A stretch of DNA of 64,000 nt from IMG/VR virus record IMGVR_UViG_2585427773_000003, one strand, 5' to 3'. The notes under the pieces are model-generated. The model saw nothing but the letters and a program-made list of their open reading frames with translations. It was not told where the DNA came from and made no database searches. Position numbers and translations under genes: made by a program. This document shows, piece by piece, positions 1-64,000 of this stretch (positions within the stretch are counted from its first letter, which is position 1; each line of letters starts with the position of its first letter). Origin of the DNA: a virus (Duplodnaviria; Heunggongvirae; Uroviricota; Caudoviricetes).

Positions 1-40
1 GAAACGGAAGGGACTTGTTCTGGTGGTGTCTTTTAAAAGA

Positions 41-97
41 CCTGCTTCCGTATATATTTAATAAGTTACTTATTATTTATATATATACAGAAGCAGG
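41..97. repeat. 57-bp imperfect palindrome, copy 1
   Basis: 8-bp GC-rich inverted arms cctgcttc/gaagcagg flank an AT-rich core with central AATAAGTtACTTATT; near-identical copies at 32891-32945 and 62387-62441. Confidence 0.9.
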
Positions 98-208
98 CAT
101 AACTTGTCGTCTTAGACGCCCAGAAGCTCTACACTTTGAGCCTGTTAAATTGATTAAAAACTTATGTGTAAAATAGAACGCATTAGTCAGTAGCTAAGAG
201 ATGCAATA

Positions 209-976
209 ATGGACGATTTATCGGTATACGCGAGATCATTGGATAAGGCTAAATACTATGTTTACTGTCTCTATGATACAGAAGACAAGATGAAAAGACC
301 GTTTTACATAGGAAAAGGCAAATCGACTCGTTGTCTCGATCACATCAAGTATCCCGATGACTCTCCCAAATCCATGCGGATCAAAGAACTTTTGGCTAAT
401 AAAAAATTAGGCATAGATATACTTCGTCATGGTATGGATGAAACCACAGCCAAACTTGTTGAGGCGACATGCATCGACCTTATGGGGGTCGGAGAGCTTA
501 CGAATAAGGTACGAGGAAGTGGTTCCATGATGGGCAGAATATCACTGGACGCCTACCATCACTTAGTGCTGCAAGAGGAAACTGAAATTGCTCCTGAGCA
601 CGCCGGTCTTGCCTTCCTGCTAAACAGCACCTACAAGTCAGGAATGTCCGCTCTGGCATTATATGAAGCTACGCGTGGCGTATGGGCAAAGGTTCCAAGA
701 GACGAGAATCTCAAATATGCCTACGCTACATATGGTGGGCTGATAATGGAAGTTTATCGGATTGAATGCTGGGTCAAAGCCGGTTCTCAGCAGTACTTTA
801 CAAGGGATATAGCTCTTGGCCCCGACACAAAACGTTATGAATTTGTTGGCAGAATAGCCGATGAGCATATTAGAAAACTGTATGTAGGCAAATTAATCAA
901 GAAACCACCAAGCTACGGTAGCCCTTTTGTGAAGGTTGGGGTGGTTAGGACTGAACATAGTGTTAGCGCGGCATAA
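209..976 (+). CDS. GIY-YIG nuclease domain protein (homing-endonuclease-like), 255 aa
   Basis: N-terminal YYVYCLYD...PFYIGKGK motif typical of GIY-YIG; C-terminal domain unrecognised. Confidence 0.6.
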   Translation: MDDLSVYARSLDKAKYYVYCLYDTEDKMKRPFYIGKGKSTRCLDHIKYPDDSPKSMRIKELLANKKLGIDILRHGMDETTAKLVEATCIDLMGVGELTNKVRGSGSMMGRISLDAYHHLVLQEETEIAPEHAGLAFLLNSTYKSGMSALALYEATRGVWAKVPRDENLKYAYATYGGLIMEVYRIECWVKAGSQQYFTRDIALGPDTKRYEFVGRIADEHIRKLYVGKLIKKPPSYGSPFVKVGVVRTEHSVSAA

Positions 977-1028
977 AGCTGACACTGTAGTTATGCATTG
1001 GCGCAATGTACGCGCCAATGCATGATTT

Positions 1029-1388
1029 TTAACCTTTTTTCATCAACTCTCGTTTGATTTCATCGGTACGCATCGTGACATCGGCAGCTGTGATCGCCTC
1101 GTTAAGTTTCACGATGTCCTCGATTTCCTGCGGTGACTTCTCTGCCAGATGGAAAATGGCTGCGCGAATCACGTCTGAACGGGTGAATTTCTCGAAGCGA
1201 GGGATGAACTTCATCATCTCCAGCAGTTCGAAGTATTCGTCCTCCAGTGACATTGTGCGGCTTTTAATTTTCTCTTTGCCACGAGTCGGGCGTCCCTGTG
1301 GTCTGACTGGTTGGCGCAAAGGAGTTGTGTTCTTAGCCGGTGCATCAGGCTCTTTGCGCTTTGCTAGGTCACCCATTTTCATGGACAT
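1029..1388 (-). CDS. Small partition protein, ParG-like RHH centromere-binding partner of ParA
   Basis: 119 aa, basic disordered N-terminus then predicted strand-helix-helix; start ATG overlaps parA stop (TAATG coupling). Confidence 0.5.
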   Translation of the reverse strand: MSMKMGDLAKRKEPDAPAKNTTPLRQPVRPQGRPTRGKEKIKSRTMSLEDEYFELLEMMKFIPRFEKFTRSDVIRAAIFHLAEKSPQEIEDIVKLNEAITAADVTMRTDEIKRELMKKG

Positions 1389-2056
1389 TATTCTTCTTCC
1401 TCCAGACTCAACAGATAATCTACAAATTCTTCAAACTCGGCTTCCGCCTTTTTGTCGCGCTCGCTACCGGTCATTTCAAAGATAGAGCGACCAGACTCTT
1501 CCGCATCATCATAGACGTTGCGGTTATATAGATTGACTGGCGCAGACTCGATTCCAAACGTCTCAACAATCTCTTTAGCCGCCAGAATGCGAGACACTTG
1601 TGATGGCAAAGCCGGGCACTGGTTCATGACCGCGCGGACCTTCACTTTATCGTTTACATTGCGAACATTGTCGATAATAGGATCGATGTCACGTAAAGAT
1701 TTCAAATCACGACGCTTAGGACGCAGCGGGATAATGATAACGTCAGCCATCAGCATCGCTTGTCGCTGAATTTCGGAGTCGAAGCCACCAGCATCTACCA
1801 CTACAAACTCAGCTCTACCCTGAAGCGATTTTAGGTGCTTAATGATGTCATCCTGAACGTATGCAAAAGGAATCAGCTCAAGGTCTTCGTTCTGTCGACG
1901 GTCTTCACACCAGCTCGTTGTCGTGCGCTGAATATCTATATCGGTAATATAAACCTTCTTCTTCTTTTTGACTTTCAGGCAAACGGCAATTTGCTGGGCA
2001 ACGGTGGATTTGCCAGGCCCGCCCTTTGTGCCGCCAACCACAAAGATCTTGGTCAT
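1388..2056 (-). CDS. parA: ParA-family partition ATPase (small, type Ib-like)
   Basis: Deviant Walker A GGTKGGPGKST near N-terminus, 222 aa; RBS aaggga upstream. Confidence 0.8.
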   Translation of the reverse strand: MTKIFVVGGTKGGPGKSTVAQQIAVCLKVKKKKKVYITDIDIQRTTTSWCEDRRQNEDLELIPFAYVQDDIIKHLKSLQGRAEFVVVDAGGFDSEIQRQAMLMADVIIIPLRPKRRDLKSLRDIDPIIDNVRNVNDKVKVRAVMNQCPALPSQVSRILAAKEIVETFGIESAPVNLYNRNVYDDAEESGRSIFEMTGSERDKKAEAEFEEFVDYLLSLEEEE

Positions 2057-2374
2057 TGGAGAGTTCCCTTTGCGTATATAATTATCGTCTGAAACAACTT
2101 GTTTTCTTATATGTGATATAGCCTAAATGCCTACGGCTGCGGTGTAAAGGTTAAATGGTAGGTTGTGATTAACAATTGGCAAACATAGCTTGTATTTGTC
2201 TGTTGAAAAAAGTAACAATGACATCTATATTACAAGTACGGTGATATGCCGTACACAATTTGATAATGCACACGTAATGGGCTATAGCCTTTTAAAGTAA
2301 TTTTTGAGTCGAAAACTCAGTTTGAACAGAGGAGATTGATGGCCTTCCTACATCACGGCCATCAGGAGGAATAC

Positions 2375-2644
2375 ATGTCAGCACTAAAAAAGCAGCGCAT
2401 CGATTTGAGATTAACCGATGACGATAAAAGCATCATCGAGGAAGCTGCCGCAATGTCTAACCAGAGCATTACTCAGTTTATGGTTAGCAGTGCATCTGAA
2501 CGTGCCGTGAAAGTTATAGAGCAACACCGTAGACTAGTTCTGAATGAAGAATCCTGGAATCTGGTTATGGACGCTATAAGCAATCCTCCGGCACCGAACG
2601 ACAAGCTGAAACGAGCTGCTGATCGTCTGAAAAGCATGGAGTAG
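2375..2644 (+). CDS. ataR: DUF1778 antitoxin (AtaR/TacA-like)
   Basis: MSALKKQRIDLRLTDDDKS...NEESW motif pattern of DUF1778 antitoxins; RBS aggagga; alternative start at 2339. Confidence 0.75.
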   Translation: MSALKKQRIDLRLTDDDKSIIEEAAAMSNQSITQFMVSSASERAVKVIEQHRRLVLNEESWNLVMDAISNPPAPNDKLKRAADRLKSME

Positions 2645-2651
2645 TTTACTC

Positions 2652-3173
2652 GTGAGCAATACAACGATAGAGATTTTCTCTGGAGAGAAAGATTATGATC
2701 TAAACGGTTTTGATTGCGGCGAAGAGTCACTAAACGCCTTTTTAGCCAACCACTTAAAAAGGCAGCATGAGGGAAAAATTCTTCGTGCTTATGTGCTTTG
2801 CACTCAAGAAGAAAGGCCAAAAGTGTTAGGATATTACACTTTGTCAGGTAGTTGTTTTGAAAAGGAGTCCTTACCTTCAAGAAGCAAACAAAAGAAGGTT
2901 CCTTATCGGAATGTTCCAAGTGTTACTTTGGGTAGGCTGGCTTTGGACAAGTCCCTTCAAGGTCAAGGATTTGGCTCAATGCTTGTAACACATGCAATGC
3001 GCGTTGTGTACAATGCATCTCTTGCTGTAGGCATTCATGGACTTTTCGTTGAGGCGTTAAATGACAAAGCCAAGGCGTTTTATAAAAGTTTAGGCTTTAT
3101 CCAGCTGGTTGGTAACAACGAGCGTTCTTTGTTCTATCCTACAAAATCTATCGAAAAATTGTTCGACGAATAA
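2652..3173 (+). CDS. ataT: GNAT acetyltransferase toxin (AtaT/TacT-like tRNA acetyltransferase)
   Basis: GTG start; YDLNGFDCGEE, LGYYTL, SVTLGRLALDKSLQGQGFG motifs as recalled for AtaT-family toxins; 8 nt after antitoxin stop. Confidence 0.75.
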   Translation: MSNTTIEIFSGEKDYDLNGFDCGEESLNAFLANHLKRQHEGKILRAYVLCTQEERPKVLGYYTLSGSCFEKESLPSRSKQKKVPYRNVPSVTLGRLALDKSLQGQGFGSMLVTHAMRVVYNASLAVGIHGLFVEALNDKAKAFYKSLGFIQLVGNNERSLFYPTKSIEKLFDE

Positions 3174-3176
3174 TGT

Positions 3177-3198
3177 GTTCCCCTCATTTGAGGGGAAC
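3177..3198 (+). terminator. Hairpin after toxin gene (weak terminator)
   Basis: gttcccctc-attt-gaggggaac perfect 9-bp stem; poor T-tract. Confidence 0.35.
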
Positions 3199-3205
3199 TT
3201 CGACA

Positions 3206-3421
3206 TCACCAACCACAAACCCTCTCTCCCATCGTATTGTGAAAAAGGATTTGGCGTTCGGTTTCTTCAGTCATTACATCATTATTGCTGATATAGATAG
3301 GCTCAGCCCCATCGCAGAACAACACGCTGGCTGTTTGTGGTTTAATGACGCACCCACTTATCATACAACTCACGATGAACGGCAGAAGCATCTTTCTGAC
3401 GTATTTTACTGCTCGTCTCAT
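3206..3421 (-). CDS. o-spanin (Rz1-like outer membrane lipoprotein), overlapping i-spanin
   Basis: Signal peptide MRRAVKYVRKMLLPFIVSCMISGC with lipobox ISGC; encoded in alternate frame overlapping 3' end of i-spanin gene. Confidence 0.5.
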   Translation of the reverse strand: MRRAVKYVRKMLLPFIVSCMISGCVIKPQTASVLFCDGAEPIYISNNDVMTEETERQILFHNTMGERVCGW

Positions 3422-3593
3422 TCACCACTTTCACTGTGTTTTGAAGTCGTTTTCTGTCTTCCTGTTTTGCCTTCTCTTCCATTGCTCGTCGCGCCGCATT
3501 CCCGCCCATCGTGTAAGCGCCGACAAGAACGAAAAGAACGGCAGCCAGCGTAATCAAAGCAACTTTTAGCTTTGTCATCAGGCTGCCTAGCAT
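3342..3593 (-). CDS. i-spanin (Rz-like)
   Basis: N-terminal TM helix followed by charged coiled-coil-like segment; directly follows lysin gene (TAAtATG). Confidence 0.5.
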   Translation of the reverse strand: MLGSLMTKLKVALITLAAVLFVLVGAYTMGGNAARRAMEEKAKQEDRKRLQNTVKVVNETSSKIRQKDASAVHRELYDKWVRH

Positions 3594-3594
3594 A

Positions 3595-4287
3595 TTAGAC
3601 CATCCCTTTCTGGTGTTTTCTTACCTGCGACCAGGCAATGAATCCTGCCACAACAATAGTGGCAATACCGAAGATGATGCGTACTGTATCCCCGCTAGAG
3701 ATATGACCTTGTGCTTTATCCATAGCAGCGGAAACCTGCGGCATAACATCGGCCAGCTGCGCCAGACCAATACCTGCTGTAACAGTTGCGCCTGCGGTTT
3801 CTTTAGTTACAGGAACAGCCTTCACGGTTTTCACCGGCTTAACAACGCCAGCTCGACGCAGACCTTCCTCAATAACTTCTGCCGCATACCAGGTGTTCAG
3901 CGTTTTTAGCGGGCCTCGGCCATTCTCGTGGCGAATGATTGCCTCAACCAAAGGTCGAAGGATGTCGTAATCATGCAGATCGATGATCATGTCTGCGGTT
4001 ACACCAACGGCTTTAGACACCTCATTAATGTAGGCGTCAGTATTGTTTTCATTCGGCGGTGCCCAGCGTTCAATAACTTCACGAATGGTATCGATACTTG
4101 TGCCGTCTTTTGCGCGACGTTTATCGTGGTAGGTAATTAGAGTCACCGCCAGCGCACGAATCCCCCAAACAGGGTCTTTAAACGTGCAAAAGCGCGGTTC
4201 GGCAGGGTTGTCGATTAGCCCCTGCCACGGCGAACCTTTGTCGAGGTTGCCAGGGTTGTTATTACGAATGCCTCTCGGAGTTTTCAT
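3595..4287 (-). CDS. Putative lysin / peptidoglycan hydrolase-like protein with C-terminal membrane anchor
   Basis: Position in lysis cassette; GIRNNNPGNL motif; C-terminal hydrophobic helix; strong RBS aggaga before ATG at 4287. Confidence 0.45.
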   Translation of the reverse strand: MKTPRGIRNNNPGNLDKGSPWQGLIDNPAEPRFCTFKDPVWGIRALAVTLITYHDKRRAKDGTSIDTIREVIERWAPPNENNTDAYINEVSKAVGVTADMIIDLHDYDILRPLVEAIIRHENGRGPLKTLNTWYAAEVIEEGLRRAGVVKPVKTVKAVPVTKETAGATVTAGIGLAQLADVMPQVSAAMDKAQGHISSGDTVRIIFGIATIVVAGFIAWSQVRKHQKGMV

Positions 4288-4300
4288 CCTTGATCTCCTG

Positions 4301-4624
4301 TTATTGCAGTCCATTCTTCACGCCATAAGCGGCCAGACCCAGCAGCAGCGCGGTAATCAGGAACGACGTTATCTTTGAGATAATGCCGCCAAAGAACCCG
4401 CTGGAGATGGCGTCTAGCCGATTAAGTAGTTTGTCCAGGTTGGAGTGCTGAATGCTGTGTTGCGAAGGCGTCATATCGCCAAAGTAGGTTTTGAGCTGGT
4501 CGTTGACCTCCTGGCCAATTTCCTCACGCAACTCCTTACCTAATTTGCCGACAACTTCACGCGCAACGATAGCGGCAATGCGCTCTACCTGCTCTGGCGT
4601 TACGCCTGCCATCTCGTTCGACAT
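4301..4624 (-). CDS. Putative holin-like membrane protein
   Basis: About 107 aa, single C-terminal TM segment, first gene of lysis cassette; RBS ggagg before ATG at 4624. Confidence 0.35.
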   Translation of the reverse strand: MSNEMAGVTPEQVERIAAIVAREVVGKLGKELREEIGQEVNDQLKTYFGDMTPSQHSIQHSNLDKLLNRLDAISSGFFGGIISKITSFLITALLLGLAAYGVKNGLQ

Positions 4625-4690
4625 TATTTCCTCCATGAATCGTCAAATCGGGATGGCGGTTTTATATCATAAAACGCCCACACTTGGTAG

Positions 4691-4702
4691 GTAAGTACTT
4701 AC
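4691..4702. promoter_or_regulatory. Palindrome GTAAGTACTTAC (late-region operator family)
   Basis: Perfect 12-bp palindrome 55-66 bp upstream of holin-like start; same family as sites at 23868, 43437, 63069 and others. Confidence 0.5.
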
Positions 4703-5538
4703 ACATGAGCGCCGTAAATTGCCCCAACTTTAGTCCAAGTTGGAGCATTACCAGTAACAGCTTTACCAGCTGCTCCGCCGTTATATTCTGTACCGTTACC
4801 TTGAGTATTACATCTTCCTCCAGCAGCACCGACATTACCACCCGAACCGCCTGTATATGCACTAAGAGACCCCTCACCAACAGATCCTTTACCAGGAGCG
4901 GAAATAGTACCAGCAGTTGCACCGGAACTCATATGAGAGGAAGACCCACCAGCACCGAATGGGCGACCACCGCCGCCGCCAAATATTAGTTTACCCCTGT
5001 TACCGCCGCCACCGCCGCCGCCACCTCCAGCGATTGCACCATTATTCGTAATACGCAAGCGTGTACCGATGCCATTATTAATTGCGTTACCACCAGCAGC
5101 ACCGGCAGCGTTACTACCACCATTGCCACCGCGTCCATAGACAGTCACACCTGCGTTGATTACAAGGCTGATATAAGAGTTGGTAAGTGAACTCGGGAAA
5201 TCTAAACATGGCACGCCGCTACTGGACGACACCAGATCCCCTGTAATGGTAACAACGACTGGCGTCGCCCCCTGGGATTTTAAATAGTTGATCAGTGTGT
5301 CTTTGTTGTAGTTATGATTCGCACCGATGCTGTACTGAATTTCCTTAGAACGACCTGCTAACTGAGACATATTCCCAGCAGCAGACAATTGCACCGCCGT
5401 TCGAGCTGCACTCATCCATCTCTGGCCTGTCACACTGACAGCCGAAGACCCAATCCAACCGGGAACACCGACAATTGGCACATCTAATCTCCTTTTTGAT
5501 GTGAATATCCTGAATTGGTGAGGGGGGCCCCTCACCAT
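4699..5538 (-). CDS. Glycine-rich tail-fiber-associated protein (possible receptor-binding tip/adhesin)
   Basis: Immediately follows tail fiber gene with RBS aaggtga; poly-Gly tracts (GGGGGGGGGN) and G/S/N/T-rich composition. Confidence 0.4.
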   Translation of the reverse strand: MVRGPPHQFRIFTSKRRLDVPIVGVPGWIGSSAVSVTGQRWMSAARTAVQLSAAGNMSQLAGRSKEIQYSIGANHNYNKDTLINYLKSQGATPVVVTITGDLVSSSSGVPCLDFPSSLTNSYISLVINAGVTVYGRGGNGGSNAAGAAGGNAINNGIGTRLRITNNGAIAGGGGGGGGGNRGKLIFGGGGGRPFGAGGSSSHMSSGATAGTISAPGKGSVGEGSLSAYTGGSGGNVGAAGGRCNTQGNGTEYNGGAAGKAVTGNAPTWTKVGAIYGAHV

Positions 5539-5547
5539 TCACCTTGA

Positions 5548-8500
5548 TTACATTTTTGCCTTCAGTTCGCGCACTTCCTCGCGCAGCTCTTTGACAGCCT
5601 CGACCAACATGCCGATAACGCCGTTGTAGTTAAGACGCAGACGAGGCTCTCCTGACTGATCGTTATGGTCAACCGTTACCAGTTCAGGCTGAACATTCTG
5701 GACGTCCTGAGCGATGAGGCCGCCAGACTGCTCATACCGGTCACAGACCTGAATCTCGTACAGAACACCTTCGATCCGATCCAGCTTGTCGAGCGCTCGT
5801 TCAATCTTGCGAATATTGCGTTTGCTACGACGGTCAGAGCGGATATAAACGTCATTAAAGCTGCCATTACCGCCACAAACCCAAGTACCATCATTCTGGA
5901 GGTATGCGTTCGCATCCGTGCCGTTTGCGGTACGTGAGTTGTTGATCATGTAAAAACCAAACTGACTGTTTCCCAAGCCACCCAAGAAGAATTTGCGATC
6001 CGCGTGGTCTTGTCTCAACAACGCTTGTGCAGAGCTTGTACTTACAGCGTTCCTCCCGAAGATGACGTTCTGGTTACGCATATCTATCCACGCGCCAGAG
6101 CCGCTGTTGATGGAAAAACGGTTGGCGTAAACCCACGCACTTGACGTGATGTCACCCGTTACACTCAACGGCTTAAGGCTTTGCAGCGTGCTATTAACGA
6201 ACCTAAAAACATGGGCGCTATTGGCGTAAACATCCAGAATGCCATCTCCGTTCTGTTTAAAGCCGGTGTCATTGTCACCCAGAACAATGGAATTACCGCC
6301 AAGAGCACTGGATGTACCGATGCCCAGTGCACCATTCAATTGACCTCCAGATAATGATAACGCCCCAACATCAGCAGCAGTCGGTTTAATGTGCGAACTG
6401 TAAATTACATATACAGTTCCATCTGTCAGGCCTGTTGGTTTATTCGCTGTATAAGTTGGTGATGTATGAATCGTTACGCTGGCGTTACTGGTATAATCCC
6501 ACTGGATATTAACACCTGTGGCGTAATTACCTATTTCTACATAAATGTCATAGGTATCACCGGATGTATTCACCCATGCAAAATTAGTAAATCCAACCGA
6601 GGTCCGTCGCCATAATGCACCAGTAATACCTTTGGGGTTCCCATTTCCTGCACGCAGAACCAGCTCAGAGATGCCTGCTTGCTGCGGGGAGCCAACGTTA
6701 AACCCTGCGCCACCAATCAGGCTTATGTAAACCACGGAACTGGCTTGTGGCATGGTTACAGTTGCCAGCTTGAACCATCCGGCACCACCACTAAAAGACA
6801 TTGTTGCTGAGTTGATCGTGCCTATAGACCTTGGAGTTAGCTCAATGTTTTTAGAACCGTCAAACGACACCCCATTTATAGTTCTAGCGGTTTGTAACTT
6901 GGTCGCTGTCGCTGCATTACCGGTTGTGTTCTGGTTACCAGCAATGTTTACACCCGGCAGGTTGATATTGGCGGAGCCATCGAATGACACGCCGCCTATT
7001 GTGCGTGCTGTTTGCAGTTTTGTTGCAGTTGCAGCATTACCGTTCAAACTACCATTGATGCCGCCAGTAACATTGAGTCCATTACCGATCGTAACAGCAC
7101 CGCTGGTATTATTAATTATAATAGGTCGCAAACCGTTCCATGAACCTAATGTGTCTCCTGATGCTGTTAGCATGAAATATGTGTTCGATCCATCATTACG
7201 GATAAAGAATCCATAGTTGCCATAGGCAATGCGCAGACCATTCGCCGATTTTGAAATAATCTCGCCAGCAGCAGTTAATCCGCCAGTTAACGCTCCTCCA
7301 GAAAGCGATAATGCTCCTACATCAGAAGCTGTTGGTTTGTTTCTAGTGTTATAAGAACGACGCCAGCCTGGCGCATAATCACTCCCATTGTACACATAAA
7401 TAAATTCCGCATTATTAACACCACCATGACCTGATGTTGTTGTCGTTGTAACACGAATAGTGTAGTGGCTTGTTGACTTATTACTAAACACCTCAATCAC
7501 GGAACCAGATAGATCGATCCTACCGCAACCAGTGTCGTCTATATAATTATTGTTGGCGTAAGCCCATGAGCACCGTGCAATCCAATATTTGTTTGAAAAT
7601 GCACCCTGATTATTTAGCCAAGTTATAAATTGAGCAGTCGTAAATGCCGTTCCGTTACCACTATTTAACCATCCAGCGGCAGCGGTTGGCGCGTTTATAT
7701 CAGCCGGCTGAGGCATAAATCCAGTCGTGTAAACCTGCTCCCAACCACTTTCAAAACCATAGCCATCTCTTGAGGAACGGTAGAACAGACCTCCATTTTT
7801 ATAGTGAGCTTTAATTTGAAGCGTACGGCAACTACCTACACCGGTATAAAAGTTGGCAAGAATATAACTTTCGCCTGTTCTAACTACATTGTAAGCACCA
7901 GATTCAGCATTCCACGGCACGCCACCATCAGCATCAGCATATGACCCTGTTGCTCTTCTTGCGAAAGCGGCAACATGCGCGGCGGTTAAAGTAATATCTT
8001 TGGAACCATCAAACTCAACACCAGAAACCCGTCTTGGCGTTTGCAGCTTTGTTGCTGTTAATGCATTACCGTTCAGACTTGCGGACAGTTTGGTTCCAAT
8101 AACCAGTTCGCCGGTTGCGTTATCAATAGAAAACGGTCTTAATGTATTCCAGCCACCATAAACATCACCTTGATTGGTAAGCAGCAGGTGAGTTTTAGCG
8201 CCATCATTACGCCATAATGCACCATACTCCCCACCTATCATTCGAATCTGATTACCACCACGCGCTACAATTTCGTCTGTGGCAAAAAGTTTTTTGCACG
8301 ACAAGTTATCGTTAACGATTAACGAATTAGACTCATAAAAACCACGCCCACTCTTAAAATCAAGGATAACGTCCGCCGCGATACATTCAGTCGCCGGATT
8401 TGTTGCCCCAAACTTATAGGTCGTATCATTAACAACGAGATCAGCACCAGGTGCGGATATTGACAGGCCATCTTCGATAAACGCAAAAACAGGGAAAGCT

Positions 8501-10401
8501 GCGCCATCAACATAGAACACAGAGCGCAAATCATCGCCCTTATTACTCATCATTATTGAGTGGATGGCTCGTTCATTGTTTTGATATTGCCAGAACATTC
8601 CATAAGCATAACGCCCCCTGTCAGTCCAGCCGCCAGGCATAACAAATCCGTTAAACTCGCAGTTATTCATCGGATCGCCTGCGGTTCGCGTTGCCGTGGT
8701 GATAATGACCCTTGATGCCAGTTCGCTTACTGAGCCAGCAGAACGCATAACAACAACAGGGTAATATTTTCCAGATGTTGCACCTGCAGGAGCGTTAACC
8801 CGCACATAACGCATACCACGCTTATCAGCAAAGTCTGTTTTACTGACCGCGTTAATGTTGTTCAGGAAGCGTCCCTTATCGGGTATATCAGCGCCGTTCT
8901 GGTCTTTCTGCAGACGTTTCTCTGCATTGTCATAGGCTGATTTTACTGCCTTTGGCGTTGCCGCCAGCGTTTCAGACGTACTGTTGGTCGCACTGCTGAG
9001 CTGTACTATCCCCTTTTTCGTCGTGCTCGCATCCTCAAGCGCCACGGCGGATGCAATATCCTCTGCCCGTTTTGCCGCTGTCTCGGCGCGCGTTGCCGCG
9101 GATTCCGCCGTACTTTTGCTCTGTGCTGCCGCCGTCGCACTGCCAGCTGCCTCTGTCGCCTTCGTGGATGCTGTCGTGGCGCTGCCCTTCGCTGCGGACG
9201 CTTGTCTGGTCGCCTCATCTTTTGAAGCAGACGCAGATGATGCCGATGACGCCGCCGAACTGGCGGACGATGCGGCAGCCGTTTTTGAGGATTCTGCGCT
9301 GGTTTCCGACGCTTTCGCGTTCGTCTCGGATGTCTTCGCTGCGGAAGCAGACCTCGCTGCTGCGCTGGCCTGTTCAGTGGCTTCGCCAGCCTTCGTTGTG
9401 GCTGTTGAAGCAGACGATGCGGCACTTTCTGCCGATTTTCCGGCGGCGGTGGCACTGGCTGAGGCCTGCCCGGCACTTGTTGACGCGGCACTGGCAGACG
9501 ACGCAGCCGCTGTTTTTGAGCCTGCCGCAGCCGAGGCGCTCTGTCCCGCTGCCGTTTCAGAAGACCTGGCGTTTGTCTCAGACGTCTTTGCCGCCTTCGC
9601 GGAATTGCCTGCCGCCGTTGCCGAGGAAGCGGCACTACTGGCGCTCGAGGCTGCGTTAGTTTCTGATGATTTCGCTGCCTCTTTTGAGGCCGCCGCATCC
9701 CGGGCTGAGGTGGCAGCTTCTGACGCTTTCGTGGTCGCGGTGGATGCAGAAGTGGCTGCAGATTTTTGTGACGCTGCAGCATTCGTTTCAGACGTTTTCG
9801 CGGCACCGGCACTGGTGGCCGCCGCGCTTTTTGAGGACTCTGCAGCGGATGCACTTTGAGACGCTTGAGAGGCTTTTTCTCCAGCGGTATTGGCGCTTTC
9901 TGCTGCTGCGGCAGCACTGGCCGCCGCCTCACGAGCTTTGTCGCCAGCAGCGTCAATCGCGTCGGTGTTATTTTTATACCACTCAACGTTTTCGTTGTGC
10001 TCGTTGACAATCTGTATCAGCGGCTTAACGGTCACTTCTGTACCGTCTTCACGCTCGATTGTCACCTCATCCAGCGCAGTCAACCAACTGCGCATGGACT
10101 TGGAATCAGCCGACATACGCGACATTAGCGCAGTAAAGCGCGCGCTAAACTGTGTTAAGTCGCCTTCATAGGTCGTAATGATTCGGCACGGAACCTCAGA
10201 CTGAGTTTCGCCGGTATAAGGTTCTGAGAGAACAATATTCGTATCGCTTATTACGCGCTTGATCTCATACAGCTTATTGTCGGGGCCAATGACGATCATC
10301 CCCGGCAACACACCATTAGCTGTTACGTTCCAGGCTGTCCCTGCCCCAACCAGAGTATTGCTACCCTGTGTAAATGTGATAGTACCTTCCCTGTACCACA
10401 T
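5548..10401 (-). CDS. Long tail fiber protein with C-terminal intramolecular chaperone (peptidase S74-like) domain
   Basis: 1617 aa; Ala/Ser-rich low-complexity coiled segment; C-terminal SDRRSKRNI...IAQDVQ...VEAVKELREEV pattern typical of self-cleaving chaperone domains. Confidence 0.75.
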   Translation of the reverse strand: MWYREGTITFTQGSNTLVGAGTAWNVTANGVLPGMIVIGPDNKLYEIKRVISDTNIVLSEPYTGETQSEVPCRIITTYEGDLTQFSARFTALMSRMSADSKSMRSWLTALDEVTIEREDGTEVTVKPLIQIVNEHNENVEWYKNNTDAIDAAGDKAREAAASAAAAAESANTAGEKASQASQSASAAESSKSAAATSAGAAKTSETNAAASQKSAATSASTATTKASEAATSARDAAASKEAAKSSETNAASSASSAASSATAAGNSAKAAKTSETNARSSETAAGQSASAAAGSKTAAASSASAASTSAGQASASATAAGKSAESAASSASTATTKAGEATEQASAAARSASAAKTSETNAKASETSAESSKTAAASSASSAASSASSASASKDEATRQASAAKGSATTASTKATEAAGSATAAAQSKSTAESAATRAETAAKRAEDIASAVALEDASTTKKGIVQLSSATNSTSETLAATPKAVKSAYDNAEKRLQKDQNGADIPDKGRFLNNINAVSKTDFADKRGMRYVRVNAPAGATSGKYYPVVVMRSAGSVSELASRVIITTATRTAGDPMNNCEFNGFVMPGGWTDRGRYAYGMFWQYQNNERAIHSIMMSNKGDDLRSVFYVDGAAFPVFAFIEDGLSISAPGADLVVNDTTYKFGATNPATECIAADVILDFKSGRGFYESNSLIVNDNLSCKKLFATDEIVARGGNQIRMIGGEYGALWRNDGAKTHLLLTNQGDVYGGWNTLRPFSIDNATGELVIGTKLSASLNGNALTATKLQTPRRVSGVEFDGSKDITLTAAHVAAFARRATGSYADADGGVPWNAESGAYNVVRTGESYILANFYTGVGSCRTLQIKAHYKNGGLFYRSSRDGYGFESGWEQVYTTGFMPQPADINAPTAAAGWLNSGNGTAFTTAQFITWLNNQGAFSNKYWIARCSWAYANNNYIDDTGCGRIDLSGSVIEVFSNKSTSHYTIRVTTTTTSGHGGVNNAEFIYVYNGSDYAPGWRRSYNTRNKPTASDVGALSLSGGALTGGLTAAGEIISKSANGLRIAYGNYGFFIRNDGSNTYFMLTASGDTLGSWNGLRPIIINNTSGAVTIGNGLNVTGGINGSLNGNAATATKLQTARTIGGVSFDGSANINLPGVNIAGNQNTTGNAATATKLQTARTINGVSFDGSKNIELTPRSIGTINSATMSFSGGAGWFKLATVTMPQASSVVYISLIGGAGFNVGSPQQAGISELVLRAGNGNPKGITGALWRRTSVGFTNFAWVNTSGDTYDIYVEIGNYATGVNIQWDYTSNASVTIHTSPTYTANKPTGLTDGTVYVIYSSHIKPTAADVGALSLSGGQLNGALGIGTSSALGGNSIVLGDNDTGFKQNGDGILDVYANSAHVFRFVNSTLQSLKPLSVTGDITSSAWVYANRFSINSGSGAWIDMRNQNVIFGRNAVSTSSAQALLRQDHADRKFFLGGLGNSQFGFYMINNSRTANGTDANAYLQNDGTWVCGGNGSFNDVYIRSDRRSKRNIRKIERALDKLDRIEGVLYEIQVCDRYEQSGGLIAQDVQNVQPELVTVDHNDQSGEPRLRLNYNGVIGMLVEAVKELREEVRELKAKM

Positions 10402-10494
10402 GTTGAATATGCTCCTTGATTTAGCGGGTTATCCTTGCCCGCCATTAAGTAAATACTTACCTATTTTTACCGATATAAAATTTTTTTTCCACCA

Positions 10495-13400
10495 TCACAG
10501 ACGGCCAATTCTTACTCGTAGGACGTTGTTATCGTCATAAACGTCAATCCGCTGACCATTTATAACCAATCGCCCATTGCCGCCGCTATTACCGTTGATC
10601 TCAAGCGTTCCATTTTTGCCGAACCGCCATCCAGATCTACCGCTAACAAAATTGGTAGATTGCAGATCGCCTACTTTTGCATTGGTGATTGTGCCATCCT
10701 TGATATACGCTCCATTCATATAGGCGATACTGTTTTCGATAACAAATGGCGTTGTGATCTTCCCGTTAACAGAGTTGACCAAACCAAACCTGTCCGCCTG
10801 AACCAAAAACTGAGATAGCCCAGTGGTGTCAATACCAAGCGCAATACCGGCAACATACTTCTGCCCTCCGCTCGTTGAAGTCTCCATTTTCAACGTCCAC
10901 GCGGTTGATACTTTTTTGTTGGTATCAGCAATAGCTGTTGCCTGCTGTTGAATTGTCGCGGTATTTCCATCCACCTCTGCTTTCAGAGTATCGATTCGCC
11001 CACTCAGAGCATTATCTGCCTGCGTTCTCGCTGTCGTTTCAGTTGTTACCGCCGCGGAAATGTTGGCTGCCGTTTGAGACTCTAAGTTTGTGATTTGAGT
11101 CGCCAATGCAGCATCTTGCTCTGTACGCGTTTTCGTTTCGGTTGCTACAGCCGCTTTAATATCCTCTTTGTATTGAGAGGTCAGCTTGGTGATCTGAGAC
11201 GACAACGCCGAGTCAGCATCAGTTCGAGCCTGCGTTTCAACTGCAACGGCCGCACTAATATCTTTCGCTGTCTGTGCTTTTAAACTTGAAACCTCTTTTG
11301 TTAAAGCGGTATCACCATCTGCACGAGCCGTTGTTTCTCTGGCAAGAGACGCCTCGAGATCATTAGCTTTTGCTGTAAGAGACGTAATCTGGGTAGACAA
11401 TGCACTATCGGCATCAGTCCTTGCTTTTGTCTCTACAGCAACCGCTGCGGCAATATCAGTTCCGGTTTGTGCTCGCAGGCTGTTAATTTCTCGTGAGAGC
11501 GCCTGGTCAGCACTTGCTCTGGCCTCCTGCTCCTGAGTGATGGCAGCGGATATATCACCGTCAACCTTTGACTGAAGCTGGTTTATTTGTTTGGCTAACG
11601 CAGAGTCCCCGCTTGCTCGGGCCTCCTGCTCACTACGTATTGCAGCAGAAATATCATCATCAACCTTTGCCTGAAGTTGGGTGATCTGGCTTGCCAGAGC
11701 CGAATCTTCCGTTGCTCGGGCTTCTTGCTCTTCCTTAATAGCTGCGACGATATCGTTGCTTACTTTCGACTCAAGCTGAGTGATCTGTGTCGTCAGAGCT
11801 TCATCGGCAGATGTACGAGCCTCCTGCTCTGTACTAATCGCCGCGCTGATATCTCCTTCAAACTTAGATTGCAGCTGAGTGACACGCTTTGCCAACGCTT
11901 CATCGCCATCGGCACGAGCGGTGGACTCTTCCAGAATACTGGCCTTAATGTCTTCGCCAATTTCTACGCGAATTTCCTCAACCTTCGTGGCCATTGCAGA
12001 CATATCATCAGCAAAGGTTTTCTGTGTTGTTGCGATCTTCGCGTTATTGACCATCTGCTTGTGCTGGTCTTCATCTTGACGAAGAGCCAGGTCAATATTT
12101 GTTTTGGCTAACGCCTCAATGTTCGTAGTCAGTTCTGCACTTGCACGATCGACCTCTGCAACCGTCTTTTTCATTTCTTCAACGGCAGCGGAGCTTTCCT
12201 CTACCGTTGACTGCAACACTTCCAGTTGTTTAGCGTTTGCAGCATCGCCTTCAACACGAGCCTCGCTTTCCTTAGCAATAAGAGCCGCCGCTTCATCTCT
12301 TGCAGCCTTTATTGCCTCGACTGTATTAGCGAGAGCTTTATCGTGTTCAGATACGGTGTTTTCGATTTCAACAATTGCAGCATCAGTGGCATCAATTTTT
12401 TCAAACGCTTCATTGACCTTGTCGATCGTTGCCGAAACCTCACCTTTAAGCTCGGTTTGTGCGTTCTCCAAAGCATCGCTACGCTCGTTGAATTTTATTT
12501 CAAAACCCGCGAGGTTATCGTTGAACTGCTTATCTAATTCAGCTATATCTTCCTTAACGTCGTTTACCGACCCCTCCAAAGATTCGACGCTCTGGTTGAT
12601 ATGCTCATTTAACTCGTCAACTGCTTCTTGAGAGGCTTTGCTGTTGATGTCCTCAAGCAGAGCCTGACCAAGCTCGGAAGATGTAATTTTGCCAGTCAGG
12701 AACGACAGTACATCGCGAGTTGTCGCCTCTGTACCCAAATTTGAGTTCGGAGGACTTAACATACCTCGCTTGTTCGATGCTCGAACCCAGTAATACCACG
12801 TTTCACTATCCCCAAGACCAGCATGTGTAAAGGTGGTGCTTGCAGACTCTGCGATCAGTTTCGCCGTATCCAGATTGTTGGTCTGGGATGCGTAAACATT
12901 AATGTGATCAAGGTCTACCGAATCTGGATTAACCCAATTCAGTATCACATTACGATAGTCTCCAACGGCCGTTAATGACGTTGGTGCATCCGGCGGTGTC
13001 ATTGTGCCCAGCACCTGATAAACGGTACTGATAATTTCTGTTTTTTTACCGTTGAATGAAACCGCATACAGTTGGAAGTCGTAGCGTCCATTCTCCGCGA
13101 CATTAACGATTTCGTATTGCTCTTCGGTTACACGCGCCGATTGCCAGTTCGATACATTGTTTTCATCAGAACGTCGCCAACTGATCCAATACTCTGGAGA
13201 TTTCCCTTCCCATGTTGCAGTCAGTTTTACTGACAGGTTGCCAGGGCTTGAGAGATAAGTCCCTTCGGTTATTTGCAAATTAGACGGCTTGGAGTAAGTC
13301 GGGTCCAATACCGTCGTATTTTGCGGGATAAGCGTTGCACCATTGTCGATCGCCTCATATTTAGACGGATTGTTCTCAACAGCGGTGATGTCAAAGCTAC

Positions 13401-15228
13401 CCGGCGTTTCCCCCTGCGCGATGTTAACGATGCGAACACGCATAGGTTCGAGGTCTGGTTCTGTAATAGTCCAGACGCCGTTCAAAACAGGCGTTTCAGC
13501 CGAAGACAGGGATTTTGAAAACGTAACTTTTGTTATATTTTCGCCAGTTTCAAGAACATCGCGTTCAACGATTTTGCCTTCCTGATTCAGTATTCGAATA
13601 AAGCAGCCGCCTTTGGCTAACGACACCGGCGCATCGAGTGTGACGCTGTTTTTGGTAAACGCCACAATTCGACCTGAGTTACGTTTGCCTGCGCGATATT
13701 TGTTCTGAATCAGAACGGTTTCACCAGGCATCAGAAATGACGCGTCTAAGCCGGCAGTAAATGTAATTACATCCGACTCCATTCTGGCGGTATATAAAAG
13801 CCACAAACCAACTCGGTGAGCCTGCCCTCGGCTTGTACAGCCAAATGCTACGACTTCTGTTTTACGCTCACCATAACGGCGCATTGCGTCCTGATCTTCG
13901 ACGTACTCGATGTTTTGCTTATAACCGTCCTCCTTGTTGTTGTAGGTTACGAGCGCAACGGATGGGCGATCTTTACGCGCAGAACCTTTATAGGTAAACA
14001 ATCCATCTTTGACGTTAGAGTTGGTAAACATCATTACCGGATCTGATGGGCTATCCTGCATGATGTTAACCATCCCACCAGCCCAAAACACCATGCCGCG
14101 GAATGCTCCGGCAATATCCTGAATTAGCCGGTATGCGTCCTGTCGACTGGTGATCTGCGTATTGATTGCAAAGCGTTTCTCTTTGCCACCAAAGCCATCA
14201 TCGACCTCTTCGTCACAATATCGACCAATCTGGTACAACTGGCCAAGGTCAATCATAGATTCCGACACATACTGACCAAGGCCATATCGAGCATTGGTCA
14301 GCAAATCAAAGAGAATCCACGCGGGGTTCGAAGAAGACAACAGCTTAAAAGTGCCATCCCATACCCCAGCGTAAGTGTTACTGGACTCGTTATAGTTTGA
14401 AGGTACTCGAATTTTTAGGCCACGCACCAGATAAGAGCGAGATGGCATGGTGCTGCCGAATTGCTCAGAGTTTACCTTCAATCCAACCAAAACAGAGTTT
14501 GGATAGTTCATCGGTGTATCGACAATTTCCCCGATTGAATCCACCCATGTATCGTTATAGAGATACTGGCTACTGTTATCATCGGTAATACGGACCACAC
14601 GAACCTTGTATGCTCGTCCAGGCTTAGGCAGCTTCAGCTCATAGCTACGGTAATAAACGCCGGTCTTCTTTGCTGTTAGCTTAATGCCAACGCTTTTTTC
14701 ACCTTCAGCGACCACATCTACAAATGTTGAGTCGCCATTTGCTATCTGGAACTTGTACTCAACAGTCGTACCGTTCGTGTCACCAGTTTTTTTATCTATG
14801 CTTCGCAAAGAAGGAAACTTCATGATGACACGAACCCGATCAGCTTCATCGTTATCGATTGAAACCGTTACATAATGTGTTTTTTTTAACTGGATATTGA
14901 CGGATTTAGGCGTTTCAACGAAATCAAAGCCAGACATTGGAGTCTGGTCTTGTGAACCGTCGCGAAAATCCCATGTGATTCCGCTGAAGTTGGAGGAACC
15001 GTCTTCATTTACAATCGGCAGATCGTCGATAAAAATAGATCTTGCGCCATTTACTAAGCCGCCAATTACCCCTTCCCCAAGAAGATCGAGGATAGCGGCC
15101 ATTGCACGAGAATTTACGGTATCGTCGGCTTCAACCGGTGTACGGCTGGAGCTTTTGCTGCTTTTTTTACCACCCGCACCGGCAATAAACAGCGGTAGCT
15201 TTTTCTTCTTGAACTGTTCCATGTTCAA
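10495..15228 (-). CDS. Tail tip / host specificity protein (lambda J-like) with long coiled-coil repeat region
   Basis: 1577 aa; N-terminus resembles lambda J; about 12 tandem repeats of roughly 24 aa (DISAAI..EQEAR..AD.AL); start TTG at 15228 or ATG at 15222. Confidence 0.8.
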   Translation of the reverse strand: MNMEQFKKKKLPLFIAGAGGKKSSKSSSRTPVEADDTVNSRAMAAILDLLGEGVIGGLVNGARSIFIDDLPIVNEDGSSNFSGITWDFRDGSQDQTPMSGFDFVETPKSVNIQLKKTHYVTVSIDNDEADRVRVIMKFPSLRSIDKKTGDTNGTTVEYKFQIANGDSTFVDVVAEGEKSVGIKLTAKKTGVYYRSYELKLPKPGRAYKVRVVRITDDNSSQYLYNDTWVDSIGEIVDTPMNYPNSVLVGLKVNSEQFGSTMPSRSYLVRGLKIRVPSNYNESSNTYAGVWDGTFKLLSSSNPAWILFDLLTNARYGLGQYVSESMIDLGQLYQIGRYCDEEVDDGFGGKEKRFAINTQITSRQDAYRLIQDIAGAFRGMVFWAGGMVNIMQDSPSDPVMMFTNSNVKDGLFTYKGSARKDRPSVALVTYNNKEDGYKQNIEYVEDQDAMRRYGERKTEVVAFGCTSRGQAHRVGLWLLYTARMESDVITFTAGLDASFLMPGETVLIQNKYRAGKRNSGRIVAFTKNSVTLDAPVSLAKGGCFIRILNQEGKIVERDVLETGENITKVTFSKSLSSAETPVLNGVWTITEPDLEPMRVRIVNIAQGETPGSFDITAVENNPSKYEAIDNGATLIPQNTTVLDPTYSKPSNLQITEGTYLSSPGNLSVKLTATWEGKSPEYWISWRRSDENNVSNWQSARVTEEQYEIVNVAENGRYDFQLYAVSFNGKKTEIISTVYQVLGTMTPPDAPTSLTAVGDYRNVILNWVNPDSVDLDHINVYASQTNNLDTAKLIAESASTTFTHAGLGDSETWYYWVRASNKRGMLSPPNSNLGTEATTRDVLSFLTGKITSSELGQALLEDINSKASQEAVDELNEHINQSVESLEGSVNDVKEDIAELDKQFNDNLAGFEIKFNERSDALENAQTELKGEVSATIDKVNEAFEKIDATDAAIVEIENTVSEHDKALANTVEAIKAARDEAAALIAKESEARVEGDAANAKQLEVLQSTVEESSAAVEEMKKTVAEVDRASAELTTNIEALAKTNIDLALRQDEDQHKQMVNNAKIATTQKTFADDMSAMATKVEEIRVEIGEDIKASILEESTARADGDEALAKRVTQLQSKFEGDISAAISTEQEARTSADEALTTQITQLESKVSNDIVAAIKEEQEARATEDSALASQITQLQAKVDDDISAAIRSEQEARASGDSALAKQINQLQSKVDGDISAAITQEQEARASADQALSREINSLRAQTGTDIAAAVAVETKARTDADSALSTQITSLTAKANDLEASLARETTARADGDTALTKEVSSLKAQTAKDISAAVAVETQARTDADSALSSQITKLTSQYKEDIKAAVATETKTRTEQDAALATQITNLESQTAANISAAVTTETTARTQADNALSGRIDTLKAEVDGNTATIQQQATAIADTNKKVSTAWTLKMETSTSGGQKYVAGIALGIDTTGLSQFLVQADRFGLVNSVNGKITTPFVIENSIAYMNGAYIKDGTITNAKVGDLQSTNFVSGRSGWRFGKNGTLEINGNSGGNGRLVINGQRIDVYDDNNVLRVRIGRL

Positions 15229-15239
15229 AAAATCCTTGT

Positions 15240-15833
15240 TTACATTAGCTGGTCAATCGTGATTGAAGAACTCACAACCTGTGAGCCAACCAGAATTTCC
15301 TCGCCATAGATAAGTTGTACTGGGTTGCCCTGGTTTTCTGTATTTTGAGGGCCGTCGAAATAATAAGAGTTCGAGTTATCTGCCTGTCTCACACTTTCGT
15401 TAGTGGCTTTCGGCGATATGATTTTTGGTATTCCCCCCATCATCAGTGACAAACCGAGAGGTGCTAAAGCAGGCATCACTACCGCCGATACAACCAACAA
15501 AGCGGCCCCTACTACCGTCTGAAACCACCCAAAAGCAGATCCACCGCTTCCTCGCGGAACAGGTGTAATGCGGATTTTGGCAATGTTGTCAGACTGCCCC
15601 ATCATCTGATATTCACTTTCGTCAACAGACCACTTGTGGCCCTGTTTATTGGTGATCTGGATGTGGTAACGGTCATAGGTTTTGATATTGCGCTTCATCC
15701 ATGCTTTAAACCCAGGCTTGTTGGCCTCAATTAAATCCAGAGCCTGTTTTGTATTGCGCACCTTTAGATGCCAGTGGCGGCCAAAATGTTTGGCCATAGG
15801 GCCGCCAAGCTGCACATGAACTAACTCAGACAC
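15240..15833 (-). CDS. Tail assembly protein (lambda I-like)
   Basis: Homology pattern to lambda gpI N-terminus; Gly-rich hydrophobic C-terminal half; GTG start overlapping K gene. Confidence 0.75.
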   Translation of the reverse strand: MSELVHVQLGGPMAKHFGRHWHLKVRNTKQALDLIEANKPGFKAWMKRNIKTYDRYHIQITNKQGHKWSVDESEYQMMGQSDNIAKIRITPVPRGSGGSAFGWFQTVVGAALLVVSAVVMPALAPLGLSLMMGGIPKIISPKATNESVRQADNSNSYYFDGPQNTENQGNPVQLIYGEEILVGSQVVSSSITIDQLM

Positions 15834-16618
15834 GTCTCATCTCCCTTGAGCAAGTCTCTGTGACGCAAGTGATGCGTCGTATGTTTCTGATACATTCCGC
15901 CGTAATAAGCACGACAACTAAGACGGTCGATCTGGTGATGAAGAATCATTCCATCGCCGATATAAACCGCGCAGTGATCTGGCATTTTCCCGTATTGAAT
16001 AAAGAAGACGTCCCCACGTTGAGGCTCTGTTCCAGGTGCAAGCCGTACCAATCCCTCGTTTCGGTAGTTCTGGTCGAGAATGTCGTTATCGCCGGTGTAC
16101 CACGATGGAATATGCAGGTGTGCGTTCGGGTTAAGCTCGACGTTAAACTCACGCTTCAAATAGTCCCGACACAACATCCAGCAATCGAATACGCCAAATA
16201 CATACGGTCTACCCAGGTATGGCATTTCGAAACCATCAGGTGTGATCACATTCATCTCGCTAAAATGGAAAGGGGCATCTCCCTCAACATTCTTGCGAAT
16301 AGCCAGAATCATCCACGGAACTTCCGTCGCTTCACAGCCTGCACGATCGGCATCAGATGCTTCTGCTGATTCATCAGTATGTGAATGCCAGATTGCGATT
16401 ACGTCACCTGCATCCTCTGCCGCCATAATGTCGTCAACGTGCATTACAAAAGTGTTCTGCGGGTTCTCCGAAACATTTCGCGCTTCCATAAAGCGATATT
16501 TGTCGCCATTAGTTCTCACCAGAAAGCCACACGCTTCATTAGGGTAGCGATTTATGGCGCAGAGATAGATTTGCTGCATAACATCAGAGCCAAGCTCAGG
16601 GATTGCTTTATTACCCAT
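15821..16618 (-). CDS. Tail assembly protein (lambda K-like, MPN/JAMM plus NlpC/P60)
   Basis: YPNEACGF and HSH motifs (JAMM-like), C-terminal Cys/His peptidase-like region; start choice 16618 vs 16645 uncertain. Confidence 0.75.
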   Translation of the reverse strand: MGNKAIPELGSDVMQQIYLCAINRYPNEACGFLVRTNGDKYRFMEARNVSENPQNTFVMHVDDIMAAEDAGDVIAIWHSHTDESAEASDADRAGCEATEVPWMILAIRKNVEGDAPFHFSEMNVITPDGFEMPYLGRPYVFGVFDCWMLCRDYLKREFNVELNPNAHLHIPSWYTGDNDILDQNYRNEGLVRLAPGTEPQRGDVFFIQYGKMPDHCAVYIGDGMILHHQIDRLSCRAYYGGMYQKHTTHHLRHRDLLKGDETCLS

Positions 16619-17309
16619 ATCGCGTAGCTCCAATAAACCCGCCAAAATGGATCACTCCGTTGGCAAAATAATTCCGACGCGCATTACAGGCGTCATAACG
16701 TTTTGTGCAGTAATCAGCACCAGACATAGACGTCTGCTGGTTATTTTTGTCGAAATATGGACCGGTATAGCCGCATTCTGGCCCTCGGTATTTCCACGGG
16801 CAGGTGTTTTTAATGATCTGACGATACGGCAGTTGCACCCCCATCAAATCGAACACACTGGACAATTCAAACTCGACAACCTGATGAGTTTCGAGAGTTT
16901 TCTGTTCGATAAACCACATTTCATCCGGGAAATGTTGGTTTGGATCTGCTGTTGGGTTGCCGTCTTTAAAATTAACGGCATCGAGGAAGCGAGCCAGCGT
17001 CATCTTGCGAATAATGCGGCAGCCAACAAGATCGTCGTTCGCCTGAACTTCCGCAGAGACGGTTCCGGCAAAGTTCGATACCTGAATTTTTGGACGTGGC
17101 AACGTTCCCTGGCCAGTTTTGTCAAAGCCTGATGCTTTGATTGGCCACGGCTCGTATGTCACTCCTTGCCAGACGACAGGTTGCATCAGTTCGTTTGTTC
17201 CGGCGTGGAAGAATAACTTCCCCCCTGAAGTTGTGTTCGACATATCCAGTACGAACAACTCAATGAGTGCAGAGGGAGATAAGCTCTGAATATCAGCTTT
17301 AATTCCCAT
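16611..17309 (-). CDS. Minor tail protein (lambda L-like)
   Basis: RFLDAVNF, NTCPWKYRG.ECGY motifs shared with lambda gpL; RBS aagga. Confidence 0.8.
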   Translation of the reverse strand: MGIKADIQSLSPSALIELFVLDMSNTTSGGKLFFHAGTNELMQPVVWQGVTYEPWPIKASGFDKTGQGTLPRPKIQVSNFAGTVSAEVQANDDLVGCRIIRKMTLARFLDAVNFKDGNPTADPNQHFPDEMWFIEQKTLETHQVVEFELSSVFDLMGVQLPYRQIIKNTCPWKYRGPECGYTGPYFDKNNQQTSMSGADYCTKRYDACNARRNYFANGVIHFGGFIGATRYG

Positions 17310-17391
17310 TGTTTCATCCTTGAAATAAGTAGGCGCTAACATCCTGTCAGCGCCACAATGATAGTAAATTAGTACTTACTTATCCAGATAC

Positions 17392-17727
17392 TTAAGCCTC
17401 AAATACTTGTCTGAATGTAGCAGTTAAGACACAGTACCCCTGATATCGCTTGACCGTATGACTGTCACATACAACTACAATCCGTTTTCCTCTTGGATTA
17501 ACCCAATAGAACGACTCAACGCCTGCTCGCTCAGTCAGGAAGTCATCGATTGCATTAATTTCGTTGTATGATCTGGTAAAGGTTAACGACCATTCTTCTT
17601 TAATACGATTAAGACCTTGAGCCTGTCGCTGCTCGTAGTCATCACCAAAATTAAGTACCGTTACATTCGGTTTTACGCTCTTTTCAGATTCGTAATCTGG
17701 ATACCAATTAAACGTTTGTCTTTCCAT
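17392..17727 (-). CDS. Minor tail protein (lambda M-like)
   Basis: 111 aa, position between tape measure and L. Confidence 0.7.
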   Translation of the reverse strand: MERQTFNWYPDYESEKSVKPNVTVLNFGDDYEQRQAQGLNRIKEEWSLTFTRSYNEINAIDDFLTERAGVESFYWVNPRGKRIVVVCDSHTVKRYQGYCVLTATFRQVFEA

Positions 17728-17769
17728 CTCACATCCTTGTGAGACTGCCCCGGTCGGGGCAGTCGATAG

Positions 17770-20700
17770 TTAGTTACGTTGAGTGTTTGGGTTGAGTGAT
17801 CCGCCAGGGCGTTTCTCTTGAGCGATAGTCTCAAGCGCGATTGCTTTCATCCGTTGAGCGGCATTGTTCCATATGCTTTCTGTATCGCCGGATTCTGTCG
17901 TGCTACCGTCACTATGGACGTTGATCTCAATTGATACAGGAGAAAGAACATTTCCGCCTCCACTCATACCATCGGTACTGAGCGTTACAGGGATTGTTCG
18001 GCCATCAGGCAATGGAACATACGCCTCATTCATATCGCCTTCCCCAAACAACGCCAATTGAGGTGAGTTGGCGATACCGCCTTTCTGGTATGCCCGGAGC
18101 GGGATCACGCCGTCTTTTCCGAATATGCCACCATTTGCAAACTTCGGAATTGCAGGAATACCATTCGTGCCATCGGCAGCAGAACTGGTCAGATTGTTGA
18201 ACCCGGAAGTTGAGCCAGAAGAACCGGACATCAATCCATCGAATCCACCGCCAGCCCAAGCTGAAACAAGACCAGATGCAACCGTTGCTCCAAAACTCAA
18301 CCACTTATTACCAGAGCCGGAAGCATTAGCTCCAAGCATTGCAAACGCGGCAGACAGCGCGCCGGTAACAGAGCTGAGGTTCTGCATCGAGAAGATGGAG
18401 TCCTTCACGGCTTTTGTCTCAGCATCTTTGGCTTCGGTGCTATCAAATAGCCCCGATACCCAGCTACCAATCGCATTTGTTGCTGTGCCAATTGCGCTGG
18501 TGGTCTGCTGTGTTGTTTGCCCCAATCCAGTTACCGAACTGGACGTCTCCTTCGTGGCTTCTCCTACAGACTTGTCGCCGTTAACAGTGTTGCCCATTCG
18601 TACCCCTTGATTGGCAACGGCGGAAGCAACCCCGGTCAGCAAATTACCACTCTGTGAACTACCAGCAGCGGTGGTCCCCATCCCCAACATGTTCATTAGA
18701 GGCAGCGTGATCTGCGACTTCACGACCATATTGGTGATATCTTTCAAAATGGACTGAGATAGGCTGGAGAAGCTCATCTTCCCGTTAATAACGAAATCAG
18801 TCAGGACATCAGTTAAGCCACTAAACAAATCAGTCCAGGTGCTTTCGATCTGCTCTGCCAGGTTTTCGTATTCCAGTGCCAACTTCTGCGTCGCAGTCCC
18901 CGTCTCTTTAATAAGCGCGGTATTGCCAGCAGCAATCAGTTGATTGATTTTCTTTGTATAAAGCGCCACAACTTTAGGATCAGACGCCTTATCACGAAGT
19001 TCTATCAACGCTTTGAGATTGCGGTTGTAGGTGTCTTCGAAATCAGCAACTTTCTCTTCACGAGACGGCGTATAGCCAGCACTAATAATGGAATCCGCCT
19101 CCGGTGCCCAAGTGGAGATCATCTGCTCAACATTGCGGCGATTAAACATCTCGCGATATTCAGGTGTCGCATTTTTGAGGTCTTCAAGACGTTTTTTCGC
19201 CTTGTCGATCATCTCTTGAGTAATGAACTCGTTAGGTACCGCATTAGCCAAATCTGTCAGCGATTTCGTTGTATCGCGAAGAGACTGATCAAACGATACC
19301 GTAGCCTTAGAGCTTTCACCCATTTGCCCCATAAGCTGATCAGCTTTGTCCAGAGCCTTCTGGTATCCGGCTGCCAGTTTCTGTTGCGCTGCCTGTTCCT
19401 TCTTGGCCGCACGCTGCGAGGCGTTAGCTGATCGTTGGGCTGCTTTCTCGGCAGCTGCTGCATCCTGTTCACGAGCTTTAGTCAGTGCAGCAATGGCTGC
19501 GGCACGCTCTTCATCGCTCATTTTCTCCAGAGAGCTGGCACTGGATGCTTTCTGCAAATTAAGCTGCGTCTTGAGTTGTTTAGGCCCAATAATCGGCTTA
19601 CCTTCGAAGTCCATCATCGGAGTGCCGTCAGGCAAAGTACGCTGATAAGTCGCAGAATCCATCTGGTTTCGCATATATTGCGCCAGCGCCTTCTGAGCAG
19701 CTTTATCAGTTGTACCTAACCCAAGAACAGTCCCCTGGTTTGACATTACGCCCTTACCAGTTTTGGCCGCGTTATCTCTCTCGAACTCTGCCTGAGTCAG
19801 CTCCTGAGCAACGGCTTCCAAATGCTCCTGATAACCACGAATACTGCCTTGCAGTTTCTGGATCTGCTCGGTATTTCCATCCTTTTTGGCTTTTTCAAGC
19901 TGATCATTAAGAGTCGCAATTTGCTTCTCGGTCGCATTCTTACGAGAAGAAAGTGAATCAACCAGTTTTTGCGCAGGCTCCAGATAGCTTTTGTTTACCG
20001 TTTCACGTAACGGTGCCAATAGCTTGTTCTTTTCGTCATCTGAAAGTGAACCGTCATCATTGATTTTCTGGATCTTATCCAGAGCCTCCTGCCGGGCTTT
20101 CACGAATGTTGCCGCGAAAATCTGGTTTTCCGCTCGAATTTTCTCAATCTGAGATTCGGCAGCCTCTTTAGCCAAACGCTTTGCTACAGCGCCGTCACCA
20201 AGAGCTATCGTGCCGGTTATCTTTTGATACTCTTCCTGATTTTTTTTCAGGCGTGCTTCGATGTCAGCCTTCGACTCTTTGTGAGTAATAACACCGGCAG
20301 AGTTAGATACGTAATTAACACCCTCACCAGTTTTTAATGCTCGTTGATCAGCAAGAATCTGCTTTTCGAGCTTTTCTGCGCGGTCGGCCATTTGTGCACG
20401 TTTGGCCGCCGTCATCGCCTCTGGTATTTTCCTAATCTCGTCAACGACCTTTGAAGTTTCGCTGCGGAGCATGGTCATGTACGTGATTAGGCCAGCAACA
20501 GCTACAGTGGCAACTGTAAATGCTGCCCCTATAGGGTTTGCTGCAATGAACGCCGTTAATCCAGCAAAAGCGCCTTTAAGCCCCGTAATCGCCCCACGGA
20601 TGGCGAAAATAAGAGAGGGGATCGGAGCCAGCCCCATACGTGCCGCACGATTGAATCGGGTTACTGCTGTAGCGCCGAGGTTAAATGGAGTCTGTATGGC

Positions 20701-22362
20701 GGTCGCCATCGTGGCAAAGGTGCTAACCATCTGGCTGCCTGCGCCAACTACCCCCATGATCCCTGCTCGCATCAGTTTGAACGCAACCATCGCGGCCACG
20801 ACCTTACCGAGATTAATTACCAGCTCTTGGTTCTTTGCTAACCATTGAGCAAGCTGACGCAACCCATCGATTGCCGTCGTTAACCCCGAGCCTAAAGAAT
20901 TGGCAAACGAAATCCCTTCGGCGCTATTCATGATTGAAGCCAGTTCTTTCATCCCCTTCGATAGAGAATCCAGATATCCGGCCTGACCAACCCGATCAGC
21001 AAATAACGTGAATGACGTCTGAAGTTGCGCCAGCGCACCTGTGTAGGTTTGCATCATGTCTTTCGCTGCGTTCTCATTCTCCGCACGCAGACCAACAAAC
21101 ATCAGAGACAACGCCTGTTTTGCCTCAACCGTACCGCTGGCAACGGCTTTAGTCAGTTCCCCCATAGTGATGCCTGCGGCGTCTGCCATTGCCTGCATCG
21201 CGTTAGGAACGGCTTCACCTAATTGCTGACGTAGCTCTTCCATTGACACGACGCCCTTACCGGACATCTGCTGAACGGCCACAGCCGCACGTTTCAACAG
21301 CTCACTATCACCACCAAAACGAGCAACGGAGTCCACCAGCGCCTTCAGAGAACCATCGGTTGGATCTAAGCCAGCAGAACGAAACTTCACGAAGGAATCT
21401 GTTAACGCCTGCATCGCGAACGGCGCATTTTGAGCCATGTCTACGATGTACTTCATATCATCAGCGGCAGCCTGGCCCGGGTTGGACTTCTCCTTATTCA
21501 ACCCTCGAAGCATCACCCGCATACGTTCCATTTCGGCCGCAGCTTCAACAATAGGCTTCTGCCACCCAAACATGATGTCAGTAACCGTTCTGGCTGCATC
21601 TCCGATCTCGCCAAGCAGGAAAATGTTGCCACGCAGGCCAGAGAACATACCTCCTTCGTTACTTTTACCGCTATGGCCAGAAGCGCCGCTACGCCGCCCG
21701 CTACCACCATCACCACTTCCAGATGTACGAACGCGTACCGGCTTGCTAATCAGTTGCTGACGTCCGATAACTTCGTCCATCTGCTCACGAACCTTTTTCA
21801 GTCCCTCGGCAGCCTGACTCGTTGTGACACCCCAATTACTGAGTCGCTTCGTCGTGGTATTAAGGCGCGTATTCATGCCACTCACGGACGCAGAGGCTTC
21901 TTTGACCTCCGTACCAAAGCGGCTTGCGCTTTTGCTTGCATAGGTCGCCCAATCAGAGAAATCATTTAGCTCTGATTGCACTTTACGTAATGACGCGGTG
22001 AGTTTATCTACTGAAGAAGTTGTCGTATCGACGCGCTCAATCAGGGCTTTAAGACCAGAATTGAGGCTGGTGATGTTGCCACGCATTTTACGCGTAGCAT
22101 CTGAAGCAAGCTCAAAACCGGCAGCTACATCCTGTAGTTTATCTGCCGTAGAATCGAGCTTGCTTTCCAGAACGCCAATGATACGGGCGACCGAACCCAA
22201 AGAGCGTTCAAAGGTTTGGATTTTTTGAGCAGGCTTTGTTACCTGCTCACCAAATCGAGTAAGCAGTTTCCCCGCACGATCGATTGACGCTGTAAACTGT
22301 TTGTCTTCCAGCGACAGGATAAACTCTACGTTTTGTGACATTCCCTTGTCATCCTCTGCCAA
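17770..22362 (-). CDS. Tail tape measure protein
   Basis: 1530 aa, helical/coiled composition, hydrophobic Gly-rich internal segments, position after G/T chaperones. Confidence 0.85.
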   Translation of the reverse strand: MAEDDKGMSQNVEFILSLEDKQFTASIDRAGKLLTRFGEQVTKPAQKIQTFERSLGSVARIIGVLESKLDSTADKLQDVAAGFELASDATRKMRGNITSLNSGLKALIERVDTTTSSVDKLTASLRKVQSELNDFSDWATYASKSASRFGTEVKEASASVSGMNTRLNTTTKRLSNWGVTTSQAAEGLKKVREQMDEVIGRQQLISKPVRVRTSGSGDGGSGRRSGASGHSGKSNEGGMFSGLRGNIFLLGEIGDAARTVTDIMFGWQKPIVEAAAEMERMRVMLRGLNKEKSNPGQAAADDMKYIVDMAQNAPFAMQALTDSFVKFRSAGLDPTDGSLKALVDSVARFGGDSELLKRAAVAVQQMSGKGVVSMEELRQQLGEAVPNAMQAMADAAGITMGELTKAVASGTVEAKQALSLMFVGLRAENENAAKDMMQTYTGALAQLQTSFTLFADRVGQAGYLDSLSKGMKELASIMNSAEGISFANSLGSGLTTAIDGLRQLAQWLAKNQELVINLGKVVAAMVAFKLMRAGIMGVVGAGSQMVSTFATMATAIQTPFNLGATAVTRFNRAARMGLAPIPSLIFAIRGAITGLKGAFAGLTAFIAANPIGAAFTVATVAVAGLITYMTMLRSETSKVVDEIRKIPEAMTAAKRAQMADRAEKLEKQILADQRALKTGEGVNYVSNSAGVITHKESKADIEARLKKNQEEYQKITGTIALGDGAVAKRLAKEAAESQIEKIRAENQIFAATFVKARQEALDKIQKINDDGSLSDDEKNKLLAPLRETVNKSYLEPAQKLVDSLSSRKNATEKQIATLNDQLEKAKKDGNTEQIQKLQGSIRGYQEHLEAVAQELTQAEFERDNAAKTGKGVMSNQGTVLGLGTTDKAAQKALAQYMRNQMDSATYQRTLPDGTPMMDFEGKPIIGPKQLKTQLNLQKASSASSLEKMSDEERAAAIAALTKAREQDAAAAEKAAQRSANASQRAAKKEQAAQQKLAAGYQKALDKADQLMGQMGESSKATVSFDQSLRDTTKSLTDLANAVPNEFITQEMIDKAKKRLEDLKNATPEYREMFNRRNVEQMISTWAPEADSIISAGYTPSREEKVADFEDTYNRNLKALIELRDKASDPKVVALYTKKINQLIAAGNTALIKETGTATQKLALEYENLAEQIESTWTDLFSGLTDVLTDFVINGKMSFSSLSQSILKDITNMVVKSQITLPLMNMLGMGTTAAGSSQSGNLLTGVASAVANQGVRMGNTVNGDKSVGEATKETSSSVTGLGQTTQQTTSAIGTATNAIGSWVSGLFDSTEAKDAETKAVKDSIFSMQNLSSVTGALSAAFAMLGANASGSGNKWLSFGATVASGLVSAWAGGGFDGLMSGSSGSTSGFNNLTSSAADGTNGIPAIPKFANGGIFGKDGVIPLRAYQKGGIANSPQLALFGEGDMNEAYVPLPDGRTIPVTLSTDGMSGGGNVLSPVSIEINVHSDGSTTESGDTESIWNNAAQRMKAIALETIAQEKRPGGSLNPNTQRN

Positions 22363-22618
22363 ATATTTGCATCAGTTGCTCTTTGGCGTCAGGGTCTGCC
22401 TTATCCTGGCTTGGATCGTAGACTTTATCTGTTACGACTGGTCTTCCAATCCTGAGTTGCAAACCCTCCATGAACGCCTTCACAGCCTCGCCATCCGCCT
22501 GGGACGCACGAGCGACTTGTAAGTTGCGGACATCCTCTTCCGCACGCAGACGGTCTATATTGCGACTGAGCATCCAGAACATCGTGAGAGGAACGTTCAG
22601 TAGCTCTAATGGCGACAC
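22349..22618 (-). CDS. Tail assembly chaperone T-like segment (expected -1 frameshift extension of G)
   Basis: Open frame in -1 register relative to G, overlapping G 3' end and tape measure start; slippery site not pinpointed. Confidence 0.5.
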   Translation of the reverse strand: MSPLELLNVPLTMFWMLSRNIDRLRAEEDVRNLQVARASQADGEAVKAFMEGLQLRIGRPVVTDKVYDPSQDKADPDAKEQLMQIFGRG

Positions 22619-22698
22619 GGCGTAGTGAGCAACTACACGACTGAAATAGAATCCGAGATCTATTGAGACGGTCCTTGTCCCGGATTCATCGCGGGAAA

Positions 22699-23016
22699 TT
22701 ACTTTGCCCCTTCGCCAGCCGCTTTTTCGTTTTCTTCATCAATCACTTCCATAGCGAAGGTGAAGATCTGCTGGAGTTGCGGAACAGTCAGTTTTTCAAG
22801 AACTTCGTCAGGTACTGAAGGGATAACCTTACGAACCAGATCTGCATAAGCTGTCACTTGCTCAACAGGAGACATGTTCATGAGATCTTTGCCTTCCATC
22901 TGCTTGATGGAAACGAACAGACCTACCGTCATTTCAACGATGGGATATTCCTGACCGCCAAATTTGATGCTTTTCTTCGGAGGCAGAATGGAATCGAGAT
23001 CGAGTAATTTGGTCAT
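22699..23016 (-). CDS. Tail assembly chaperone (lambda G-like)
   Basis: 105 aa acidic protein between major tail and tape measure genes; RBS aaggat. Confidence 0.7.
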   Translation of the reverse strand: MTKLLDLDSILPPKKSIKFGGQEYPIVEMTVGLFVSIKQMEGKDLMNMSPVEQVTAYADLVRKVIPSVPDEVLEKLTVPQLQQIFTFAMEVIDEENEKAAGEGAK

Positions 23017-23030
23017 TGGTTAAAATCCTT

Positions 23031-23060
23031 TTAAAAGAGAGGCTCATCCTGAGCCTCTGC
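23031..23060 (-). terminator. Rho-independent terminator after major tail gene
   Basis: Stem gagaggctc/gagcctctg followed by T-tract on minus strand. Confidence 0.6.
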
Positions 23061-23071
23061 TTAATTACTGA

Positions 23072-23818
23072 TTAACCTGCGGAGTTAATCGTTACTGACT
23101 TAGTAGCCTTCTTACCACCGCTATTGCTGGTGAAGGAGATATTTGTAGAACCCTGCGCCACACCACGTACCAGACCCGTTTGATCTACCGTGGCCTTTTC
23201 CTGGTCTTCGGATTCCCAAACACCGGTTTTGTCTGCGGCATCAGCTGGAGTGATTTCGGCTGTCAGTTGCACAGTCTCCCCTGCTTTTACAGTTGGAGAT
23301 TCCGGTTTGATCGACACGGTTTTTACCGGTTTAGGGCCGCTCATTCTTCCCAGAACGCCTTCGTCATCAGGGTATGCGCTGAACTGAACAGAGAACACAC
23401 GAACATCATCAGACTGGTAAGTCATGGTGAAGTTGCCCGCGGTTGCCGCTTTCGGGATGGTCAACACATAGTCGGTGGTGTCCTGCGGAGTCAGAACCAG
23501 CTCCTTCGCCACATCAATCAGGTTAACGCCCTGTGCAGATGTGATCGTGACAGAGCTGTCATCTTCGCTCAGAGTAGAACCAGGCATCAGGTCAACCATG
23601 TTTTGGAGTACAGACTCAGCCAGAGGCGCGGTGATGGTAATGTTGCGCCCCTGAACTAATTCGGAAATTACGGTCTGCCCCAACTGATCGACGGTGACTT
23701 TCAGCGTTTCAGTGGCTACTTCAACCTGAACACCACCTTTGGTGTAACCCAAATCCACACCACCAAACGACACCTTACAGGCACCAAGTTTGATGTTTTT
23801 TACATGGGTATTAGACAT
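23072..23818 (-). CDS. Major tail protein with C-terminal Ig-like (Big_2-type) domain
   Basis: Position; C-terminal T/V-rich beta domain resembling bacterial Ig-like repeats; RBS aaggag before ATG 23818. Confidence 0.7.
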   Translation of the reverse strand: MSNTHVKNIKLGACKVSFGGVDLGYTKGGVQVEVATETLKVTVDQLGQTVISELVQGRNITITAPLAESVLQNMVDLMPGSTLSEDDSSVTITSAQGVNLIDVAKELVLTPQDTTDYVLTIPKAATAGNFTMTYQSDDVRVFSVQFSAYPDDEGVLGRMSGPKPVKTVSIKPESPTVKAGETVQLTAEITPADAADKTGVWESEDQEKATVDQTGLVRGVAQGSTNISFTSNSGGKKATKSVTINSAG

Positions 23819-23867
23819 TGATGGAAAACTCCTTTTTCCGTTAATTCTACGCATTCATTGCGCTAAT

Positions 23868-23883
23868 AGTAAGTATATACTTA
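23868..23883. promoter_or_regulatory. Perfect 16-bp palindrome GTAAGTATATACTTAC
   Basis: 50-65 bp upstream of major tail gene start; member of recurring late-region palindrome family. Confidence 0.5.
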
Positions 23884-23892
23884 CCAATTGAG

Positions 23893-24249
23893 TTAATTCA
23901 ATAAATAGCCAGCAAATTCAACAGGAATGCCTGCTTCTATTAATGCCCCATCATTTTTGGGATAAATGATTGGCATCGCCATCGGTCGTACAAGTCGAAA
24001 ATAAACACCACCAGATTCCGTTTCCTCTACTGGAAACATCTCAATGATTTTATTGGCTTTCTCAACCGTCGTAGTAATTGACGAACCACGCACAATGATT
24101 GTGAATGATTCGTGATAAAAGCCCTGTAGCTCATGATCGATGCTGATACCGGTATTTGGGTTAATAAGCAGGACGCCAGATTTCACATTGGCAGGCAAGT
24201 AGTGACAGAAAATGTCAGTCCCGACCGTGCCAATCTTTGCCTTCTGCAT
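23893..24249 (-). CDS. Tail completion/terminator-like protein
   Basis: Synteny (immediately upstream of major tail gene); about 118 aa. Confidence 0.4.
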   Translation of the reverse strand: MQKAKIGTVGTDIFCHYLPANVKSGVLLINPNTGISIDHELQGFYHESFTIIVRGSSITTTVEKANKIIEMFPVEETESGGVYFRLVRPMAMPIIYPKNDGALIEAGIPVEFAGYLLN

Positions 24250-24277
24250 CAAACTTGCAAACGCTTCGATAAACACA

Positions 24278-24751
24278 TTAACCTCTCGTAAAACCGGCTT
24301 TTCTTGCAGCCTCAAGAATCGCTTCTGAGAACTGCTTCTCGCTAATTTCCACCGCTCTTTCCAGAAAGTGTGGCCCAACACGAGGTTTAACACCGGCAAT
24401 TGGTGGGTTTGTCACGTTCTTCATTCGAGAAAGATAACCGAGTCGGTATTTACCCAGCTCCATGTACTTAGCATAGTCACCGACTTCTACGCCCGGATGC
24501 CCCTGACGTGGTTTTGCTCCAGACACAGAAAGCTCAATGCGCAGCCCTGAATAACCTTCTTTAATCACCCTGGCAAAGATGGCTGTCTCCAGAGATCCGG
24601 TTTCCAGCGGGGCCATTGCACGACTGAGACGCTCAACCAAACGCGCCAGCTTTTCCATGTCCCGAATAAGATATCGCTTAAATGCTTTCTGGCTGTTATT
24701 GAGTCTATTCCCCGCACGTTTGAACTGATGCGCATCGTATTTCAGACCCAT
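24278..24751 (-). CDS. Head-tail connector/tail component protein
   Basis: Synteny within head-tail joining block; 157 aa. Confidence 0.4.
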   Translation of the reverse strand: MGLKYDAHQFKRAGNRLNNSQKAFKRYLIRDMEKLARLVERLSRAMAPLETGSLETAIFARVIKEGYSGLRIELSVSGAKPRQGHPGVEVGDYAKYMELGKYRLGYLSRMKNVTNPPIAGVKPRVGPHFLERAVEISEKQFSEAILEAARKAGFTRG

Positions 24752-25086
24752 ATATTCGCCCCCACTTCAAGATGCCCAGGTCTTCCTCGTAGCCCCCAGC
24801 GGCGATGAACACTGGACACCTTTAATTTTTGACCTTCAAGGATCAGCACATCATCAAGTTGTACAGCCGCTTCTAAAGGGACAACTAACACAGCATCAAA
24901 CAGCTCCAGACTCGCCTTACCACGACTACCAGAGCTATCAGCACGAACTGACGATTTCTCATTACTCTGTTCGAACTTAACCACGCCGACATTCGTCTTC
25001 CTGACGAATTGTAATTGCGCCTCACCGTAAACGTTCTTTGCGCCAAAGCGGTAGATCGCAATTTCTGTTTGCCATGAAATATTCAT
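24742..25086 (-). CDS. Head-tail joining (head closure-like) protein
   Basis: Synteny; about 114 aa. Confidence 0.35.
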   Translation of the reverse strand: MNISWQTEIAIYRFGAKNVYGEAQLQFVRKTNVGVVKFEQSNEKSSVRADSSGSRGKASLELFDAVLVVPLEAAVQLDDVLILEGQKLKVSSVHRRWGLRGRPGHLEVGANIWV

Positions 25087-25165
25087 GCTCTCTCCCTGTT
25101 GTTGTCGGTCGCTCTCATTACTGGCCAAAAAACCTTTCGACCAAAAGTAAATAATGCGACTGGCG

Positions 25166-25999
25166 TTACGCACGGCGAACAATCATACGGTTGTTGATGT
25201 AACTGACCAGCAAGCGCCAGGTACTACGAGCCACATGCACGTTTGCAGCTTTACCGGTACGGTACATGTTGGTTGTTTCACCGATGGACTCTGACAAAAT
25301 GCCATCCTCTCGTGCTGCGGCTACATCATTGCCATTTGCGATCTCACACGCTTCGTTGACAACGGCAAGCATCAACGCTTCTTTGAAGTAGTCAGGGAAC
25401 TCTTCAAACTTCTCCTGCGTCATCTTTTCCCAATCGACTAAATCATGCCGGTACGCTCCATCTGCTCCCCACGGAATGTCATACACATTCAGCATATTTT
25501 GAGGGCGATCGTATCGGTCAAAGTCGATACGTAGAATTTTGCGGATTGAGAACGGTAAAGTTTTAATTCGTCTGGTAGCCTCAATGAGACGCTTGCGCAT
25601 TAAGCCTTCACCATCCGACAGCAAAGTGTCCCCATTCAGCATATCGATCGCCTGCATTTGAGCATCAGCGACAGTTGCAAACGACTGTTCTGGTATCGAC
25701 AGTTCAAAACTATTCAGCAGAACATACATTTGCCGCTCTTCATGCGTCAGACCCGATGCAACAGCCTTCACAATGACGTACCGCAGATCTCGCTCTTTCT
25801 CAGAGAGCTGGTTATATTCAGCCGACACGACAACCGGAATCGACATTTGACCGCTGGTAATTTCTAGCGGCTCGCCATCAACGAGAATAGCCCCGGTGCT
25901 GTCCTTTACTGTGTAGGTAGCAGATTCGATATCCAGCACGTTGAAGGCAAATGAAAGGGAAACAGCTTCACCGCTACGATACGAGTCGATCTGCGCCAT
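25166..25999 (-). CDS. Structural protein of unknown function (head-tail region)
   Basis: Synteny in structural operon; 277 aa. Confidence 0.35.
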   Translation of the reverse strand: MAQIDSYRSGEAVSLSFAFNVLDIESATYTVKDSTGAILVDGEPLEITSGQMSIPVVVSAEYNQLSEKERDLRYVIVKAVASGLTHEERQMYVLLNSFELSIPEQSFATVADAQMQAIDMLNGDTLLSDGEGLMRKRLIEATRRIKTLPFSIRKILRIDFDRYDRPQNMLNVYDIPWGADGAYRHDLVDWEKMTQEKFEEFPDYFKEALMLAVVNEACEIANGNDVAAAREDGILSESIGETTNMYRTGKAANVHVARSTWRLLVSYINNRMIVRRA

Positions 26000-26433
26000 T
26001 ACTCACCGCCTTGTGCTTTCAGGATGCCTTCAATCATCTCGACAATTCCTTTCGCTTTGACACCAACCTGATTACCAATCACACGTAGACCGGCAATGCC
26101 TTCATTGTCTGCAATTGACTCCAACTCTTCTCGTGTGAAAGTCTGGATCTGTTTGGCCGGTTCATCTGGTGTCCCACGTTTCATTGGCACAATGTCAGGT
26201 GCTGCTGGCTCGGTAATCAGGTCTGCGGTCAACTCGCCACGATCACTGTATGCGGCAGACGGAGAAACATTTTTGCCCTCGACTGTTGATGCTCGCATTG
26301 AGGCACAAATCCTTTGCTGATCGATAAAAGGCAACTCCGCTACGGACACCCCGTTCTCGAACTGAACGCCGCACAGCATTCCCGAATAACCGGAAAATTG
26401 CGGTTCTAATAAAACAATTTTTGCTGGTTTCAT
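25999..26433 (-). CDS. Hypothetical structural protein
   Basis: Synteny; 144 aa; start overlaps upstream stop. Confidence 0.3.
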   Translation of the reverse strand: MKPAKIVLLEPQFSGYSGMLCGVQFENGVSVAELPFIDQQRICASMRASTVEGKNVSPSAAYSDRGELTADLITEPAAPDIVPMKRGTPDEPAKQIQTFTREELESIADNEGIAGLRVIGNQVGVKAKGIVEMIEGILKAQGGE

Positions 26434-26477
26434 AACGCTTTCTCTCCTCTTGGGCGGCTTTCGCCGCCCAATGTCGG

Positions 26478-27398
26478 TTATTCCTGTGCGGCAGTGACCT
26501 CTACGGTCGCTGTCGCTTTGTGGCTACCATCTTGGGTAGTAACCTCGATTGTGGCAGTACCAGCCGCAACACCAGTTACAACACCGGTTTCGCTGTCCAC
26601 CGTTGCAAACTCGGTATTTTTAGATTCCCAAGTAACGGTTTTATTTGTGGCTCCTGCCGGCTCGACATTTGCGGTCAGCTGAACAGTTTTGTTTGCCTCA
26701 ACGGTTGTGCTATTTGGGTCGATTTCGACGCCTGTAACAGCCACAACAGGCGCAGTTACTTCCACCGTTGCAGTTGCCTTTTTGCTACCATCTTGGGAAA
26801 CGATCTCAATCGTCGCAGTGCCAACTTCTACACCAGTTACGTTCCCGCTCTGGTCTACCGTTGCCTTATCTTCATTTTTGGAAGACCAGGTAACAGCCTT
26901 ATTCGTCGCATTTGACGGCTGAACATTCGCTTTCAGACTGACTGATTTCCCTTTCTCAACAGACGTTGATTCTGGCGTTACCGTTACGGATTGAACGGCT
27001 ACCGGATTTACGGTGACTTCCACTGAAGCGGAAAGCTGGGTTTCCTGATCAGTTGCAGTAATTTTTACTTTGCCTGGGGCTACGCCAGTTACTAATCCAG
27101 TGCCGTTAACGGTTGCAATTTGATCATTGGCTGACTTCCAGGTAAATGAACTGGCACTCTTACCCATACTAATACCTGCACTAAGTTGAACAGTTTTCCC
27201 AACCAAAACTGATGGTGAAGCCGGAGTTATGTTTACGGATTGGGAGAAGGGAACCGCCTGCAAACAAGCAGATAGCTGACTTTGTTGCCGCTCGGTTAAA
27301 GGTTCATCGGAGATAGAATTGGTAAATCCGGCGCGGCACATATGCCCCGTAAAATCCGAAAATGCCTCTTCCGTAATCTTCATCTTTTGTTCTGGCAT
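26478..27398 (-). CDS. Capsid decoration-like protein with three Ig-like (Big_2-type) repeats
   Basis: Three tandem about 85-aa repeats (ATV.....G.V.GV..G.A.I); follows major capsid gene; RBS aggag. Confidence 0.6.
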   Translation of the reverse strand: MPEQKMKITEEAFSDFTGHMCRAGFTNSISDEPLTERQQSQLSACLQAVPFSQSVNITPASPSVLVGKTVQLSAGISMGKSASSFTWKSANDQIATVNGTGLVTGVAPGKVKITATDQETQLSASVEVTVNPVAVQSVTVTPESTSVEKGKSVSLKANVQPSNATNKAVTWSSKNEDKATVDQSGNVTGVEVGTATIEIVSQDGSKKATATVEVTAPVVAVTGVEIDPNSTTVEANKTVQLTANVEPAGATNKTVTWESKNTEFATVDSETGVVTGVAAGTATIEVTTQDGSHKATATVEVTAAQE

Positions 27399-27411
27399 TT
27401 CTTGCTCCTAC

Positions 27412-27440
27412 AAAAAGGGTGGGCGTATAGCCCACCCTTA
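27412..27440 (-). terminator. Rho-independent terminator between major capsid and decoration genes
   Basis: Stem gggtggg/cccaccc with T-tract on minus strand. Confidence 0.7.
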
Positions 27441-27445
27441 AACAT

Positions 27446-27461
27446 AGATAATTACTTATCT
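27446..27461. promoter_or_regulatory. Palindrome AGATAAttacTTATCT
   Basis: Perfect 6-bp arms, between capsid stop and terminator. Confidence 0.4.
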
Positions 27462-27471
27462 ACCACACTGA

Positions 27472-28350
27472 TTAAATTTTTACATTGGTCAGTGCAGCGA
27501 TAGCCTTATCGTGCTTATTCGCCAGAGAGCAGTACCACTTCACACGGGTACGTACTGCGTCTTTGTTCTGTACAGTACCAATGTTTTCAACAACGATACC
27601 TGCGTTGTCGCCGCCATACAGACCAGTAACGCCGTTCTCTTCAGAAAGGTGCAGACAGTAGATATCCGCTTTGGTGGAGTCCACAACCGGAATGAAGTCG
27701 TTTACGATAAACGGAACGCCGTTATGGCACAGCATTGGTCGACCGAAGTTTTCCATCATGATTTCGGACGGGCCTACGTTTACAGTTCGCAGCAGCGCAC
27801 GATATGCGCGAAGATGCTCAGAACGCATCATGATGCAGTCTGCGCCCAGATCTTTAACTGCGTCGACCAGTTCGTCGAACATAGAGAAAGTCATGGATGC
27901 GCCGGAGATGTCGATCTTCTGATCGTCATGCATCAGCTTCGGAATACCGTCGAAGGCTTTGTTGTTAGTGGTGGAGTCGCCAACAATCAGATTGCGACGG
28001 AAGGCACGAGCCAGACCTTTGACTTTCTGACGAACCTGGATAGCCAGCTGGTTGTTGGTATCAGCCATAGTGGTAGCCAGGAATTTGTCGACGTCAACGT
28101 CGCCAGCCAGAATGCGCAGCTTCGCAACTTTCTCTTCGAAGGTTGCTGCGCCTTCGGTGATGGTGTCGTTCACATCAATGAAAGTAGCTTCGCTCAGCGT
28201 TTTTTCACGGTTGTACAGATATGCCTTTGAATTAATTTTCATAAAAGGCAGGATGGCAAACAGGTCATCGCGATCAATGATGGTTTCGATCACACCCTGT
28301 TCGAGTTCGTTGTTAGACAGCTTTTCAGCTTCTTCACGCAGTAATGGCAT
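27472..28350 (-). CDS. Major capsid protein
   Basis: 292 aa; position after scaffold gene and before terminator/decoration gene. Confidence 0.6.
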   Translation of the reverse strand: MPLLREEAEKLSNNELEQGVIETIIDRDDLFAILPFMKINSKAYLYNREKTLSEATFIDVNDTITEGAATFEEKVAKLRILAGDVDVDKFLATTMADTNNQLAIQVRQKVKGLARAFRRNLIVGDSTTNNKAFDGIPKLMHDDQKIDISGASMTFSMFDELVDAVKDLGADCIMMRSEHLRAYRALLRTVNVGPSEIMMENFGRPMLCHNGVPFIVNDFIPVVDSTKADIYCLHLSEENGVTGLYGGDNAGIVVENIGTVQNKDAVRTRVKWYCSLANKHDKAIAALTNVKI

Positions 28351-28375
28351 CTATCAATTCCCTTTGATTTAGATG

Positions 28376-29263
28376 TTACTTAAGTCCAATTTTCCCCAGA
28401 CCGGAGGCCAACTTATCCATAGTCGACTTGTTCTTCGGTTGGGATATTGTGTAGGTCGATTTGGAATGTGAGCCTACACCCTGCTTGGCTTCGCTACGCA
28501 TCAATGCGTCAGCTTCCGGATCTGCCCGCACAATGCGTTCAATCGCGGATTCAAACGGCAACGGCTTACCTTCACCGTCAACCAGAACAGCTCGTTCTTT
28601 ATGACCTGCCGGTTTGTCATAACCCACTACGCTACCGTCTTCACCCACTTCAAAATGAGAACCGTAGATCACGCGGGCTTTTGCCGGGGTCATCAGAACT
28701 TTGTCACGTAGGAAGAGAGAGTTACTGAAGGAAGCGCCCACGGTCATCTCGACTAATTGAGATTTCAGTGATGCGTTTTCACTTTCCAGTGCTGTATAAC
28801 GTTCGTCACGCTGTGCCAGCTCTGCCTGGTGTGCTTCGATCATCTGTTTTTTAACAGCATCGAACTCACCACGACGCTCCAGTTCAGCTTGCTCCGCCTC
28901 ACGACGTGCATTTTCTGCGGCCTGTTCAGCTTCTAAAAGCTGGCGAGCACGCGCCGGGTCGATATCACCGTACTGAGCAAGCTGATCGGCCAATGTGCGC
29001 TCTTTCTCTTTGCGCTTCATGTTCTCCTTCAGCAGTTCAGCACCAGCTTTCTTGGTTTTACGAAGTTCGGCCAGTAACTCTTCCTGAGTCATGCCAGCGT
29101 ATTCGTCATCGCCCTTCGGCTGCTCTTTTTGTTCACCCTGTTTGTCAGGATCTTGTGTGCTCTGCTCATTATCAGCAGCTACACCGCCAGCGCCTCCACG
29201 CTCATGCGCTTCAGCGACATCCATCAGACCACGACGGGCCAAAAGCATTTGCCACAGATTCAT
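28376..29263 (-). CDS. Scaffolding protein
   Basis: Highly charged helical E/A/R/Q-rich protein between portal and capsid genes. Confidence 0.6.
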   Translation of the reverse strand: MNLWQMLLARRGLMDVAEAHERGGAGGVAADNEQSTQDPDKQGEQKEQPKGDDEYAGMTQEELLAELRKTKKAGAELLKENMKRKEKERTLADQLAQYGDIDPARARQLLEAEQAAENARREAEQAELERRGEFDAVKKQMIEAHQAELAQRDERYTALESENASLKSQLVEMTVGASFSNSLFLRDKVLMTPAKARVIYGSHFEVGEDGSVVGYDKPAGHKERAVLVDGEGKPLPFESAIERIVRADPEADALMRSEAKQGVGSHSKSTYTISQPKNKSTMDKLASGLGKIGLK

Positions 29264-29284
29264 AAAAATTCCTTTTGTTACTTA

Positions 29285-30859
29285 TCACTCGTTCTCTTGA
29301 GTAGATGAGTCCCCATTCCCTCGGGGTTGATCTTGCCCGCTTTCTTGGGCCGTACCACGATCATAAGTAAGTACTGACTTATTTTCAAGGGTATTTAGAT
29401 CATTTTTTGGAGGAAAATTCAAGAGATCTTTATCAAATTCCTTTTTCATCGCCTCAGTAATGTTCGGGAAAATCTTCTCAATAAGCATTTCCATCTGGTG
29501 ACGACGTACAGAGTCCGGTGCCTGAAGTAATGACAGTTTCTCGGCAACAGAAAATTCATCAGTAAGGCCACGAATATCGAAACTTTCTGGATACGCAATT
29601 AAAGAGTGGTCTTCGTCCAGATCTGCCCCCATCCATTTCGCAACCAGTAGCATGATTTGGCGTTCAGCCCTTTCCAGACGCTCTGCTTTTGTGACAAGCA
29701 AGCTATTTACACGCTGGAAGTCATACATTTTTGCGGCACCAGATGAATTATCGATTCCCTGTGCGTTGTCCTGCTTCGTTCGCTCACCAGCTACACCAAC
29801 TGAATGGTAGATTTCGTTAATCACCGTCTTAATCGTAGTGATGATCATCTGAGCTTGTTTCGGGTCTGGTGACAGATAAAACGGCTGGTTTCCACCTTCA
29901 GAATCGTAGGTGAAGACTCGCTTTGTGCCCATTTCAAGCACTTTAGTGTGGTTTTCATCACCAGGTAAAAGCGACTGTACCGGTATAGCCAACTGGCTAA
30001 ATGTCTGATCCTGAATAATGGCATCAAGGTTTGACAGATAGTTTGCAACCGCACGATCAAGATAAGCGATATCATCGATCAACGATGGGCTGAAATACGG
30101 TGATTCACTTTCTCCAATACAATCAACAGGAAACACAGGAACTACGCCGAGATTATGCTCACCGCTATCCTCTAAAATAACTTTTGCCTGACGGCGACCT
30201 GCTCCACCAGCGCCCTTCTTCACTTCCTCACGGAACAGATACCACTCGTTTTGTGTCCACAGACGATAACGTTGGTATTCCTGACCTGTAGAAGTAAAAG
30301 GATCTGCGTCATCACGAGCGACTTCCACAATTAACGCCCACAACATATTCCCGTCGTCGTCCCATGCCACATCCAACATTTGCTGAGGTGAAATCCAGTA
30401 GGCGTAGGCGCGAGCATCTTTCTTTTTCTCGTCAGCTACTGACTCAACATCACCACTCATCGTGCTATCGACAACAACCCATATGCGACCGTAAATAGAC
30501 GACTGCAAATCAATAGCGGCCATAAATGAGTCAATAGAGGCATTCTGGCGAGTCGCACGTTTCCAGAAATTGCGGATCTGCTCTGGTGCCTCTTCGATAT
30601 TTCTATGAATGTCTTCTTTAAAGAGATATTTGTTGATGAGGTTTACCACCTCACGAGTGTGGTTGAAGCGATAAGCACGTTCAACTCGCTCCTTAAACTC
30701 CTGATCTCCCTCTTTAAAGTAACGAAAGATATTGTCTGTAAACCAACCACGCCCGCCAGCGTAAGTGCTGGCGAGGAAGTCCCAATGTTCTTTTTTCTTT
30801 TCGTATTCCGGGTGGCGTCGCGCCACCAGATCCTTAATTTGTTTGTCGTTCAATTCCAT
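29285..30859 (-). CDS. Portal protein
   Basis: 524 aa, position after terminase large subunit. Confidence 0.7.
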   Translation of the reverse strand: MELNDKQIKDLVARRHPEYEKKKEHWDFLASTYAGGRGWFTDNIFRYFKEGDQEFKERVERAYRFNHTREVVNLINKYLFKEDIHRNIEEAPEQIRNFWKRATRQNASIDSFMAAIDLQSSIYGRIWVVVDSTMSGDVESVADEKKKDARAYAYWISPQQMLDVAWDDDGNMLWALIVEVARDDADPFTSTGQEYQRYRLWTQNEWYLFREEVKKGAGGAGRRQAKVILEDSGEHNLGVVPVFPVDCIGESESPYFSPSLIDDIAYLDRAVANYLSNLDAIIQDQTFSQLAIPVQSLLPGDENHTKVLEMGTKRVFTYDSEGGNQPFYLSPDPKQAQMIITTIKTVINEIYHSVGVAGERTKQDNAQGIDNSSGAAKMYDFQRVNSLLVTKAERLERAERQIMLLVAKWMGADLDEDHSLIAYPESFDIRGLTDEFSVAEKLSLLQAPDSVRRHQMEMLIEKIFPNITEAMKKEFDKDLLNFPPKNDLNTLENKSVLTYDRGTAQESGQDQPRGNGDSSTQENE

Positions 30860-30870
30860 TTGAATAACCT

Positions 30871-30889
30871 TAGATAACTACTTACCTAT
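30871..30889. promoter_or_regulatory. GATAACTACTTACCTATC motif (late-region family)
   Basis: Between terL stop and portal start; shares TTACCTATC arm with sites at 55888 and 63069. Confidence 0.4.
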
Positions 30890-32142
30890 CGAGAACCACC
30901 AAGAATAACACGGTTTTTGACTGGATACCTACGATGTACTGGATAGCCCAATGCGTCTGCACTATGCTCAATGCCACCTGTCTTATCCATATCTCGTGTT
31001 CCAGGCTTGTAGATGACTTTTTCCAGTGAATCAATCAAATGCTTGCACTTCGGATCGATATACAGCCGGATATCTCCAGATGCGGACATCAGCATTCGGT
31101 TAACAGCATTAACACGATCCGCAATTGGCGGGTGCTTTTTCGAATAATCGACACGTAAGAATCCCTTCTCTTTGAATATGTCTACGTCAGACTCCCCACG
31201 AGCATGTTGGCGATAAGCACCTGCCGGATCTGGAAATACCGTTACCTGTGATTTCCAGCGCCAGAAGCGTCTCTCAAGCTCATCACAAACTTCTGCCGTG
31301 TTAGAGGAAAAGAGCACCAATTCATCAATTGCCCATAGCTCACCATTTGGCTGAGGTTGCAAAATTACTGAAGACATCGGGTCAATGTTGAAGTCCTGCC
31401 CTACCCATATAGGCAACCGAGGGTTGAACTGAAGCGGTTTTACATGCACGTTACGATCGAACGGGTAGTAAACGCGCCCGGACATGTTCTCAAAGCTGGC
31501 CAGGTACTCCTGAGCGAACGATTTGGGGTCCATATCGTTCTTAGCAGCTTCAATTTCCGCCGTAGGCACAAACGGAGAATCGGCAGTTACAAACTGCCAG
31601 CTCTTCCACTGTCCCTTTCTTTGCAGCTCTACGTTCTGGCCTATAGTCCACAGTTTGTGAAATTCCGAGAAGCCTTTTGGCGTACCAATGATCAGTGCAC
31701 CGCCGCGTGTCGATGAAAGAGTAGGTCGTAACACCTTGTACCAGGTGTCAGCCTTCATATCCTGAAATTCATCAAGCACTACAAAATGCAACGCTACGCC
31801 GCGCAGAGTGTCAGGCTTATCAGCACCTTTGAGGGCGATCTCCGAACCGTTCTTCAACACGATTGTCATCGTGGTGTCGTTCTTTTTCCTAACCCACTTA
31901 CGAGGCAGAACTTCCTGTAGATCGTCCCACAAAATCTGGCGAGCCATCTGGTAAGTAGGAGCGACATACCAGACCCTTTGCTTTTTTTCCTTTGCCGCCG
32001 CACGAATAATAGTGGAGATCGACAACCGGGATTTTCCCCAGCGTCGACCAGCACAAACAACTTTAAATCGATGCGGAGACTGGAAGACTTTCATCTGTCC
32101 AGAATGCAGTTGCACAAGACTGAGCGAGGACGGGATTGCCAT
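30886..32142 (-). CDS. Terminase large subunit
   Basis: Walker A-like CAGRRWGKS, Walker B VLDE, C-terminal nuclease-like region; 418 aa. Confidence 0.8.
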   Translation of the reverse strand: MAIPSSLSLVQLHSGQMKVFQSPHRFKVVCAGRRWGKSRLSISTIIRAAAKEKKQRVWYVAPTYQMARQILWDDLQEVLPRKWVRKKNDTTMTIVLKNGSEIALKGADKPDTLRGVALHFVVLDEFQDMKADTWYKVLRPTLSSTRGGALIIGTPKGFSEFHKLWTIGQNVELQRKGQWKSWQFVTADSPFVPTAEIEAAKNDMDPKSFAQEYLASFENMSGRVYYPFDRNVHVKPLQFNPRLPIWVGQDFNIDPMSSVILQPQPNGELWAIDELVLFSSNTAEVCDELERRFWRWKSQVTVFPDPAGAYRQHARGESDVDIFKEKGFLRVDYSKKHPPIADRVNAVNRMLMSASGDIRLYIDPKCKHLIDSLEKVIYKPGTRDMDKTGGIEHSADALGYPVHRRYPVKNRVILGGSR

Positions 32143-32774
32143 TATTCGTCCTCCCCTTCACTTCCATCATCTGTCGCATCAAATTCGCTTAGAGCTTCTT
32201 CTTCCAACGTCTCAAGCAATTCGTCATCGATGATTTCAGGCTCGTCGTCTTCCTGACGTAATTTCGCCACCTGGGAAGGCGTAAGCTCACCAAATACCAG
32301 GTTCGGAATTTCTTCCTCGTCATTTTCCGCATGATCCATGCCCAATGCTTTGGACGAAACTTCAAAGCATTTTGCAAGGGTATTACTGGCTCTCTGTAAG
32401 CTCTTGAGAGAATCCTCAATCGCCCCTAAAGGCTTACCCTCACGTTTGGCCGTAGTGACTTCGACCATCACCATCTGCCCCAACGCATACGCCCAGCCGT
32501 CATAACGTGTACGACGTTCTTCTATCTTTTCCGCACGGGCTTTAGCGCGAAGCTCTGCGTCAGATTTAAGAGACTCACGAACCATCTTCCCAACAGAGTC
32601 CGCGCCTTTCTCTAATCCTCGCTTTTTGAAATGTCTGGAGAGTGTTTCACGACGAATGCCGTACTCTTCCTCCAGCTTTGAGAGTGTATATTCGCCTGAC
32701 GTCCATTTGGCTTCAGCTTCGGCCCACTCCGCTGGTGTCAGGCGAGTTTTTACCTCGTCTTTTTCGACCGTCAT
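32142..32774 (-). CDS. Terminase small subunit
   Basis: 210 aa, HTH-like N-terminus, acidic C-terminus, start overlaps terL. Confidence 0.6.
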   Translation of the reverse strand: MTVEKDEVKTRLTPAEWAEAEAKWTSGEYTLSKLEEEYGIRRETLSRHFKKRGLEKGADSVGKMVRESLKSDAELRAKARAEKIEERRTRYDGWAYALGQMVMVEVTTAKREGKPLGAIEDSLKSLQRASNTLAKCFEVSSKALGMDHAENDEEEIPNLVFGELTPSQVAKLRQEDDEPEIIDDELLETLEEEALSEFDATDDGSEGEDE

Positions 32775-32890
32775 AGATCCCTCTAAAACACACAGAGCGC
32801 GTCCATGCGCTCTAAAACAACTTGTTTACTGCATCTGCTAACCAACTTGTTTTCTGGGGTGTTTAATTAGGTCTGGCATGTCTTACGAAG

Positions 32891-32945
32891 CCTGCTTCCG
32901 TATATATTTAATAAGTTACTTATTATTTATATATACAGAAGCAGG
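32891..32945. repeat. 55-bp imperfect palindrome, copy 2
   Basis: Near-identical to copy 1; lies 117 bp upstream of terS start. Confidence 0.9.
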
Positions 32946-32969
32946 TCTTTAAATAAGCTCCCAGACCGA

Positions 32970-33236
32970 TTACATCACCAGTAACTTCGCTTTGGCTCGA
33001 CCTAAAGTAGTTAACCCAAGAGTTCGGCGGTGATAGCGATTGTCACTGCGTTGGCGCGTATGCCCTTTCTCCACCAGCCCCTTTTTTATCAGAGCGCGAA
33101 TTGAGAACTGGATACTTTGCTTGGTTGTCTTGTACGGCAAAACTTCAAGCAATTCGTCCAGGTCAAGTAGATGACCTCGCTCATAACCGAGATTGAGCGT
33201 TTTGATGATGTCCTTTTGTTTATCGGTTAACGTCAT
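32970..33236 (-). CDS. Small putative winged-helix DNA-binding protein
   Basis: 88 aa, basic, helix-turn-helix-like segment. Confidence 0.35.
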   Translation of the reverse strand: MTLTDKQKDIIKTLNLGYERGHLLDLDELLEVLPYKTTKQSIQFSIRALIKKGLVEKGHTRQRSDNRYHRRTLGLTTLGRAKAKLLVM

Positions 33237-33245
33237 GGCAAATCC

Positions 33246-34145
33246 TTATGCCGGTAAAGCAATTTCTAACGGTTTATCCAAAGGTTGTTTGTCGAATGCC
33301 AGCAGTGGCAGCGTGTCAGGCAGTCGACGACCAAAGTCAGGGTTTCGATACACACCATACAACGGAGACGTAAAGCTCAGGTTGTGAATGTCCTTGAGCA
33401 GCTTCACAATGCTGGCCTCGTCCACCAGACTGTCGGCAATGTCCTGAATCGTCGTGCCACGATTCCGCCCAGCTTTTGCCAGGGAACTGTTCTTGTGGTA
33501 GTCCGCCACCAGATCACGCAGTGCACGGCGACGACGAGACTCGCTCATAGCGAACAACTCTTTGACGATCGCCTCGTTATCACCCGGGTCGGAGCGGAAA
33601 TGGCGCTGGAACACACGCAGTGCACTTTCATAGCTCTTCGGTCGCTCAGGGCGGATGAACTTAAACCCTGCTTTCATGGCGAAGGGATTGTATTTGCTCA
33701 TCGATGACTGGATCTCAATGATTGGCCGGTCATGCATCCTGCTAACCAGGTTAATCATTCGATAAGAGACGCCTACGCCACGGTACTGAGTATCCACAAC
33801 TGAGCGGCTGATCACCGCAAAGTTGTTATTCACGTACCGGCCCCAGTACTGGTTAGCCACGGTGGTATTGGTAGTTGGTTTCAACTTAGGAAACATGCGA
33901 TGGCGAGGTGCCAGCAGAAGTTTCGGGTAAGCCATAACCACGACGCCCACCAGACGGTCATCCAGTTCGCAGCGATAGTATGTTGGCGCGAAAGGTTTGC
34001 CGTCTGTTTTGTAGTGAAGCGATTTAAGAGCGTGCCAGTCCTCTACAGTTCCCTTTGTGACAGTCATTCGCTCCAGAAAGTCCAGATGACGCGGAAACTC
34101 TTCAGGGCGGTAGCGTTTGATGATGATATCTGCCATGTCGATCAC
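33246..34145 (-). CDS. GNAT-fold (acetyltransferase-like) domain protein
   Basis: Motif QYRGVGVS (R/Q-x-x-G-x-G/A) preceded by hydrophobic strand, NPFAMKAGFKFI downstream; about 120 aa C-terminal extension. Confidence 0.45.
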   Translation of the reverse strand: MIDMADIIIKRYRPEEFPRHLDFLERMTVTKGTVEDWHALKSLHYKTDGKPFAPTYYRCELDDRLVGVVVMAYPKLLLAPRHRMFPKLKPTTNTTVANQYWGRYVNNNFAVISRSVVDTQYRGVGVSYRMINLVSRMHDRPIIEIQSSMSKYNPFAMKAGFKFIRPERPKSYESALRVFQRHFRSDPGDNEAIVKELFAMSESRRRRALRDLVADYHKNSSLAKAGRNRGTTIQDIADSLVDEASIVKLLKDIHNLSFTSPLYGVYRNPDFGRRLPDTLPLLAFDKQPLDKPLEIALPA

Positions 34146-34396
34146 CTGCGCTCGATATTGGCATTGATGAAATCCAGGCGAAGAGACTCCATCGCCCCTA
34201 CCATGACATACGGGCGCCCGCCGTTATGCCAGCAATCAAGAACACTGCCGTCGTTGTTGATCATCAACAGCGCCAGGCTCTGGCTTTTTCCTTCTCTGGC
34301 GTGCTGAAGTGCTTCTTCCAGCAGGCGGATGACTTCCACGTTGTTGTTATCAGTCTCTTTCGATGGCTTCAGCTCTACGATCTTCAAATCAGGCAT
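34142..34396 (-). CDS. Hypothetical protein
   Basis: 84 aa ORF with overlapping start/stop coupling to neighbours. Confidence 0.4.
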   Translation of the reverse strand: MPDLKIVELKPSKETDNNNVEVIRLLEEALQHAREGKSQSLALLMINNDGSVLDCWHNGGRPYVMVGAMESLRLDFINANIERR

Positions 34397-35027
34397 ATTC
34401 CACCTTCACGCGTTCTTTGTAGTGCTTGGTGATCTGCATATCCGGGCGCAGCGCGTTCTTCAGGTCTTCGTGAGTCGTCGCCACCATTACCGTCGCACCA
34501 ACCTTTCGAGCGGCACGCTGGAGGTTAGATGCCACAACCTGAGCGGTTACACGGTCGAGAACAGCGCCGAACTCGTCAGCAGCCCACACTTTAGCGCCTG
34601 ACTCAATCAGTTTGGCAATCTTGAGACGATATTTCTGACCGTCTGACATTTCAGAAGGCTTGCGAACAAACAGATATGCATCGTTCAGACCAGCCATAGA
34701 TAACAACCCAAGCGCATCACTGGTAGTTTTGCCCAGTTGGTCAATGACGTTAACCTCATTATCGAAGGTAAAATCATCGATGGAGGCCACAGATAGCCCT
34801 TCATCCTTCATCTGGTGTTGCAGCTCGCGCAGCACAACGGATTTGCCGGAACCGGATTGGCCGGTAATGTACACCACATCGCCCTGCTTCACTTCCAGCT
34901 CCAGATTGTCGTAAAGCGTCCACTCTTTTTCGTCCAGGCCAAGCCCGAACGACTCAGCGATTTCCAACGTGCGCGTGGTTTTATTTACGCGTGTCTGAAA
35001 CGATACGTTGATGATGTATTTGCTCAT
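34389..35027 (-). CDS. Compact ABC-type ATPase
   Basis: Walker A GQSGSGKS, ABC signature LSDGQKYRL, Walker B VWAADEFGAVLD, H-loop ATTHE; 212 aa. Confidence 0.7.
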   Translation of the reverse strand: MSKYIINVSFQTRVNKTTRTLEIAESFGLGLDEKEWTLYDNLELEVKQGDVVYITGQSGSGKSVVLRELQHQMKDEGLSVASIDDFTFDNEVNVIDQLGKTTSDALGLLSMAGLNDAYLFVRKPSEMSDGQKYRLKIAKLIESGAKVWAADEFGAVLDRVTAQVVASNLQRAARKVGATVMVATTHEDLKNALRPDMQITKHYKERVKVEYA

Positions 35028-35692
35028 GCAGCCATCTCCCCGGAAGAGATCTTCTCCGCATATGCCACAAATGCGTCTACCCCGCTTTCTCCCGTCATTT
35101 CTTCCATGTGGGCAAGCAAATCACCAACAACAATGGCAGAGCCAGCAGGGAGCGTTTTAAAGCCCAATACGTCGACAACACGTACTTCTTCCGCTGCAAC
35201 TTCACGACTGATCTCGGTGTGTTCATCCTTCTGTCGTTTAGTTTCTTCGCCAAGATCGATAACTAGCGAGTCGGTGTCCATTTCTTCTGTCATACTGCCA
35301 ACGAGAACATTCAACTCACGCTCTTCAAAGCCGAAAACCTCGATATCGTCCAGAACAAGCGACTCAAGCTCTTTCTGTAGCTTAATTGCATCGTAATCAA
35401 TGCTGGCAAGTCGGTTATCTTCAAGGCGCTTCGCACGAACCTCGTCATCACTGAGATCATCGCGAACAATAACCGGTACGCGCTCAAGTCCAGCAAAAAT
35501 TGCAGCCTCACGGCGGCCGTGGCCAGTAATAATTACGTCGTTCTTATCGACCGTAATTGGCTGGTCAAATCCGCGCTTTTTAATGGCTGCGGCTAGATCT
35601 CGGATCTGCTGTTCATCATGCTTTTTGGCATTCATCTCATAGGGAATAAGATCTGCCGGGTCGCGATATACGATTTCAAACTTTTTGGTCAT
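35024..35692 (-). CDS. ParB-like nuclease domain protein
   Basis: ParB N-terminal motif ITGHGRREAAIFAGLERVPVIV. Confidence 0.55.
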   Translation of the reverse strand: MTKKFEIVYRDPADLIPYEMNAKKHDEQQIRDLAAAIKKRGFDQPITVDKNDVIITGHGRREAAIFAGLERVPVIVRDDLSDDEVRAKRLEDNRLASIDYDAIKLQKELESLVLDDIEVFGFEERELNVLVGSMTEEMDTDSLVIDLGEETKRQKDEHTEISREVAAEEVRVVDVLGFKTLPAGSAIVVGDLLAHMEEMTGESGVDAFVAYAEKISSGEMAA

Positions 35693-36372
35693 TACATACG
35701 CTCCTTGTAGTAGTCGACCAGCCATACCAGAGCCTCACCAGCGTTCTCCATTTCATTACCGGTGTTAATAGCCTGCTCTTTGATGATGTTTTTTATGGTT
35801 TCTGCAACACGATCTGACGCATCGAAAGTTACTTTGAAGCGCATGGTCTGATGTTCCGCACCCACACGTTCGGTTTTCTCTCGTTTGTCGGTATCGACAG
35901 GCTCATCACTACCACGAGACAACGCCTCCAGTGCTTCAAGGTCGATTGCCGCCTCTTTTGCTAAAACCATCGAGATTTCGTCGTCATACGGGGCGATTTC
36001 AGACAGTTGATAGTCAAGTTCTGACTGAATTTCTTCAATGAAGCGTTGCAATGCGATTTGGTCGTCTTCACCGTATCGCTCGTTGTCCACCAGTGACATC
36101 TGTTTAGCTACGACATCGCTAATTTTGCCCACAGAAAGCACCGGAACCGTTGAAATTCCTTGCTCAATAGCAGCACGCCAGCGATGTTCGCCGCCGAGGA
36201 TTTCAAAAAATCCATCTTCAAGTTCACGAGCCAAAATTGGCTTAAAAAAGCCCAATTTTTCGATAGAACCTTTCAGTTTTTCAAAATTCTGCGCACCAAC
36301 CGAATTGGTGTTCCAGGTATTCGGGCGAAGGTTGGCAACATCAACCTGCAAAATCGTGATTTTTACATCCAT
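35692..36372 (-). CDS. ParB-like nuclease domain protein
   Basis: ParB N-terminal motif ILGGEHRWRAAIEQGISTVPVL; ATG at 36372 preferred over GTG at 36390. Confidence 0.55.
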   Translation of the reverse strand: MDVKITILQVDVANLRPNTWNTNSVGAQNFEKLKGSIEKLGFFKPILARELEDGFFEILGGEHRWRAAIEQGISTVPVLSVGKISDVVAKQMSLVDNERYGEDDQIALQRFIEEIQSELDYQLSEIAPYDDEISMVLAKEAAIDLEALEALSRGSDEPVDTDKREKTERVGAEHQTMRFKVTFDASDRVAETIKNIIKEQAINTGNEMENAGEALVWLVDYYKERM

Positions 36373-36390
36373 TTTATTGCTACAATCCAC

Positions 36391-36408
36391 TAAGTAATCA
36401 CTTACTTA
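36391..36408. promoter_or_regulatory. Palindrome TAAGTAAtcacTTACTTA in divergent promoter region
   Basis: Perfect 7-bp arms, between ParB-like gene (minus) and helicase (plus). Confidence 0.45.
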
Positions 36409-36454
36409 TTATAATAGCCAAATAACATACAAAAGGCACTAAGGAAAGAGGTTT

Positions 36455-38014
36455 ATGACTGTTCGGATTGTATCTAACGCAGTAAATGCGCTTATTTCTG
36501 GCGCAGATGACAAGGTAAAGCAACTGGTGCAGCAAATGTTGAGCTACGAAGTCGAGACTGGCGACTGGAAGGGCACAAGCACGATGTTCAACTGGAGTAA
36601 AAACTCGTTCCCTGCTGGCTTTGCCAAGCCTGTAGCGGCGAACTTGAACAAGGCGGGCATCAAATGTGTTCATATCCGCAAAGACAAAGCCCCGGCGCTT
36701 GGTAAACCAAATCCGGCGGTTAACCCATTCCCATACAATCCTGATTATGCGTATCAGGATCAGACTGTGGAAACACTGGTTCGAGAGGGAATGATGATTG
36801 CGCAGATCGCTACTGGTGGCGGGAAATCTAACGTTGCCTGCAAAGCAGCTGCACGTATCGGTCGAATGACATTATTTTTAACAACCCGCTCTGTTCTGAT
36901 GTTTCAAATGGCCGAAAACTTCCAGAGATCCATCGACTACCGCGCCGAAAATGGCGAACCGTGGTTAAAGGGCCAAAAGGTTGGAGTCATTGGCTCGGGG
37001 GAGTTCCAGGTATCACGACATATCAACGTCGCTACAGTTCAAACTCTGGCAAGTTTCCTTGAAGAACCACCACGCGATGCAACACCAGATAAAAAGAGCT
37101 ACCATCTCAAACGTCGGGAGTTGGTGAAACGCTTCCTTTCAAGTGTGTCTCTGCTTATTCTGGAAGAAGCGCATGAGTCTTCAGGCTCTAATTTCTATGA
37201 CATTGCCAGATTATGTGTGAACGCAGACTATCGTCTGGCGCTTACAGCCACGCCGTTCATGAAGGATTCGACGGAAGCCAACATGCGCCTGATGGCGGTG
37301 GCCGGGCGAATTGAAATTAAAGTCACAGAAAAGTACCTGATTGATCGAGGCATTCTGGCAAAGCCGTACTTCCTTTATCATAAAGTTGCCTACAAGCCAG
37401 ACGAGGCCAGAATCAAGGCCGAACTTGCCAACAAACACCTCAATTTTAGAGTTGGTATGAGCACCGCCTACCAAAAGGCTTATCAGTTGGGGATCGTGTA
37501 TAATTTGGGACGTAACGAGGCCATAGTGCGCGAGGCATTGCTTTATAAGCAACATTCACTCAACTGCATGACTCTGGTTCGTCTTAAACGCCACGGGCAA
37601 ATCCTGATGGAGATGATGAAGGAGTCAGGTCTTAAAGTTGATTTCATCTATGGGGAATCTAACCAGACGACAAGGCAAGCAAAGCTGAATAGTTTAGCGT
37701 CTGGTGAAATAGATGTTTTAATAGGCTCGACTATTCTGGATGTTGGTGTTGATGTGCCAAGCGTTGGTGCGGTCATTCTTGCTGGTGGTGGGAAAGCAGA
37801 AGTTGAAATGAGACAGCGTGTCGGTCGTGGCTTACGAGCCAAAAAAAATCAGGCAAACGTGTGTTTTATCACTGATTTCATTGACATTAGCAACAAATAC
37901 CTGTTGTCTCACTCTTATGAGCGAAAACACATCATCGACACCACACCTGGCTTTGCAGAAGGTGTATTGCCTATTGATGGAGCATTCGATTTTGGAGTTC
38001 TGAAACGAGATTAG
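36455..38014 (+). CDS. SF2 (DEAD/DEAH-type) helicase
   Basis: Walker A ATGGGKS, LEEAHE (motif II), TATP (motif III), QRVGRGLR (motif VI); RBS aaggaaagagg. Confidence 0.75.
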   Translation: MTVRIVSNAVNALISGADDKVKQLVQQMLSYEVETGDWKGTSTMFNWSKNSFPAGFAKPVAANLNKAGIKCVHIRKDKAPALGKPNPAVNPFPYNPDYAYQDQTVETLVREGMMIAQIATGGGKSNVACKAAARIGRMTLFLTTRSVLMFQMAENFQRSIDYRAENGEPWLKGQKVGVIGSGEFQVSRHINVATVQTLASFLEEPPRDATPDKKSYHLKRRELVKRFLSSVSLLILEEAHESSGSNFYDIARLCVNADYRLALTATPFMKDSTEANMRLMAVAGRIEIKVTEKYLIDRGILAKPYFLYHKVAYKPDEARIKAELANKHLNFRVGMSTAYQKAYQLGIVYNLGRNEAIVREALLYKQHSLNCMTLVRLKRHGQILMEMMKESGLKVDFIYGESNQTTRQAKLNSLASGEIDVLIGSTILDVGVDVPSVGAVILAGGGKAEVEMRQRVGRGLRAKKNQANVCFITDFIDISNKYLLSHSYERKHIIDTTPGFAEGVLPIDGAFDFGVLKRD

Positions 38015-38016
38015 TT

Positions 38017-38295
38017 ATGAGTGAAAAGAAAACAACTTACTGTCAGGTAGCATTGTCTGATAAGGCCAATGACAAACTTGGAAAGTTTCAAGTGAAACTA
38101 AAAGAAAAAAATATCAAAATGTCTAAGGCTGAAGTCATAAATACCATTCTGGAACAATTGACAATGGCCGACTTTGACAAGGTTATATCTTCTGTCGGGG
38201 CTTCCGCTAAGACTCGTGAGAAAATCATGCGTATCTATGAGAACTCTAATATGACAAAGGAAGATCTCGAAACGCTATTAAGCAGATTAAAATAA
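38017..38295 (+). CDS. Hypothetical small protein (possible RHH-like)
   Basis: 92 aa, start 3 nt after helicase stop. Confidence 0.3.
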   Translation: MSEKKTTYCQVALSDKANDKLGKFQVKLKEKNIKMSKAEVINTILEQLTMADFDKVISSVGASAKTREKIMRIYENSNMTKEDLETLLSRLK

Positions 38296-38363
38296 TCACG
38301 CTATCAATTAGGGAGACAAAGATGAAGTCTCCCATACTGTTCACTTTCTGTTCTAAAACTATC

Positions 38364-38786
38364 ATGAAATACTCGCTTCTCCCTCTACTAACGTTACCAG
38401 TGTTGATGCTTACCGCGTGCCAATCACGCCCAATATCAATCCATGACGCCAAACCAGCACCGCAGGCCAAAGTGTTCAAGTATCAAAGCGCAGCGCCAGC
38501 TACGTTGGTGGTAATGAGAGACACAGGTTTTGTAGGAGCTGGATGTGATGCTTCCATTTTCATCAACGGCGAAACTGTCGCAAAACTGGCTACAGGCGAA
38601 AAAGCGACTTTCCATTTAAATGCCGGAGTATTAATTGTGGGTGCATCTCTTGAAGGTGCAGGTTTATGTGCTCTAAACCCCGCTCGTCAAGAGCGAGAAA
38701 CGACTCTGAAGAATGGAGACACAAAAGCGTTCAGGGTGTTCACCAGCAATTCTGGTGACATCGACATTCTGCCAACAACTCTGTGA
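38364..38786 (+). CDS. Lipoprotein
   Basis: Signal peptide MKYSLLPLLTLPVLMLTAC with lipobox LTAC. Confidence 0.5.
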   Translation: MKYSLLPLLTLPVLMLTACQSRPISIHDAKPAPQAKVFKYQSAAPATLVVMRDTGFVGAGCDASIFINGETVAKLATGEKATFHLNAGVLIVGASLEGAGLCALNPARQERETTLKNGDTKAFRVFTSNSGDIDILPTTL

Positions 38787-38790
38787 TGAC

Positions 38791-39315
38791 ATGACAACCA
38801 AAGATATTACCTACGGTATCCAAGCTGAACTCTGGCCGCGAGATTACACTAACGTTGAAAAACTACTGATGTTCTGGCGCAGAGAACAAATTCCTGTAAG
38901 GGTCACTCTCGAAGATGGCCAGGCGTTTTGCATGTACGTTTATGGCCTCATGCCATCTCGTAACAAAGTTGACCTTTGCCCAGCCCCTTTTGACAAAGAA
39001 AATCGTATAAGGCTCCCACTTGAACGCATTAGTACAATTGAATCAGGTGTGGTTGACAGTATCGCTCACGATTTCAAAGGTCGACTAACAGTTCACCCTG
39101 ATTATGTCGATAATCGGCCATCACGCCGCGATTTTTTTGCAATTTGCAACCAAGCCTACAAAGCAAACAAATCTATAAGGGTGTACATGGCGGATGGCCG
39201 TGAAATTGAGGGGGTGTCAGCAGGTGCAGATGCTTGTCAGGTTACACTACGTGTCGAGAACGGTAGAAAAATAGTTGTTTTGTTCGATTGGGTTGAACGA
39301 ATTTTGCCTTTTTGA
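38791..39315 (+). CDS. Hypothetical protein
   Basis: 174 aa ORF, ATG 5 nt after lipoprotein stop. Confidence 0.4.
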   Translation: MTTKDITYGIQAELWPRDYTNVEKLLMFWRREQIPVRVTLEDGQAFCMYVYGLMPSRNKVDLCPAPFDKENRIRLPLERISTIESGVVDSIAHDFKGRLTVHPDYVDNRPSRRDFFAICNQAYKANKSIRVYMADGREIEGVSAGADACQVTLRVENGRKIVVLFDWVERILPF

Positions 39316-39318
39316 GTT

Positions 39319-39627
39319 ATGAAATCGATATTGTTACCACCATTATTTTTACTTTGCTCAGTTGCAGCAAATGCAATGGACTATAAGCCTGTCATTCAGT
39401 CGCTGATGAATGACGTGTGCTCAACGTCTCAGAATGTATCAGTTTGCATGTATCAATTTTCGGCAGCCGTAAAAGCAGGAAAAGCGATAGGCGAGAATGT
39501 GGAACTGTGTAAGAAAGTGGCAAATGAAGAACGGGCAATGTTGGATTGCGAATCTAGCGAGTCATCGGCACAGTTCGTTGATGCGCTATTTGACACCAAT
39601 CGTAAGGCTGTAGAGTCTGTTCAATAA
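39319..39627 (+). CDS. Secreted/periplasmic small protein
   Basis: N-terminal signal peptide MKSILLPPLFLLCSVAANA. Confidence 0.45.
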   Translation: MKSILLPPLFLLCSVAANAMDYKPVIQSLMNDVCSTSQNVSVCMYQFSAAVKAGKAIGENVELCKKVANEERAMLDCESSESSAQFVDALFDTNRKAVESVQ

Positions 39628-39642
39628 ATCTATAAGGTTAAT

Positions 39643-39669
39643 AACCGGCTAAGTCCGGTTATTATTTTT
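39643..39669 (+). terminator. Rho-independent terminator
   Basis: Stem aaccgg/ccggtt followed by attattttt. Confidence 0.6.
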
Positions 39670-39817
39670 CACATCACTTCTTTATATCTACAAATCAAAT
39701 AACCTAAATATATATAAGGTCTAAAGCCGCAATCGATTATTTATTTAGGGAACACCTTCGACGATCTCGCTTTTATTTCTAGGACTTTCATCCCTGCAAA
39801 AAATTTTAAAAAAACAC

Positions 39818-39846
39818 TTGCAATCTTTTTTCGTATATCGATAATT
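39818..39846 (+). promoter_or_regulatory. Near-consensus sigma70-type promoter with upstream A/T tract
   Basis: TTGCAA-17 bp-ATAATT, preceded by aaaaaattttaaaaaaa UP-like element. Confidence 0.55.
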
Positions 39847-39910
39847 GAACTCGTCGAAAGCGAAGACGCTAACGACAATAAATTTTAAATTTACATAAGG
39901 AAAAATCATC

Positions 39911-40561
39911 ATGGCTAACATTATCATTTCTAAAAAATCCATCGTTGAAGCTGCTTCCATTGTATCCGATGAACTGCGCGAAAAAGCAGATCTGGCAACT
40001 CAAACATATAACGAACATTATAAAAATGGTACGCACACTAAAGCAGACAAAGCAAATATGCAAGCTGCGACCACTAAACTAGCTTACTTCATCAACAACG
40101 TTGTAAACGCTGTAGAAGACGAAAAATTGTGCTCTGTTTTCTACTATGCGATTAAAGCAAGCAAACAAGCGCCAGAAGTATTTTTTCGTGATGCAATGAC
40201 TAATAGTTATTCTCTGGAAAAACTGGTTTATCTGGTTAAATCAATTAAATCTGGTAAATGCATTTATTCCATCGCTGATATGTCTGGATCTCGTGTATTC
40301 GCTTTAATCGATATGATTAACGACGAGATCGACACGTTCACCAATGGCGCTGTTTTCGATTTAATGAATGAAGCTAAAAAAGCGTGTGAAATTAAATTGG
40401 ACGCTGGCTATACTCAAGCCAACCAGTTGATCAATCTTTGCGAACGTCTCGGACTTGTTGAAAAAGTCAAAGGAGCTGGGAGCGCCAAAGCTGGTACACA
40501 GCAATATCGCTTTATCAAGAATGATTTCTACAATTATTTAGCTGATGCTTTTAAAGCGTAA
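39911..40561 (+). CDS. Hypothetical protein (moron gene 1)
   Basis: 216 aa; AT-rich with codon usage unlike neighbouring genes; RBS aagga. Confidence 0.5.
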   Translation: MANIIISKKSIVEAASIVSDELREKADLATQTYNEHYKNGTHTKADKANMQAATTKLAYFINNVVNAVEDEKLCSVFYYAIKASKQAPEVFFRDAMTNSYSLEKLVYLVKSIKSGKCIYSIADMSGSRVFALIDMINDEIDTFTNGAVFDLMNEAKKACEIKLDAGYTQANQLINLCERLGLVEKVKGAGSAKAGTQQYRFIKNDFYNYLADAFKA

Positions 40562-40609
40562 TTAATGGAATCAAGCGCCCACAATGGGCGCTTTAAAGGA
40601 GCTTTAAAG

Positions 40610-40813
40610 ATGGTCAGCTATGACAAGATCCGCGCAGAATATCGCGCAAATTATCGCGCTTATAAACTGGAATTAATCGACGATTTGATCGCGCAACGCG
40701 ACCAATTAAATTTTACGTTTTCTGATTTGCTTAACAGCAAGCGAGATTGCAAGCGCAAACGTGAATACTTACGCTTAAGCGCATTAATCGGAAAACTTCA
40801 AAATTCTATTTAA
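40610..40813 (+). CDS. Hypothetical small protein (moron gene 2)
   Basis: 67 aa; RBS aaggag; preceded by intergenic hairpin agcgcccacaatgggcgct. Confidence 0.45.
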   Translation: MVSYDKIRAEYRANYRAYKLELIDDLIAQRDQLNFTFSDLLNSKRDCKRKREYLRLSALIGKLQNSI

Positions 40814-40834
40814 TTTTTTTTAAGGAGCTTAATC

Positions 40835-41065
40835 ATGTTTGTTCTTATCGCTGGCGTTAACGTCCATAATGAATATTATGTTAATCGCATCGCTGGGATC
40901 GCTGGTTACGCTGGGCGCGTAGTCGAGCTTATAGATGAAACGACGCGCAAAATTGACTTATTGAGCGACCAGGAGCGAAAAAAAGCAGACGTGAACGACG
41001 CTGATCTATTTTTAATGTTAAAAGCGTTCGTAGAAATGGGATTTAAAATCAGTTTACACAAATAA
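40835..41065 (+). CDS. Hypothetical small protein (moron gene 3)
   Basis: 76 aa; RBS taaggag. Confidence 0.45.
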   Translation: MFVLIAGVNVHNEYYVNRIAGIAGYAGRVVELIDETTRKIDLLSDQERKKADVNDADLFLMLKAFVEMGFKISLHK

Positions 41066-41070
41066 AATCG

Positions 41071-41096
41071 AGCGCCCACTATGGGCGCTTTTTTCG
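41071..41096 (+). terminator. Rho-independent terminator
   Basis: agcgcccactatgggcgct hairpin plus tttttt. Confidence 0.7.
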
Positions 41097-41115
41097 TTTC
41101 CAATACTTCCACAAT

Positions 41116-41141
41116 AACGCGCCATCAATGGCGCGTTTTTT
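41116..41141 (+). terminator. Second tandem terminator
   Basis: aacgcgccatcaatggcgcgtt hairpin plus ttttt. Confidence 0.6.
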
Positions 41142-41539
41142 ATTGTCTTTAACTCACTCCAACAACATAAAAATAAGCGCCAAAATAACGCCATAGACGC
41201 GCTTTTATATCCTTGCCAGTACATACCCATTACTTAACACATTAACGCGCTTAAAACGCGTTATAGCGCATAGTTAATCATTGGCTTTTAGTCTTGCTTT
41301 ATGATCCGCGTTTATTTGTCGGTGCGGATCGGTATTTTGTTTTGTTCTGTATCCGCTCGCGTATTATGTGCGCGTGATTTTTCACATAATCACACCACTT
41401 AATCACGTATGTGATTATGCTACGAAAGAAATCTGGATGTCTCAGGTGACGAAAGTCATCATAATTTTCCCCGCTCACCTGTCCGACAACCGCTGGTTGG
41501 ATTCCACCAGCTTCCCGATGTTTTTTTCTACACAAAGGC

Positions 41540-41665
41540 AAATGCAGCCGTTTCCCGAAAAAATCCTGGCCGTTCCCCGTCGGCTCATGAATACGTTCCT
41601 CGCCGCTTCTGAAAATTTCCCTGCGGCAGCTGGTGGCTATAGAGAAAGGGCCGTTTCTGGCCCTC
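41540..41665. repeat. Iteron-like direct repeats, cluster A
   Basis: Repeated GCCGTTTCCCGAAAA-like units at about 20-bp spacing. Confidence 0.45.
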
Positions 41666-41672
41666 TTCTCAG

Positions 41673-42155
41673 TTACACGCCATCAAGGATGTGGATGCGG
41701 TTGCTTGCGTATACATTCAGCATAAAGTTAGCGCAAAACAGTTTCCATGTATCAACGCCAGCGGTATACGTAATGTTTTTGCATTTAATTGCATTGTTGG
41801 CGATCCGCATCCCCTGCGATACTGCTTCATCGTCGGAAAATTTGAACGACGATTGAGTTTTAATCCAGACAGAAATCTGCGTAGCGAACTCAATCAGCTT
41901 GGACTGGCAGAATCGCCCGGAGCGCACCGGAAAGACGAACGTTCCGAATCCAGAATTTACCACATACGCTTTCTCAAATACCCGCGAGTAACGACGATTG
42001 CCAATGATGTCGCGTGCAATAATGCATTTTTCTTGTGCTGACAGTTCTACCGTCTCATTGTCGCGCCATGCACCAAGTACTCGTTTTTCAATGTCAGAGA
42101 ACGTTACAGCGATATTGCCATGTGCGGGTGCGTTTACAGTAGCGATAAAATTCAT
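41673..42155 (-). CDS. Hypothetical protein
   Basis: 160 aa ORF; operator-like motif 42177-42189 just upstream. Confidence 0.45.
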   Translation of the reverse strand: MNFIATVNAPAHGNIAVTFSDIEKRVLGAWRDNETVELSAQEKCIIARDIIGNRRYSRVFEKAYVVNSGFGTFVFPVRSGRFCQSKLIEFATQISVWIKTQSSFKFSDDEAVSQGMRIANNAIKCKNITYTAGVDTWKLFCANFMLNVYASNRIHILDGV

Positions 42156-42359
42156 GATTAATTCCTTATCGTAAATAACAAATTGTTTTCTTGTTGGTGT
42201 TAATTATCGTTGTACGAATAAGGCGTCAAAGTGGAAAGTTGCGGTAGCCGGACGGGAACAGGTGGGTTTGTCGGTTGCCTGGAGGTAAGAGGTTGGTGTT
42301 TTTAGCCTGCGGGAAACAAGATGGTCATTTAAGGCCACCAATGCTGATGGCCTTAATAA

Positions 42360-42503
42360 TTATCGCACGATTACGCTAAGGATCTTTTCCTCAACTGATT
42401 TGTTGTTGCGACTAAACTGCCTTGCGTATCTGATGACAGAAGAGGCGTTTTGCTTTCTGACCATCTCGGCTCTTTCCTTCAGGCGTTTCTTGAAATCGCC
42501 CAT
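42360..42503 (-). CDS. Possible small basic protein (47 aa)
   Basis: ATG at 42503, basic composition; below ORF-track size cut-off. Confidence 0.2.
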   Translation of the reverse strand: MGDFKKRLKERAEMVRKQNASSVIRYARQFSRNNKSVEEKILSVIVR

Positions 42504-42505
42504 AT

Positions 42506-42880
42506 TTACCACCAGGCGCAGAAGGTCAGTCTGTTATTGTGAAAGTCGTGGTTCTTAATCAGATCTTCCACAAGCTCTTTCAACTGCCCCACATCATGCC
42601 AGTAACCTTCATCGTACTCCTGACTGCCGAAGAAAAAACCTTCCCGGGTAGGCAAGTACTCTTCGCAATTACTTTCGTTTATGTGCATCAAATGAGCCTT
42701 CAGAAAACAAATGTCATTCATCGTTAATTCTAAAAGCTCACAATTTTCGACTTCACCTACGTTGCGCTCCATCCACCCAACGAGCGCATTGAACTTACGG
42801 AAGTAAGCAACCTGCTTTCTGGATGCCTCGTTATTCAGATCGTTTTTAGGTTGTGTCTCGATATAGATATCAAGTCCCAT
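42506..42880 (-). CDS. Hypothetical protein
   Basis: ORF starting MGLDIYIETQ. Confidence 0.4.
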   Translation of the reverse strand: MGLDIYIETQPKNDLNNEASRKQVAYFRKFNALVGWMERNVGEVENCELLELTMNDICFLKAHLMHINESNCEEYLPTREGFFFGSQEYDEGYWHDVGQLKELVEDLIKNHDFHNNRLTFCAWW

Positions 42881-42997
42881 GATGGTTTCCTTATTAAGTT
42901 GCTTCAGTGAAATCATTTTCACAAATCAGATAAGGCAGAAAACAAATTGTTATCGGGCTTAATAAAATGGCGCGGTTTACGCGCCATTTAAAGAGGA

Positions 42998-43393
42998 TTA
43001 AGCGAATACGCTTTCAGGGATTAAGGTGTCGGCAGGAATGCCAGAGGTAATGCGCAGGCCGTACTGACCAATCCAGGTAGTGTTGGTATTCAGGTTGGAG
43101 GCGAATACGGTGTTAACCATATTCATCATGGTTTCAAACACCTCTTCATCAACCTGGCGGAAGTAGTTCTCGATTTTCAGCAGCAGCGGGTCAGTTGCAT
43201 CGAAAATAGACTGGTATTGAGTCGCGTACTCGCCGCCGGAGGCATCACCTTTACGCACGATCGTACTGGCCTGGACTTCGGCACCAGTTTCGGTGTTGTA
43301 CGTAACAACGGTGATTTTTGCCACATTCTTACCTTCGGCGGTTTCAGAGGCATAGTAAACATCAACTGTCAGTTTTTCGCGTTTAACGGTCAT
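42998..43393 (-). CDS. Hypothetical protein
   Basis: ATG at 43393 with RBS ggagag; palindrome 43437-43452 upstream. Confidence 0.45.
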   Translation of the reverse strand: MTVKREKLTVDVYYASETAEGKNVAKITVVTYNTETGAEVQASTIVRKGDASGGEYATQYQSIFDATDPLLLKIENYFRQVDEEVFETMMNMVNTVFASNLNTNTTWIGQYGLRITSGIPADTLIPESVFA

Positions 43394-43436
43394 TTCACTC
43401 TCCGTAGTGTTTTGGTTATTTTTATATTCTATGATA

Positions 43437-43452
43437 GTAAGTATGTACTTAC
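43437..43452. promoter_or_regulatory. Palindrome GTAAGTAtgTACTTAC
   Basis: 44-59 bp upstream of start at 43393. Confidence 0.45.
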
Positions 43453-43455
43453 AAT

Positions 43456-43486
43456 ACAAAAAAGCCCCGTAAGGATGGCGGGGCTG
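43456..43486 (-). terminator. Rho-independent terminator
   Basis: Stem agccccg/cggggct, T-tract on minus strand. Confidence 0.6.
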
Positions 43487-43519
43487 TCGTACTGTCGACT
43501 AATTGCCACTTGCACATTA

Positions 43520-43831
43520 TCAGGCTATTGCCATCACTGATGCTCTCTGAATCTCTTGCTGGGCCACGCGGTTAACTTCCATCAAAGCCAGTTCGAGCTG
43601 ATGTTCCGGCCACATTCTTTGAAATGCCACCCAGCCTTTTCCACGCTGGCGACGAACATTCATTACATAACGAGTAAAGGTGTTTTTATCGAAAGACACC
43701 GCTGTTTCACGGAACAGACGAATAGAGGTTCCATTGGCAACGATGTCCAGCAAAGTTAATTGAGCAACCAGCGCAGGCTTCTCTTTTCTCTTCTGGTCTT
43801 TGTCCAGACCAAGAACCAATGATTTTTTCAT
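43520..43831 (-). CDS. Hypothetical protein
   Basis: ORF with RBS ggag; conserved 65-bp upstream module (43843-43905) paralogous to 44327-44395. Confidence 0.45.
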   Translation of the reverse strand: MKKSLVLGLDKDQKRKEKPALVAQLTLLDIVANGTSIRLFRETAVSFDKNTFTRYVMNVRRQRGKGWVAFQRMWPEHQLELALMEVNRVAQQEIQRASVMAIA

Positions 43832-43984
43832 TACAACTCCGTAAACAACTTGTTTTCTCAATGGCGTAAATAATACCAGTAAGAAAACGGCTACAAAGCA
43901 TATTGATCAGGTGCATGAGCGATATGCAGGTTCTTCCCTGCGGCTATAGAGAAATTAAGCCAGCATTGCTGGCTTTGGTTGGGG

Positions 43985-44314
43985 TTACTCGAATACTTCA
44001 AGAAACTCCTGAACGTCCCAATGCTGGACGAGGTGAAGATAGACCTTAGAAATCACGTCATTTTCGCTATCGCATGTGAAGTAGTACTTCTGGCTGCGGT
44101 TGTATGTGTCCACACAAAATTCGCTCATATCCATAAAGTCAGCATCTTCACCCAGGTCGCTGATCATCAAAGCAGGTGCGTCATCACGAGTCATCAGTTC
44201 CAGCACCCATCTTGAATTGATCAGAGTGGAAGACCAACCTTCTAACTCATAAAACTGATCAAACTCTTTTTGAGTTAATTTCTTGATTTGGTTGATGTCG
44301 ATATTTGTAAACAT
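43985..44314 (-). CDS. Hypothetical protein
   Basis: ATG 44314 with RBS aagga. Confidence 0.45.
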   Translation of the reverse strand: MFTNIDINQIKKLTQKEFDQFYELEGWSSTLINSRWVLELMTRDDAPALMISDLGEDADFMDMSEFCVDTYNRSQKYYFTCDSENDVISKVYLHLVQHWDVQEFLEVFE

Positions 44315-44452
44315 AAAGCAATCCTTAAACATGTTGTTTTCTGAATTGCGTAAACAATACCAGTAAGAAAACGGCCACAAAGTATATCGTTACGGTGTTG
44401 CGCTGCCCGGAGGTTAATAGCGACAAAAGCCACCGTGCTGGTGGCCTCACTC

Positions 44453-44671
44453 TTAATCTTCGTCGCCCGGGAACTCGCTGTGTACCGCGTCCACCAGCTC
44501 CCGCTTTTCATCTTCACTCAGCAGGTGCCAGATATCCTTCCCTTTGGGCGATTCCCCTTCTGCCGGGACGAACGACCACAACTTGCGGTACAACTCCGGC
44601 CCCACTGCATCCAGACACTCAGCCAGGGAATCCACGCCCCACACCTCAACCGTCACAGGCATCTTAATCAT
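44453..44671 (-). CDS. Hypothetical small acidic protein
   Basis: 72 aa; operator-like motif 44704-44718 upstream. Confidence 0.4.
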   Translation of the reverse strand: MIKMPVTVEVWGVDSLAECLDAVGPELYRKLWSFVPAEGESPKGKDIWHLLSEDEKRELVDAVHSEFPGDED

Positions 44672-45049
44672 CTCTTCATCCTCACTTCGTTTATATAACG
44701 TCTAAACATGTTGTTTACTTGTTGGTGTTATTATCGCAATAAGACAAAGGCGGAAAAGGATTTTATTCCGGTGAATGTGGTTTTGGCAGTGAGTTTTCAG
44801 GTTCAGTACCGAGTACACTTTTTACATTATTCTGATTTAGTGGCCGAATGTGGCTGGTGGCAGAGTAATCCTCTCCCCAAAAACCTACTGAAATCGATTG
44901 TGACCCGTTGGCTGTCTGGCACAATTACGCTGTAGCTGGGCATTCAGAGGGAATCCAGCGGTAAGCAAGTCCGCCTACGTGAGCGCCTCTCTTCTTCCCG
45001 CACATTACAGGTGGGTAGCCGCAACTCTCCCTCTCGCTATACCGGTACG

Positions 45050-45190
45050 CCACCGTTCCTGAGCCGGCATCGAGCCTTTTCCCGAAATCCACACAGGCAA
45101 CTCGACCGTTTCCCTGAAAACCTCCAGCCGTTCCCCGAAGGCAACCCAGCCGTTTCTGTAGCGGGATGCAGCCTTTTCCCTGTATGGACC
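45050..45190. repeat. Iteron-like direct repeats, cluster B
   Basis: Six units resembling (A/C)GCCGTTYCCCKGAA at about 21-23 bp periodicity. Confidence 0.5.
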
Positions 45191-45239
45191 GAAGGCTGAC
45201 CGTAGGGGTGTTACGGGGGGATAAAATCAGGAGTTGAAT

Positions 45240-46230
45240 AAATACGAAAAAGGAGGCGACACCCCTCCTTCCCTCCCCACTTATACATACCTGGCTTCTT
45301 CGCTATACATGTTGTGTTTTATCTGTCTCAACCTCTCTATAGGCGTTAATGCTCACTCCTTCCAGAATGTTCTATACGGCGACTATTTCTGTTGGTGAAT
45401 TGGGTGTGTTGTTTTCTCTGTCGGTGTATGTGGTTTCGTTCGTTTTGCGGTGGTTCTTCTATGGGGTGTTCTCGTCGTTTTGGTGATTGTTCTTCTCCGT
45501 GTATGGAGTAATGGCAGGTGGGCGATTCCTTTCGTTATTGTGTTTGAGTTGTTTGTCTGGAGTGTGTGAAAGGCTTTTGTAGTTATTCGTGTATTGGGTA
45601 ATGGCGTTTCCCGTGATTGTTATGCTTCGAGTCTTTTGGGATTGAGAGAATCCTTGCGGTTACAGGCTTCGTTGGGGTTTCAGTGATTCTGGTGTTTCTT
45701 CGCTGTTTGGGGAATGGCGTGTCGTGGGTATCGCGCGTATGAATGTTTTCGGATTGCCTGTGAAAGTTAGGTTGGTTGTCCGGTAGCCTGGGGAGAAGAG
45801 GTGGGTCTTTTCGGTAGCCTGCCATAAAGAGGTTGGTTGTTTTGGGTAATGGCATATGTGTTATTTAGTTGTTTTGTTATACCTGAAAATATGTTGTTTA
45901 TATGGTTGTGTAACGCAACGGGAGCGATTTTGAGCGTGTGTTTTTGTTGGTAGTGTGTTGAGTCGTCTGTGGTGAAAATTGGACTCTGTGGCGCTGTCTG
46001 CTGCGTAGAGTTACGGGTATAAGCAGTGATGTGTGAAAACGTCAATTTTTTAGACCAAATCGGGTGAAAGCGTTGATGTTTCGTTGATCTGTTATTCAGT
46101 TGTTTTCTTGATTGTATAAACAACTATAACTTATTGATATTTAAGGATGTGATTGCAGGTATTGAAGGGGAGTAGTGGCGATCAACGGATTCTTATAGAA
46201 AAGAATCAAATTGTGACCGCCATTATCAAT
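45240..46230. other. GT-skewed non-coding tract with dispersed repeats
   Basis: Strong G+T bias on plus strand; repeated GGGTAATGGC-like units about 100 bp apart; ORFs here are low-complexity and implausible. Confidence 0.5.
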
Positions 46231-46233
46231 GTT

Positions 46234-46968
46234 TTACTTAGTTTTGTTTAGCAGAGAGAGAATTTCATCACTAATTTCACTCGCCTGTTTGATAGCCAAT
46301 GCAGTTACCTCTTCTATGGTTGGTGACTGTTGATGCTCATGTTTGGTTTCAGTTATGACAATGTGTTCTTCACCTGAATTTGCGCATAGTGCCGCATTGA
46401 CTATAAGGTTTGAGTAAGAATTTAGCAGAGCACTGTTGATAAACGCTTTCACGGTATTACTGTCTGCACCAAATACATCTTTTCTGACCGCTTCAGCCTC
46501 ACAGCGAACCCCTGCAGCAACATCGTGAAGAACATGTATGGCCTTGGAGCTTGTTTGTTCACAGTACTCAATCATTATTGTCGAATTGTTCTGTTCAACA
46601 AACGATCTGATGCCTGACGATTTACCCATAGCATCGAAGGCAGCGTGACCCGCACTAGTAGAGATATCTTCATAGAGTTCTTCATCGCTATCTTTTTCTT
46701 CAGGTGTCGAGGTGTCTTCATCGTCGTAATAGATATTGCCTTTAATCAGTGTCTTGGACACTTGATATAAACAATAAGAAACGAGATTTAAGCATTGGAT
46801 TTTAGCTGTATTGTCCTTTGTCGCCTCGCTATTCAGTTCTTTCGCTTCTTCAGTAAGGCTGTTGATAAGACTTTGTATTTTTTCCAACGCGTTAGGTGCA
46901 CACTCCGCGTTGTCCATAAAGAATTTATAACCAGTCCCAGGGATTTCTAAACTTTTCAACTTTTTCAT
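46234..46968 (-). CDS. Hypothetical protein
   Basis: 244 aa ORF. Confidence 0.45.
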   Translation of the reverse strand: MKKLKSLEIPGTGYKFFMDNAECAPNALEKIQSLINSLTEEAKELNSEATKDNTAKIQCLNLVSYCLYQVSKTLIKGNIYYDDEDTSTPEEKDSDEELYEDISTSAGHAAFDAMGKSSGIRSFVEQNNSTIMIEYCEQTSSKAIHVLHDVAAGVRCEAEAVRKDVFGADSNTVKAFINSALLNSYSNLIVNAALCANSGEEHIVITETKHEHQQSPTIEEVTALAIKQASEISDEILSLLNKTK

Positions 46969-47013
46969 TTCTTTGATAATCCTAAAAACAAACTACCAAT
47001 GCTTTAACATCTG

Positions 47014-47322
47014 TTACCAGTTCCAGCACTCAAGCCCTTCAACGACCGGCGCACCACAATCAAAATGTACAGAGTCAAAGCCTACATCAAGTACTTTCTG
47101 AATGTTAGCAATCGCGCCTTCGGATATACCATATCGACGCAAGTCCTCTTTCCAGACATCATCCTGTAACCCAGCGTGGACAATACAACCGCCGTCAATT
47201 TGTGAAACCCAATCCAGCTCATTGCTTGCGATCATGAATCGGCGAGCATCTTCCTCTGATGTATGAGATGAACTGATCAATGCCACCTGGTAGGCTTGGG
47301 TAATGTTCAACATTTCAACCAC
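47014..47322 (-). CDS. Hypothetical protein
   Basis: 102 aa ORF. Confidence 0.4.
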   Translation of the reverse strand: MVEMLNITQAYQVALISSSHTSEEDARRFMIASNELDWVSQIDGGCIVHAGLQDDVWKEDLRRYGISEGAIANIQKVLDVGFDSVHFDCGAPVVEGLECWNW

Positions 47323-47326
47323 TCCG

Positions 47327-47391
47327 AAACAATTTGTTTTCTTATGTGGCTTATTATCTCAATCAATAAAAGGTAGAAAACAAATTGTTTT
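47327..47391. promoter_or_regulatory. Two operator-like palindromes AAACAAtTTGTTTT / AAAACAAaTTGTTTT
   Basis: Immediately upstream of gene starting at 47322. Confidence 0.5.
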
Positions 47392-47428
47392 AGGGTTTGT
47401 TAAAGTCAGAAGGGGTTGTGTCTATATG

Positions 47429-47452
47429 AAAATGCCCAGCGTATTGCTGGGC
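47429..47452 (-). terminator. Rho-independent terminator of metG
   Basis: Stem gcccagc/gctgggc followed by T-tract on minus strand, 23 bp after metG stop. Confidence 0.7.
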
Positions 47453-47474
47453 ATTGTGAAGAATGGTTGCTTAA

Positions 47475-49508
47475 TTACTTAACCTGGTGGCCAGGTTTAG
47501 CACCGACATCCGGGCTTAACAGGAAGATATCTTTCCCGCCGGGGCCAGCAGCCATCACCATGCCTTCGGAGATACCGAAGCGCATTTTACGCGGAGCCAG
47601 GTTAGCCACCATAATGGTGTGACGACCAATCAGTGCCTGTGGGTCTGGATAAGCAGAACGGATGCCTGAGAAGACATTGCGTTTTTCACCGCCGAGATCC
47701 AGCGTCAGGCGTAGCAGTTTGTCAGAACCTTCAACAAACTCTGCGTTTTCAATCAGTGCCACGCGCAGGTCAACTTTAGCGAAGTCGTCAAAGGTGATGG
47801 TTTCCTGAATCGGGTCGTCTGCCAGTGGGCCAGTTACCGGTGCGGCTGTGGCTCTCACTTCTTCTTTGGATGCTTCCACCAGTGCTTCCACCTGTTTCAT
47901 ATCGATACGGTTATACAGTGCCTTGAACGGATTCACTTTATGGCCCAGCAGCGGTTGCTGGATACCATCCCAGGTCAGTTCTGTATTCAGGAATGCTTCT
48001 GCACGTTCAGTCAGTTTCGGCAGTACCGGCTTCAGGTACGTCATCAGCACGCGGAACAGGTTAATGCCCATAGAGCAAATCGCCTGCAGATCGGCATCGC
48101 GTCCTTCCTGCTTCGCCACCACCCACGGAGCCTGTTCATCGACATAGCGGTTAGCCAGGTCAGCCAATGCCATGATTTCACGGATAGCTTTACCAAATTC
48201 GCGGCTTTCCCATGCTTCGCCAATCACTTCAGCGGCATCAGTAAAGGTTTTGTACAGTTGCGGGTCAGCCAGTTCGTTTGCCAGCACGCCGTCAAAACGC
48301 TTGTTGATAAAGCCTGCATTACGGGAGGCCAGGTTAACCACTTTGTTCACGATATCGGCATTCACGCGCTGAACGAAATCCTCCAGGTTGAGATCGATAT
48401 CATCAATGCGCGAAGAGAGTTTCGCAGTGTAGTAGTAACGCAGGCTGTCGGCGTCAAAATGATTCAGCCAGGTGCTGGCTTTAATAAAGGTGCCGCGAGA
48501 CTTGGACATCTTCGCGCCGTTCACCGTCACATAGCCGTGAACAAACAGGTTGGTCGGCTTGCGGAAGTTGCTGCCTTCCAGCATGGCAGGCCAGAACAGG
48601 CTGTGGAAGTAAACAATATCTTTACCGATGAAGTGGTACAGCTCGGCGGTGGAGTCTTTCTTCCAGTATTCATCGAAGCTGGTGGTATCGCCGCGCTTGT
48701 CGCACAGATTCTTGAAGGAACCCATGTAGCCAATCGGCGCGTCCAGCCAGACGTAGAAATATTTGCCCGGCGCGTCCGGAATTTCAAAACCGAAGTAAGG
48801 CGCATCGCGGGAGATATCCCACTGTTGCAGGCCAGATTCAAACCACTCCTGCATTTTGTTTGCCACCTGCTCCTGCAACGCGCCGCTGCGGGTCCATGCC
48901 TGCAACATTTCGCTGAAAGAAGGCAGATCAAAGAAGAAGTGTTCGGAATCACGCATTACCGGGGTAGCGCCAGAAACCACCGATTTCGGCTCGATCAATT
49001 CAGTCGGGCTATATGTTGCGCCGCAGACTTCACAGTTATCGCCGTATTGATCTGGCGCTTTACATTTCGGGCAGGTGCCTTTTACAAAACGATCCGGCAG
49101 GAACATGCCTTTTTCCGGGTCGTACAACTGAGAGATAGTGCGGTTTTTAATAAAACCGTTCTCTTTCAGGCGAGTATAGATAAGCTCAGACAACTGACGG
49201 TTCTCTTCGCTGTGCGTCGAGTGATAGTTGTCATAGCTGATGTTAAAGCCTGCGAAATCAGTCTGGTGTTCCTGACTCATTTCGCCAATCATCTGCTCCG
49301 GTGTGATACCAAGCTGCTGTGCTTTCAGCATGATCGGCGTACCGTGGGCATCGTCGGCACAGATGAAATTAACCTCGTGGCCGCGCATTCGCTGGTAACG
49401 AACCCAGACATCAGCCTGGATGTGCTCCAGCATATGGCCGAGGTGGATTGAGCCGTTAGCGTACGGCAGCGCGCACGTCACCAGAATTTTCTTCGCGACT
49501 TGGGTCAT
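47475..49508 (-). CDS. metG: Methionine--tRNA ligase
   Basis: 677 aa; HIGH-type motif [16 protein letters not shown], Zn-knuckle CPKC...C..CG, C-terminal tRNA-binding domain; sequence recalled as very close to enterobacterial MetG. Confidence 0.95.
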
Positions 49509-49665
49509 AGTAGGCATTACTTCTTTGTAGTGAAAAGGGGCTTGATAGTAACAAAATGGCCTTATGTCTGCCATGTGATAACAGCATTTCTCATAAATGA
49601 TTAAATGTCGTAGCTGGAGTACACTACAAGGCGACAATTGCGCAAATTAAAATAAAGGAGACGGG

Positions 49666-50766
49666 ATGAGCGAGTCCAAATCGCCGGATGCCCTGAGAGC
49701 AATGGTAGCCGGTACGCTGGCTAATTTTCAGCACCCAACCCTGAAACACAACCTGACTACGCTTAAAGCGTTACACCATGTTGCGTTGATGGATGACACA
49801 CTGCATGTCGAACTAATCATGCCTTTCGTGTGGAATAAGCCTTTTGAAGACCTGAAAGAGCAATGTAGTGGTGATCTGCTCCGTATCACTGGCGCAAAGG
49901 CTATTGACTGGAAGCTGTCGTACAACATTGCCACGCTTAAGCGCGTCAAAAACCAACCAGGCATTAATGGCGTTAAGAACATTATCGCCGTCAGCTCAGG
50001 CAAGGGCGGCGTGGGTAAATCCTCCACGGCGGTAAACCTGGCACTGGCGTTGGCTGCTGAAGGTGCGAAAGTTGGTATTTTGGATGCCGATATCTATGGT
50101 CCATCAATTCCAACCATGCTGGGCGCGGAAAACCAACGTCCAACCTCACCTGACGGTACTCACATGGCACCTATCATGTCTCATGGCCTGGCAACCAACT
50201 CTATTGGTTATCTGGTCACCGACGACAATGCAATGGTGTGGCGTGGACCGATGGCCAGCAAGGCGCTGATGCAGATGTTGCAGGAAACTCTATGGCCTGA
50301 TCTGGACTATCTCGTTCTCGATATGCCGCCGGGCACTGGTGATATTCAGTTGACGCTGGCGCAGAACATTCCTGTAACTGGTGCGGTTGTGGTAACTACG
50401 CCGCAAGACATCGCGCTGATCGATGCGAAGAAAGGCATTGTGATGTTCGAAAAAGTCGAAGTGCCGGTACTGGGTATCGTCGAAAACATGAGTGTGCATA
50501 TTTGCAGTAACTGCGGTCATCACGAGCCAATTTTTGGCACCGGTGGCGCACAGAAACTGGCCGAGAAATACAACACGCAGTTGTTAGGCCAAATGCCACT
50601 TCATATCTCTCTTCGTGAAGATCTGGATAACGGAACACCAACCGTTATTAGTCGTCCAGATAGCGAATTTACGGCTATTTATCGTGACCTCGCAGATCGC
50701 GTTGCCGCCCAAATGTATTGGCAAGGTGAAGTAATACCTGGCGAAATCGCATTCCGCGCAGTGTGA
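49666..50766 (+). CDS. apbC: Fe-S cluster carrier ATPase ApbC/Mrp
   Basis: 366 aa; P-loop SGKGGVGKSS, CxxC motif CSNCGH; divergent from metG as in Enterobacteriaceae chromosomes. Confidence 0.95.
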   Translation: MSESKSPDALRAMVAGTLANFQHPTLKHNLTTLKALHHVALMDDTLHVELIMPFVWNKPFEDLKEQCSGDLLRITGAKAIDWKLSYNIATLKRVKNQPGINGVKNIIAVSSGKGGVGKSSTAVNLALALAAEGAKVGILDADIYGPSIPTMLGAENQRPTSPDGTHMAPIMSHGLATNSIGYLVTDDNAMVWRGPMASKALMQMLQETLWPDLDYLVLDMPPGTGDIQLTLAQNIPVTGAVVVTTPQDIALIDAKKGIVMFEKVEVPVLGIVENMSVHICSNCGHHEPIFGTGGAQKLAEKYNTQLLGQMPLHISLREDLDNGTPTVISRPDSEFTAIYRDLADRVAAQMYWQGEVIPGEIAFRAV

Positions 50767-50792
50767 TAAAAAGGCGGTGCATTGCACCGCCT
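50767..50792. terminator. Bidirectional hairpin terminator between apbC and umuD-like gene
   Basis: aggcggtgcattgcaccgcct hairpin flanked by A-tract. Confidence 0.6.
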
Positions 50793-50803
50793 AATCAGTT
50801 CTC

Positions 50804-51193
50804 CTACATCACGGGACAATCATCAAACTCGCCACTTCTTGCGTCGTTGATAATGTGAGTGATCACACCAAACACGGCATTGCTGCCCGTGCATCCATCG
50901 TCATCCTTTGGCAATGCTTCCTTCTTACCGGTTCTTAAATCCTCCAGATGCTGACGTGGGTACTTCCGGTATCTTTTTACGCGATATTCCCCATCCAGAG
51001 CGCATACAAGCAGAGAACCATCAACCGGGGTAAGTGAGGAATCGACCACCAGCAATGCACCCTGTAATATTCCCTCACGATGATGACTATCAGCTGCCCT
51101 CATGAAGTAGGTCGCTGAAGGATGTCTAATTATCTGCTGATCAAGAGAAATACGGCTCTCAGCATAATCCGCCGCAGGAGAAGGGAAGCCCAT
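50804..51193 (-). CDS. UmuD-like S24 peptidase (LexA/UmuD family)
   Basis: FPSPAADY...HPSATYF...DS...VDGEY.VKRY pattern matching UmuD; Ser/Lys dyad positions retained; perfect LexA box upstream. Confidence 0.75.
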   Translation of the reverse strand: MGFPSPAADYAESRISLDQQIIRHPSATYFMRAADSHHREGILQGALLVVDSSLTPVDGSLLVCALDGEYRVKRYRKYPRQHLEDLRTGKKEALPKDDDGCTGSNAVFGVITHIINDARSGEFDDCPVM

Positions 51194-51209
51194 AATACTC
51201 GCCTCTTAA

Positions 51210-51229
51210 TACTGTATACACATACAGTA
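51210..51229. promoter_or_regulatory. LexA (SOS) box TACTGTATACACATACAGTA
   Basis: CTGT-N8-ACAG perfect palindrome 17-36 bp upstream of umuD-like ATG. Confidence 0.8.
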
Positions 51230-51523
51230 TATATTGAAGCTATATATTTTTGAACTCTATCTCTTAAAAAAGATGTTAATAAGATGCTAACTATTGAAAG
51301 GCATAAATATATACAATTCAAACAAACGTTATTTTTAACAAATTTTTTCTTCCCATTGACTTTTTCGAACGCCTTGTCCGGTCTAAAGTGCGCAGAAGTC
51401 ACTTTTTCCTTCCTGAGTTATCCACAGGCTTATGCACTTGCATGAAAAATCTATTCACACTATCTTAATTCGCAAGACACTGATGTTGCAGTATTGAGGG
51501 TATGTTGGGTTAAAAATAGACAT

Positions 51524-51556
51524 TAAAAAGCCCAGTTGACTAGGCTGGGCTTTTTA
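51524..51556. terminator. Bidirectional hairpin terminator
   Basis: agcccag...ctgggct stem flanked by A-tract and T-tract. Confidence 0.55.
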
Positions 51557-51592
51557 AAGGGAAACAGAGTTTGAGGCTCTGTTCCTGAGCCA

Positions 51593-51608
51593 TAAGTATC
51601 TGGCGACT
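51593..51608. repeat. 16-bp direct repeat TAAGTATCTGGCGACT, copy A
   Basis: Identical copy at 51766-51781. Confidence 0.8.
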
Positions 51609-51765
51609 GAATTAAGATTAACCGAATGTACTGGATTCATCAAGAAACGTTGAGTGGTCATACCAGGTAATAATGACCATTTACTAAACATCGTTGTTCT
51701 CAAAGAAGATTTAAGTCCAGGTTTTTGGTGACTCTAAAACCTTACCTTAACTCGAAATCGTGCCG

Positions 51766-51781
51766 TAAGTATCTGGCGACT
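51766..51781. repeat. 16-bp direct repeat TAAGTATCTGGCGACT, copy B
   Basis: Identical to 51593-51608; followed by small hydrophobic ORF. Confidence 0.8.
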
Positions 51782-51855
51782 ACAGATATTGCAACTGCAA
51801 AGGCAATCCCAAAGGTATTTGCAGCTAGGCGCGATAAAACTAAGTGAGGCCTGTT

Positions 51856-51939
51856 ATGGTTAACTTACTGTTCAAAATCGTGCCGCCGATGTTCGCGATT
51901 ATCAAAGCGATCATTGAGTACGTAAACCAGCGTCCATAA
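51856..51939 (+). CDS. Small hydrophobic peptide (27 aa), candidate type I toxin
   Basis: MVNLLFKIVPPMFAIIKAIIEYVNQRP; RBS gagg 6 nt upstream; terminator hairpin 51953-51982 downstream. Confidence 0.25.
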   Translation: MVNLLFKIVPPMFAIIKAIIEYVNQRP

Positions 51940-51994
51940 CGCTAGTTGCTACAGGCCCCATCAAGAGCATGGGGCCTCTTTATCGTACTATTGC

Positions 51995-52621
51995 TTATTT
52001 TTTACGGACTGAGTTGTTCACTGCTCTGGCAATCTTCTCCCGCAATTGCTGCGTTCCGTGGTACTGAACCGCAATATCTCTCAACTCGTTCACCAGTTCT
52101 CGAATCTGGTGATCTTTAAGCTCATTATTTGGGTGATTGGTAACAACTCTGGTTAATTCACCCTTGTCTTTTGCTCTTACGTATGCAGCTCTTGTGCATT
52201 CGACCCATGTATTACCGCCTACATTAACTTCGTAGATTAGGCTGGACTTATCTGTCAATTCGGAACAAATACGGGCCGTGGTCTGGCAACTAGAGCATTC
52301 GCAGTTATCGCGGAAACCGTGATCTACCGGTCGAGAAAGAGGTTTAACTTTTTCATCCAACTTCATCACAGCATCGTGATAAGCGTTCCAGCCGTCATCT
52401 TTACCAAGTTGATAAATCTCTGAAGGCTCCATGTAGTCTATATCGCAACCTTCTTCATCCGATCTATCTGGTCGCTTCCCTGGTAATCGCTCATAAAAAC
52501 GATTTCTGTCTCGACGTTCGGCTCTCAGTGCTAACGCAAGAAGTTGCTCAAGCGAGGTATTTGCACCAGCAATAATTTCATTGAGAATATCTTCTGTGAG
52601 ATCTTTCGCTACCGTGCTCAT
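51995..52621 (-). CDS. Hypothetical protein
   Basis: 208 aa ORF, Cys-rich central segment. Confidence 0.45.
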   Translation of the reverse strand: MSTVAKDLTEDILNEIIAGANTSLEQLLALALRAERRDRNRFYERLPGKRPDRSDEEGCDIDYMEPSEIYQLGKDDGWNAYHDAVMKLDEKVKPLSRPVDHGFRDNCECSSCQTTARICSELTDKSSLIYEVNVGGNTWVECTRAAYVRAKDKGELTRVVTNHPNNELKDHQIRELVNELRDIAVQYHGTQQLREKIARAVNNSVRKK

Positions 52622-53001
52622 TTATCTCTCTCGGTATGTTGCGATGGCGTAAATTTGACGACATCAAATATTTTGGATGGCATCAACTTTATCCGCGAGC
52701 TTAGTTCGGCTCTTCTCTGTAATGCGGTTAATAATGTTTTCGTTCTGACGCCTTCGTGTATCCTCATCCCTGGCACAAGAACTACATCGCAGGGGAGATG
52801 CTCAGGTGACAAATCATTTTGGGCATCGCTAATCAGTCGTGTAATCTCTCTTTCAAGCCGACCGCCTAGCTCTGTTTTAGTGCAATGTTCTGACCAATCG
52901 CCAGCCTCAAGCAGCGCGAGAATGCTTAAAATATCGTCCAATAGATCAGTGGTATTATCGACTTCCTTCTGAAACTCACCGGCTACTGATTTATGCATCA
53001 T
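52618..53001 (-). CDS. Hypothetical protein
   Basis: 127 aa ORF with overlap coupling. Confidence 0.4.
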   Translation of the reverse strand: MMHKSVAGEFQKEVDNTTDLLDDILSILALLEAGDWSEHCTKTELGGRLEREITRLISDAQNDLSPEHLPCDVVLVPGMRIHEGVRTKTLLTALQRRAELSSRIKLMPSKIFDVVKFTPSQHTERDK

Positions 53002-54074
53002 TCGTCATCCTCATCCGAGTCATCCTCATCACAGGATGAGAGTAGTGGGTTAGTCATTCGCCCTACTTGAGTGGCGTAGCCACGCCGACAGAGATTGCGC
53101 AGCACACTGTATATTTCGAACATCTCGGTTCGTTCATCGCCAACATCAAGCTCAGATGCTATAGCGTGGCATTCAGTCGCGAGAGCCGATATTTTCTGAA
53201 ATAACTCTGCATTATTCACTGTTCGACTCCTGCGGCGTTCTGGTAGTGGCATCCAGTGTGTGACATTGCTAATCAGACCATATTCATTAGTTTGAGGATG
53301 GTTGCCGTTATCGTCTCCGTATTTAAAACTTTCCATAAAACCATAATGCTTACCCCCATTAACGCTCACAAAGCCGTAATAAGCTGGTATAACGCCGATC
53401 TCACACGTAATCAGCAAAGGAAAACCAGTTCTCCAATTTAGCTCGCCGATTACAGGCATTCGCTCACTACAGCTTATCCAGCTATCCTTAATGCCACTAT
53501 CTTGACTCTGAAGCATGGCGGCGCGGCAGGCGTTCCATGCTCTCCAGTTGCGTGACTCAATCCCAGCTGGATAAGGGTCAGAGCTTCCTACGATGCACTT
53601 TTCATCCTCAACCATCCACCGTTCAAAATCCGCTCGGAACTTATCGTTGTCAACCACCGCTGGCTGCGGTAACTTTGGTTCCATCAGTGACTCCAGTTCA
53701 GCAATGCGCTTCTCTGCGGCTTCCAGCTCAACGCGCAGCTTCCCAACCGTTAGCGCAATATCCTCGTTCTCCTGGTCACGGCGTTTGATGTATTGCTGGT
53801 TCCTTTCCCGTTCATCCAGTAATACCAGCACAGTAGCCGGGTTGGCTGCGGCGATGAATTCAGCATTGGCCTGCTGCTCCATTTGGAAATCTTCATCGAA
53901 ACCGCTTTCAGGATGCGCTCCTTCAATTCTGCAAATGGGAATATATCCAGCAGCCTCGCGATGAATTAGTGCATCATCACCATCAAATCTGCCATCTCCA
54001 TATTCTAGCGACCACTCGCCACACGTTGCTTTCTCTGCCTTTTCACGCAGTGCCTGATAGTCAATCTTGCTCAC
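52998..54074 (-). CDS. Ead/Ea22-like protein (DUF551-type C-terminus)
   Basis: Resembles prophage Ea22-family proteins: coiled N-terminal half, C-terminal W..CSERMP...THWMPLP segment. Confidence 0.55.
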   Translation of the reverse strand: MSKIDYQALREKAEKATCGEWSLEYGDGRFDGDDALIHREAAGYIPICRIEGAHPESGFDEDFQMEQQANAEFIAAANPATVLVLLDERERNQQYIKRRDQENEDIALTVGKLRVELEAAEKRIAELESLMEPKLPQPAVVDNDKFRADFERWMVEDEKCIVGSSDPYPAGIESRNWRAWNACRAAMLQSQDSGIKDSWISCSERMPVIGELNWRTGFPLLITCEIGVIPAYYGFVSVNGGKHYGFMESFKYGDDNGNHPQTNEYGLISNVTHWMPLPERRRSRTVNNAELFQKISALATECHAIASELDVGDERTEMFEIYSVLRNLCRRGYATQVGRMTNPLLSSCDEDDSDEDDE

Positions 54075-54622
54075 TGGTTGCCTCCTTTGCGAAGCTGTTC
54101 AGCAATACTTACGCATATCTCTGCGCCTCTAATCAGCCCCGGAACGTTCTTGTTTGGCCCAACTTCACCATCAACAAAATCAATCATCGCGTTACGAGCC
54201 ATATCCACGCCCTGCGCACGTACTTCAGCCAGAAAAGCATCGGTGGCTGGAGTTTCTATGCACTGCATTTCATGCAATGTCTGCATGTCCATAAAATCCC
54301 CGTCAGGCTCTGTGATAGTGGCGTTATATGCCGAGTAAATTTTTGACGCTTCATGTGCCAGTTCCGCAGCCTTAGATCGCAATGCCACATTCTCCGCCGC
54401 TAATGCGTCTCTCTGCGCCCGCAACTTCTCAATTTCGGCAGCCATGTAGTAACCAACCATAGCGAAGACGGCAAAAGAGTTATCTGCCTCATCAGGCGAC
54501 ACTGAGGCCATTAGCAGGCCATCGTAAAAATCGTGACTCCCATTGGTGATCGCCACCGCATAGGAGTCGTGGTTCTCGCGCTTGTGAATGAGAACTACGG
54601 GATTTTCGATTTTGTTACTCAT
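54071..54622 (-). CDS. Hypothetical protein
   Basis: 183 aa ORF. Confidence 0.45.
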   Translation of the reverse strand: MSNKIENPVVLIHKRENHDSYAVAITNGSHDFYDGLLMASVSPDEADNSFAVFAMVGYYMAAEIEKLRAQRDALAAENVALRSKAAELAHEASKIYSAYNATITEPDGDFMDMQTLHEMQCIETPATDAFLAEVRAQGVDMARNAMIDFVDGEVGPNKNVPGLIRGAEICVSIAEQLRKGGNQ

Positions 54623-54760
54623 GTGTTTTTCTCTTCTTTGCTGTTACATAAGCACTACCAAGTGCTGGTTTATTTTCACAAATAAGAAAAGGTAGAAAAC
54701 AATTTATTTAAGGCCATAACTTATGGCCTTTATTTATTCATGCAGAAGGATTTGTAGCGC

Positions 54761-55141
54761 CTAATTGCCGGATAAAATGGGTTGAGGTGCTTGCCAGTAG
54801 GCTCCACCGGTCCATGTGAACCCCATGCGAATAAGAGTGTTTATTGCGGCTTTGGTAGACTCCGATTCGACACTGGCTTTTCGAAACTCTTGAACCTCTT
54901 TCGCCAACTTGTATGTAATTGTGCAGGGGACGATTGCAGCCCAGCCTTTCTCATGACTGTTAATGACCATCTGGATGTGACCATCCAGAATAGGTTGATT
55001 AGGCATGTTATTGAAAATGTCTGCCTGTTTTTGAATGTGAAGAAAAAGCCTTGCCAGCTCCATTTGCTCACTACGAGACAAGGGATTATCAAGAGGGCTT
55101 TTTGCAAAAGCGGCTACACGCTGTGCGTCAATGCCAAACAT
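54761..55141 (-). CDS. Hypothetical protein
   Basis: 126 aa ORF. Confidence 0.4.
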   Translation of the reverse strand: MFGIDAQRVAAFAKSPLDNPLSRSEQMELARLFLHIQKQADIFNNMPNQPILDGHIQMVINSHEKGWAAIVPCTITYKLAKEVQEFRKASVESESTKAAINTLIRMGFTWTGGAYWQAPQPILSGN

Positions 55142-55845
55142 CAGCGCACCTCACCATCTTTATGGCTGGAGTTAACTTCCGTCATTAAATGTCTGACGTA
55201 ATCGACAAGAGAGCCGCCTGGTGGAATCTGGCATTCCTCAACTAACTGGAAGTAGATATCCGCTGCATTACGTGTATTGCTACCCGCGCATATTCTTTCT
55301 TCCCGAAGTGCATGAAGCTCGTTGATCAAACGGTCACACTCTCCGTTACGCTGATCCACAACGGCCTCAAGCTCTGCGACGCGTTCACCTGGCGTCTTAC
55401 CTTCTTTGCGTTGGATGGTAACGACGAAATCGCCAATTGCAGGGACGTTGTAATCCAGCTCAAGGTAGTTTTTGGCACCGCTGCGGACGAACTCACCCGC
55501 GAACATGGTGGCGAACATCGCAGAGGCCACTTCGCCGTTGAAAAGTGACTCCAGATCTAACGGAGTCCCGGCAGCAAGAGCCTCTTTTGCTGTATCCATT
55601 GCATCCATGAACCGATCAAACTCACTAGCGCGCTTTTCCAGGTCTTTCCATTGCTCGCTCCAACGTTTGGCAACGAAGTCTATGAATGTTTTCGCGGATT
55701 CATCAAAATCCCCCTCAAACTTAACGATGCCTTTATCAATAATGATCTGGCCTACCGCATCCTCTGCATAACCTTTCAATGTAAACTTGAAAGGAAAATC
55801 AGAATGGCCTGTGACGTTAAAATGCTCTAACTGGAGGTTGTTCAT
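55141..55845 (-). CDS. Hypothetical protein
   Basis: 234 aa ORF. Confidence 0.45.
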   Translation of the reverse strand: MNNLQLEHFNVTGHSDFPFKFTLKGYAEDAVGQIIIDKGIVKFEGDFDESAKTFIDFVAKRWSEQWKDLEKRASEFDRFMDAMDTAKEALAAGTPLDLESLFNGEVASAMFATMFAGEFVRSGAKNYLELDYNVPAIGDFVVTIQRKEGKTPGERVAELEAVVDQRNGECDRLINELHALREERICAGSNTRNAADIYFQLVEECQIPPGGSLVDYVRHLMTEVNSSHKDGEVR

Positions 55846-55905
55846 GTGTTTTCTCTTATCGTTTAGTTATTACATTCTTACACAAATTAAGTAAGTATTT
55901 ACCTA

Positions 55906-57591
55906 TCATTTAACGCGTTTGAAAACGTATACGCTGACTGTGATCCCTGTGTCTTCAAACTCGTTGGTAAACGACTTCCCTCTGGCATAAACGTAATTAT
56001 CCATCGTCATCCAGTCCAGTATTGGCGCAGTGCCCGGCAATACTGCTACAAGACGCCCGCCGACTTTCAGATGCCCCAGCGCAGCCAGCGTGTGCTCTCT
56101 ATGACGACCAAGCGAGTACGGCGGGTTCATAACGATTTTGTCGAACTGATAACCTGCGTTGTCCTCAGACCACTTTATGAAGTCGCAGCAAATCGTGTTC
56201 GTATACCCTTTTCCACGCAGGATATCAGCGAAGAGAGGTGCGATTTCTATGCAGGTAACATCTTCCAGATCGGCGTTAATATAGGCCAGAAGATCCCCAC
56301 GTCCGGCTTGAGGCTCCAGCAGCTTCTCACCAGGCTTCAATTCAGTGGCTCTGGCAACGTACTCAGCAATCAAGCGTGGGGTAGGGTAGAACTGGTGTGA
56401 TTTTGTATCCGGTATTAAACCGGTAGCCACAATCGTATTTAGCGTATGGCCGATGTCATACGGGAACTGCCAGTGCTTTTTCTCCTGCACGCCGCCAATG
56501 AAGCTCAGTGTGCGCTCAAGCTCTTCCACCTGCGACTTCTGGAGAGCTGAATCAGAGAAGTACCATACGCCTTTGTCTTTGCTCAATCGCCCGTCACGAA
56601 GCGCAGTGCGAACCGGCACGGAGATCGTCTTCTGGATTAACCCGAACTGCTTTGGTGCCCGTGTTTTTGGCGCAGTTCGGCATGGCGCGGGGATTGCAGC
56701 AGGCATACTGTAAGCCAGCACCTCATTCAACTTCCAGGCCACGTCAGGATGTATTTCAAAGTGAACGTTGCCGTTCTTGAACATCTTCACGCGCATCAGA
56801 TTTCCATCGACGTTCATCCAGTCACCGGTCTGGCAGTCGTTTGCTCGATACGCAGCTGATAGCACCTCAGCAGTGCGGTTGATGGTAATAAATTCTTTGT
56901 GCGCGAAGAAATGAAGCAAGACACGCAGATCGTCGATGTAGTCCTCTTTGCGATAGTTCACGCTAACGCTGTCCCGCCAGAAATCAGAAATGCAGTCAGC
57001 GATTATCAGACGCTCGCTGAAACCGTTTGTCTTATTTGTCTTGTGCGCAGGACTCAGCGCCTTAAACAAGCCATACACGCGCTCAGAGAGATATTTGTGC
57101 CTGTCATTCAGCAAATTAAGCATCGTGGGTATGACCGTTTCTGCTTTGAACTCCGGTACACCAACGAACTCTTTAACCTTCATCTGGTAGCCGGTTCTGT
57201 CAGTTTTGATGACTTCCTGTTTGCCCTCTATAAACTGCTCGCGCCACTCATCTCGACGGGAAGCTGGCATGATCAGCAAAACGTTAGTCATGTCCGTGAC
57301 CTTACTCCAGTACTCGGCCCAAATATTCTGTTTCACCCATTCCAGATCGACTTTATCCAACCAACCTCGATTTAAACGCGAGCGATCTTCATCTGGTCGA
57401 TGGTTTAGTCTCAGCAGGCGATTAATCATGTTGTGGCGTTCGTCGCCATAAACGAAGTCGTGTACCTGATACATGAAGGCGATCTCTTTCTCGCACTCGG
57501 CCACAATTTCGTGGATGACGTTCATTTCCTGCCGATAGTCGATAGCAGTGTTTGAGTTGGCATCGTCGATGATGGAAAGGGCTGTATTCAT
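55906..57591 (-). CDS. DNA N6-adenine methyltransferase with large N-terminal domain
   Basis: FYPTP, EPQAGRGDL (AdoMet-binding-like) and NPPY motifs in C-terminal third. Confidence 0.7.
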   Translation of the reverse strand: MNTALSIIDDANSNTAIDYRQEMNVIHEIVAECEKEIAFMYQVHDFVYGDERHNMINRLLRLNHRPDEDRSRLNRGWLDKVDLEWVKQNIWAEYWSKVTDMTNVLLIMPASRRDEWREQFIEGKQEVIKTDRTGYQMKVKEFVGVPEFKAETVIPTMLNLLNDRHKYLSERVYGLFKALSPAHKTNKTNGFSERLIIADCISDFWRDSVSVNYRKEDYIDDLRVLLHFFAHKEFITINRTAEVLSAAYRANDCQTGDWMNVDGNLMRVKMFKNGNVHFEIHPDVAWKLNEVLAYSMPAAIPAPCRTAPKTRAPKQFGLIQKTISVPVRTALRDGRLSKDKGVWYFSDSALQKSQVEELERTLSFIGGVQEKKHWQFPYDIGHTLNTIVATGLIPDTKSHQFYPTPRLIAEYVARATELKPGEKLLEPQAGRGDLLAYINADLEDVTCIEIAPLFADILRGKGYTNTICCDFIKWSEDNAGYQFDKIVMNPPYSLGRHREHTLAALGHLKVGGRLVAVLPGTAPILDWMTMDNYVYARGKSFTNEFEDTGITVSVYVFKRVK

Positions 57592-57694
57592 AATTGCACC
57601 ATTAAGAAGTGATTTGTTTAATGGTGCAATTATTTCAAAAATGAAAAGGTACTAAATAGAAATAAACAGGCAATCGTTCAAATAAAGGCATTGG

Positions 57695-58309
57695 CTAATC
57701 ATACTTGGAGGTATTTATCACCAGAATTTTGTTTGTATAAATCTTCTTAATATCCCATGTGACATTACCGGAATACCATTGACCGTTATATACTTGGTTT
57801 CCAGTTGCACCTGTCATTGTTACATAGACAGGTCTGTCGTAATCGGTTCGTCTATAGTTATATACCCCAACCATAGCAGGCATTACCGCACATGGATACC
57901 CCATATCTATTGTAAATTGAGGGTCAGAAATAGTGATAAGTTTCGCATCAAGGGGCATCATCTCACCGTGATACACCATTGCGCCTGCGCTGTTATACAT
58001 GGCAATGCCATAGCCAGAATGTGGTAACACCATATCAGAAAAAGCATAAACTGTTATTGTTCCGGGGCTACCATTTACCTGATGCAATCTGAGAGCATTG
58101 TATCCGTTACTATGCTCATGAATAAACATCATGTTCGCCTTATTACTGCTTTTTATGAAAAAAAAACATGATTTGTTTGATGGGATTGATGTTTGAAAAA
58201 CAGAACCTTTAGATGTAGACATTGTCCCTTTATTAATCAGATTTTGCGGAGTAAATTCTGGACTCATCCACAAACTTCCATCTGATTGAGTAATTGACAT
58301 CCCGAACAT
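57695..58309 (-). CDS. Hypothetical protein (AT-rich cassette gene 2)
   Basis: Low-GC ORF; contains A9/T9 homopolymer at 58156-58164. Confidence 0.35.
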   Translation of the reverse strand: MFGMSITQSDGSLWMSPEFTPQNLINKGTMSTSKGSVFQTSIPSNKSCFFFIKSSNKANMMFIHEHSNGYNALRLHQVNGSPGTITVYAFSDMVLPHSGYGIAMYNSAGAMVYHGEMMPLDAKLITISDPQFTIDMGYPCAVMPAMVGVYNYRRTDYDRPVYVTMTGATGNQVYNGQWYSGNVTWDIKKIYTNKILVINTSKYD

Positions 58310-58311
58310 AA

Positions 58312-58593
58312 TTATCCCCAGTATGTGTATATGTAAGAACCAAGCCCCGTATATAAATTTGACCAACTAACCGTATTTCCATTAATAGTAACTGTTGGAA
58401 CAGGTAAATTAATGTAGTTGTCGTTGTTAAGAGGCATCAATGACCACACGGCATGTAGCGATTTACCCGGTGGCGGATTGGAGTACGTCTTAGAGCCTGA
58501 TGACGCAGTAAATCGATCAAGAAAAAAAATAGGAGTAAGGAAGCCAGTAACGTTAATTCCTTTATTGTTGTAAATCCCTGTACCGTATGCCAT
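58312..58593 (-). CDS. Hypothetical protein (AT-rich cassette gene 1)
   Basis: 93 aa, G/N/T/Y-rich; stop followed 2 nt later by next ATG. Confidence 0.35.
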   Translation of the reverse strand: MAYGTGIYNNKGINVTGFLTPIFFLDRFTASSGSKTYSNPPPGKSLHAVWSLMPLNNDNYINLPVPTVTINGNTVSWSNLYTGLGSYIYTYWG

Positions 58594-58648
58594 TTTTCAT
58601 CCTTGTTTTTTATCAACACAATATGGCCGATCATGCGGCCATATCAGA

Positions 58649-59218
58649 TCAATTAGAGCTTTGAAAGGCTTTGTGTGGCTGTGTTGCGAGGTTATGTCGA
58701 TGGCTTAACTCACGCATCATGTCTTCAAGCCGACTCTTTGTGTCGTCGAGTTGGTCGGCCATTGCTCCCAAAAGCTGACGAACGGCCATCGGATCATCGC
58801 TGTTTAGTGATGGCATTTTATAACCCGCCTGAGAAGACATAAGATTGAACGCAGACATCAACATCGTTAGAGAGGATTTAAGCCCAGCAATTTCACGATC
58901 TTTGCTGGCAATAATCGCCTCACTCTTGTTAGTGTCATCAGTTCGTTGAGTCTCGCTCACCATATCCAAAGTCGCCTGCAACTTATCAGCGCGCTCTTTT
59001 TCAGCAAGATAATGAACACCGAAATGATGTGCTAAAGCTACAACCTGAGTTGGCTCTTCAAAGGTGGACTCAAAATTAAGTGCTGTAACCACTCTCTCAA
59101 ATATGGAAACGTCTTCTATTCCTCGAAGAATGGCTAACATTTTGACCAGTTCATTAGCATCCATTTCTTCGAATAAGGCGTTTTGTTCATCAGCTATCGC
59201 TTTGCATTTCTTGCACAT
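58649..59218 (-). CDS. Hypothetical protein
   Basis: 189 aa; operator-like motif 59237-59250 upstream. Confidence 0.45.
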   Translation of the reverse strand: MCKKCKAIADEQNALFEEMDANELVKMLAILRGIEDVSIFERVVTALNFESTFEEPTQVVALAHHFGVHYLAEKERADKLQATLDMVSETQRTDDTNKSEAIIASKDREIAGLKSSLTMLMSAFNLMSSQAGYKMPSLNSDDPMAVRQLLGAMADQLDDTKSRLEDMMRELSHRHNLATQPHKAFQSSN

Positions 59219-59515
59219 GTGTTTTTCCTAATGCTTAAACAAGTTGTTTTCTTATTGGCTTTATTGTGATGTGGCATAAAAGGGGAGCAAGCTAAACGTA
59301 AAGGTGCAAACTCTCTATTTCGGTCAACGAAACACAAGGGCCATTTGGCCCTTGTCATTAACACGTTGCTTTACGGACTAGCGGATAAGCGAAGTAGATC
59401 GCCAGACCAATGAGGACGCCATCAGAAATGACAGACATCATCTTTCCCGTAAAATCCACCAACACCGCCATCACCAGAAGAGCAATGACGATCACAAGCC
59501 GGAATCTCTCAAGCA

Positions 59516-59941
59516 TTAGAGATAAGCATCCAGTGACAACTGAAGCGCCTGGGCGATCTTTTTAAGTGCCTGCTCTTCTTGTTCGCCAATGCCGTCCTGA
59601 TCGGCAATATCAAGGCACAGACACAGAACATCGACCGCCTCTGGAGTACCCGCAATATCAGACAGCTCACGAATAGCCTGTGCATTAGCAGAACGAGGGG
59701 ACGCTTCGTAACGAGCACGGATATTGGCGCTCATTTGGGCAATTTCACCAGCAAACGGAGAAAACGCAGGCAGAGCTGCAATTGTCTTCTCAAGAATGGC
59801 AATTTCTTTTGCGTCACATGTGCCGTCGGCATAGGAGATCATGTACGCGCCCCACACGGTGGCCTCAACCGCATCACGGTTCTCCATTTTTTTGACTTCG
59901 ATAACAGCTTTACGAGTTTTCTTTTTGAAGAAACCTAACAT
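59516..59941 (-). CDS. TerB-like domain protein
   Basis: ISYADGTCDAKEIAILEKTIA resembles TerB-type helical motif; operator-like motif 59965-59980 upstream. Confidence 0.35.
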   Translation of the reverse strand: MLGFFKKKTRKAVIEVKKMENRDAVEATVWGAYMISYADGTCDAKEIAILEKTIAALPAFSPFAGEIAQMSANIRARYEASPRSANAQAIRELSDIAGTPEAVDVLCLCLDIADQDGIGEQEEQALKKIAQALQLSLDAYL

Positions 59942-60034
59942 GTGTTTTCCTTTTGTTATTTGTCAAAACAAGTTGTTTTATAGTTTCATAAATTGCTTAC
60001 GCAAAGATGGTCAATGCATATGCACTAACAGCCG

Positions 60035-60223
60035 TCAGAAATAACCAAGTACCGAACCGACTGGAAAAACAAAAATCCCAACTACACGAGCCAAGGTCAT
60101 GCCAGCCTGAAACTGGAGATCGCCAGAGCAAACAAGTTTTATAATGTTCGATACCCAACCGGCGGCCATGAGGGCCAGAATTGCCAGCCAAATTTTTCCA
60201 AAGTGATTTGAAAACAAGTTCAT
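60035..60223 (-). CDS. Small membrane protein
   Basis: 62 aa with two hydrophobic segments. Confidence 0.4.
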   Translation of the reverse strand: MNLFSNHFGKIWLAILALMAAGWVSNIIKLVCSGDLQFQAGMTLARVVGIFVFPVGSVLGYF

Positions 60224-60438
60224 ACAACCGCCTTAGTCACAACATGATCCTGAGTAACTGGATGAAATTGAGGTATCGCATCCACCGTCATCCCATCCAG
60301 AGTGACAGGACGCTCTACTGGAGTGGTGGTAATTGTCGTCGACGGAGGTGTGGTGATGGATGAATCCGGCATCAAAAGGCTCTGGCCGGCTGGAACAGCT
60401 ACCGTCGCCAGTGAAACTATAATGAGAACGTAGGCCAT
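60220..60438 (-). CDS. Small secreted protein
   Basis: Signal-peptide-like MAYVLIIVSLATVAVPAG; T/P-rich. Confidence 0.35.
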   Translation of the reverse strand: MAYVLIIVSLATVAVPAGQSLLMPDSSITTPPSTTITTTPVERPVTLDGMTVDAIPQFHPVTQDHVVTKAVV

Positions 60439-60727
60439 TGGTTTCAGCCTCTTTCTTTGAAAATTTTCCATTCGAACTGTCCTTGTTGTTTTTCTCCTTC
60501 ACTAAAGGCCGTGCATTTTTCGCTTGGTGTGAAGAACCAGAGGTAACAATCGCCCCCACGTTCGCAACAACTGACGCTTGCTTATCTAAACGTTCATTCA
60601 GCAACCGAACGGTAGTCTCCAGTTCATCAAGACGTGACAGAACACGACCGCTAAATAATTCGGCCAAAATTTGACGTAGTGAACGAGGACGTTTAGTTGC
60701 AGAAGTGAAATAGGTTTGACGTGCCAT
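60233..60727 (-). CDS. Hypothetical protein, 3' extent ambiguous (overlaps 60220-60438 in another frame)
   Basis: N-terminal 60 aa look protein-like, C-terminal half is S/G/C-rich low complexity suggesting frame error or true end near 60540. Confidence 0.25.
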   Translation of the reverse strand: MARQTYFTSATKRPRSLRQILAELFSGRVLSRLDELETTVRLLNERLDKQASVVANVGAIVTSGSSHQAKNARPLVKEKNNKDSSNGKFSKKEAETNGLRSHYSFTGDGSCSSRPEPFDAGFIHHHTSVDDNYHHSSRASCHSGWDDGGCDTSISSSYSGSCCD

Positions 60728-60875
60728 GTGGACTCCATCCAGTGTCAGAAAGAGTTGCGGCTGGCGATTGCCAGCCGCCTTTCTCGTTCCATCCTGGAAC
60801 TGTGTCTTACCGACACATTGTCATCCTGACGCCGATAAGATACATGATTTAAAATGATAGGTAAACACTTACTTA

Positions 60876-61469
60876 CTATTTGTTATAAACAAAACCAATA
60901 TCTTTCTTGTGAGGCATATCTGCTGCTGAAAAAGCTGCGATCTTCGCGAGTCGATCACATATTTCATTTTCACGATGCCCGGCGTGACCTTTAACCCACT
61001 TCCAGCGAACATTATGTCGACTTGCGGCCTCATCCAGACGCTTCCACAGATCAACATTCTTTACCGGTTTTTTGTCAGAAGTCATCCATCCATTGCGTTT
61101 CCACCATTTCATCCACTGTGTCATGCCGTTTTTCAGATACTGGCTATCAGAGTGCAAAATAACGTTGCATGGATATTTCAAACGCTCCAGCCCGATAAGT
61201 GCCCCCATCATCTCCATGCGGTTATTGGTGGTGCTATGAAAACCATCTGAGAACTCGCGTTCCTCACCACGATACTGGAGAACGATACCGTAACCGCCCG
61301 GGCCACCCGGATTTTTAAGGCAAGAGCCATCACTAAAGATTTTCACGGTTTTGAGCTGGGGATTGAACTCTACGACAGGCGTTGTGGGATTGGTGCGGGG
61401 AGAATTTTTGTTTTTGTCTTTTTTGCGAGTTTTTGCTTGCGATCGGGCTGGTGTCTTCGTCGTCATATA
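60876..61469 (-). CDS. rnhA: Ribonuclease HI with basic N-terminal extension
   Basis: DGSC, NNRME, DSQY, KGHAGH.EN..CD motifs with catalytic D/E/D/H/D in place. Confidence 0.8.
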
Positions 61470-61559
61470 AACTCCTGAATCAAGCGCCGCGCCGATTTTT
61501 CCTCGCGCGTGCGCACACGCGTGCGTGTTAATAATTATTAAAATAAACAAATTACTTCC

Positions 61560-62047
61560 CAGAACAGGTTTTTATAAACCTGAACTGAACGAACGAAGTG
61601 AGTGAAGTTCACCTCGAACGAAGTGAGAGGTTGTCTTTTCAGGTAATACTCTCCCAGGGAGGTGAGTATAAAATTCCTCACCAACCTGGTCGTTTCATAA
61701 CCTGAAAAGCTATGGTCTAAGTCTACTGCCAGCTTAGACTTGGGAAGTTATGGATGACAGCACCCCAGAACCGAGATCTTCCCACACTTTATGAAGGGGA
61801 GTACTGGATTCAACCTCTCGAAACACCCCAGACTCGACAATCATAAAGTGACCCTTGTCTCTGCTCACTTTGGTTCCCCCTTCCCCGACACCTATACGGC
61901 ACCGGTTCTACGCTGGTAGTGAGCTTTTTTAAACCTGACGCCAGTGACGCTTACCCCCACCCATCAGGTCGAGCCTCCAGTCTACGACTGGAAACTATCA
62001 GATCTTAGCACTTACAATTCACTTTATGAATAGTTTGTACTTATCTA
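61560..62047. other. Structured non-coding region (candidate ncRNA or origin)
   Basis: About 490 bp without plausible ORF; multiple hairpins (caggttt..aaacctg, ggtgag..ctcacc, tctaag..cttaga) and direct repeat cgaacgaagtgag x2. Confidence 0.4.
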
Positions 62048-62278
62048 TCATTGTGATTGATTATTTTCTCGACCATGTAGTTGAACATTCAAGGCAAACA
62101 CCTCATTGATCAACTCACCTAAAAGCTGTTCAACAAGTTCGCGATGCTCGCCAAGATGTAAGCACTTAATTGCCCACTCGTACAAGTTGAAAGCCTGCTC
62201 ACGATCTTTCATCATTTCACGAGCCTGGGCCAGAAAATCGCTCTCTACGAGCGCAACGACATTAGTCGGGTATGACAT
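62048..62278 (-). CDS. Hypothetical small protein
   Basis: ORF starting MSYPTNVVAL. Confidence 0.4.
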   Translation of the reverse strand: MSYPTNVVALVESDFLAQAREMMKDREQAFNLYEWAIKCLHLGEHRELVEQLLGELINEVFALNVQLHGRENNQSQ

Positions 62279-62386
62279 GTTGGTTTCCTTAAAGTGGTTC
62301 ATAAAATCGATTTTAAAGCGTCTGGGAAGGGGTTCTAGTGGATTCTGTAGTGGTGTTCAGGTCTGGGAGTCTCTGATATAAAACAG

Positions 62387-62441
62387 CCTGCTTCCGTATA
62401 TTAATAATTAATATGTAGTTATTTATATATACAGAAGCAGG
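62387..62441. repeat. 55-bp imperfect palindrome, copy 3 (variant core)
   Basis: Same cctgcttccgtata...atatacagaagcagg arms as copies 1 and 2, with altered central AT-rich core. Confidence 0.85.
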
Positions 62442-62464
62442 CTAATTACAGACGCCAGAACAAA

Positions 62465-63058
62465 CTAAGCAGCCTTCTTTGATGGTCTTTTTTTCCTGAT
62501 CACATTCGCAGGATCATACCCTCCCAGACTTTTCATGACATCCAAAGGGATCTTGCTTATAGAGTGCCCAGCGTCCTGACAAAATCCTCGAAAAACAACG
62601 AGCATACTGCCACCGGGGTTGATGTTTACTTCTACCTGACCCAAATTGACGTCAGGCTCGACAAACGCTACGCGGCCACCAGACAGAATAATCGTCTCAT
62701 TCGCACACTCTGTTGCACGCTCATACCACTTTGTATCGAGGGATTGAGGAATTAGCATCACTGTTGTAACTCCGCGAGCCTGCTCACGTATAGCCGCATC
62801 AATCCAGGGGGAGATTTTGGAGTAGGGTGGATTGAGGAAGGCAATTGTACCTGGCTGTCCCCATTCAGATTTCAAAGCATCACGCTCAACGCCTATGAAA
62901 TTAGGCAGCTTCGCATTGTCCTTGTTGCAGGCAACGTCAACATCAAATGTCACTCCAAGATAACGTTGAATGGCAGAAAACAGCCAGTCAGGTGTTCTCC
63001 AGAGGTCACGAAGAGAGTTGTCGCGCTTTCGCTGTTTGATTTTTTCGGCTGCAATCAT
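62465..63058 (-). CDS. Phage-type DNA N6-adenine methyltransferase
   Basis: 197 aa; FLNPPYS motif, small Dam-like architecture. Confidence 0.7.
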   Translation of the reverse strand: MIAAEKIKQRKRDNSLRDLWRTPDWLFSAIQRYLGVTFDVDVACNKDNAKLPNFIGVERDALKSEWGQPGTIAFLNPPYSKISPWIDAAIREQARGVTTVMLIPQSLDTKWYERATECANETIILSGGRVAFVEPDVNLGQVEVNINPGGSMLVVFRGFCQDAGHSISKIPLDVMKSLGGYDPANVIRKKRPSKKAA

Positions 63059-63068
63059 CGTCTTTCTC

Positions 63069-63089
63069 GATAGGTAAGTGATTACCTAT
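63069..63089. promoter_or_regulatory. Palindrome GATAGGTAAgtgaTTACCTAT
   Basis: Perfect 8-bp arms 11-31 bp upstream of methyltransferase ATG. Confidence 0.45.
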
Positions 63090-63241
63090 TTTTGCATTTG
63101 ATTTTATGTCTGGCAATCAAATAAAACGCGCCAGAAATGCAAACGAGAAGCTCTCTGGCGCGTTTTTGTGGTGCTGGATATGTGATTGGCTTACCCAGCA
63201 CTATAAAGCTCTCTATGGGCTTTATTTTCAGTAGGGGGACG

Positions 63242-63997
63242 TCATCCAATAGTGTACTCCGCTACAAACTTCTTAACGATCGGTGATTCTTCGTTCAATG
63301 TTAGATTTCCACCGTCTCTAACGGCAATTCCTGTCGCTGGAAATACAGCCATCATTTGCCCAGCCTGAGTTGACGCAGTGTTAAGCGGATACGGTTTTTC
63401 TGGATTGCTCATTAAAGCAATCTTAATACTATTACTTGTAGCCTTCTTTTCTGTGAGAAGGTGTCTCATGGAAATTACCGTGTAAACACTAATATCTGGA
63501 CCTCCGCTAAACCAATTAAGAAGGTTTAATATCTTATCCTTTGCTTTGACAGGCGCGTTTTCGTAAGCGTCTAAGAAAATATCTGTTTCTAAGCCTGCTT
63601 TATTGAAAAACGAATCATCTTTATCACTTAAAGTAAAACGAGGACCTCTTGCAGTACGCGCTTTTTTATTTGTGTTGCTATCATTTGACTGTTGAACTTT
63701 TAATTCATCATTAACATCAACACACTCTTCAACCTCAATCAATCCCAATTGTTCTGGCTCGTTTTCGGCAGATTCAACACTTTCAGCGTTAATTACGTTT
63801 ATAGGCTCATGCGCTAACTCCAACTCATTTAAAGCAGAGCTGAAATCACCTGCTTTTTCTTCATTGAACAGTTCTTCGGCAACATCATCAGAACTCATGG
63901 CTACGCCAGCATCGAGGCCGAGCAGCAGATCGTCAATATCATCAGTATTTTCAACCTGTGCGGCTTTTTTTACTGGTTCATCAAGTGATTGCAACAT
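63242..63997 (-). CDS. Hypothetical acidic protein (may extend beyond window)
   Basis: 251 aa ORF, frame stays open to window edge. Confidence 0.4.
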   Translation of the reverse strand: MLQSLDEPVKKAAQVENTDDIDDLLLGLDAGVAMSSDDVAEELFNEEKAGDFSSALNELELAHEPINVINAESVESAENEPEQLGLIEVEECVDVNDELKVQQSNDSNTNKKARTARGPRFTLSDKDDSFFNKAGLETDIFLDAYENAPVKAKDKILNLLNWFSGGPDISVYTVISMRHLLTEKKATSNSIKIALMSNPEKPYPLNTASTQAGQMMAVFPATGIAVRDGGNLTLNEESPIVKKFVAEYTIG

Positions 63998-64000
63998 GGC

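Follow-up and report, generated by a model that had tools for sequence, protein, structure and literature searches.

The window, as we call the whole 64,000-nucleotide stretch analysed, belongs to an SSU5-type phage-plasmid and is 98–99% identical to E. coli CMS-2020a and Cyrano/pLF82. A first-pass annotation had listed 11 palindromes in it as a family punctuating the late operon. All 11 are present. Their intervals had been placed off-centre by 1–4 nt, so that most were not palindromic as written, and they re-register to one 18-bp 7-4-7 palindrome, TARRTAA-N4-TTAYYTA. Aligned on the gene-sense (minus) strand, the sites consist of two 7-nt arms around a 4-nt centre, TARRTAA-GTAN-TTAYYTA, with TAGGTAAGTACTTACCTA as the ideal form and a symmetry that extends weakly to about 26 bp. 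The arms contain 0–3 mismatches across the listed sites; site 43438 has 4 in the 7-4-7 register and 0 when read as GTAAGTA-N2-TACTTAC. A 12th copy, absent from the earlier list, was found inside the 3' end of the portal gene.

In the tail and lysis region, the copy at 4688–4705 (sense TGTGTAAGTACTTACCTA; homologues at Cyrano 26658 and SSU5 27475) overlaps the stop of the ORF 4699–5538, 51 nt upstream of the holin-like start (4636). TAGGTAAGTATTTACTTA (10446–10463; Cyrano 22449, SSU5 21938) separates the J-like tail gene from the tail-fibre gene, whose ATG lies 44 nt downstream, and is followed by a GC hairpin. The copy between minor tail genes M and L (TAAGTAAGTACTAATTTA, 17365–17382; Cyrano 15530, SSU5 15590) occupies the spacer of a sigma-70-like match, TGGATA-17-TATCAT (17386 to 17358), after which comes a 10-bp hairpin at 17354–17332. 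About 51 nt upstream of the SD-preceded major tail protein start, TTGGTAAGTATATACTTA (23870–23887) overlaps the sigma-70-like match TTGAAT-18-TATACT and has homologues at Cyrano 9019, SSU5 9068 and pMT1 L012:16678.

In the head region, a copy with perfect arms (TAGATAAGTAATTATCTA, 27445–27462) begins 9 nt past the major-capsid stop, with the Ig-like gene 46 nt downstream. An intrinsic-terminator-like hairpin lies directly after it (27437–27421, then T5), and this order of capsid stop, motif and terminator hairpin is conserved in Alpha-, Beta- and Gammaproteobacterial relatives. The extra copy (TAAGTCAGTACTTACTTA, 29364–29381) lies in coding sequence at the portal 3' end (peptide LENKSVLTYD). 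The scaffold-like gene follows 100 nt downstream, and the copy fills the spacer of TTGAAA-17-TATGAT (29388 to 29360), the best sigma-70-like match in the 20-kb scan interval. The same combination of promoter and motif occurs in SSU5, pMT1, Xenorhabdus, Morganella and Photobacterium. The TerL–portal gap, which holds a copy in every lineage examined, is filled here by TAGGTAAGTAGTTATCTA (30871–30888); it overlaps the TerL stop, its end is overlapped by the SD sequence, and the portal ATG is 11 nt away.

The divergent gap between the UvsW-like helicase gene (+) and ParB1 (−) contains TAAGTAAGTGATTACTTA, with perfect arms, at 36391–36408, with the ParB1 ATG (36372) 18 nt away; read on the + strand, a TATAAT oriented towards the helicase gene comes 1 nt after it. 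SSU5, Acinetobacter, Aeromonas, Magnetospirillum and others have kept this copy. The next, ATTGTAAGTACATACTTA (43438–43455; Cyrano 96687, SSU5 93166), perfect as GTAAGTA-CA-TACTTAC, comes straight after a terminator hairpin and its T-run and overlaps the sigma-70-like TTGTAA-17-TAGAAT, 44 nt upstream of an ATG. The remaining copies are TAGGTAAATACTTACTTA (55888–55905; Cyrano 84621, SSU5 84179), which abuts the stop of a 561-aa DUF4942/methylase-like gene 42 nt upstream of the next gene; TAAGTAAGTGTTTACCTA (60858–60875; Cyrano 79652, SSU5 79905), followed by TATCAT and 130 nt upstream of the gene 60233–60727; and TAGGTAATCACTTACCTA (63071–63088; Cyrano 77437, SSU5 77652), with perfect arms and the adenine-methyltransferase ATG 12 nt downstream. 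As originally proposed, and in agreement with the Cyrano annotation, the sites precede the holin-like, tail-fibre, L, major tail, portal and methyltransferase genes and occupy the ParB/helicase divergent gap.

The enrichment, positional and related-phage checks suggested with the palindromes were carried out. GTAAGTN4ACTTAC with ≤2 mismatches gave 13 matches in the window versus 1.68 expected, and 0 of 100 shuffles reached 13. There are seven exact matches to TARRTAANNNNTTAYYTA, compared with about 0.007 expected according to our rough estimate from base composition. A position weight matrix (PWM) returned 12 matches versus 0.02–0.35 in 100 dinucleotide shuffles; since it was trained on the same sites it scored, the independent evidence is the GTAAGTN4ACTTAC shuffle test and the cross-genome conservation. 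Eleven of the 12 copies in the window are located in gaps or overlap a stop codon, and the next sense-strand start codon is found at 11–130 nt.

The whole Cyrano genome (roughly 108 kb) contains about 21–25 copies. Nearly all of them lie in gaps that precede sense-strand genes, and every lytic functional class is represented. SSU5 has 26 matches, with 88% identity in the motif versus 74% in the flanks, and copies are present at homologous gaps in pMT1, Kluyvera, Aeromonas and Acinetobacter, a placement that is retained in very distant relatives. Acinetobacter shows the form TTAGTAAGCGCTTACTAA, with about 30 copies in roughly 92 kb, while Alpha-, Beta- and Gammaproteobacterial relatives have TAAGTCA-N4-TGACTTA or TAAATCA-N4-TGATTTA at 5–11 copies per 21 kb. 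Variants in the Xenorhabdus/Morganella and Cronobacter-type lineages differ at arm position 7. Judged from sequence, the listed palindromes are genuine copies of one conserved motif, predicted to be of the protein-binding type, which heads most annotated lytic gene blocks of the SSU5-like phage-plasmid, late ones and others. The original description as a late-operon motif serving a late regulator was too narrow, as copies also precede replication, recombination and nucleotide-metabolism genes, and the promoter of the putative lysogeny repressor gene carries one as well.

The window has fewer sigma-70-like matches than expected (7 vs. 22, 18 vs. 26 and 20 vs. 30 expected). Despite this depletion, 5 of the 12 copies coincide with one, and in TTGAAA-17-TATGAT and TGGATA-17-TATCAT the palindrome is within the spacer. 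The position of the motif centre relative to candidate −10 elements is variable, from about −27 to +8, a pattern that fits a repressor operator better than a fixed-geometry late-activator box. A credible −35 is found for a minority of copies only (TTG in place in 24 forward vs. 11 mirrored). The −10-like TAnnnT at the motif edge may be part of the symmetric site and not a directional promoter mark, since it is equally frequent on the mirrored side (46 vs. 43 of 144; PWM mean 0.88 vs. 1.25). Several copies lie 1–12 nt from the start codon, and their ends are overlapped by the SD (portal, methyltransferase, Methylocystis TerS); such genes must be translated from read-through transcripts too, which counts against a promoter/operator reading.

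Transcription was followed in the published LF82 RNA-seq (PMC9928086 S1 table). In LB, the lysogenic state, genes behind motif copies are at the expression floor, including CYRAN_4 and CYRAN_56 with near-consensus promoters, and the XRE-family gene CYRAN_45 is transcribed. Macrophage samples taken at 6 h, in which induction is partial, have their largest steps from one lytic gene to the next at motif junctions: 55 to 56 (+3.6), 59 to 60 (+3.65), 11 to 12 (+2.5 log2, at the 23870–23887 copy) and 33 to 34 (+2.4). Drops fall at motif-plus-hairpin junctions, such as CYRAN_5 to 6 (−3.0) at the 27445–27462 copy. Taken across all junctions, the step test was not significant (p = 0.2–0.5).

The sites had been proposed as regulator binding sites or internal promoters/operators, and this much is supported by their symmetry, conserved positions, sigma-70-like overlap and RNA-seq steps. 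Our preferred explanation, to which we give about an even chance, is a dispersed promoter/operator switch for the lytic programme of the virus, with operators embedded in promoters. The 18-bp site would be bound, as double-stranded DNA, by a dimeric regulator that the phage-plasmid itself encodes. Most lytic units of the whole element, whether for replication, recombination, nucleotide metabolism, head, tail or lysis, would have such a copy at the 5' end, set into or abutting sigma-70-type core promoter elements. As long as the element persists as a plasmid-prophage, the regulator on these sites would block RNA polymerase and keep every unit silent, while at the site of its own gene it would autoregulate. 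After induction, the vacated sites would fire as many internal promoters. Where a terminator hairpin lies just downstream of a copy, upstream read-through would end and a new transcript begin, a pattern best seen in the block that starts at the portal 3' end, takes in scaffold and capsid and stops at the terminator. The motif with its enrichment, placement and deep conservation, the overlap with promoter-like elements and the silence of the genes behind it in the lysogen are demonstrated here; that a protein binds, that it represses, which protein it is and where transcripts start is what we infer.

The nearest analogue of such a switch may be the C1 network of P1, also a phage-plasmid, in which one short operator is dispersed at many promoters and one repressor silences the lytic genes. 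C1 operators overlap −35/−10 elements at variable positions (NC_005856 annotation), as the copies do here. They differ in being asymmetric 17-mers as opposed to a 7-4-7 palindrome, and the P1 structural genes are controlled indirectly through Lpa, whereas here the motif is also inside head, tail and lysis operons. In our view, a many-site network would account for the evolutionarily frozen specificity.

Three unproven candidate binders were considered: an XRE repressor, an 88-aa winged-helix protein and the ParB-N/RHH-like protein ParB1. The likeliest regulator is the conserved XRE-family protein, whose gene adjoins the integrase outside the window. In the E. coli, pHCM2 and Klebsiella elements, its promoter reads TTTACA-N16/17-TAATAT followed after 1 nt by GGTAAGCACTTACC, so that the start site falls within the motif. 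As many as 995 plasmids encode the regulator, with a taxon profile matching that of the portal gene. The site itself resembles Cro/CI-type (XRE HTH) operators, such as the 18-bp P22 c2 operator, in its 18-bp two-fold symmetry, conserved outer half-sites and loosely conserved centre, and in having one copy on the regulator's own promoter. Classical immunity regions, however, have 3–6 clustered operators at two promoters, unlike the more than 20 dispersed copies here, some of them in structural operons and one inside a coding sequence. Immunity repressors also usually diversify, and the conservation of the motif across bacterial classes, set beside an XRE protein that is only 56–66% identical among enterobacterial lineages with one and the same motif, counts against a repressor–operator reading. 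The absence of the XRE gene from SSU5, which retains all motif copies, counts against XRE as the binder.

A possible but rather unlikely alternative is that the copies are activator-dependent promoters in the style of P1 late promoters, where the palindrome replaces the −35 and a lytic activator dimer brings host sigma-70 RNA polymerase to the TAnnnT beside it; bound at the XRE start site, the dimer would also turn off repressor synthesis. The best candidate is the 88-aa protein (phrog_900; 32970–33236, − strand), a winged helix as read from its sequence. Its gene comes just before TerS, and P1 lpa and other late activators likewise occupy the position directly upstream of the terminase genes. 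The gene for the 88-aa protein is induced alongside motif-preceded genes in LF82 (RNA-seq step 122 to 123, +3.0) and is present in SSU5, which lacks the XRE gene. The recognition-helix-like segment TTKQSxQFSIRALIKKGL is conserved in all lineages of the supergroup, but this includes the Cronobacter-type lineage, in which it is unchanged despite the changed half-site. Most copies are without a good −35 but have TAnnnT at or beside the downstream edge, and structural operons with many internal promoters follow the P1 pattern. Activators need fixed geometry, however, and the motif-to-(−10) distance varies by more than 30 bp. Near-consensus TTGAAA-17-TATGAT and TTGAAA-17-TATCAT should need no activator, yet they are silent in the lysogen, and early-type genes are preceded by the motif too.

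The sites themselves share with P1 late promoters, which combine an Lpa box (AAGTKACTT) at −22 with a −10, the many internal promoters punctuating morphogenesis operons and an inverted repeat that stands just ahead of TAnnnT where the −35 is poor. In enterobacteria, the core AAGT|ACTT is similar to the Lpa box, of which the three large palindromes of the window carry the exact form AAGTTACTT. The central base of the box is missing from the core, whose distance to TAnnnT varies instead of being fixed at 4 nt as in P1, and the likeness is gone in other lineages, which place no constraint on the 4-bp centre. The motif is not confined to late genes, and no Lpa homologue is found here: the 88-aa protein gave no phmmer match to P1 Lpa and an hhalign probability of 0.1.

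Doubtful, and less probable again, is a ParB/KorB-like system in which ParB1 (35692–36372, − strand), a protein with an N-domain of the CTP-switch type, would load at the copies as at parS or OB sites and then spread or slide. Its role might be to silence or organise the whole genome, or to link transcription to replication or packaging in lytic growth. KorB of RK2 and Noc provide precedents of ParB proteins with many dispersed palindromic sites; the KorB operators (OB) of this IncP plasmid and the ParB/Noc families resemble our case in that about a dozen or more palindromes are spread over the promoter regions of many operons within a single mobile element, and a ParB-family gene lies in a site-bearing operon here. 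ParB1 is present and syntenic at every locus examined, has a motif copy, among the best conserved of all, in its own divergent promoter gap, and its fold matches ParB, Noc and KorB, with a CTP-type GxxRxxA motif (GGEHRWRAA) in the ParB N-domain. Its most conserved part is a C-terminal strand-helix-helix (HQxMRFKV...NAGDALV), confidently modelled as an RHH-like unit and nearly invariant across lineages (HQTMRFKV...NAGEALV). No HTH was detectable in ParB1, whose middle region is acidic, and the putative DNA-reading strand does not co-vary with the half-site class: HTVMRFKV is found with AGTCA, AGTAA and AATCA half-sites, and HQTMRFKV with TAGGTAA and TAGGTAG. Unlike parS or OB sites, the copies have a variable 4-bp centre, and the tight link to gene starts and terminators is unexpected of partition sites. 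ParB1 cannot be the prophage silencer because its mRNA is at the floor in the lysogen (LF82 RNA-seq).

An RNA-level element, in which the transcribed palindrome forms a 7-bp hairpin in intercistronic mRNA and acts as a processing, stability or translational-operator signal near ribosome-binding sites, is very unlikely. Many copies do lie 1–20 nt from an SD or start codon within polycistronic units, and arm symmetry is somewhat above the prediction from independent half-sites (44 vs. 38, 71 vs. 56 and 31 vs. 21), an excess inflated by the selection of sites with ≥5/7 symmetric arm positions. Sense-strand arm mismatches show no RNA-strand bias, however (G·U 38 vs. A·C 34 over 197 sites), single copies commonly combine mixed half-sites that break pairing, and the primary sequence of the arms, beyond pairing alone, is conserved across bacterial classes. 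Copies in divergent promoter gaps or right after terminators would fall outside the upstream mRNA. Recognition of double-stranded DNA thus appears the best reading. That the copies are chance AT-rich palindromes or a decayed repeat, as their AT-rich, low-complexity look might suggest, is refuted by the shuffle controls, the restriction to intergenic places and the conservation at homologous gaps from Alpha- to Gammaproteobacteria while flanks diverge.

The three large palindromes form a related family, and the resemblance of the motif core to their centre noted in the first-pass annotation was confirmed (AAGT-T-ACTT there vs. AAGT-ACTT here). The first (41–97) has GC-rich outer arms, CCTGCTTC...GAAGCAGG, and an AT-rich core with centre AATAAGTTACTTATT, within which the P1 late-promoter −22 box is found. 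The second (32891–32945), between the 88-aa winged-helix gene and TerS, heads the packaging/late block, and the third (62385–62443) has the same outer arms with a diverged centre. In Acinetobacter and Qipengyuania, a true copy of the 18-bp motif lies in, or close to, the middle of the large palindrome upstream of the terminase region, and the equivalent large palindrome of Chelativorans has a near-copy.

All of the palindromes listed in the first-pass annotation were found in the sequence, but their intervals had been drawn off-centre. In sense-strand orientation, every one of them fits a single 18-mer made of two 7-nt arms and a 4-nt centre (TARRTAA-GTAN-TTAYYTA), starting at 4688, 10446, 17365, 23870, 27445, 30871, 36391, 43438, 55888, 60858 and 63071, and a twelfth copy was located within the portal gene (29364-29381). 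The arms are AT-rich and have no U-tract, and some copies are then followed by separate GC hairpins. The pattern GTAAGTN4ACTTAC with up to two mismatches was counted 13 times against 1.7 expected, and no shuffle reached 13. Matches to the motif PWM numbered 12 in the window and about 0 in dinucleotide shuffles; since the PWM was trained on the same window sites, the independent evidence is therefore the pattern count together with the cross-genome data. Of the 12 copies, 11 either lie between genes or overlap a stop codon. The next sense-strand start codon is 11-130 nt downstream, and the genes named as following the sites were the right ones. The longest-ORF starts of the L (17342) and major tail (23854) genes fall inside or just past the hairpin/motif, and for L this start is also the one annotated in Cyrano (CYRAN_17). 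In-frame ATGs with a good SD, 33-36 nt farther downstream, are more plausible starts for both genes.

A 10-kb piece of the window showed a 98.8% match to Escherichia phage CMS-2020a, 97.9% to Cyrano (pLF82 of E. coli LF82) and 81% to Salmonella phage SSU5. The window runs as the reverse complement of the Cyrano record, with most genes on its minus strand: lysis, tail, head and terminase genes occupy 4-33 kb, and the ParB/ParB/ATPase cluster, a UvsW-like helicase, many small ORFs and methyltransferase genes occupy 33-64 kb. A tblastn search with the portal protein retrieved 966 PLSDB plasmids from Klebsiella, Escherichia, Acinetobacter, Enterobacter, Yersinia (pMT1), Salmonella (pHCM2) and Aeromonas. 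SSU5-type phage-plasmids are widespread, including Yersinia pestis pMT1, Salmonella Typhi pHCM2 and many Klebsiella, E. coli and Acinetobacter elements. Such phage-plasmids often carry resistance genes (PMC9600943).

The sites had been proposed to serve a late operon as regulator targets or internal promoters. A role at promoters is retained here as a prediction from sequence, while the restriction to late genes was rejected, because scans of the Cyrano and SSU5 genomes put copies before early-type genes as well. The whole Cyrano genome, rebuilt from three record pieces and scanned at a threshold of 14 bits, contains 25 matches of at least 14 bits, about 21 of them strong. Beyond the window, copies precede the helicase/primase block, the gene after primase, the SSB gene, the genes after RecA, and the SbcD, RNR-alpha and ThyX genes; methylase genes are also preceded by the motif, and a weaker copy lies in the gap adjoining the putative repressor gene CYRAN_45.

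SSU5 has 26 motif matches, at gaps homologous to those of Cyrano. Compared with SSU5, the window's 18-mers show 88% identity and their 40-nt flanks 74%, and the substitutions within the motif leave the consensus intact. An Acinetobacter relative with a portal 52% identical carries about 30 copies of TTAGTAAGCGCTTACTAA in roughly 92 kb, and in an Aeromonas relative the motif takes the form TCAGTAAGTGTTTACTGA. A scan of the genome collection gave 29 loci from Alpha-, Beta- and Gammaproteobacteria, in most of which the commonest gapped palindrome is a variant of the 18-bp motif (TAAGTCA-N4-TGACTTA, TAAATCA-N4-TGATTTA or TAAGTAA-N4-TTACTTA). An apparent loss in Xenorhabdus and Morganella was an artefact of the search pattern, the variant TAGGTAT-N4-ATACCTA being present in both. 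In the Cronobacter sp. JZ38 plasmid lineage (loci L013 and L042; portal 80% identical), the half-site has moved to TAGGTAG/TAGGTGG, for instance GATAGGTGGTTAACTACCTATC, and the copy positions are retained together with an embedded TTGAAA-17-TATGAT promoter.

Conservation at homologous positions, which the first-pass annotation had set as a condition for its reading, thus holds from Alpha- to Gammaproteobacteria. Relatives keep copies in the gap between TerL and portal and in that between helicase and ParB, and they keep the arrangement of capsid stop, motif and terminator. The order of major-capsid stop codon, motif and GC hairpin with a T-run (window 27421-27462) is kept over the same range, among others at L021:13580, L034:13696, L022:13569, L037:13598, L026:13552, L025:13562 and L038:13501 (locus handle:position). 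This conservation with small shifts of the half-site offers a natural test set for the co-evolution of regulator and site.

Sigma-70-like matches are rarer than dinucleotide shuffling predicts in the three 20-kb scans of window 4001-64000 (observed/expected 7/22, 18/26 and 20/30). Despite this depletion, 5 of the 12 copies overlap a sigma-70-like 9-10/12 match, and the 17-bp spacer is taken up by the palindrome in two of them: TTGAAA-17-TATGAT (29388-29360), the top match of its 20-kb scan interval, and TGGATA-17-TATCAT (17386-17358). The former lies within the portal gene (29285-30859), in sequence encoding the C-terminal LENKSVLTYD, and is conserved in SSU5 and pMT1, and as TTGAnA-17-TATnAT in Xenorhabdus, Morganella and Photobacterium. 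This predicted, near-consensus promoter within portal would drive the scaffold-like and major-capsid genes, ending at the motif and terminator of 27421-27462. On the helicase-facing side of the copy at 36391 (plus strand), TATAAT follows after 1 nt. The XRE gene of the E. coli, pHCM2 and Klebsiella elements, which lies outside the window, is preceded by TTTACA-N16/17-TAATAT, 1 nt and then GGTAAGCACTTACC, so that the motif covers its predicted start site.

Measured from the candidate -10 elements, the position of the motif centre ranges from about -27 to +8. Such a spread is usual for repressor operators and hard to reconcile with an activator that touches the polymerase from a fixed position. 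When sites were pooled over lineages, TAnnnT was found at the motif edge in about one third of them, equally often on the mirrored side and at a varying offset; few copies have a good -35, and the directional promoter signal was weak. A fixed sigma-70 register (-35 at -9 to -4 and -10 at +14 to +19 of the 14-mer core) had looked attractive in the pooled logo before mirrored controls, in which the -10-like signal proved symmetric, and it was rejected. Class-II activator geometry, with the centre near -42, is not general either, being confined to a few Paraburkholderia and Magnetospirillum copies. Like the symmetric TAnnnT and the scarcity of good -35 elements, a further feature speaks against a simple promoter reading: some start codons are so near a copy (11 nt for portal, 12 nt for methyltransferase) that the SD overlaps the motif, and these genes must also be read from upstream transcripts. 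If the motif edge served as -10, the predicted start after the capsid gene would fall within the 5' arm of the hairpin, and transcripts from there would escape the terminator that stops upstream read-through.

Expression was assessed from the per-gene Cyrano RNA-seq values of the LF82 paper (PMC9928086). In the LB lysogen, the genes behind copies are at or near the floor in these data, including CYRAN_4 and CYRAN_56, which stand behind near-consensus promoters; ParB1 is also at the floor, and the XRE gene CYRAN_45 is expressed. Partial induction is suggested for the macrophage 6-h samples, where the repressor's divergent neighbour goes up by 6.4 log2 units. The biggest steps between adjacent lytic genes in these samples occur at motif junctions (CYRAN 55 to 56, +3.6; 59 to 60, +3.65; 11 to 12, +2.5; 33 to 34, +2.4; and 3 to 4 to 5), and there are drops where a hairpin follows the motif (CYRAN 5 to 6, -3.0; 16 to 17, -1.9). 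A step test across all motif junctions was not significant, and the steps are taken as no more than suggestive.

The mechanism considered most likely, with a confidence that is about even, is that the palindrome would act as a dispersed operator embedded in promoters. While the element persists as a plasmid-prophage, the operators would keep its lytic programme silent, and the copies would also mark internal promoters, some of them coupled to terminators. As in known dispersed-operator systems, the same site recurs at many scattered promoters, here predicted ones, and overlaps their core elements. The closest system in logic is the dispersed operator network of P1 C1, and the closest in layout is P1 with its many late promoters. 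The P1 Op operators are asymmetric 17-mers, whereas the present motif is palindromic, so homology of the operators themselves was not found. The searchable literature yielded no description of the motif, its regulon or SSU5-type lysis-lysogeny circuitry; motif and regulon thus appear undescribed there, although the kind of system is already known. A single 18-bp site heading nearly every lytic transcription unit would provide a ready transcription-unit map, a specific bait for the master regulator and a handle to silence or induce SSU5-type elements.

Three proteins were considered as candidate binders. The XRE protein CYRAN_45 is found in 995 plasmids whose taxon profile matches that of the portal; the lysogen expresses it, and its promoter carries a copy of the motif. 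The recognition helix keeps the pattern N.N.(L/V)S.I out to Acinetobacter, with one change, SLIK to SNIK, in the Cronobacter-type lineage that has the half-site TAGGTAG, which is the sole suggestive covariation. Against this candidate, SSU5 appears to lack the protein: tblastn over its first 100 kb (compared with Cyrano 41090-42574) turned up no homologue, and where the integrase would be expected, between tRNA and the CobT-like gene, none is annotated. All motif copies are kept in SSU5 despite this, which is consistent with a repressor-less lytic derivative.

The second candidate is the 88-aa phrog_900 protein (32970-33236, minus strand), whose gene immediately precedes a large palindrome and TerS. 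Its sequence looks winged-helix-like, and its strongly conserved helix TTKQSxQFSIRALIKKGL resembles a recognition helix. Its mRNA rises by about 3.6 log2 units in the macrophage 6-h LF82 samples while four upstream genes stay low, which implies a promoter of its own inside the preceding gene. The third, ParB1 (35692-36390, minus strand; true ATG probably 36372), has a motif copy 18 nt upstream of its ATG and is followed by a second ParB_N protein, an ABC-type ATPase and phrog_886 in a cluster conserved throughout the supergroup. A Pfam ParB_N match (E = 3e-13) and GGEHRWRAA in the ParB/Srx N-domain are accompanied by Foldseek matches to ParB, Noc and KorB (E about 1e-8 to 1e-5). Its C-terminal strand-helix-helix (HQTMRFKV...NAGEALV) is nearly invariant, is modelled by AlphaFold as a confident RHH-like fold and forms the most conserved part across about 1500 homologues; the middle/linker is acidic and modelled with low confidence. 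However, ParB1 is silent in the lysogen and has no detectable HTH, the profile matching PDB ParB proteins over positions 5-136 only. Neither its putative reading strand nor the winged-helix recognition segment covaried with half-site class, and both are unchanged in the Cronobacter sp. JZ38 lineage.

An alternative, which we regard as improbable, is that the palindrome is no classical repressor operator but the loading or recognition site of an undescribed supergroup-wide regulator, either a KorB-type ParB-N/RHH-like sliding clamp or the 88-aa protein as master activator. The clamp would be a ParB N-domain (CTP-switch) protein with an RHH-like C-terminal module, acting from about 25 sites. If true, one factor would switch early, middle and late genes on together from bidirectionally symmetric promoter cores. 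KorB/OB of RK2 would be the functional analogue of ParB1, and as in ParB, KorB and Noc systems the gene beside a site codes for a ParB-family protein whose N-terminal domain is of the CTP-binding type; the central HTH and the conserved palindrome centre of those systems were not found, the 4-bp centre of the motif being variable.

The P1 Lpa system was compared using the late-promoter boxes and operators of the annotated record NC_005856 and was rejected, since the box differs, the geometry appears to differ as well and a Lpa homologue is missing. The enterobacterial core AAGT|ACTT resembles the Lpa box AAGTKACTT but lacks its central base, and the likeness vanishes outside enterobacteria, where the 4-bp centre is free. 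The exact box AAGTTACTT occurs only in the large palindromes, not in the 18-mer. P1 late promoters lack a -35 and place TAnnnT at a fixed 4 nt past the box, where TAnnnT at the motif edge has a varying offset, and they are limited to morphogenesis, lysis and packaging genes, unlike the motif. No Lpa homologue was found by phmmer among all ORFs of Cyrano, SSU5 and the Acinetobacter and Aeromonas loci, and the 88-aa phrog_900 family is unrelated to Lpa (hhalign probability 0.1), which also weighs against that protein as a binder.

A transcribed RNA hairpin would prefer G.U on the transcribed strand and disfavour mixed arms. Neither was seen: arm mismatches over 197 sites on the sense strand were 38 G.U against 34 A.C, so there is no strand bias, and different half-site types are often mixed within single copies. 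This reading was rejected, and the pooled logo, two-fold symmetric to about 26 bp, points to recognition by a dimeric protein on double-stranded DNA. A phage sigma factor was likewise rejected, since the Sigma70_r2-like match of the Acinetobacter p5759_1 protein annotated as a sigma-70 family factor (L039:17690-18355, between a MoxR-like ATPase and DnaE) is weak (E = 0.003, below the Pfam cut-off) and no homologue of the protein turned up in either Cyrano or SSU5.

The three large palindromes of 55-60 bp (window 41-97, 32891-32945 and 62385-62443) share the GC-rich outer arms AGCCTGCTTC...GAAGCAGGCT, and two of them have a centre that matches the P1 late-promoter -22 box exactly. Each heads a gene block in Cyrano: replication, packaging/late and a third one. 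Upstream of the terminase region, the equivalent palindrome of Acinetobacter and Qipengyuania carries a genuine copy of the 18-bp motif in or close to its middle, and that of Chelativorans carries a near-copy.

Follow-up and report, generated by a model that had tools for sequence, protein, structure and literature searches.

A probable T2-type receptor-recognition module on the side tail fibre of an SSU5-like siphovirus phage-plasmid

The long tail fibre tip of T2- and S16-type phages (PDB 6F45; Dunne et al. 2018; Trojet et al. 2011) is carried by virulent myoviruses of the Straboviridae on a fibre made of four proteins, gp34 to gp37, and the literature presents gp38-type adhesins as a feature of that family. 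T2-type gp37 sheds a self-cleaving chaperone domain and then takes up one gp38 monomer (PMC9569957; PMC6851490), and three tryptophans at the helix apices of gp38 plug into the trimeric fibre tip (PMC6851490). Salmonella phage SSU5 has a fibre, gp21, and a 'tail fiber adhesin', gp22. T5 pb1, which provides the precedent of a Ser1264/Lys1269 dyad (PMC4690869), and K1F also have a C-terminal chaperone that closes in a helix and has the Ser and Lys of its dyad five residues apart, but in these phages the mature fibre or spike makes the receptor contact itself and the processed end carries no adhesin cap. The fibres of lambda (Stf) and Mu (S) fold with a separate downstream assembly protein, Tfa or U.

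The window, a 64-kb stretch of DNA, is by its sequence part of an SSU5-like siphovirus phage-plasmid. It is 97% identical to CP053388.1, a circular 107.6-kb record, and shares its synteny with SSU5 and Cyrano: J, fibre, (adhesin), holin, endolysin, ParA. The J-fibre-adhesin-holin-endolysin block lies beside partition and replication genes on a non-mobilizable replicon of ~100-120 kb, as in the pHCM2/SSU5 group. The fibre and adhesin genes are both on the minus strand, and the ORF list of the window shows the adhesin gene followed immediately by the holin gene, with neither Tfa nor cor nor anything else in between (Table 1). We consider it highly probable that the locus as a whole is the receptor-recognition module of this phage-plasmid. 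The pairing follows the usual gp37/gp38 layout of T2-type phages, moved onto the fibre of a siphovirus phage-plasmid, a point that an earlier sequence-only reading of the DNA had missed. It shares with the T2/S16 tip the fibre-then-adhesin order, the chaperone junction VYIR|SDxRxK and the gp37-like tip motif, but here the carrier is temperate and a single side fibre near a J-like tip takes the place of the four proteins. Because both the fibre and the adhesin match characterised families and solved structures (E 1e-47 to 1e-81), the observation is not due to chance.

Table 1. Features of the fibre-adhesin locus and its neighbours, in window coordinates
Feature	Position	Strand	Basis
J-like tail tip / host specificity protein, adjoining the fibre gene upstream	10495..15228	-	Pfam Phage_Tail_Tip, Phage-tail_3, FNIII-A_GpJ
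Side tail fibre gene, 1617 aa, mosaic	5548..10401	-	ORF; Pfam Gp34_trimer 1e-54, Peptidase_S74 1.5e-10
Fibre N-terminal region, aa 1-150	9952..10401	-	tblastn alignments from residue 1
Ala/Ser/Thr-rich low-complexity rod, aa 151-460	9022..9951	-	39% Ala, 23% Ser, 11% Thr
Patch 96% nt-identical to lambdoid Stf (PhiR34_1, mEp332, 2H10, ev099)	7751..9877	-	fibre residues 175-884
Gp34_trimer-type domain, aa 997-1096	7114..7413	-	Pfam; PDB T4 gp34 4UXE/5NXF, Mu S
T2-gp37-like distal tip motif LGGNSIVLGDNDTGFKQNGDGILDVYAN..VFRF, aa 1358-1413	6163..6330	-	60% aa identity to gp37 of 236Ecol005PP
Mu-S-like insertion of ~100 aa, aa ~1414-1516, between the tip motif and the chaperone	5854..6162	-	5YVQ_A residues 334-445, E 2.5e-36
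Intramolecular chaperone domain, aa 1522-1617; predicted cut Arg1521/Ser1522, partner Lys1527	5551..5838	-	Pfam, structure alignment, Ser/Lys dyad
GC-rich hairpin in the fibre-gp38 spacer, GGUGAGGGG/CCCCUCACC	5517..5536	-	z = -2.8 for the 91-nt context
AGGAG ribosome-binding site (5493-5489), 7-nt spacer, GTG start (5481-5479)	5479..5493	-	sequence
gp38-type adhesin gene, 260 aa	4699..5481	-	PF05268 1e-70, PF21721 6e-15, phrog_2056 5.5e-93, 6F45_D 1e-47
gp38 N-terminal region, aa 1-62, including the attachment domain; Trp9, Trp22, Asn37	5296..5481	-	alignments
Polyglycine sandwich / hypervariable-loop cassette	4724..5124	-	97% nt-identical to T-even phage Bas45; T-even-like GC3
Holin (4301-4636) and endolysin (3595-4314), directly downstream	3595..4636	-	ORFs, PHROG, homologous SSU5/Cyrano locus annotation

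The fibre matches 55 PHROG tail-fibre families and, in the PDB, Mu S, T4 gp34 and S16 gp37, and it is a patchwork of segments common to the fibres of SSU5, lambdoid (Stf), Mu (S), P2-like and T-even phages, with the modules in the order SSU5-type N-terminus, rod, Mu-S-like and gp34-like modules, T2-gp37-like tip and Peptidase_S74 chaperone. Alignments from residue 1 run into the Cyrano fibre (89% amino acid identity, aa 1-520), the Enterobacter pHD8642-1 fibre (75%, aa 1-302) and SSU5_021 (62%, aa 1-442), and L014 carries the same N-terminus, which may serve in attachment to the tail. The 1617-aa reading frame and the Ala/Ser-rich segment that the sequence-only reading had placed at about 9000-9900 were both recovered, the latter as the rod; its DNA has a GC content of 0.59-0.63 and a strong AT skew, and a search for a DNA tandem repeat in this region found none. 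The closest relative, CMS-2020a, lacks the portion of the Stf-like patch that covers aa ~494-777. The fibre shaft was probably exchanged recently with the Stf genes of lambdoid prophages. Three segments of the fibre match Mu S (5YVQ, 8JU3). Pfam Gp34_trimer also reports a further matched stretch in the fibre, beyond the domain listed in Table 1. The distal tip motif aligns in addition to residues 21-55 of S16 gp37 (6F45_A). In T-even gp37 this motif is directly contiguous with the chaperone domain, whereas here the Mu-S-like insertion, which T-even gp37 lacks but the fibres of SSU5 and Enterobacter have, lies between the two.

SSU5 has the same genome type and locus, and the C-terminal 266 aa of its gp21, including the Mu-S-like insertion and the chaperone, are 93% identical to those of our fibre, although the fibre shafts are unlike. 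Its gp22 has the same gp38 N-terminal domain but is only 178 aa long, with a non-glycine C-terminal domain (phrog_1121) replacing the polyglycine sandwich, and three extra genes, including cor, precede the holin. The likeness to lambda and Mu lies in the fibre sequence. Here gp38 is the sole gene between fibre and holin and has no match to a Tfa family in Pfam or PHROGs, in contrast to PhiR34_1, where Tfa follows Stf. In this locus the chaperone domain and gp38 fill the functional place of Tfa.

A C-terminal intramolecular chaperone had been proposed from the letters alone, and the sequence match, the Ser/Lys dyad and the fold all bear this out. The Peptidase_S74 match covers residues 1522-1576 at 41.7 bits, against a curated cut-off of 22 bits, and the domain aligns to the chaperone of S16 gp37 (6F45_A) and to 8JOV. 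Ser1522 and Lys1527 lie within SDRRSK with the S+5 spacing of T5 pb1 and are invariant in the alignments that we made, and the junction VYIRSDxRxKxN is invariant across all of the gp38-partner fibres compared, which come from four lineages. When a 200-residue C-terminal fragment was modelled as a monomer, the final ~90 residues reached block pLDDT values of 71-91, with fragment residues 175-199 forming a helix, while the pre-cleavage shaft was modelled poorly (pLDDT <50 over most of residues 1-111). Foldseek matched this model to the MyRF ICA domain (7DC3, probability 1.0, TMt 0.53-0.57, rmsd 3.0 A over 112 alignment columns) and to the endosialidase chaperone (3GW6, probability 0.98), and the monomer model thus has the predicted fold of a chaperone domain with its terminal coiled-coil helix. 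The fibre probably cleaves itself, freeing a 96-aa C-terminal folding domain. In the proposed sequence of events, the fibre would trimerise with the aid of its own S74-type chaperone, and once the trimer has folded, Ser1522, activated by Lys1527, would cut after Arg1521 and release the 96-residue fragment, exposing a fibre tip that ends in ...NGSFNDVYIR.

The next gene was read earlier as encoding a G/S/N-rich protein with several runs of 9-10 glycines that resembles glycine-rich adhesin tips. The composition holds (G 23%, A 12%, S 11%, N 8%), but there is only one run of nine glycines and one of five, both within residues 121-240, which are 37% Gly. The resemblance proved to be specific, and by sequence and predicted fold the protein is a true T2/S16-type gp38 adhesin. 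PF05268 matches at 238.3 bits over profile positions 1-217 of 218 and PF21721 at 55.4 bits, against cut-offs of 25 bits each. The AlphaFold model (pLDDT 92.7, pTM 0.84) contains the three domains of gp38, an N-terminal helical bundle, a beta-helix and a polyglycine type-II sandwich, and Foldseek aligns it to 6F45_D of S16 (TM 0.83/0.86) and 9V85_C of PP01 (TM 0.76/0.89) and to no other PDB entry at E < 1. As in T2 and S16, glycine-rich motifs are present and the hypervariable loops make up the variable part that bears specificity. The gene is directly downstream of a chaperone-ended fibre gene, and the same pairing is found in T-even, SSU5-like and chromosomal prophage loci.

The start of gp38 is probably the GTG at 5481, giving 260 rather than 279 aa. 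It yields MPIVGVPGWIGSS..., the canonical gp38 N-terminus; PGAP gives the homologues the same gene length of 783 nt, and Pfam Gp38_N begins at residue 22 of the longer ORF. The spacer between fibre and gp38 is 66 nt, and its hairpin, which has no U-tract, is also kept in pHD8642-1. T-even g37-g38 spacers have a GC hairpin in the same place, but a different one. The ATG at 5538, which opens the longest ORF (279 aa), sits at the 5' base of the hairpin without a ribosome-binding site and is not the likely start.

One copy of gp38 would dock on the trimeric fibre tip through its N-terminal helical domain. In an alignment with S16 gp38, two of the attachment tryptophans are present (Trp9 and Trp22), but the third position is Asn37. 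This column holds W in 67 of 123 aligned sequences, Y in 30, N in 9 and S in 7, and because it varies in this way the third tryptophan is not universal in the gp38 family; N or S is typical for the phage-plasmid lineage. As a caveat on docking geometry, the Mu-S-like insertion, a difference from T-even gp37, lies just upstream of the docking end.

The sequence-only reading had also suggested a hotspot of host-range variation, and the pattern of conservation agrees with it. In the phage-plasmid lineage, residues 1-62 of gp38 are 82-98% identical, whereas the polyglycine and hypervariable part ranges from 39 to 96% among full-length homologues and carries several distinct loop sets. In our gp38, the cassette is 99% identical in amino acids and 97% in nucleotides (nt 358-758 of the gene) to that of Bas45, while the upstream remainder is ~64% identical, with the 5' junction falling in the conserved motif YGRGGNGG. 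The hypervariable loops are those of Bas45 but for one Ser/Ala change, and the cassette is 86-97% nt-identical to those of RB49, JSE, FL18, FL20 and FL12. Taken with the patchwork of the fibre, these comparisons suggest that the module evolves through cassette exchange and that the loop-bearing part of gp38 was recently swapped with T-even phages. The cassette has a GC3 of 0.26 and the gene's 5' part one of 0.50 (Fisher p = 1.5e-4), compared with 0.23-0.30 in Bas45 genes and 0.45-0.50 in neighbouring sequence of the window. Because the third-position composition of the cassette is T-even-like, the most likely direction of transfer would be capture from a virulent T-even phage, an argument that uses only 133 codons of a glycine-biased segment.

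Could the near-identity to Bas45 reflect convergence or strong conservation of protein sequence instead of recent recombination? Glycine-rich motifs are under constraint, and the stretch concerned is a short one of ~400 nt, but the 97% nucleotide identity includes synonymous sites, identity falls sharply at a defined junction, and the third-position composition differs from that of the gene's own 5' half, which makes this reading extremely hard to credit. We also find it very improbable that the protein is only a fibre assembly factor that stays outside the virion, like T4 gp38, with the distal domain of the fibre binding the receptor. Several database records do call homologues 'distal long tail fiber assembly catalyst'. 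However, T4-type gp38 is very different in sequence from the T2/S16 adhesin family to which our protein belongs (PMC6851490), the complete polyglycine sandwich is retained in the predicted fold, the loops diversify inside the lineage as a receptor-binding surface should, and the fibre has its own chaperone domain, so no separate assembly factor is needed. A decaying, non-functional remnant in a cryptic plasmid prophage might be expected from the many SSU5-like elements known as plasmids only and from the truncated gp38 and fibre fragments in databases (P0023, P0063 and P0098; a split fibre in pAMPD1). This too is very unlikely, given that both reading frames are intact, that the ribosome-binding site and start codon of gp38 are conserved, that the gene is 95-97% identical over 25 E. 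coli plasmids, and that the nearest record is filed as a phage. The glycine-rich ORF is conserved and under purifying selection, and its differences from T-even genes are largely synonymous, many of them in the 5' half. With the S74 alignment of the fibre C-terminus, this means that neither outcome named as a refutation in the sequence-only reading was seen.

The polyglycine sandwich of a docked gp38 would present its hypervariable loops to an outer-membrane protein. The receptor is most probably OmpA, a prediction made because the cassette is near-identical to that of Bas45, whose dependence on OmpA has been confirmed by complementation (PMC8594841). RB49 and the FL phages (FL18, FL20 and FL12) are reported to use OmpA as well, so that, wherever the nearest cassette relatives have been characterised, the phage uses OmpA; our literature search found no receptor report for JSE. 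A minority possibility that we take seriously is that gp38 docks as proposed but that the receptor is not OmpA, or not OmpA alone, and could be an O-antigen or another outer-membrane protein; the Mu-S-like tip domain might add a second contact of LPS type. Certain O-antigens act as alternative primary receptors for RB49-like phages whose cassettes are 86-90% identical to ours, and in some resistant mutants OmpA complementation failed. The authors of that study questioned whether OmpA itself is the direct ligand. A few residue changes shift gp38 specificity (Trojet et al.), the isolation host of SSU5 was LT2, and the insertion shares homology with a portion of the tip region of the Mu S fibre. 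On the other hand, the loops depart from those of Bas45 at one residue only, and Mu S beyond residue 445 has no counterpart in this fibre. We retain OmpA as the predicted receptor, which gives a specific, testable prediction for this phage-plasmid family.

More broadly, we lean slightly towards a view in which gp38-type adhesins are a portable cap for several unrelated temperate siphoviruses (SSU5-like phage-plasmids and E. coli and Enterobacter chromosomal prophages), all sharing the processed end ...VYIR, and in which the N-terminal gp38 domain is a universal adaptor for interchangeable receptor-binding domains, a polyglycine sandwich here and a non-glycine domain in SSU5 and L014, with the OmpA-binding cassette in our locus captured from a virulent T-even phage. 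If true, resident phage-plasmids and virulent phages of the type used in therapy would trade receptor-binding cassettes directly in co-infected cells. The T2-type pairing is textbook biology, and PGAP, the automatic NCBI annotation, already labels the gene "receptor-recognizing protein", so the finding opens no new field; what is unusual about this familiar system is its carrier. The recent cassette exchange, with its sharp boundaries, links a virulent T-even phage to a temperate plasmid-prophage and bears on how recombination can alter the host range of therapeutic T-even phages and of resident elements. The recurring combination of an adaptor domain and a processed fibre end with different receptor-binding heads marks a natural site for plugging in new specificities when fibres are engineered. 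The arrangement was found in 35 of 5,426 complete E. coli genomes (~0.6%), and all but one of these matches (34/35) are on plasmids, most of them 106-122 kb in size and many from pigs and poultry.

The side tail fibre and the glycine-rich protein encoded directly downstream of it constitute, judging from their genes and models, a gp37-gp38 system of the T2/S16 mechanism class. This supports the overall interpretation of the sequence-only reading, a fibre with a self-cleaving chaperone followed by a glycine-rich adhesin, and the gp38 gene had already been named by automatic annotation. What we mainly add is a predicted receptor, OmpA, and evidence that a receptor-binding cassette was recently captured from a T-even phage.

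In this part of the window every gene is on the minus strand, and the 1617-aa fibre ORF is present as had been read. The region is 97% identical across 87% of its length to CP053388.1, a circular record of 107.6 kb named 'Escherichia phage CMS-2020a' that came from a commensal E. coli of human origin. The region also shares its gene order with Salmonella phage SSU5 and Escherichia phage Cyrano, in which the locus adjoins ParA, toxin-antitoxin and replication genes. On the basis of this synteny and identity we assign the window to an SSU5-like phage-plasmid. By annotation of syntenic loci, plasmid-maintenance genes (1029-3173) flank the fibre-gp38 locus here as well.

Features of the fibre-gp38 locus and segments of the fibre, with their matches
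Feature	Position	Strand	Match or basis of assignment
J-like tail tip protein	10495-15228	-	Phage_Tail_Tip, Phage-tail_3, FNIII-A_GpJ (Pfam)
Side tail fibre ORF, 1617 aa	5548-10401	-	
Glycine-rich ORF, longest form	4699-5538	-	
Holin	4301-4636	-	
Endolysin	3595-4314	-	
DUF1778/GNAT (KacAT-type) toxin-antitoxin pair	2336-3173		Annotation of syntenic Cyrano and pAMPD1 loci
ParA homologue	1388-2056		Annotation of syntenic Cyrano and pAMPD1 loci
RelE/ParE-like ORF	1029-1388		Annotation of syntenic Cyrano and pAMPD1 loci
Fibre segment	residues 1-493		Cyrano and CMS-2020a fibres, 92% nt identity
Fibre segment, Ala/Ser rod included	residues 175-884		Lambdoid Stf genes (PhiR34_1, mEp332, 2H10, ev099), 96% nt identity
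Fibre segments	residues 438-518, 812-1023, 1005-1114, 1426-1531		Mu tail fibre protein S (5YVQ, 8JU3)
Fibre segment	residues 1028-1121		T4 gp34 trimerisation domain
Fibre segment	residues 1192-1398		P2-like Yersinia phages, 89-92% nt identity
Fibre segment	last 266 residues		SSU5 fibre, 93% identity
Fibre segment	last 247 residues		Fibre of Enterobacter plasmid pHD8642-1, 100% identity

The likeness of the glycine-rich protein to adhesin tips was confirmed by Pfam (GP38, 1e-70; Gp38_N, 6e-15), by PHROG (phrog_2056, 5.5e-93) and by structure prediction, and by both sequence and fold it belongs to the GP38 family. It matches the S16 gp38 chain of 6F45 (1e-47) and PP01 gp38 (9V85, 2.5e-37). Its AlphaFold model, built with 63 homologues, has a pLDDT of 92.7 and superposes on 6F45_D with a TM of 0.83-0.86 and on 9V85_C with a TMt of 0.89; a PDB search with the model gave no further meaningful match. 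The glycine richness stood (23% Gly), but of the runs of 9-10 glycines that had been described there is just one run of 9, and one of 5. The most probable start codon of the gene is GTG 5481, which has AGGAG upstream with a 7-nt spacer; translation from there begins MPIVGVPGWIGSS..., the canonical gp38 N-terminus, and the resulting length equals the 783 nt that PGAP gives for gp38 homologues. We rejected ATG 5538, which lies right beside a GC hairpin (5536-5517) and lacks a ribosome-binding site.

[quoted passage not shown] Trp9 and Trp22 are kept here, and the aligned third position is Asn37. That position is Asn or Ser in the phage-plasmid lineage, Tyr in RB49-like phages and Trp in Tequatrovirus. 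The Asn is the single departure from the family pattern, at a position that varies across the family.

In the T-even gp37 proteins of Bas45 and 236Ecol005PP, the motif LGGNSIxFGDxDTGIKQNGDG...VFRF is almost contiguous with NVYIR/SDIRLK and the chaperone domain. The fibres of the window, SSU5 and pHD8642-1 keep both elements with about 100 residues between them, homologous to Mu S 334-445, and by this comparison the distal end reads as a modified T2-type gp37 tip. Loss of the third Trp as an adaptation to this modified tip was considered and rejected: the SSU5 adhesin retains the Trp on a tip that is 93% identical, so the tip does not impose the change. Fibres that precede a gp38 gene share an invariant junction, VYIRSDxRxKxN, in the four lineages compared (SSU5-like plasmids, Tequatrovirus, an E. 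coli chromosomal prophage and an Enterobacter prophage).

The C-terminal intramolecular chaperone that had been proposed is there: by sequence, catalytic residues and fold, the end of the fibre belongs to Peptidase_S74. The spacing between Ser1522 and Lys1527 (S+5) is that of the catalytic pair Ser1264/Lys1269 in T5 pb1 (PMC4690869), and the predicted cleavage at Ser1522 would free 96 residues. When the last 200 residues were modelled as a monomer with AlphaFold, the shaft part came out poorly (pLDDT below 50), and we used only the chaperone part (block pLDDT 71-91). Structures matching this 200-residue model are the MyRF ICA domain (7DC3, probability 1.0) and the endosialidase chaperone 3GW6. 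Loss of the self-cleaving chaperone domain from most T-even gp37 before gp38 attaches is stated as established (PMC9569957). Compared with the classical T2/S16 system, the pair here is carried by a temperate siphovirus phage-plasmid that has one long side fibre, this fibre has a Mu-S-like insertion ahead of its docking end, and the locus is without any Tfa-type assembly gene.

In residues 121-240 of gp38, which comprise the sandwich and loops, identity to the Bas45 (PaulHMueller) protein is 99%, with one Ser/Ala change in the loops in the alignment shown. Bas45 is OmpA-dependent, and this dependence was complemented (PMC8594841). Over a 363-nt cassette the nucleotide identity is 97% to Bas45, 91% to JSE and 89-90% to RB49, which is OmpA-dependent on K-12 (PMC9569957); it is 97% across 73% of the length to FL18 and 86-90% to FL20 and FL12, all three of them 'type 2' OmpA binders (PMC12032242). 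Because the cassette is so close to those of Bas45, RB49 and the FL phages, OmpA is most likely the receptor. An additional or alternative ligand is conceivable, since RB49-like phages also use some O-antigens (PMC9569957).

The similarity to Bas45 is confined to part of the gene. At nt 358-758 (window 4724-5124) there are 12 mismatches (97% identity), whereas identity is 64% at nt 1-339, and 11 mismatches fall in the final 25 nt. The 5' junction is inside the conserved glycine-rich motif YGRGGNGG, which fits the model of recombination within conserved motifs in T-even adhesins (PMC3157838). The patch has a GC3 of 0.26, against 0.50 for the 5' part of the gp38 gene and 0.45-0.46 for the fibre and J genes (Fisher test, p = 1.5e-4 for the patch against that 5' part and p = 1.7e-5 against the fibre); it is 0.23-0.30 in Bas45 genes and 0.41 in the Enterobacter-plasmid version of the patch. 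Since the GC3 of the patch resembles that of Bas45 genes and not that of the 5' part of its own gene, it points to acquisition from a T-even phage, a direction that we infer from a small, glycine-biased sample.

Relatives of gp38 occur in 758 records of the phage collection. Among the matches listed, these are large genomes of 114-183 kb, except for CMS-2020a and the 3.9-kb gene fragment KEP10, and the large ones checked are Straboviridae. PLSDB has relatives in 87 plasmids (Enterobacter 40, Escherichia 30, Citrobacter 13, Salmonella 3, Shigella 1), almost all non-mobilizable and mostly ~106-120 kb, and nearly all copies among the matches listed are annotated 'receptor-recognizing protein'. 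Complete E. coli genomes contain relatives in 35/5,426 cases, 34 on plasmids and 1 on the chromosome. A full-text literature search, incomplete in coverage, found no paper on gp38 adhesins on SSU5-like, pHCM2 or phage-plasmid elements; in a 2025 study (PMC12032242), Gp38 is handled as a protein of Straboviridae, prophages and temperate phages go unmentioned, and the word 'plasmid' comes up twice, neither time for plasmid-borne gp38. A genome-collection scan with the gp38 profile was dominated by polyglycine pattern matches, with two loci among the matches listed. One of the two, a 178-kb contig of a Flagellimonas marina assembly (L013, NZ_JBHSCL010000010.1), shares 92% identity with the T4-like Enterobacter phage phi5 and looks like assembly contamination, not a marine Bacteroidota prophage.

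An S74-bearing fibre followed by gp38 is also found in siphovirus-like chromosomal prophages, one in E. coli (391-kb contig of GCA_020469005.1) and one in Enterobacter. In these two loci (L009, 5763-10777; L011, 7329-10786) the fibre carries Gp34_trimer or T4_gp36 plus Peptidase_S74, and the two genes sit with head genes on one side and a J-like gene on the other. In the E. coli prophage, the gp38 N-terminus is of the RB49/JSE type.

The sequence variation expected of a host-range hotspot is apparent among homologues: within the phage-plasmid lineage the first 62 residues of gp38 are 82-98% identical, against 39-96% for the loop region in full-length homologues, where there are several distinct loop sets. 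In SSU5 (178 aa) and in a metagenomic locus, L014 (158 aa), the gp38 N-terminal domain is fused to unrelated non-glycine C-terminal domains. L014 (2360-6462) has a 1209-aa SSU5-like fibre, with the N-terminus and chaperone junction of the window fibre, followed by the 158-aa adaptor protein, holin and endolysin. Because a conserved N-terminus is joined to varying or unrelated heads, the gp38 N-terminal domain appears to serve fibres ending ...VYIR as an adaptor with exchangeable receptor-binding heads. The 50-kb contig containing L014 is binned to 'Candidatus Fimivivens' and is probably a mis-binned enterobacterial phage-plasmid fragment.

The fibre itself matches 55 PHROG tail-fibre families and, by its segment matches, is a mosaic. 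Residues ~494-777, within the Stf-like part, are absent from the closest relative, CMS-2020a, and are therefore a recent replacement. The Ala/Ser-rich segment, placed by the sequence-only reading at about 9000-9900, corresponds to residues 151-460 (9022-9951; 39% Ala, 23% Ser, 11% Thr). Tandem Repeats Finder detected no DNA tandem repeat under it, just a 12-nt Gly-codon repeat inside gp38; the low complexity is one of composition and does not come from a recent DNA expansion. In pAMPD1 (L007, 3947-9184), otherwise the closest PLSDB plasmid, the annotation covers just an 883-aa C-terminal piece of the fibre and leaves a gap upstream of it; this may reflect a disrupted fibre or a pseudogene dropped by PLSDB.

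Scans of 4200-10700 showed no sigma-70-like promoter, and terminator-like sites at chance level only. In the spacer between the genes, a perfect 9-bp, GC-rich hairpin (5517-5536, minus strand) directly follows the stop codon of the fibre and precedes the ribosome-binding site of gp38; we do not call it a terminator because it has no U-tract. It is kept in pHD8642-1 with a single loop change, and the equivalent position in T-even g37-g38 spacers is taken by another GC hairpin (AGAGGGC-UUCG-GCCCUCU), which suggests that the hairpins share a function in processing or stability of the transcript or in translational coupling.

The 1577-aa J-like protein has a long insertion, especially about 10900-12700 (minus strand), that is Ala/Glu/Gln-rich with coiled-coil-like repeats of ~33-37 aa (DISAAI..EQEAR..AL..QITQLQSKV). 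Tandem Repeats Finder reports a 99-nt period at 11513-11730 inside this gene, and the SSU5 homologue is shorter by ~190 aa.

Follow-up and report, generated by a model that had tools for sequence, protein, structure and literature searches.

Gene content of the locus

The window analysed here, a stretch of 64,000 nt of viral DNA taken at its full length, matches Escherichia phage CMS-2020a, which is an SSU5-like phage-plasmid, at 100% identity. Upstream of the terminase genes it carries six tightly packed minus-strand ORFs, all of which were recovered at the coordinates proposed in a first-pass annotation made from the sequence alone (Table 1). The two ParB genes overlap by 1 nt (TAATG), ParB2 overlaps the ABC ATPase gene by ATGA, and the latter overlaps the 84-aa ORF by 8 nt. 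The 84-aa ORF and the GNAT gene overlap by GTGA, or are separated by 5 nt if the GNAT protein starts at the ATG at 34136, as is probable, and a 9-nt gap separates the GNAT gene from that of the winged-helix (wHTH) protein. The terS stop and the terL start have one base in common, and at its opposite flank the module has the divergent SF2 helicase gene as a syntenic neighbour, which is also present in L083, L084 and L086.

Table 1. Features of the module and its flanks (positions counted from the first letter of the window)
Feature	Coordinates	Strand	Matches and properties
SF2 (UvsW-like) helicase	36455..38014	+	PF00270, PF04851, PF00271
ParB1	35692..36390	-	PF02195 49.9 bits; phrog_723 E 2e-79
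ParB2	35024..35692	-	PF02195 35 bits; phrog_930 E 1e-112; also phrog_620, phrog_498
ABC ATPase, 212 aa	34389..35027	-	PF00005 50 bits (cut-off 25); phrog_293 E 7e-58
84-aa ORF	34142..34396	-	phrog_796
GNAT-fold acyltransferase, 296-299 aa	33246..34145	-	GNAT a/b fold; acyl-CoA loop YRGVGVS
Winged-helix protein, 88 aa	32970..33236	-	MarR-like fold
wHTH-terS gap, 195 nt	32775..32969	.	palindrome, repeats, hairpin
terS, probable small terminase subunit, 210 aa	32142..32774	-	phrog_867 E 2e-100
terL, large terminase subunit, 418 aa, Terminase_6N type	30886..32142	-	PF03237 37.2 bits; phrog_2, phrog_10250

The cluster does not abut terS directly, as had been assumed. The intervening gap contains an AT-rich, near-perfect palindrome of 55 bp (32891-32945), two copies of AAACAAGTTG (32814-32853) and a terminator-like hairpin (32793-32814), and because of the palindrome and the hairpin it is uncertain whether the module and terS lie on one transcript. 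In GenBank, the linear SSU5 and Cyrano records have their break inside this gap, at ~32909. Distant relatives have a gap of 275-335 nt at the same position between module and terS, and the corresponding gap in L086 holds a 55-nt inverted repeat.

The motifs attributed earlier to the ABC ATPase were all located: Walker A (GQSGSGKS, residues 56-63), signature (MSDGQ, 127-131), Walker B (VWAADE, 147-152) and the H-loop histidine (H186). The protein is a minimal, soluble nucleotide-binding domain alone, homologous to the N-terminal half of ABC-GNAT fusions (see below). It has this domain, with its four motifs, in common with ABC transporters, but it comes without a membrane or substrate-binding partner (no permease or substrate-binding protein gene was found among the genes of the cluster or the conserved genes around it), and in its relatives the fusion partners are GNAT, ParB, PolB or GINS domains.

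The GNAT-fold protein had been described as carrying a C-terminal extension, which proved to be an internal helical insertion of ~90 aa (172-258) between helix a4 and the final two strands, b6 and b7 (262-267 and 278-280). Its acyl-CoA pyrophosphate-binding loop (R/Q-x-x-G-x-G/A) reads R122-G-V-G125-V-S, with R122 and G125 invariant among 31 homologues; the equivalent loop of the ABC-GNAT fusions is RGIGLG, and bacterial and archaeal members alike keep the loop and other GNAT residues without change. The GNAT core is unusually basic (net charge +11; family mean +9.6). Pfam leaves the window protein unmatched, whereas the homologous fusions P0240, PX29 gp85 and Jace gp86 exceed the Acetyltransf_1 cut-off. 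The substrate of most GNATs is a protein or a small molecule, and to our knowledge Mom of phage Mu, which modifies adenine N6 in DNA and has a proposed post-replication role in restriction evasion, is the only well-known GNAT that acts on a DNA base. Mom is among the fold matches of the window protein, at the level of fold only, a sequence relationship not being detectable, and it differs in lacking the helical insertion and in functioning without an ABC ATPase or ParB partner.

Both ParB-like proteins exceed the PF02195 cut-off and contain the ParB/Srx G-x-x-R NTP-binding motif (GGEHRWRAA in ParB1, GHGRREAA in ParB2); the ParBs of Gordonia and Rhodococcus phages are without the conserved arginine of this motif. 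The longest ParB1 ORF encodes 232 aa from a GTG, but the start is probably the ATG at 36372, giving 226 aa, to judge by the annotation of PhiR41_1. ParB2 begins at M12 (222 aa), where an AAGGAG Shine-Dalgarno sequence precedes a start that overlaps the ParB1 stop. The PF02195 ParB/Srx N-terminal domain is common to these proteins and to the ParB of ParABS systems, from which they differ in having no ParA partner (there is no ParA gene within the cluster), no detectable helix-turn-helix (HTH) or dimerisation domain, and genes that lie in the late/packaging block. Neither matched HTH_ParB in a domain-model search and both remained under the TIGR00180 cut-off (43 bits versus 58). Since both are very acidic (ParB1 has a pI of 4.55 and an acidic C-terminal half, net charge -14) and without a detectable HTH, direct DNA binding is not evident.

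The remaining two genes speak against the idea of a six-gene unit. The 84-aa ORF, present in 39 loci, is missing from the close relatives PhiR41_1 and Cyrano, in which the ABC and GNAT genes abut, and in distant relatives two or three different small ORFs occupy the same slot; judged by these gene orders it is a variable insertion (indel) outside the module core. The wHTH protein has a winged-helix fold (a three-helix bundle and a b-hairpin wing), occurs in 86 loci and was not found beyond SSU5-like relatives. It has no Pfam match and only weak, sub-threshold NCBIfam matches. We rejected membership of the MarR family proper, given a length of 88 aa versus ~140 aa with dimerisation helices and no match to a curated model; the protein may be a DNA-binding accessory or regulator restricted to the SSU5-like lineage.

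Fusions and conserved neighbourhoods

A profile search with the GNAT family returned 971 relatives, many of which are single chains of the type ABC-GNAT or ParB-ABC-GNAT (P0196, P0219, P0221 and P0243), the domain order of the latter being the gene order in the window. The search recovered the fusions at E values of 1e-15 to 1e-28, and they match phrog_293 and phrog_886, the families of the window ABC and GNAT proteins. ParB2 is the paralogue nearest to the ParB domain of the triple fusions, and the N-termini of P0219, P0196 and P0221 match phrog_620/498, as ParB2 does. The fusion ORFs are uninterrupted in four independent contigs (L087, L088, L158 and L161). Fusions to DNA polymerase B (P0175 and P0190, the latter a real 1260-aa ORF in L158 and L161), to Gins51_C (P0184, 65 bits) and to a TFIIB repeat (P0155) occur in other relatives.

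The terminase genes directly adjoin the module in SSU5-like relatives (~45% identity), and they lie beside it in a triple-fusion phage of a different portal type, in Pasteurella Pmp13, S. pyogenes 315.4, Gordonia Sourvirus and Pseudoalteromonas SL25. Among archaeal proviruses, terL is immediately upstream in ~60 of 76 viral contigs; in archaeal species genomes the figure is 43 of 77, 13 of which are without room upstream. Terminase adjacency owes something to common ancestry within lineages. Several Sourvirus genomes have no terS annotated beside the module, some members lie in replication modules far from the terminase, and ParB is missing from a large archaeal clade. The phages that carry the module infect Proteobacteria, Actinobacteria, Firmicutes, Bacteroidetes and spirochaetes, and the archaeal proviruses are from Thermoproteota genomes (Nitrososphaeria and Bathyarchaeia).

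Further genes recur nearby. ASCH domains are encoded near the module in 11 of the 53 archaeal loci with room, as well as in 315.4 and L093; an aspartate decarboxylase and a CoA-transferase III neighbour it in phage Jace, and a formyltransferase-like protein, labelled tRNA methyltransferase in BiggityBass, does so in Sourvirus. The window's own cluster contains neither ASCH nor donor-synthesis genes.

Because the domains are fused in relatives and their co-occurrence is conserved, we conclude that ParB1, ParB2, the ABC ATPase and the GNAT protein form one functional unit. The coupled ParB/ABC/GNAT module of the first-pass annotation thus stands; the contrary outcome that it had named, independent occurrence of these genes without conserved co-occurrence, is not what the neighbourhoods reveal.

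COG2401 and a possible role in DNA acylation

The module had been put forward as one that was not recognised. The ABC ATPase-GNAT pair is, however, present in existing annotations as COG2401 ('MK0520'), a predicted DNA-base acylation system; the prediction that the ABC-GNAT pair acylates a DNA base is that of Iyer, Zhang, Burroughs & Aravind (NAR 2013, as cited in Iyer et al. 2021, PMC7824862). We found no experimental study of any family member in the literature, and we conclude that the window module is a split variant of the COG2401 system, which is computationally predicted and experimentally uncharacterised. The two catalytic domains are common to both, with homology of the window proteins to each half of the fusions, and the setting in phages and proviruses is likewise the same. 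They differ in that the ABC-GNAT protein of COG2401 is typically one chain, whereas the window has separate genes, with the 84-aa ORF inserted at the junction, and adds two ParB paralogues and the lineage-restricted wHTH.

Three functions had been considered for the cluster (packaging accessory, anti-defence and DNA modification), of which DNA modification, in the form of the acyl mark on a DNA base predicted for COG2401, is the reading that is best supported. With a probability of roughly 0.45, we propose that the module carries out a late, ATP- and acyl-CoA-dependent modification (acylation) of phage DNA before packaging. In favour of this are the DNA-centred fusion partners, the link to terminase and replication genes, the basic GNAT core with its conserved acyl-CoA loop, and Mom among the fold matches. 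The basic GNAT protein would move an acyl group from acyl-CoA, in the window phage presumably host acetyl-CoA, onto the exocyclic amine of a DNA base, and ATP-driven dimerisation of the minimal ABC ATPase would engage the DNA or present the target base. The module genes head the packaging/structural block, from which we infer that replicated DNA would receive the mark immediately before packaging or in the course of it; the mark might shield that DNA from restriction in the next host.

By the precedent of ParB-like partners of other DNA-modifying enzymes, the ParB/Srx proteins may be NTP-dependent partners that load the enzyme onto DNA or regulate it there. Phage thymidine dioxygenases (5mYOX) require a ParB-like partner, and terminases are found in 19% of their operons (PMC13229309); the ParB-like ATPase DpdB supports DpdA in 7-deazaguanine insertion (as described in PMC12839542). 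The likeness lies in the ParB/Srx-family NTPase partner of a DNA-modifying enzyme and in the frequent presence of terminase genes in the phage operons; the catalytic enzymes are unrelated (a dioxygenase and a transglycosylase), there is no ABC ATPase in those systems, and the window has two ParB paralogues with acidic tails.

The ASCH, aspartate decarboxylase/CoA-transferase and formyltransferase-like neighbours fit a nucleobase-acylation pathway. The ASCH family includes N4-acylcytosine amidohydrolases, and ASCH proteins have also been reported as erasers of N4-acetylcytidine (ac4C) in tRNA (bioRxiv 10.64898/2026.02.27.708502). More tentatively, the module might write a new acyl mark, of which N4-acyl-cytosine and N6-acyl-adenine are examples, on viral DNA at the hand-over to the terminase, with acetyl-CoA as donor in SSU5-like phages and a custom donor (for example a beta-alanine-derived CoA thioester) in others, ASCH proteins serving as readers or erasers. 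The ASCH and formyltransferase-like neighbours suit an RNA substrate too, which counts against DNA acylation. So do the protein or small-molecule substrates of most GNATs, the fold-level nature of the Mom match, the missing ASCH and donor-synthesis genes in the window's own cluster, the very acidic ParB proteins with no detected HTH, the altered NTP-binding motif of the Gordonia and Rhodococcus phage ParBs, and the part of terminase adjacency that is due to common ancestry.

If DNA acylation is correct, the module would represent a new class of DNA hypermodification common to tailed viruses of Bacteria and Archaea, in the form of ATP-dependent acylation of DNA by a GNAT. The new mark would occur in phage-plasmids that clinical Enterobacteriaceae commonly harbour, would bear on how phages and phage-plasmids evade restriction and DNA-sensing defences, and would affect the behaviour of acylated DNA in sequencing and cloning. 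E. coli, Klebsiella and Salmonella are common hosts of SSU5-like phage-plasmids, some of which carry resistance genes, and one at least, PhiR41_1, grows on E. coli K-12, so that the 13-year-old prediction is testable in this family. PADLOC defence models matched no system in the module, returning only generic P-loop and ParB-methyltransferase N-terminal-domain matches; absence from these models is uninformative for or against acylation.

Alternative substrates and roles

The GNAT protein could instead acetylate DNA-bound proteins, either nucleoid proteins (HU, H-NS and IHF, or archaeal Alba and Cren7) or phage packaging proteins, with the ParB and ABC components tethering it near the replisome or terminase, so that its targets are stripped or tuned for replication and packaging. 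The PolB, GINS51 and TFIIB fusions and the terminase adjacency do place the enzyme at DNA-translocating machines. We nevertheless regard a protein target as unlikely, since the strongly basic GNAT core suits nucleic acid rather than basic nucleoid proteins, the neighbouring ASCH, aspartate decarboxylase/CoA-transferase and formyltransferase-like proteins suggest chemistry on nucleobases or with custom acyl groups, and no candidate substrate protein is conserved across lineages.

TmcA and NAT10 are ATPase-GNAT writers of ac4C in RNA that use acetyl-CoA and ATP, and the window module has the same logic of an NTPase coupled to a GNAT for nucleobase acetylation. RNA such as tRNA might accordingly be the substrate, with an ac4C-like mark that, late in infection, tunes translation or guards tRNAs from anticodon nucleases of the host, a possibility that gains from the reported tRNA ac4C erasure by ASCH proteins, from the Sourvirus formyltransferase-like neighbour with its tRNA methyltransferase label in BiggityBass, and from a basic GNAT that suits RNA equally with DNA. 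But the ATPase of TmcA and NAT10 is helicase-like and that of the window is an ABC domain, and we saw no homology between the two systems beyond the GNAT fold. All fusion partners found are DNA-replication or DNA-binding domains (ParB, PolB, GINS51 and TFIIB), and the module keeps company with genes for terminase, helicase or primase rather than for tRNA or translation, all of which makes an RNA substrate improbable.

We also think it improbable that the module is a non-covalent packaging accessory, in which the ParB/Srx proteins would serve the terminase as nucleases or DNA handlers, remodelling or bridging of DNA would fall to the ABC ATPase, and the GNAT protein would be structural or regulatory. 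HNH proteins that help HK97-type terminases offer an analogy, and the repeated, strong terS/terL adjacency and the Sourvirus genomes without an annotated terS beside the module accord with such a role, as do the nicking and NTPase activities possible for ParB/Srx domains (PMC5512222). The invariant acyl-CoA loop and other GNAT residues in bacteria and archaea nevertheless argue for catalysis, donor-synthesis neighbours would make no sense if the role were non-catalytic, and neither the large archaeal clade without ParB nor the members in replication modules distant from the terminase are expected of a packaging accessory.

Finally, most database annotations (PHROG and GenBank labels such as 'ABC transporter ATP-binding', 'ParB-like partition protein' and 'chromosome partitioning protein') imply unrelated neighbours, namely an ABC-transporter subunit carried as a 'moron', partition ParBs and a stray acetyltransferase, a reading refuted by the fusion and synteny data and extremely improbable given a cluster without permease, binding-protein partner or ParA, ParB proteins that have no detected HTH and fall under the TIGR00180 cut-off, domains that share one chain in many relatives (including the uninterrupted ORFs noted above) and an arrangement that is conserved in different phyla and on both sides of the bacterial/archaeal divide. 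This ancient module is found widely, and nearly always under the wrong label of ABC transporter or partition protein.

Gene content of the cluster and the gap before terS

Across 32100-36450 the sequence matches Escherichia phage CMS-2020a at 100% identity, PhiR41_1 and Cyrano (pLF82 phage-plasmid) at 98% and Salmonella phage SSU5 at 86%, and by these identities the window derives from an SSU5-like phage-plasmid. A negative GC skew from ~4 kb to 36 kb fits a long minus-strand block of packaging and structural genes that begins with the cluster. All six ORFs proposed by the first-pass annotation are present, and neighbouring genes overlap by as much as 8 nt or stand at most 9 nt apart. Both ParB-like proteins match Pfam ParB_N (PF02195) above the cut-off; ParB2 starts at M12 (35692), downstream of the start of the longest ORF, and ParB1 probably starts at 36372. 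The 212-aa protein matches ABC_tran (Pfam) and carries the complete ABC ATPase motif set: Walker A (GQSGSGKS), signature (MSDGQ), Walker B (VWAADE) and the H-loop histidine. The supposed C-terminal extension of the GNAT protein proved to be a helical insertion (about residues 172-258), beyond which two strands (262-267 and 278-280) complete the sheet. The first of these strands holds Y263, which is invariant family-wide; the acyl-CoA loop R122-x-x-G125 and residues H44, Y45, R114, E144 and M149 are likewise invariant, from E. coli phage-plasmids through archaeal proviruses. A PDB sequence search with the GNAT-family profile gave no match, an NCBIfam scan returned generic ABC and ParB matches only, all below cut-offs, and the PADLOC models yielded no defence-system match. 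We rejected the label 'ABC transporter', as no permease is present and fusions are abundant, and the label 'partition protein', as there is no ParA, no ParB HTH was detected and both proteins fall below the partition-model cut-off.

Between the wHTH gene and terS lies a gap of 195 nt (32775-32969) that contains a palindrome, repeats and a terminator-like hairpin (Table). Co-transcription of the cluster with terS is therefore not established. Both SSU5 and Cyrano have linear GenBank records that break inside the palindrome, at about 32909. The palindrome-bearing gap might serve as a cos/pac region or as a late promoter or operator, or it may simply reflect a record-start convention common to both. 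In one relative (L086), the equivalent gap holds a 55-nt inverted repeat.

Table. Positions of features in the window and in loci or contigs of relatives (L numbers).
Feature	Locus	Position	Remark
Near-perfect AT-rich palindrome	window	32891-32945	55 bp
AAACAAGTTG repeat	window	32814-32853	two copies
Terminator-like hairpin	window	32793-32814	
SF2 helicase	window	from 36455	divergent to cluster
ABC/GNAT slot	L083	5961-6999	
ABC/GNAT slot	L084	6515-7008	
ABC/GNAT slot	L086	6431-7001	
dCMP/cytidine deaminase	L083	108-569	
dCMP/cytidine deaminase	L086	1292-1831	
HD_4-domain (HD phosphohydrolase) protein	L084	778-1296	
ASCH gene	L095, S. pyogenes 315.4	6089-6466	same strand
ASCH gene	L093	10558-10818	
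ASCH neighbour	L100, L106, L118, L126, L146, L147, L154, L155, L160, L163, L164, L168		
gp3	L094, Gordonia phage Mariokart	1799-2446	
gp3	L262, BiggityBass	1823-2473	

Synteny and domain fusions linking ParB, ABC ATPase and GNAT

The full gene order is kept in relatives whose GNAT is ~45% identical, namely Ectothiorhodospira and Piscirickettsiaceae genomes and one metagenomic contig: a divergent helicase, ParB, ParB, ABC, two to three variable small ORFs and GNAT, followed by an 83-96-aa ORF, a 275-335-nt gap, terS, terL and portal. Beyond the divergent helicase, distant SSU5-like relatives carry nucleotide-metabolism genes (Table). Since gene order kept within one phage lineage is little proof of a module, we sought independent evidence. 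A first viral-contig scan retrieved close SSU5-like relatives only and was uninformative in this respect; independence was tested through a profile search and a second viral-contig scan with a fusion alignment.

Run against 1.84 billion representative proteins, the profile search yielded 971 GNAT-family relatives, many of which are longer chains with the GNAT region at the C-terminus. Pfam and PHROG scans resolved these into ABC-GNAT fusions of about 450-500 aa and ParB-ABC-GNAT fusions of about 665-700 aa (proteins P0196, P0219, P0221 and P0243), in which the domain order is identical to the gene order in the window and the fused ParB most resembles ParB2, the paralogue adjoining the ABC gene. 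The fusions and the conserved neighbourhood show ParB, ABC and GNAT to be a functional unit. Further fusion partners are all DNA-centred: P0190 joins DNA polymerase B to ABC-GNAT in a single 1260-aa ORF on two contigs (L158 and L161, 3580-7362), P0175 is a second DNA polymerase B fusion, in P0184 the C-terminal domain of GINS51 is joined to ABC-GNAT, and in P0155 a TFIIB repeat follows ABC-GNAT. In the 847-aa P0169 the ABC domain is interrupted by an intein that contains a LAGLIDADG endonuclease. In two fusions of ~900 aa, P0240 (residues 1-440) and P0194 (residues 1-415), the N-terminal part had no Pfam or PHROG match; tandem ParB domains were considered for these N-termini (~440 aa) and rejected (hhalign probability 0.1%).

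The remaining two genes vary. The 84-aa ORF (34142-34396, phrog_796) occurs in 39 loci, compared with 86 for the wHTH, and its slot is empty in PhiR41_1 and Cyrano; comparison of the loci marks it as an insertion and no component of the module. In the SSU5-like lineage this variable slot coincides exactly with the ABC/GNAT domain boundary of the fusions. The ABC/GNAT gene junction is a hotspot for small inserted ORFs in that lineage (Table), among them Phage_gp49_66 and RyR-domain ORFs in L083 and other small ORFs in other relatives. The 88-aa wHTH family was seen in the SSU5-like lineage only. A GNAT-wHTH toxin/antitoxin pair was rejected because no lineage beyond SSU5-like phages pairs the two and because the conserved partner of GNAT is the ABC domain.

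Terminase and replication neighbourhoods

The module also adjoins terminase genes outside the SSU5-like lineage. One phage, whose portal belongs to a different family, carries the triple fusion P0219 directly ahead of its terS and terL genes; Pasteurella phage Pmp13 encodes ParB, an ABC-GNAT fusion, terS and terL in this order; and in Gordonia Sourvirus phages ParB (gp1) and ABC-GNAT (gp2) are followed by gp3 and the terminase (gp4). In Pseudoalteromonas phage SL25, an ABC-GNAT homologue directly upstream of terL (L263 3233-5276) occupies ~2 kb left unannotated in GenBank. Streptococcus pyogenes prophage 315.4 (L095) has ParB, ABC and an ASCH protein, then terminase. Only the ABC half (225 aa) is annotated intact there (4959-6028), and the tblastn match to P0219 continues in another ORF, of 89 aa. 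Streptococcal prophages of this kind may carry a truncated or decayed GNAT half.

The fusion alignment retrieved 80 viral contigs, and in 76 of these the fusion ORF is intact. About 60 of the 76 have a terL homologue whose end lies no more than a few bases from the fusion start, and in three terL follows the fusion. A species-genome scan placed the fusion clade in archaea (Nitrososphaerota, Bathyarchaeia and Caldarchaeales), where 43 of 77 loci have terL immediately upstream and 13 of these loci leave no room upstream. In some phages the module instead lies amid replication genes, for example in Nonlabens P12024S (where primase and helicase flank it), Tenacibaculum pT24, Aeromonas PX29 and Arthrobacter EastWest.

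Predicted DNA acylation and competing explanations

The partners fused or adjacent to the enzyme all handle DNA, and from this we infer that it works on DNA. The best explanation, to which we assign a rough probability of 0.45, is that the module would modify replicated phage DNA shortly ahead of packaging, consuming ATP and acyl-CoA, the predicted benefit of the mark being anti-restriction. A phage of Rhodococcus/Gordonia, Jace (gp85-gp88; L180 3417-6182), encodes in a row ParB, ABC-GNAT, aspartate 1-decarboxylase (PanD, 115 bits) and a CoA-transferase family III fragment (34 bits). A beta-alanine-forming decarboxylase and a CoA-transferase adjoining the module fit acyl-CoA donor supply, and the row suggests that the phage either turns aspartate into a beta-alanine-derived CoA thioester for use by the GNAT or raises the supply of CoA. 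With a pI of 9.8 and a core net charge of +11 (family mean +9.6), the GNAT protein itself is more basic than usual. A module that acetylated proteins bound to DNA, at the replisome or terminase, would match the usual GNAT activity and the fusion partners, but would agree less well with so basic a protein and with ASCH and donor-synthesis genes as neighbours, and we consider this explanation unlikely.

ASCH genes (PF04266, Pfam-verified) lie convergently just past the fusion in 11 of the 53 archaeal loci with room. They usually overlap the ABC-GNAT 3' end in these proviruses. The ASCH family includes N4-acylcytosine amidohydrolase and ac4C-eraser activity (bioRxiv 10.64898/2026.02.27.708502), a hint that the product may be an N-acylated base. 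The Sourvirus gp3, between ABC-GNAT and terminase, matches Formyl_trans_N (34.8 bits). It is annotated 'tRNA-methyltransferase' in BiggityBass, and neither the Mariokart nor the BiggityBass genome has a small terminase annotated at this position. TmcA-like RNA acetylation, which the ASCH and formyltransferase-like neighbours would suggest, is very unlikely, as all fusions and neighbourhoods are DNA-centred. A non-catalytic packaging helper is likewise very unlikely, given the invariant catalytic-looking residues and the family members far from terminase.

DNA acylation by such a pair is not a new idea. The first-pass annotation was right about the cluster and partly right in reading it as a packaging accessory, anti-defence or DNA-modification system, but this kind of module, which it did not recognise, is already known as a prediction, both from Iyer et al. 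(PMC7824862), who refer to their own NAR article of 2013, and from the COG2401 label in existing annotations ('MK0520, ABC-type ATPase fused to a predicted acetyltransferase domain'). Tenacibaculum phage pT24, named as an example in the relevant passage of Iyer et al. (PMC7824862), is among the family matches in our searches. The present locus belongs to the COG2401 ABC-GNAT kind but has ABC and GNAT as separate genes, accompanied by two ParB paralogues and a wHTH. The tight, cross-domain terminase linkage, the fusions to ParB, PolB, GINS and TFIIB, and the neighbouring ASCH, PanD/CoA-transferase and formyltransferase-like genes may go beyond the published account. Our literature search on the module and on SSU5 DNA modification found no experimental study; the new DNA modification that computational work predicted long ago is now directly testable in a phage-plasmid family that infects E. 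coli K-12 and has clinical relevance.

Other DNA-modifying enzymes are already known to need ParB-like partners: phage thymidine dioxygenases require one, and terminases are also frequent in their operons (PMC13229309), and DpdB is the ParB-like partner of DpdA (PMC12839542). The two ParB-like proteins of the window (35024-36390) are strongly acidic (pI about 4.5), with net charges of -14 and -20 in their C-terminal halves, and the wHTH protein is strongly basic (pI 10.2); the acidic tails might bind or mask basic partners, GNAT and wHTH, instead of DNA.
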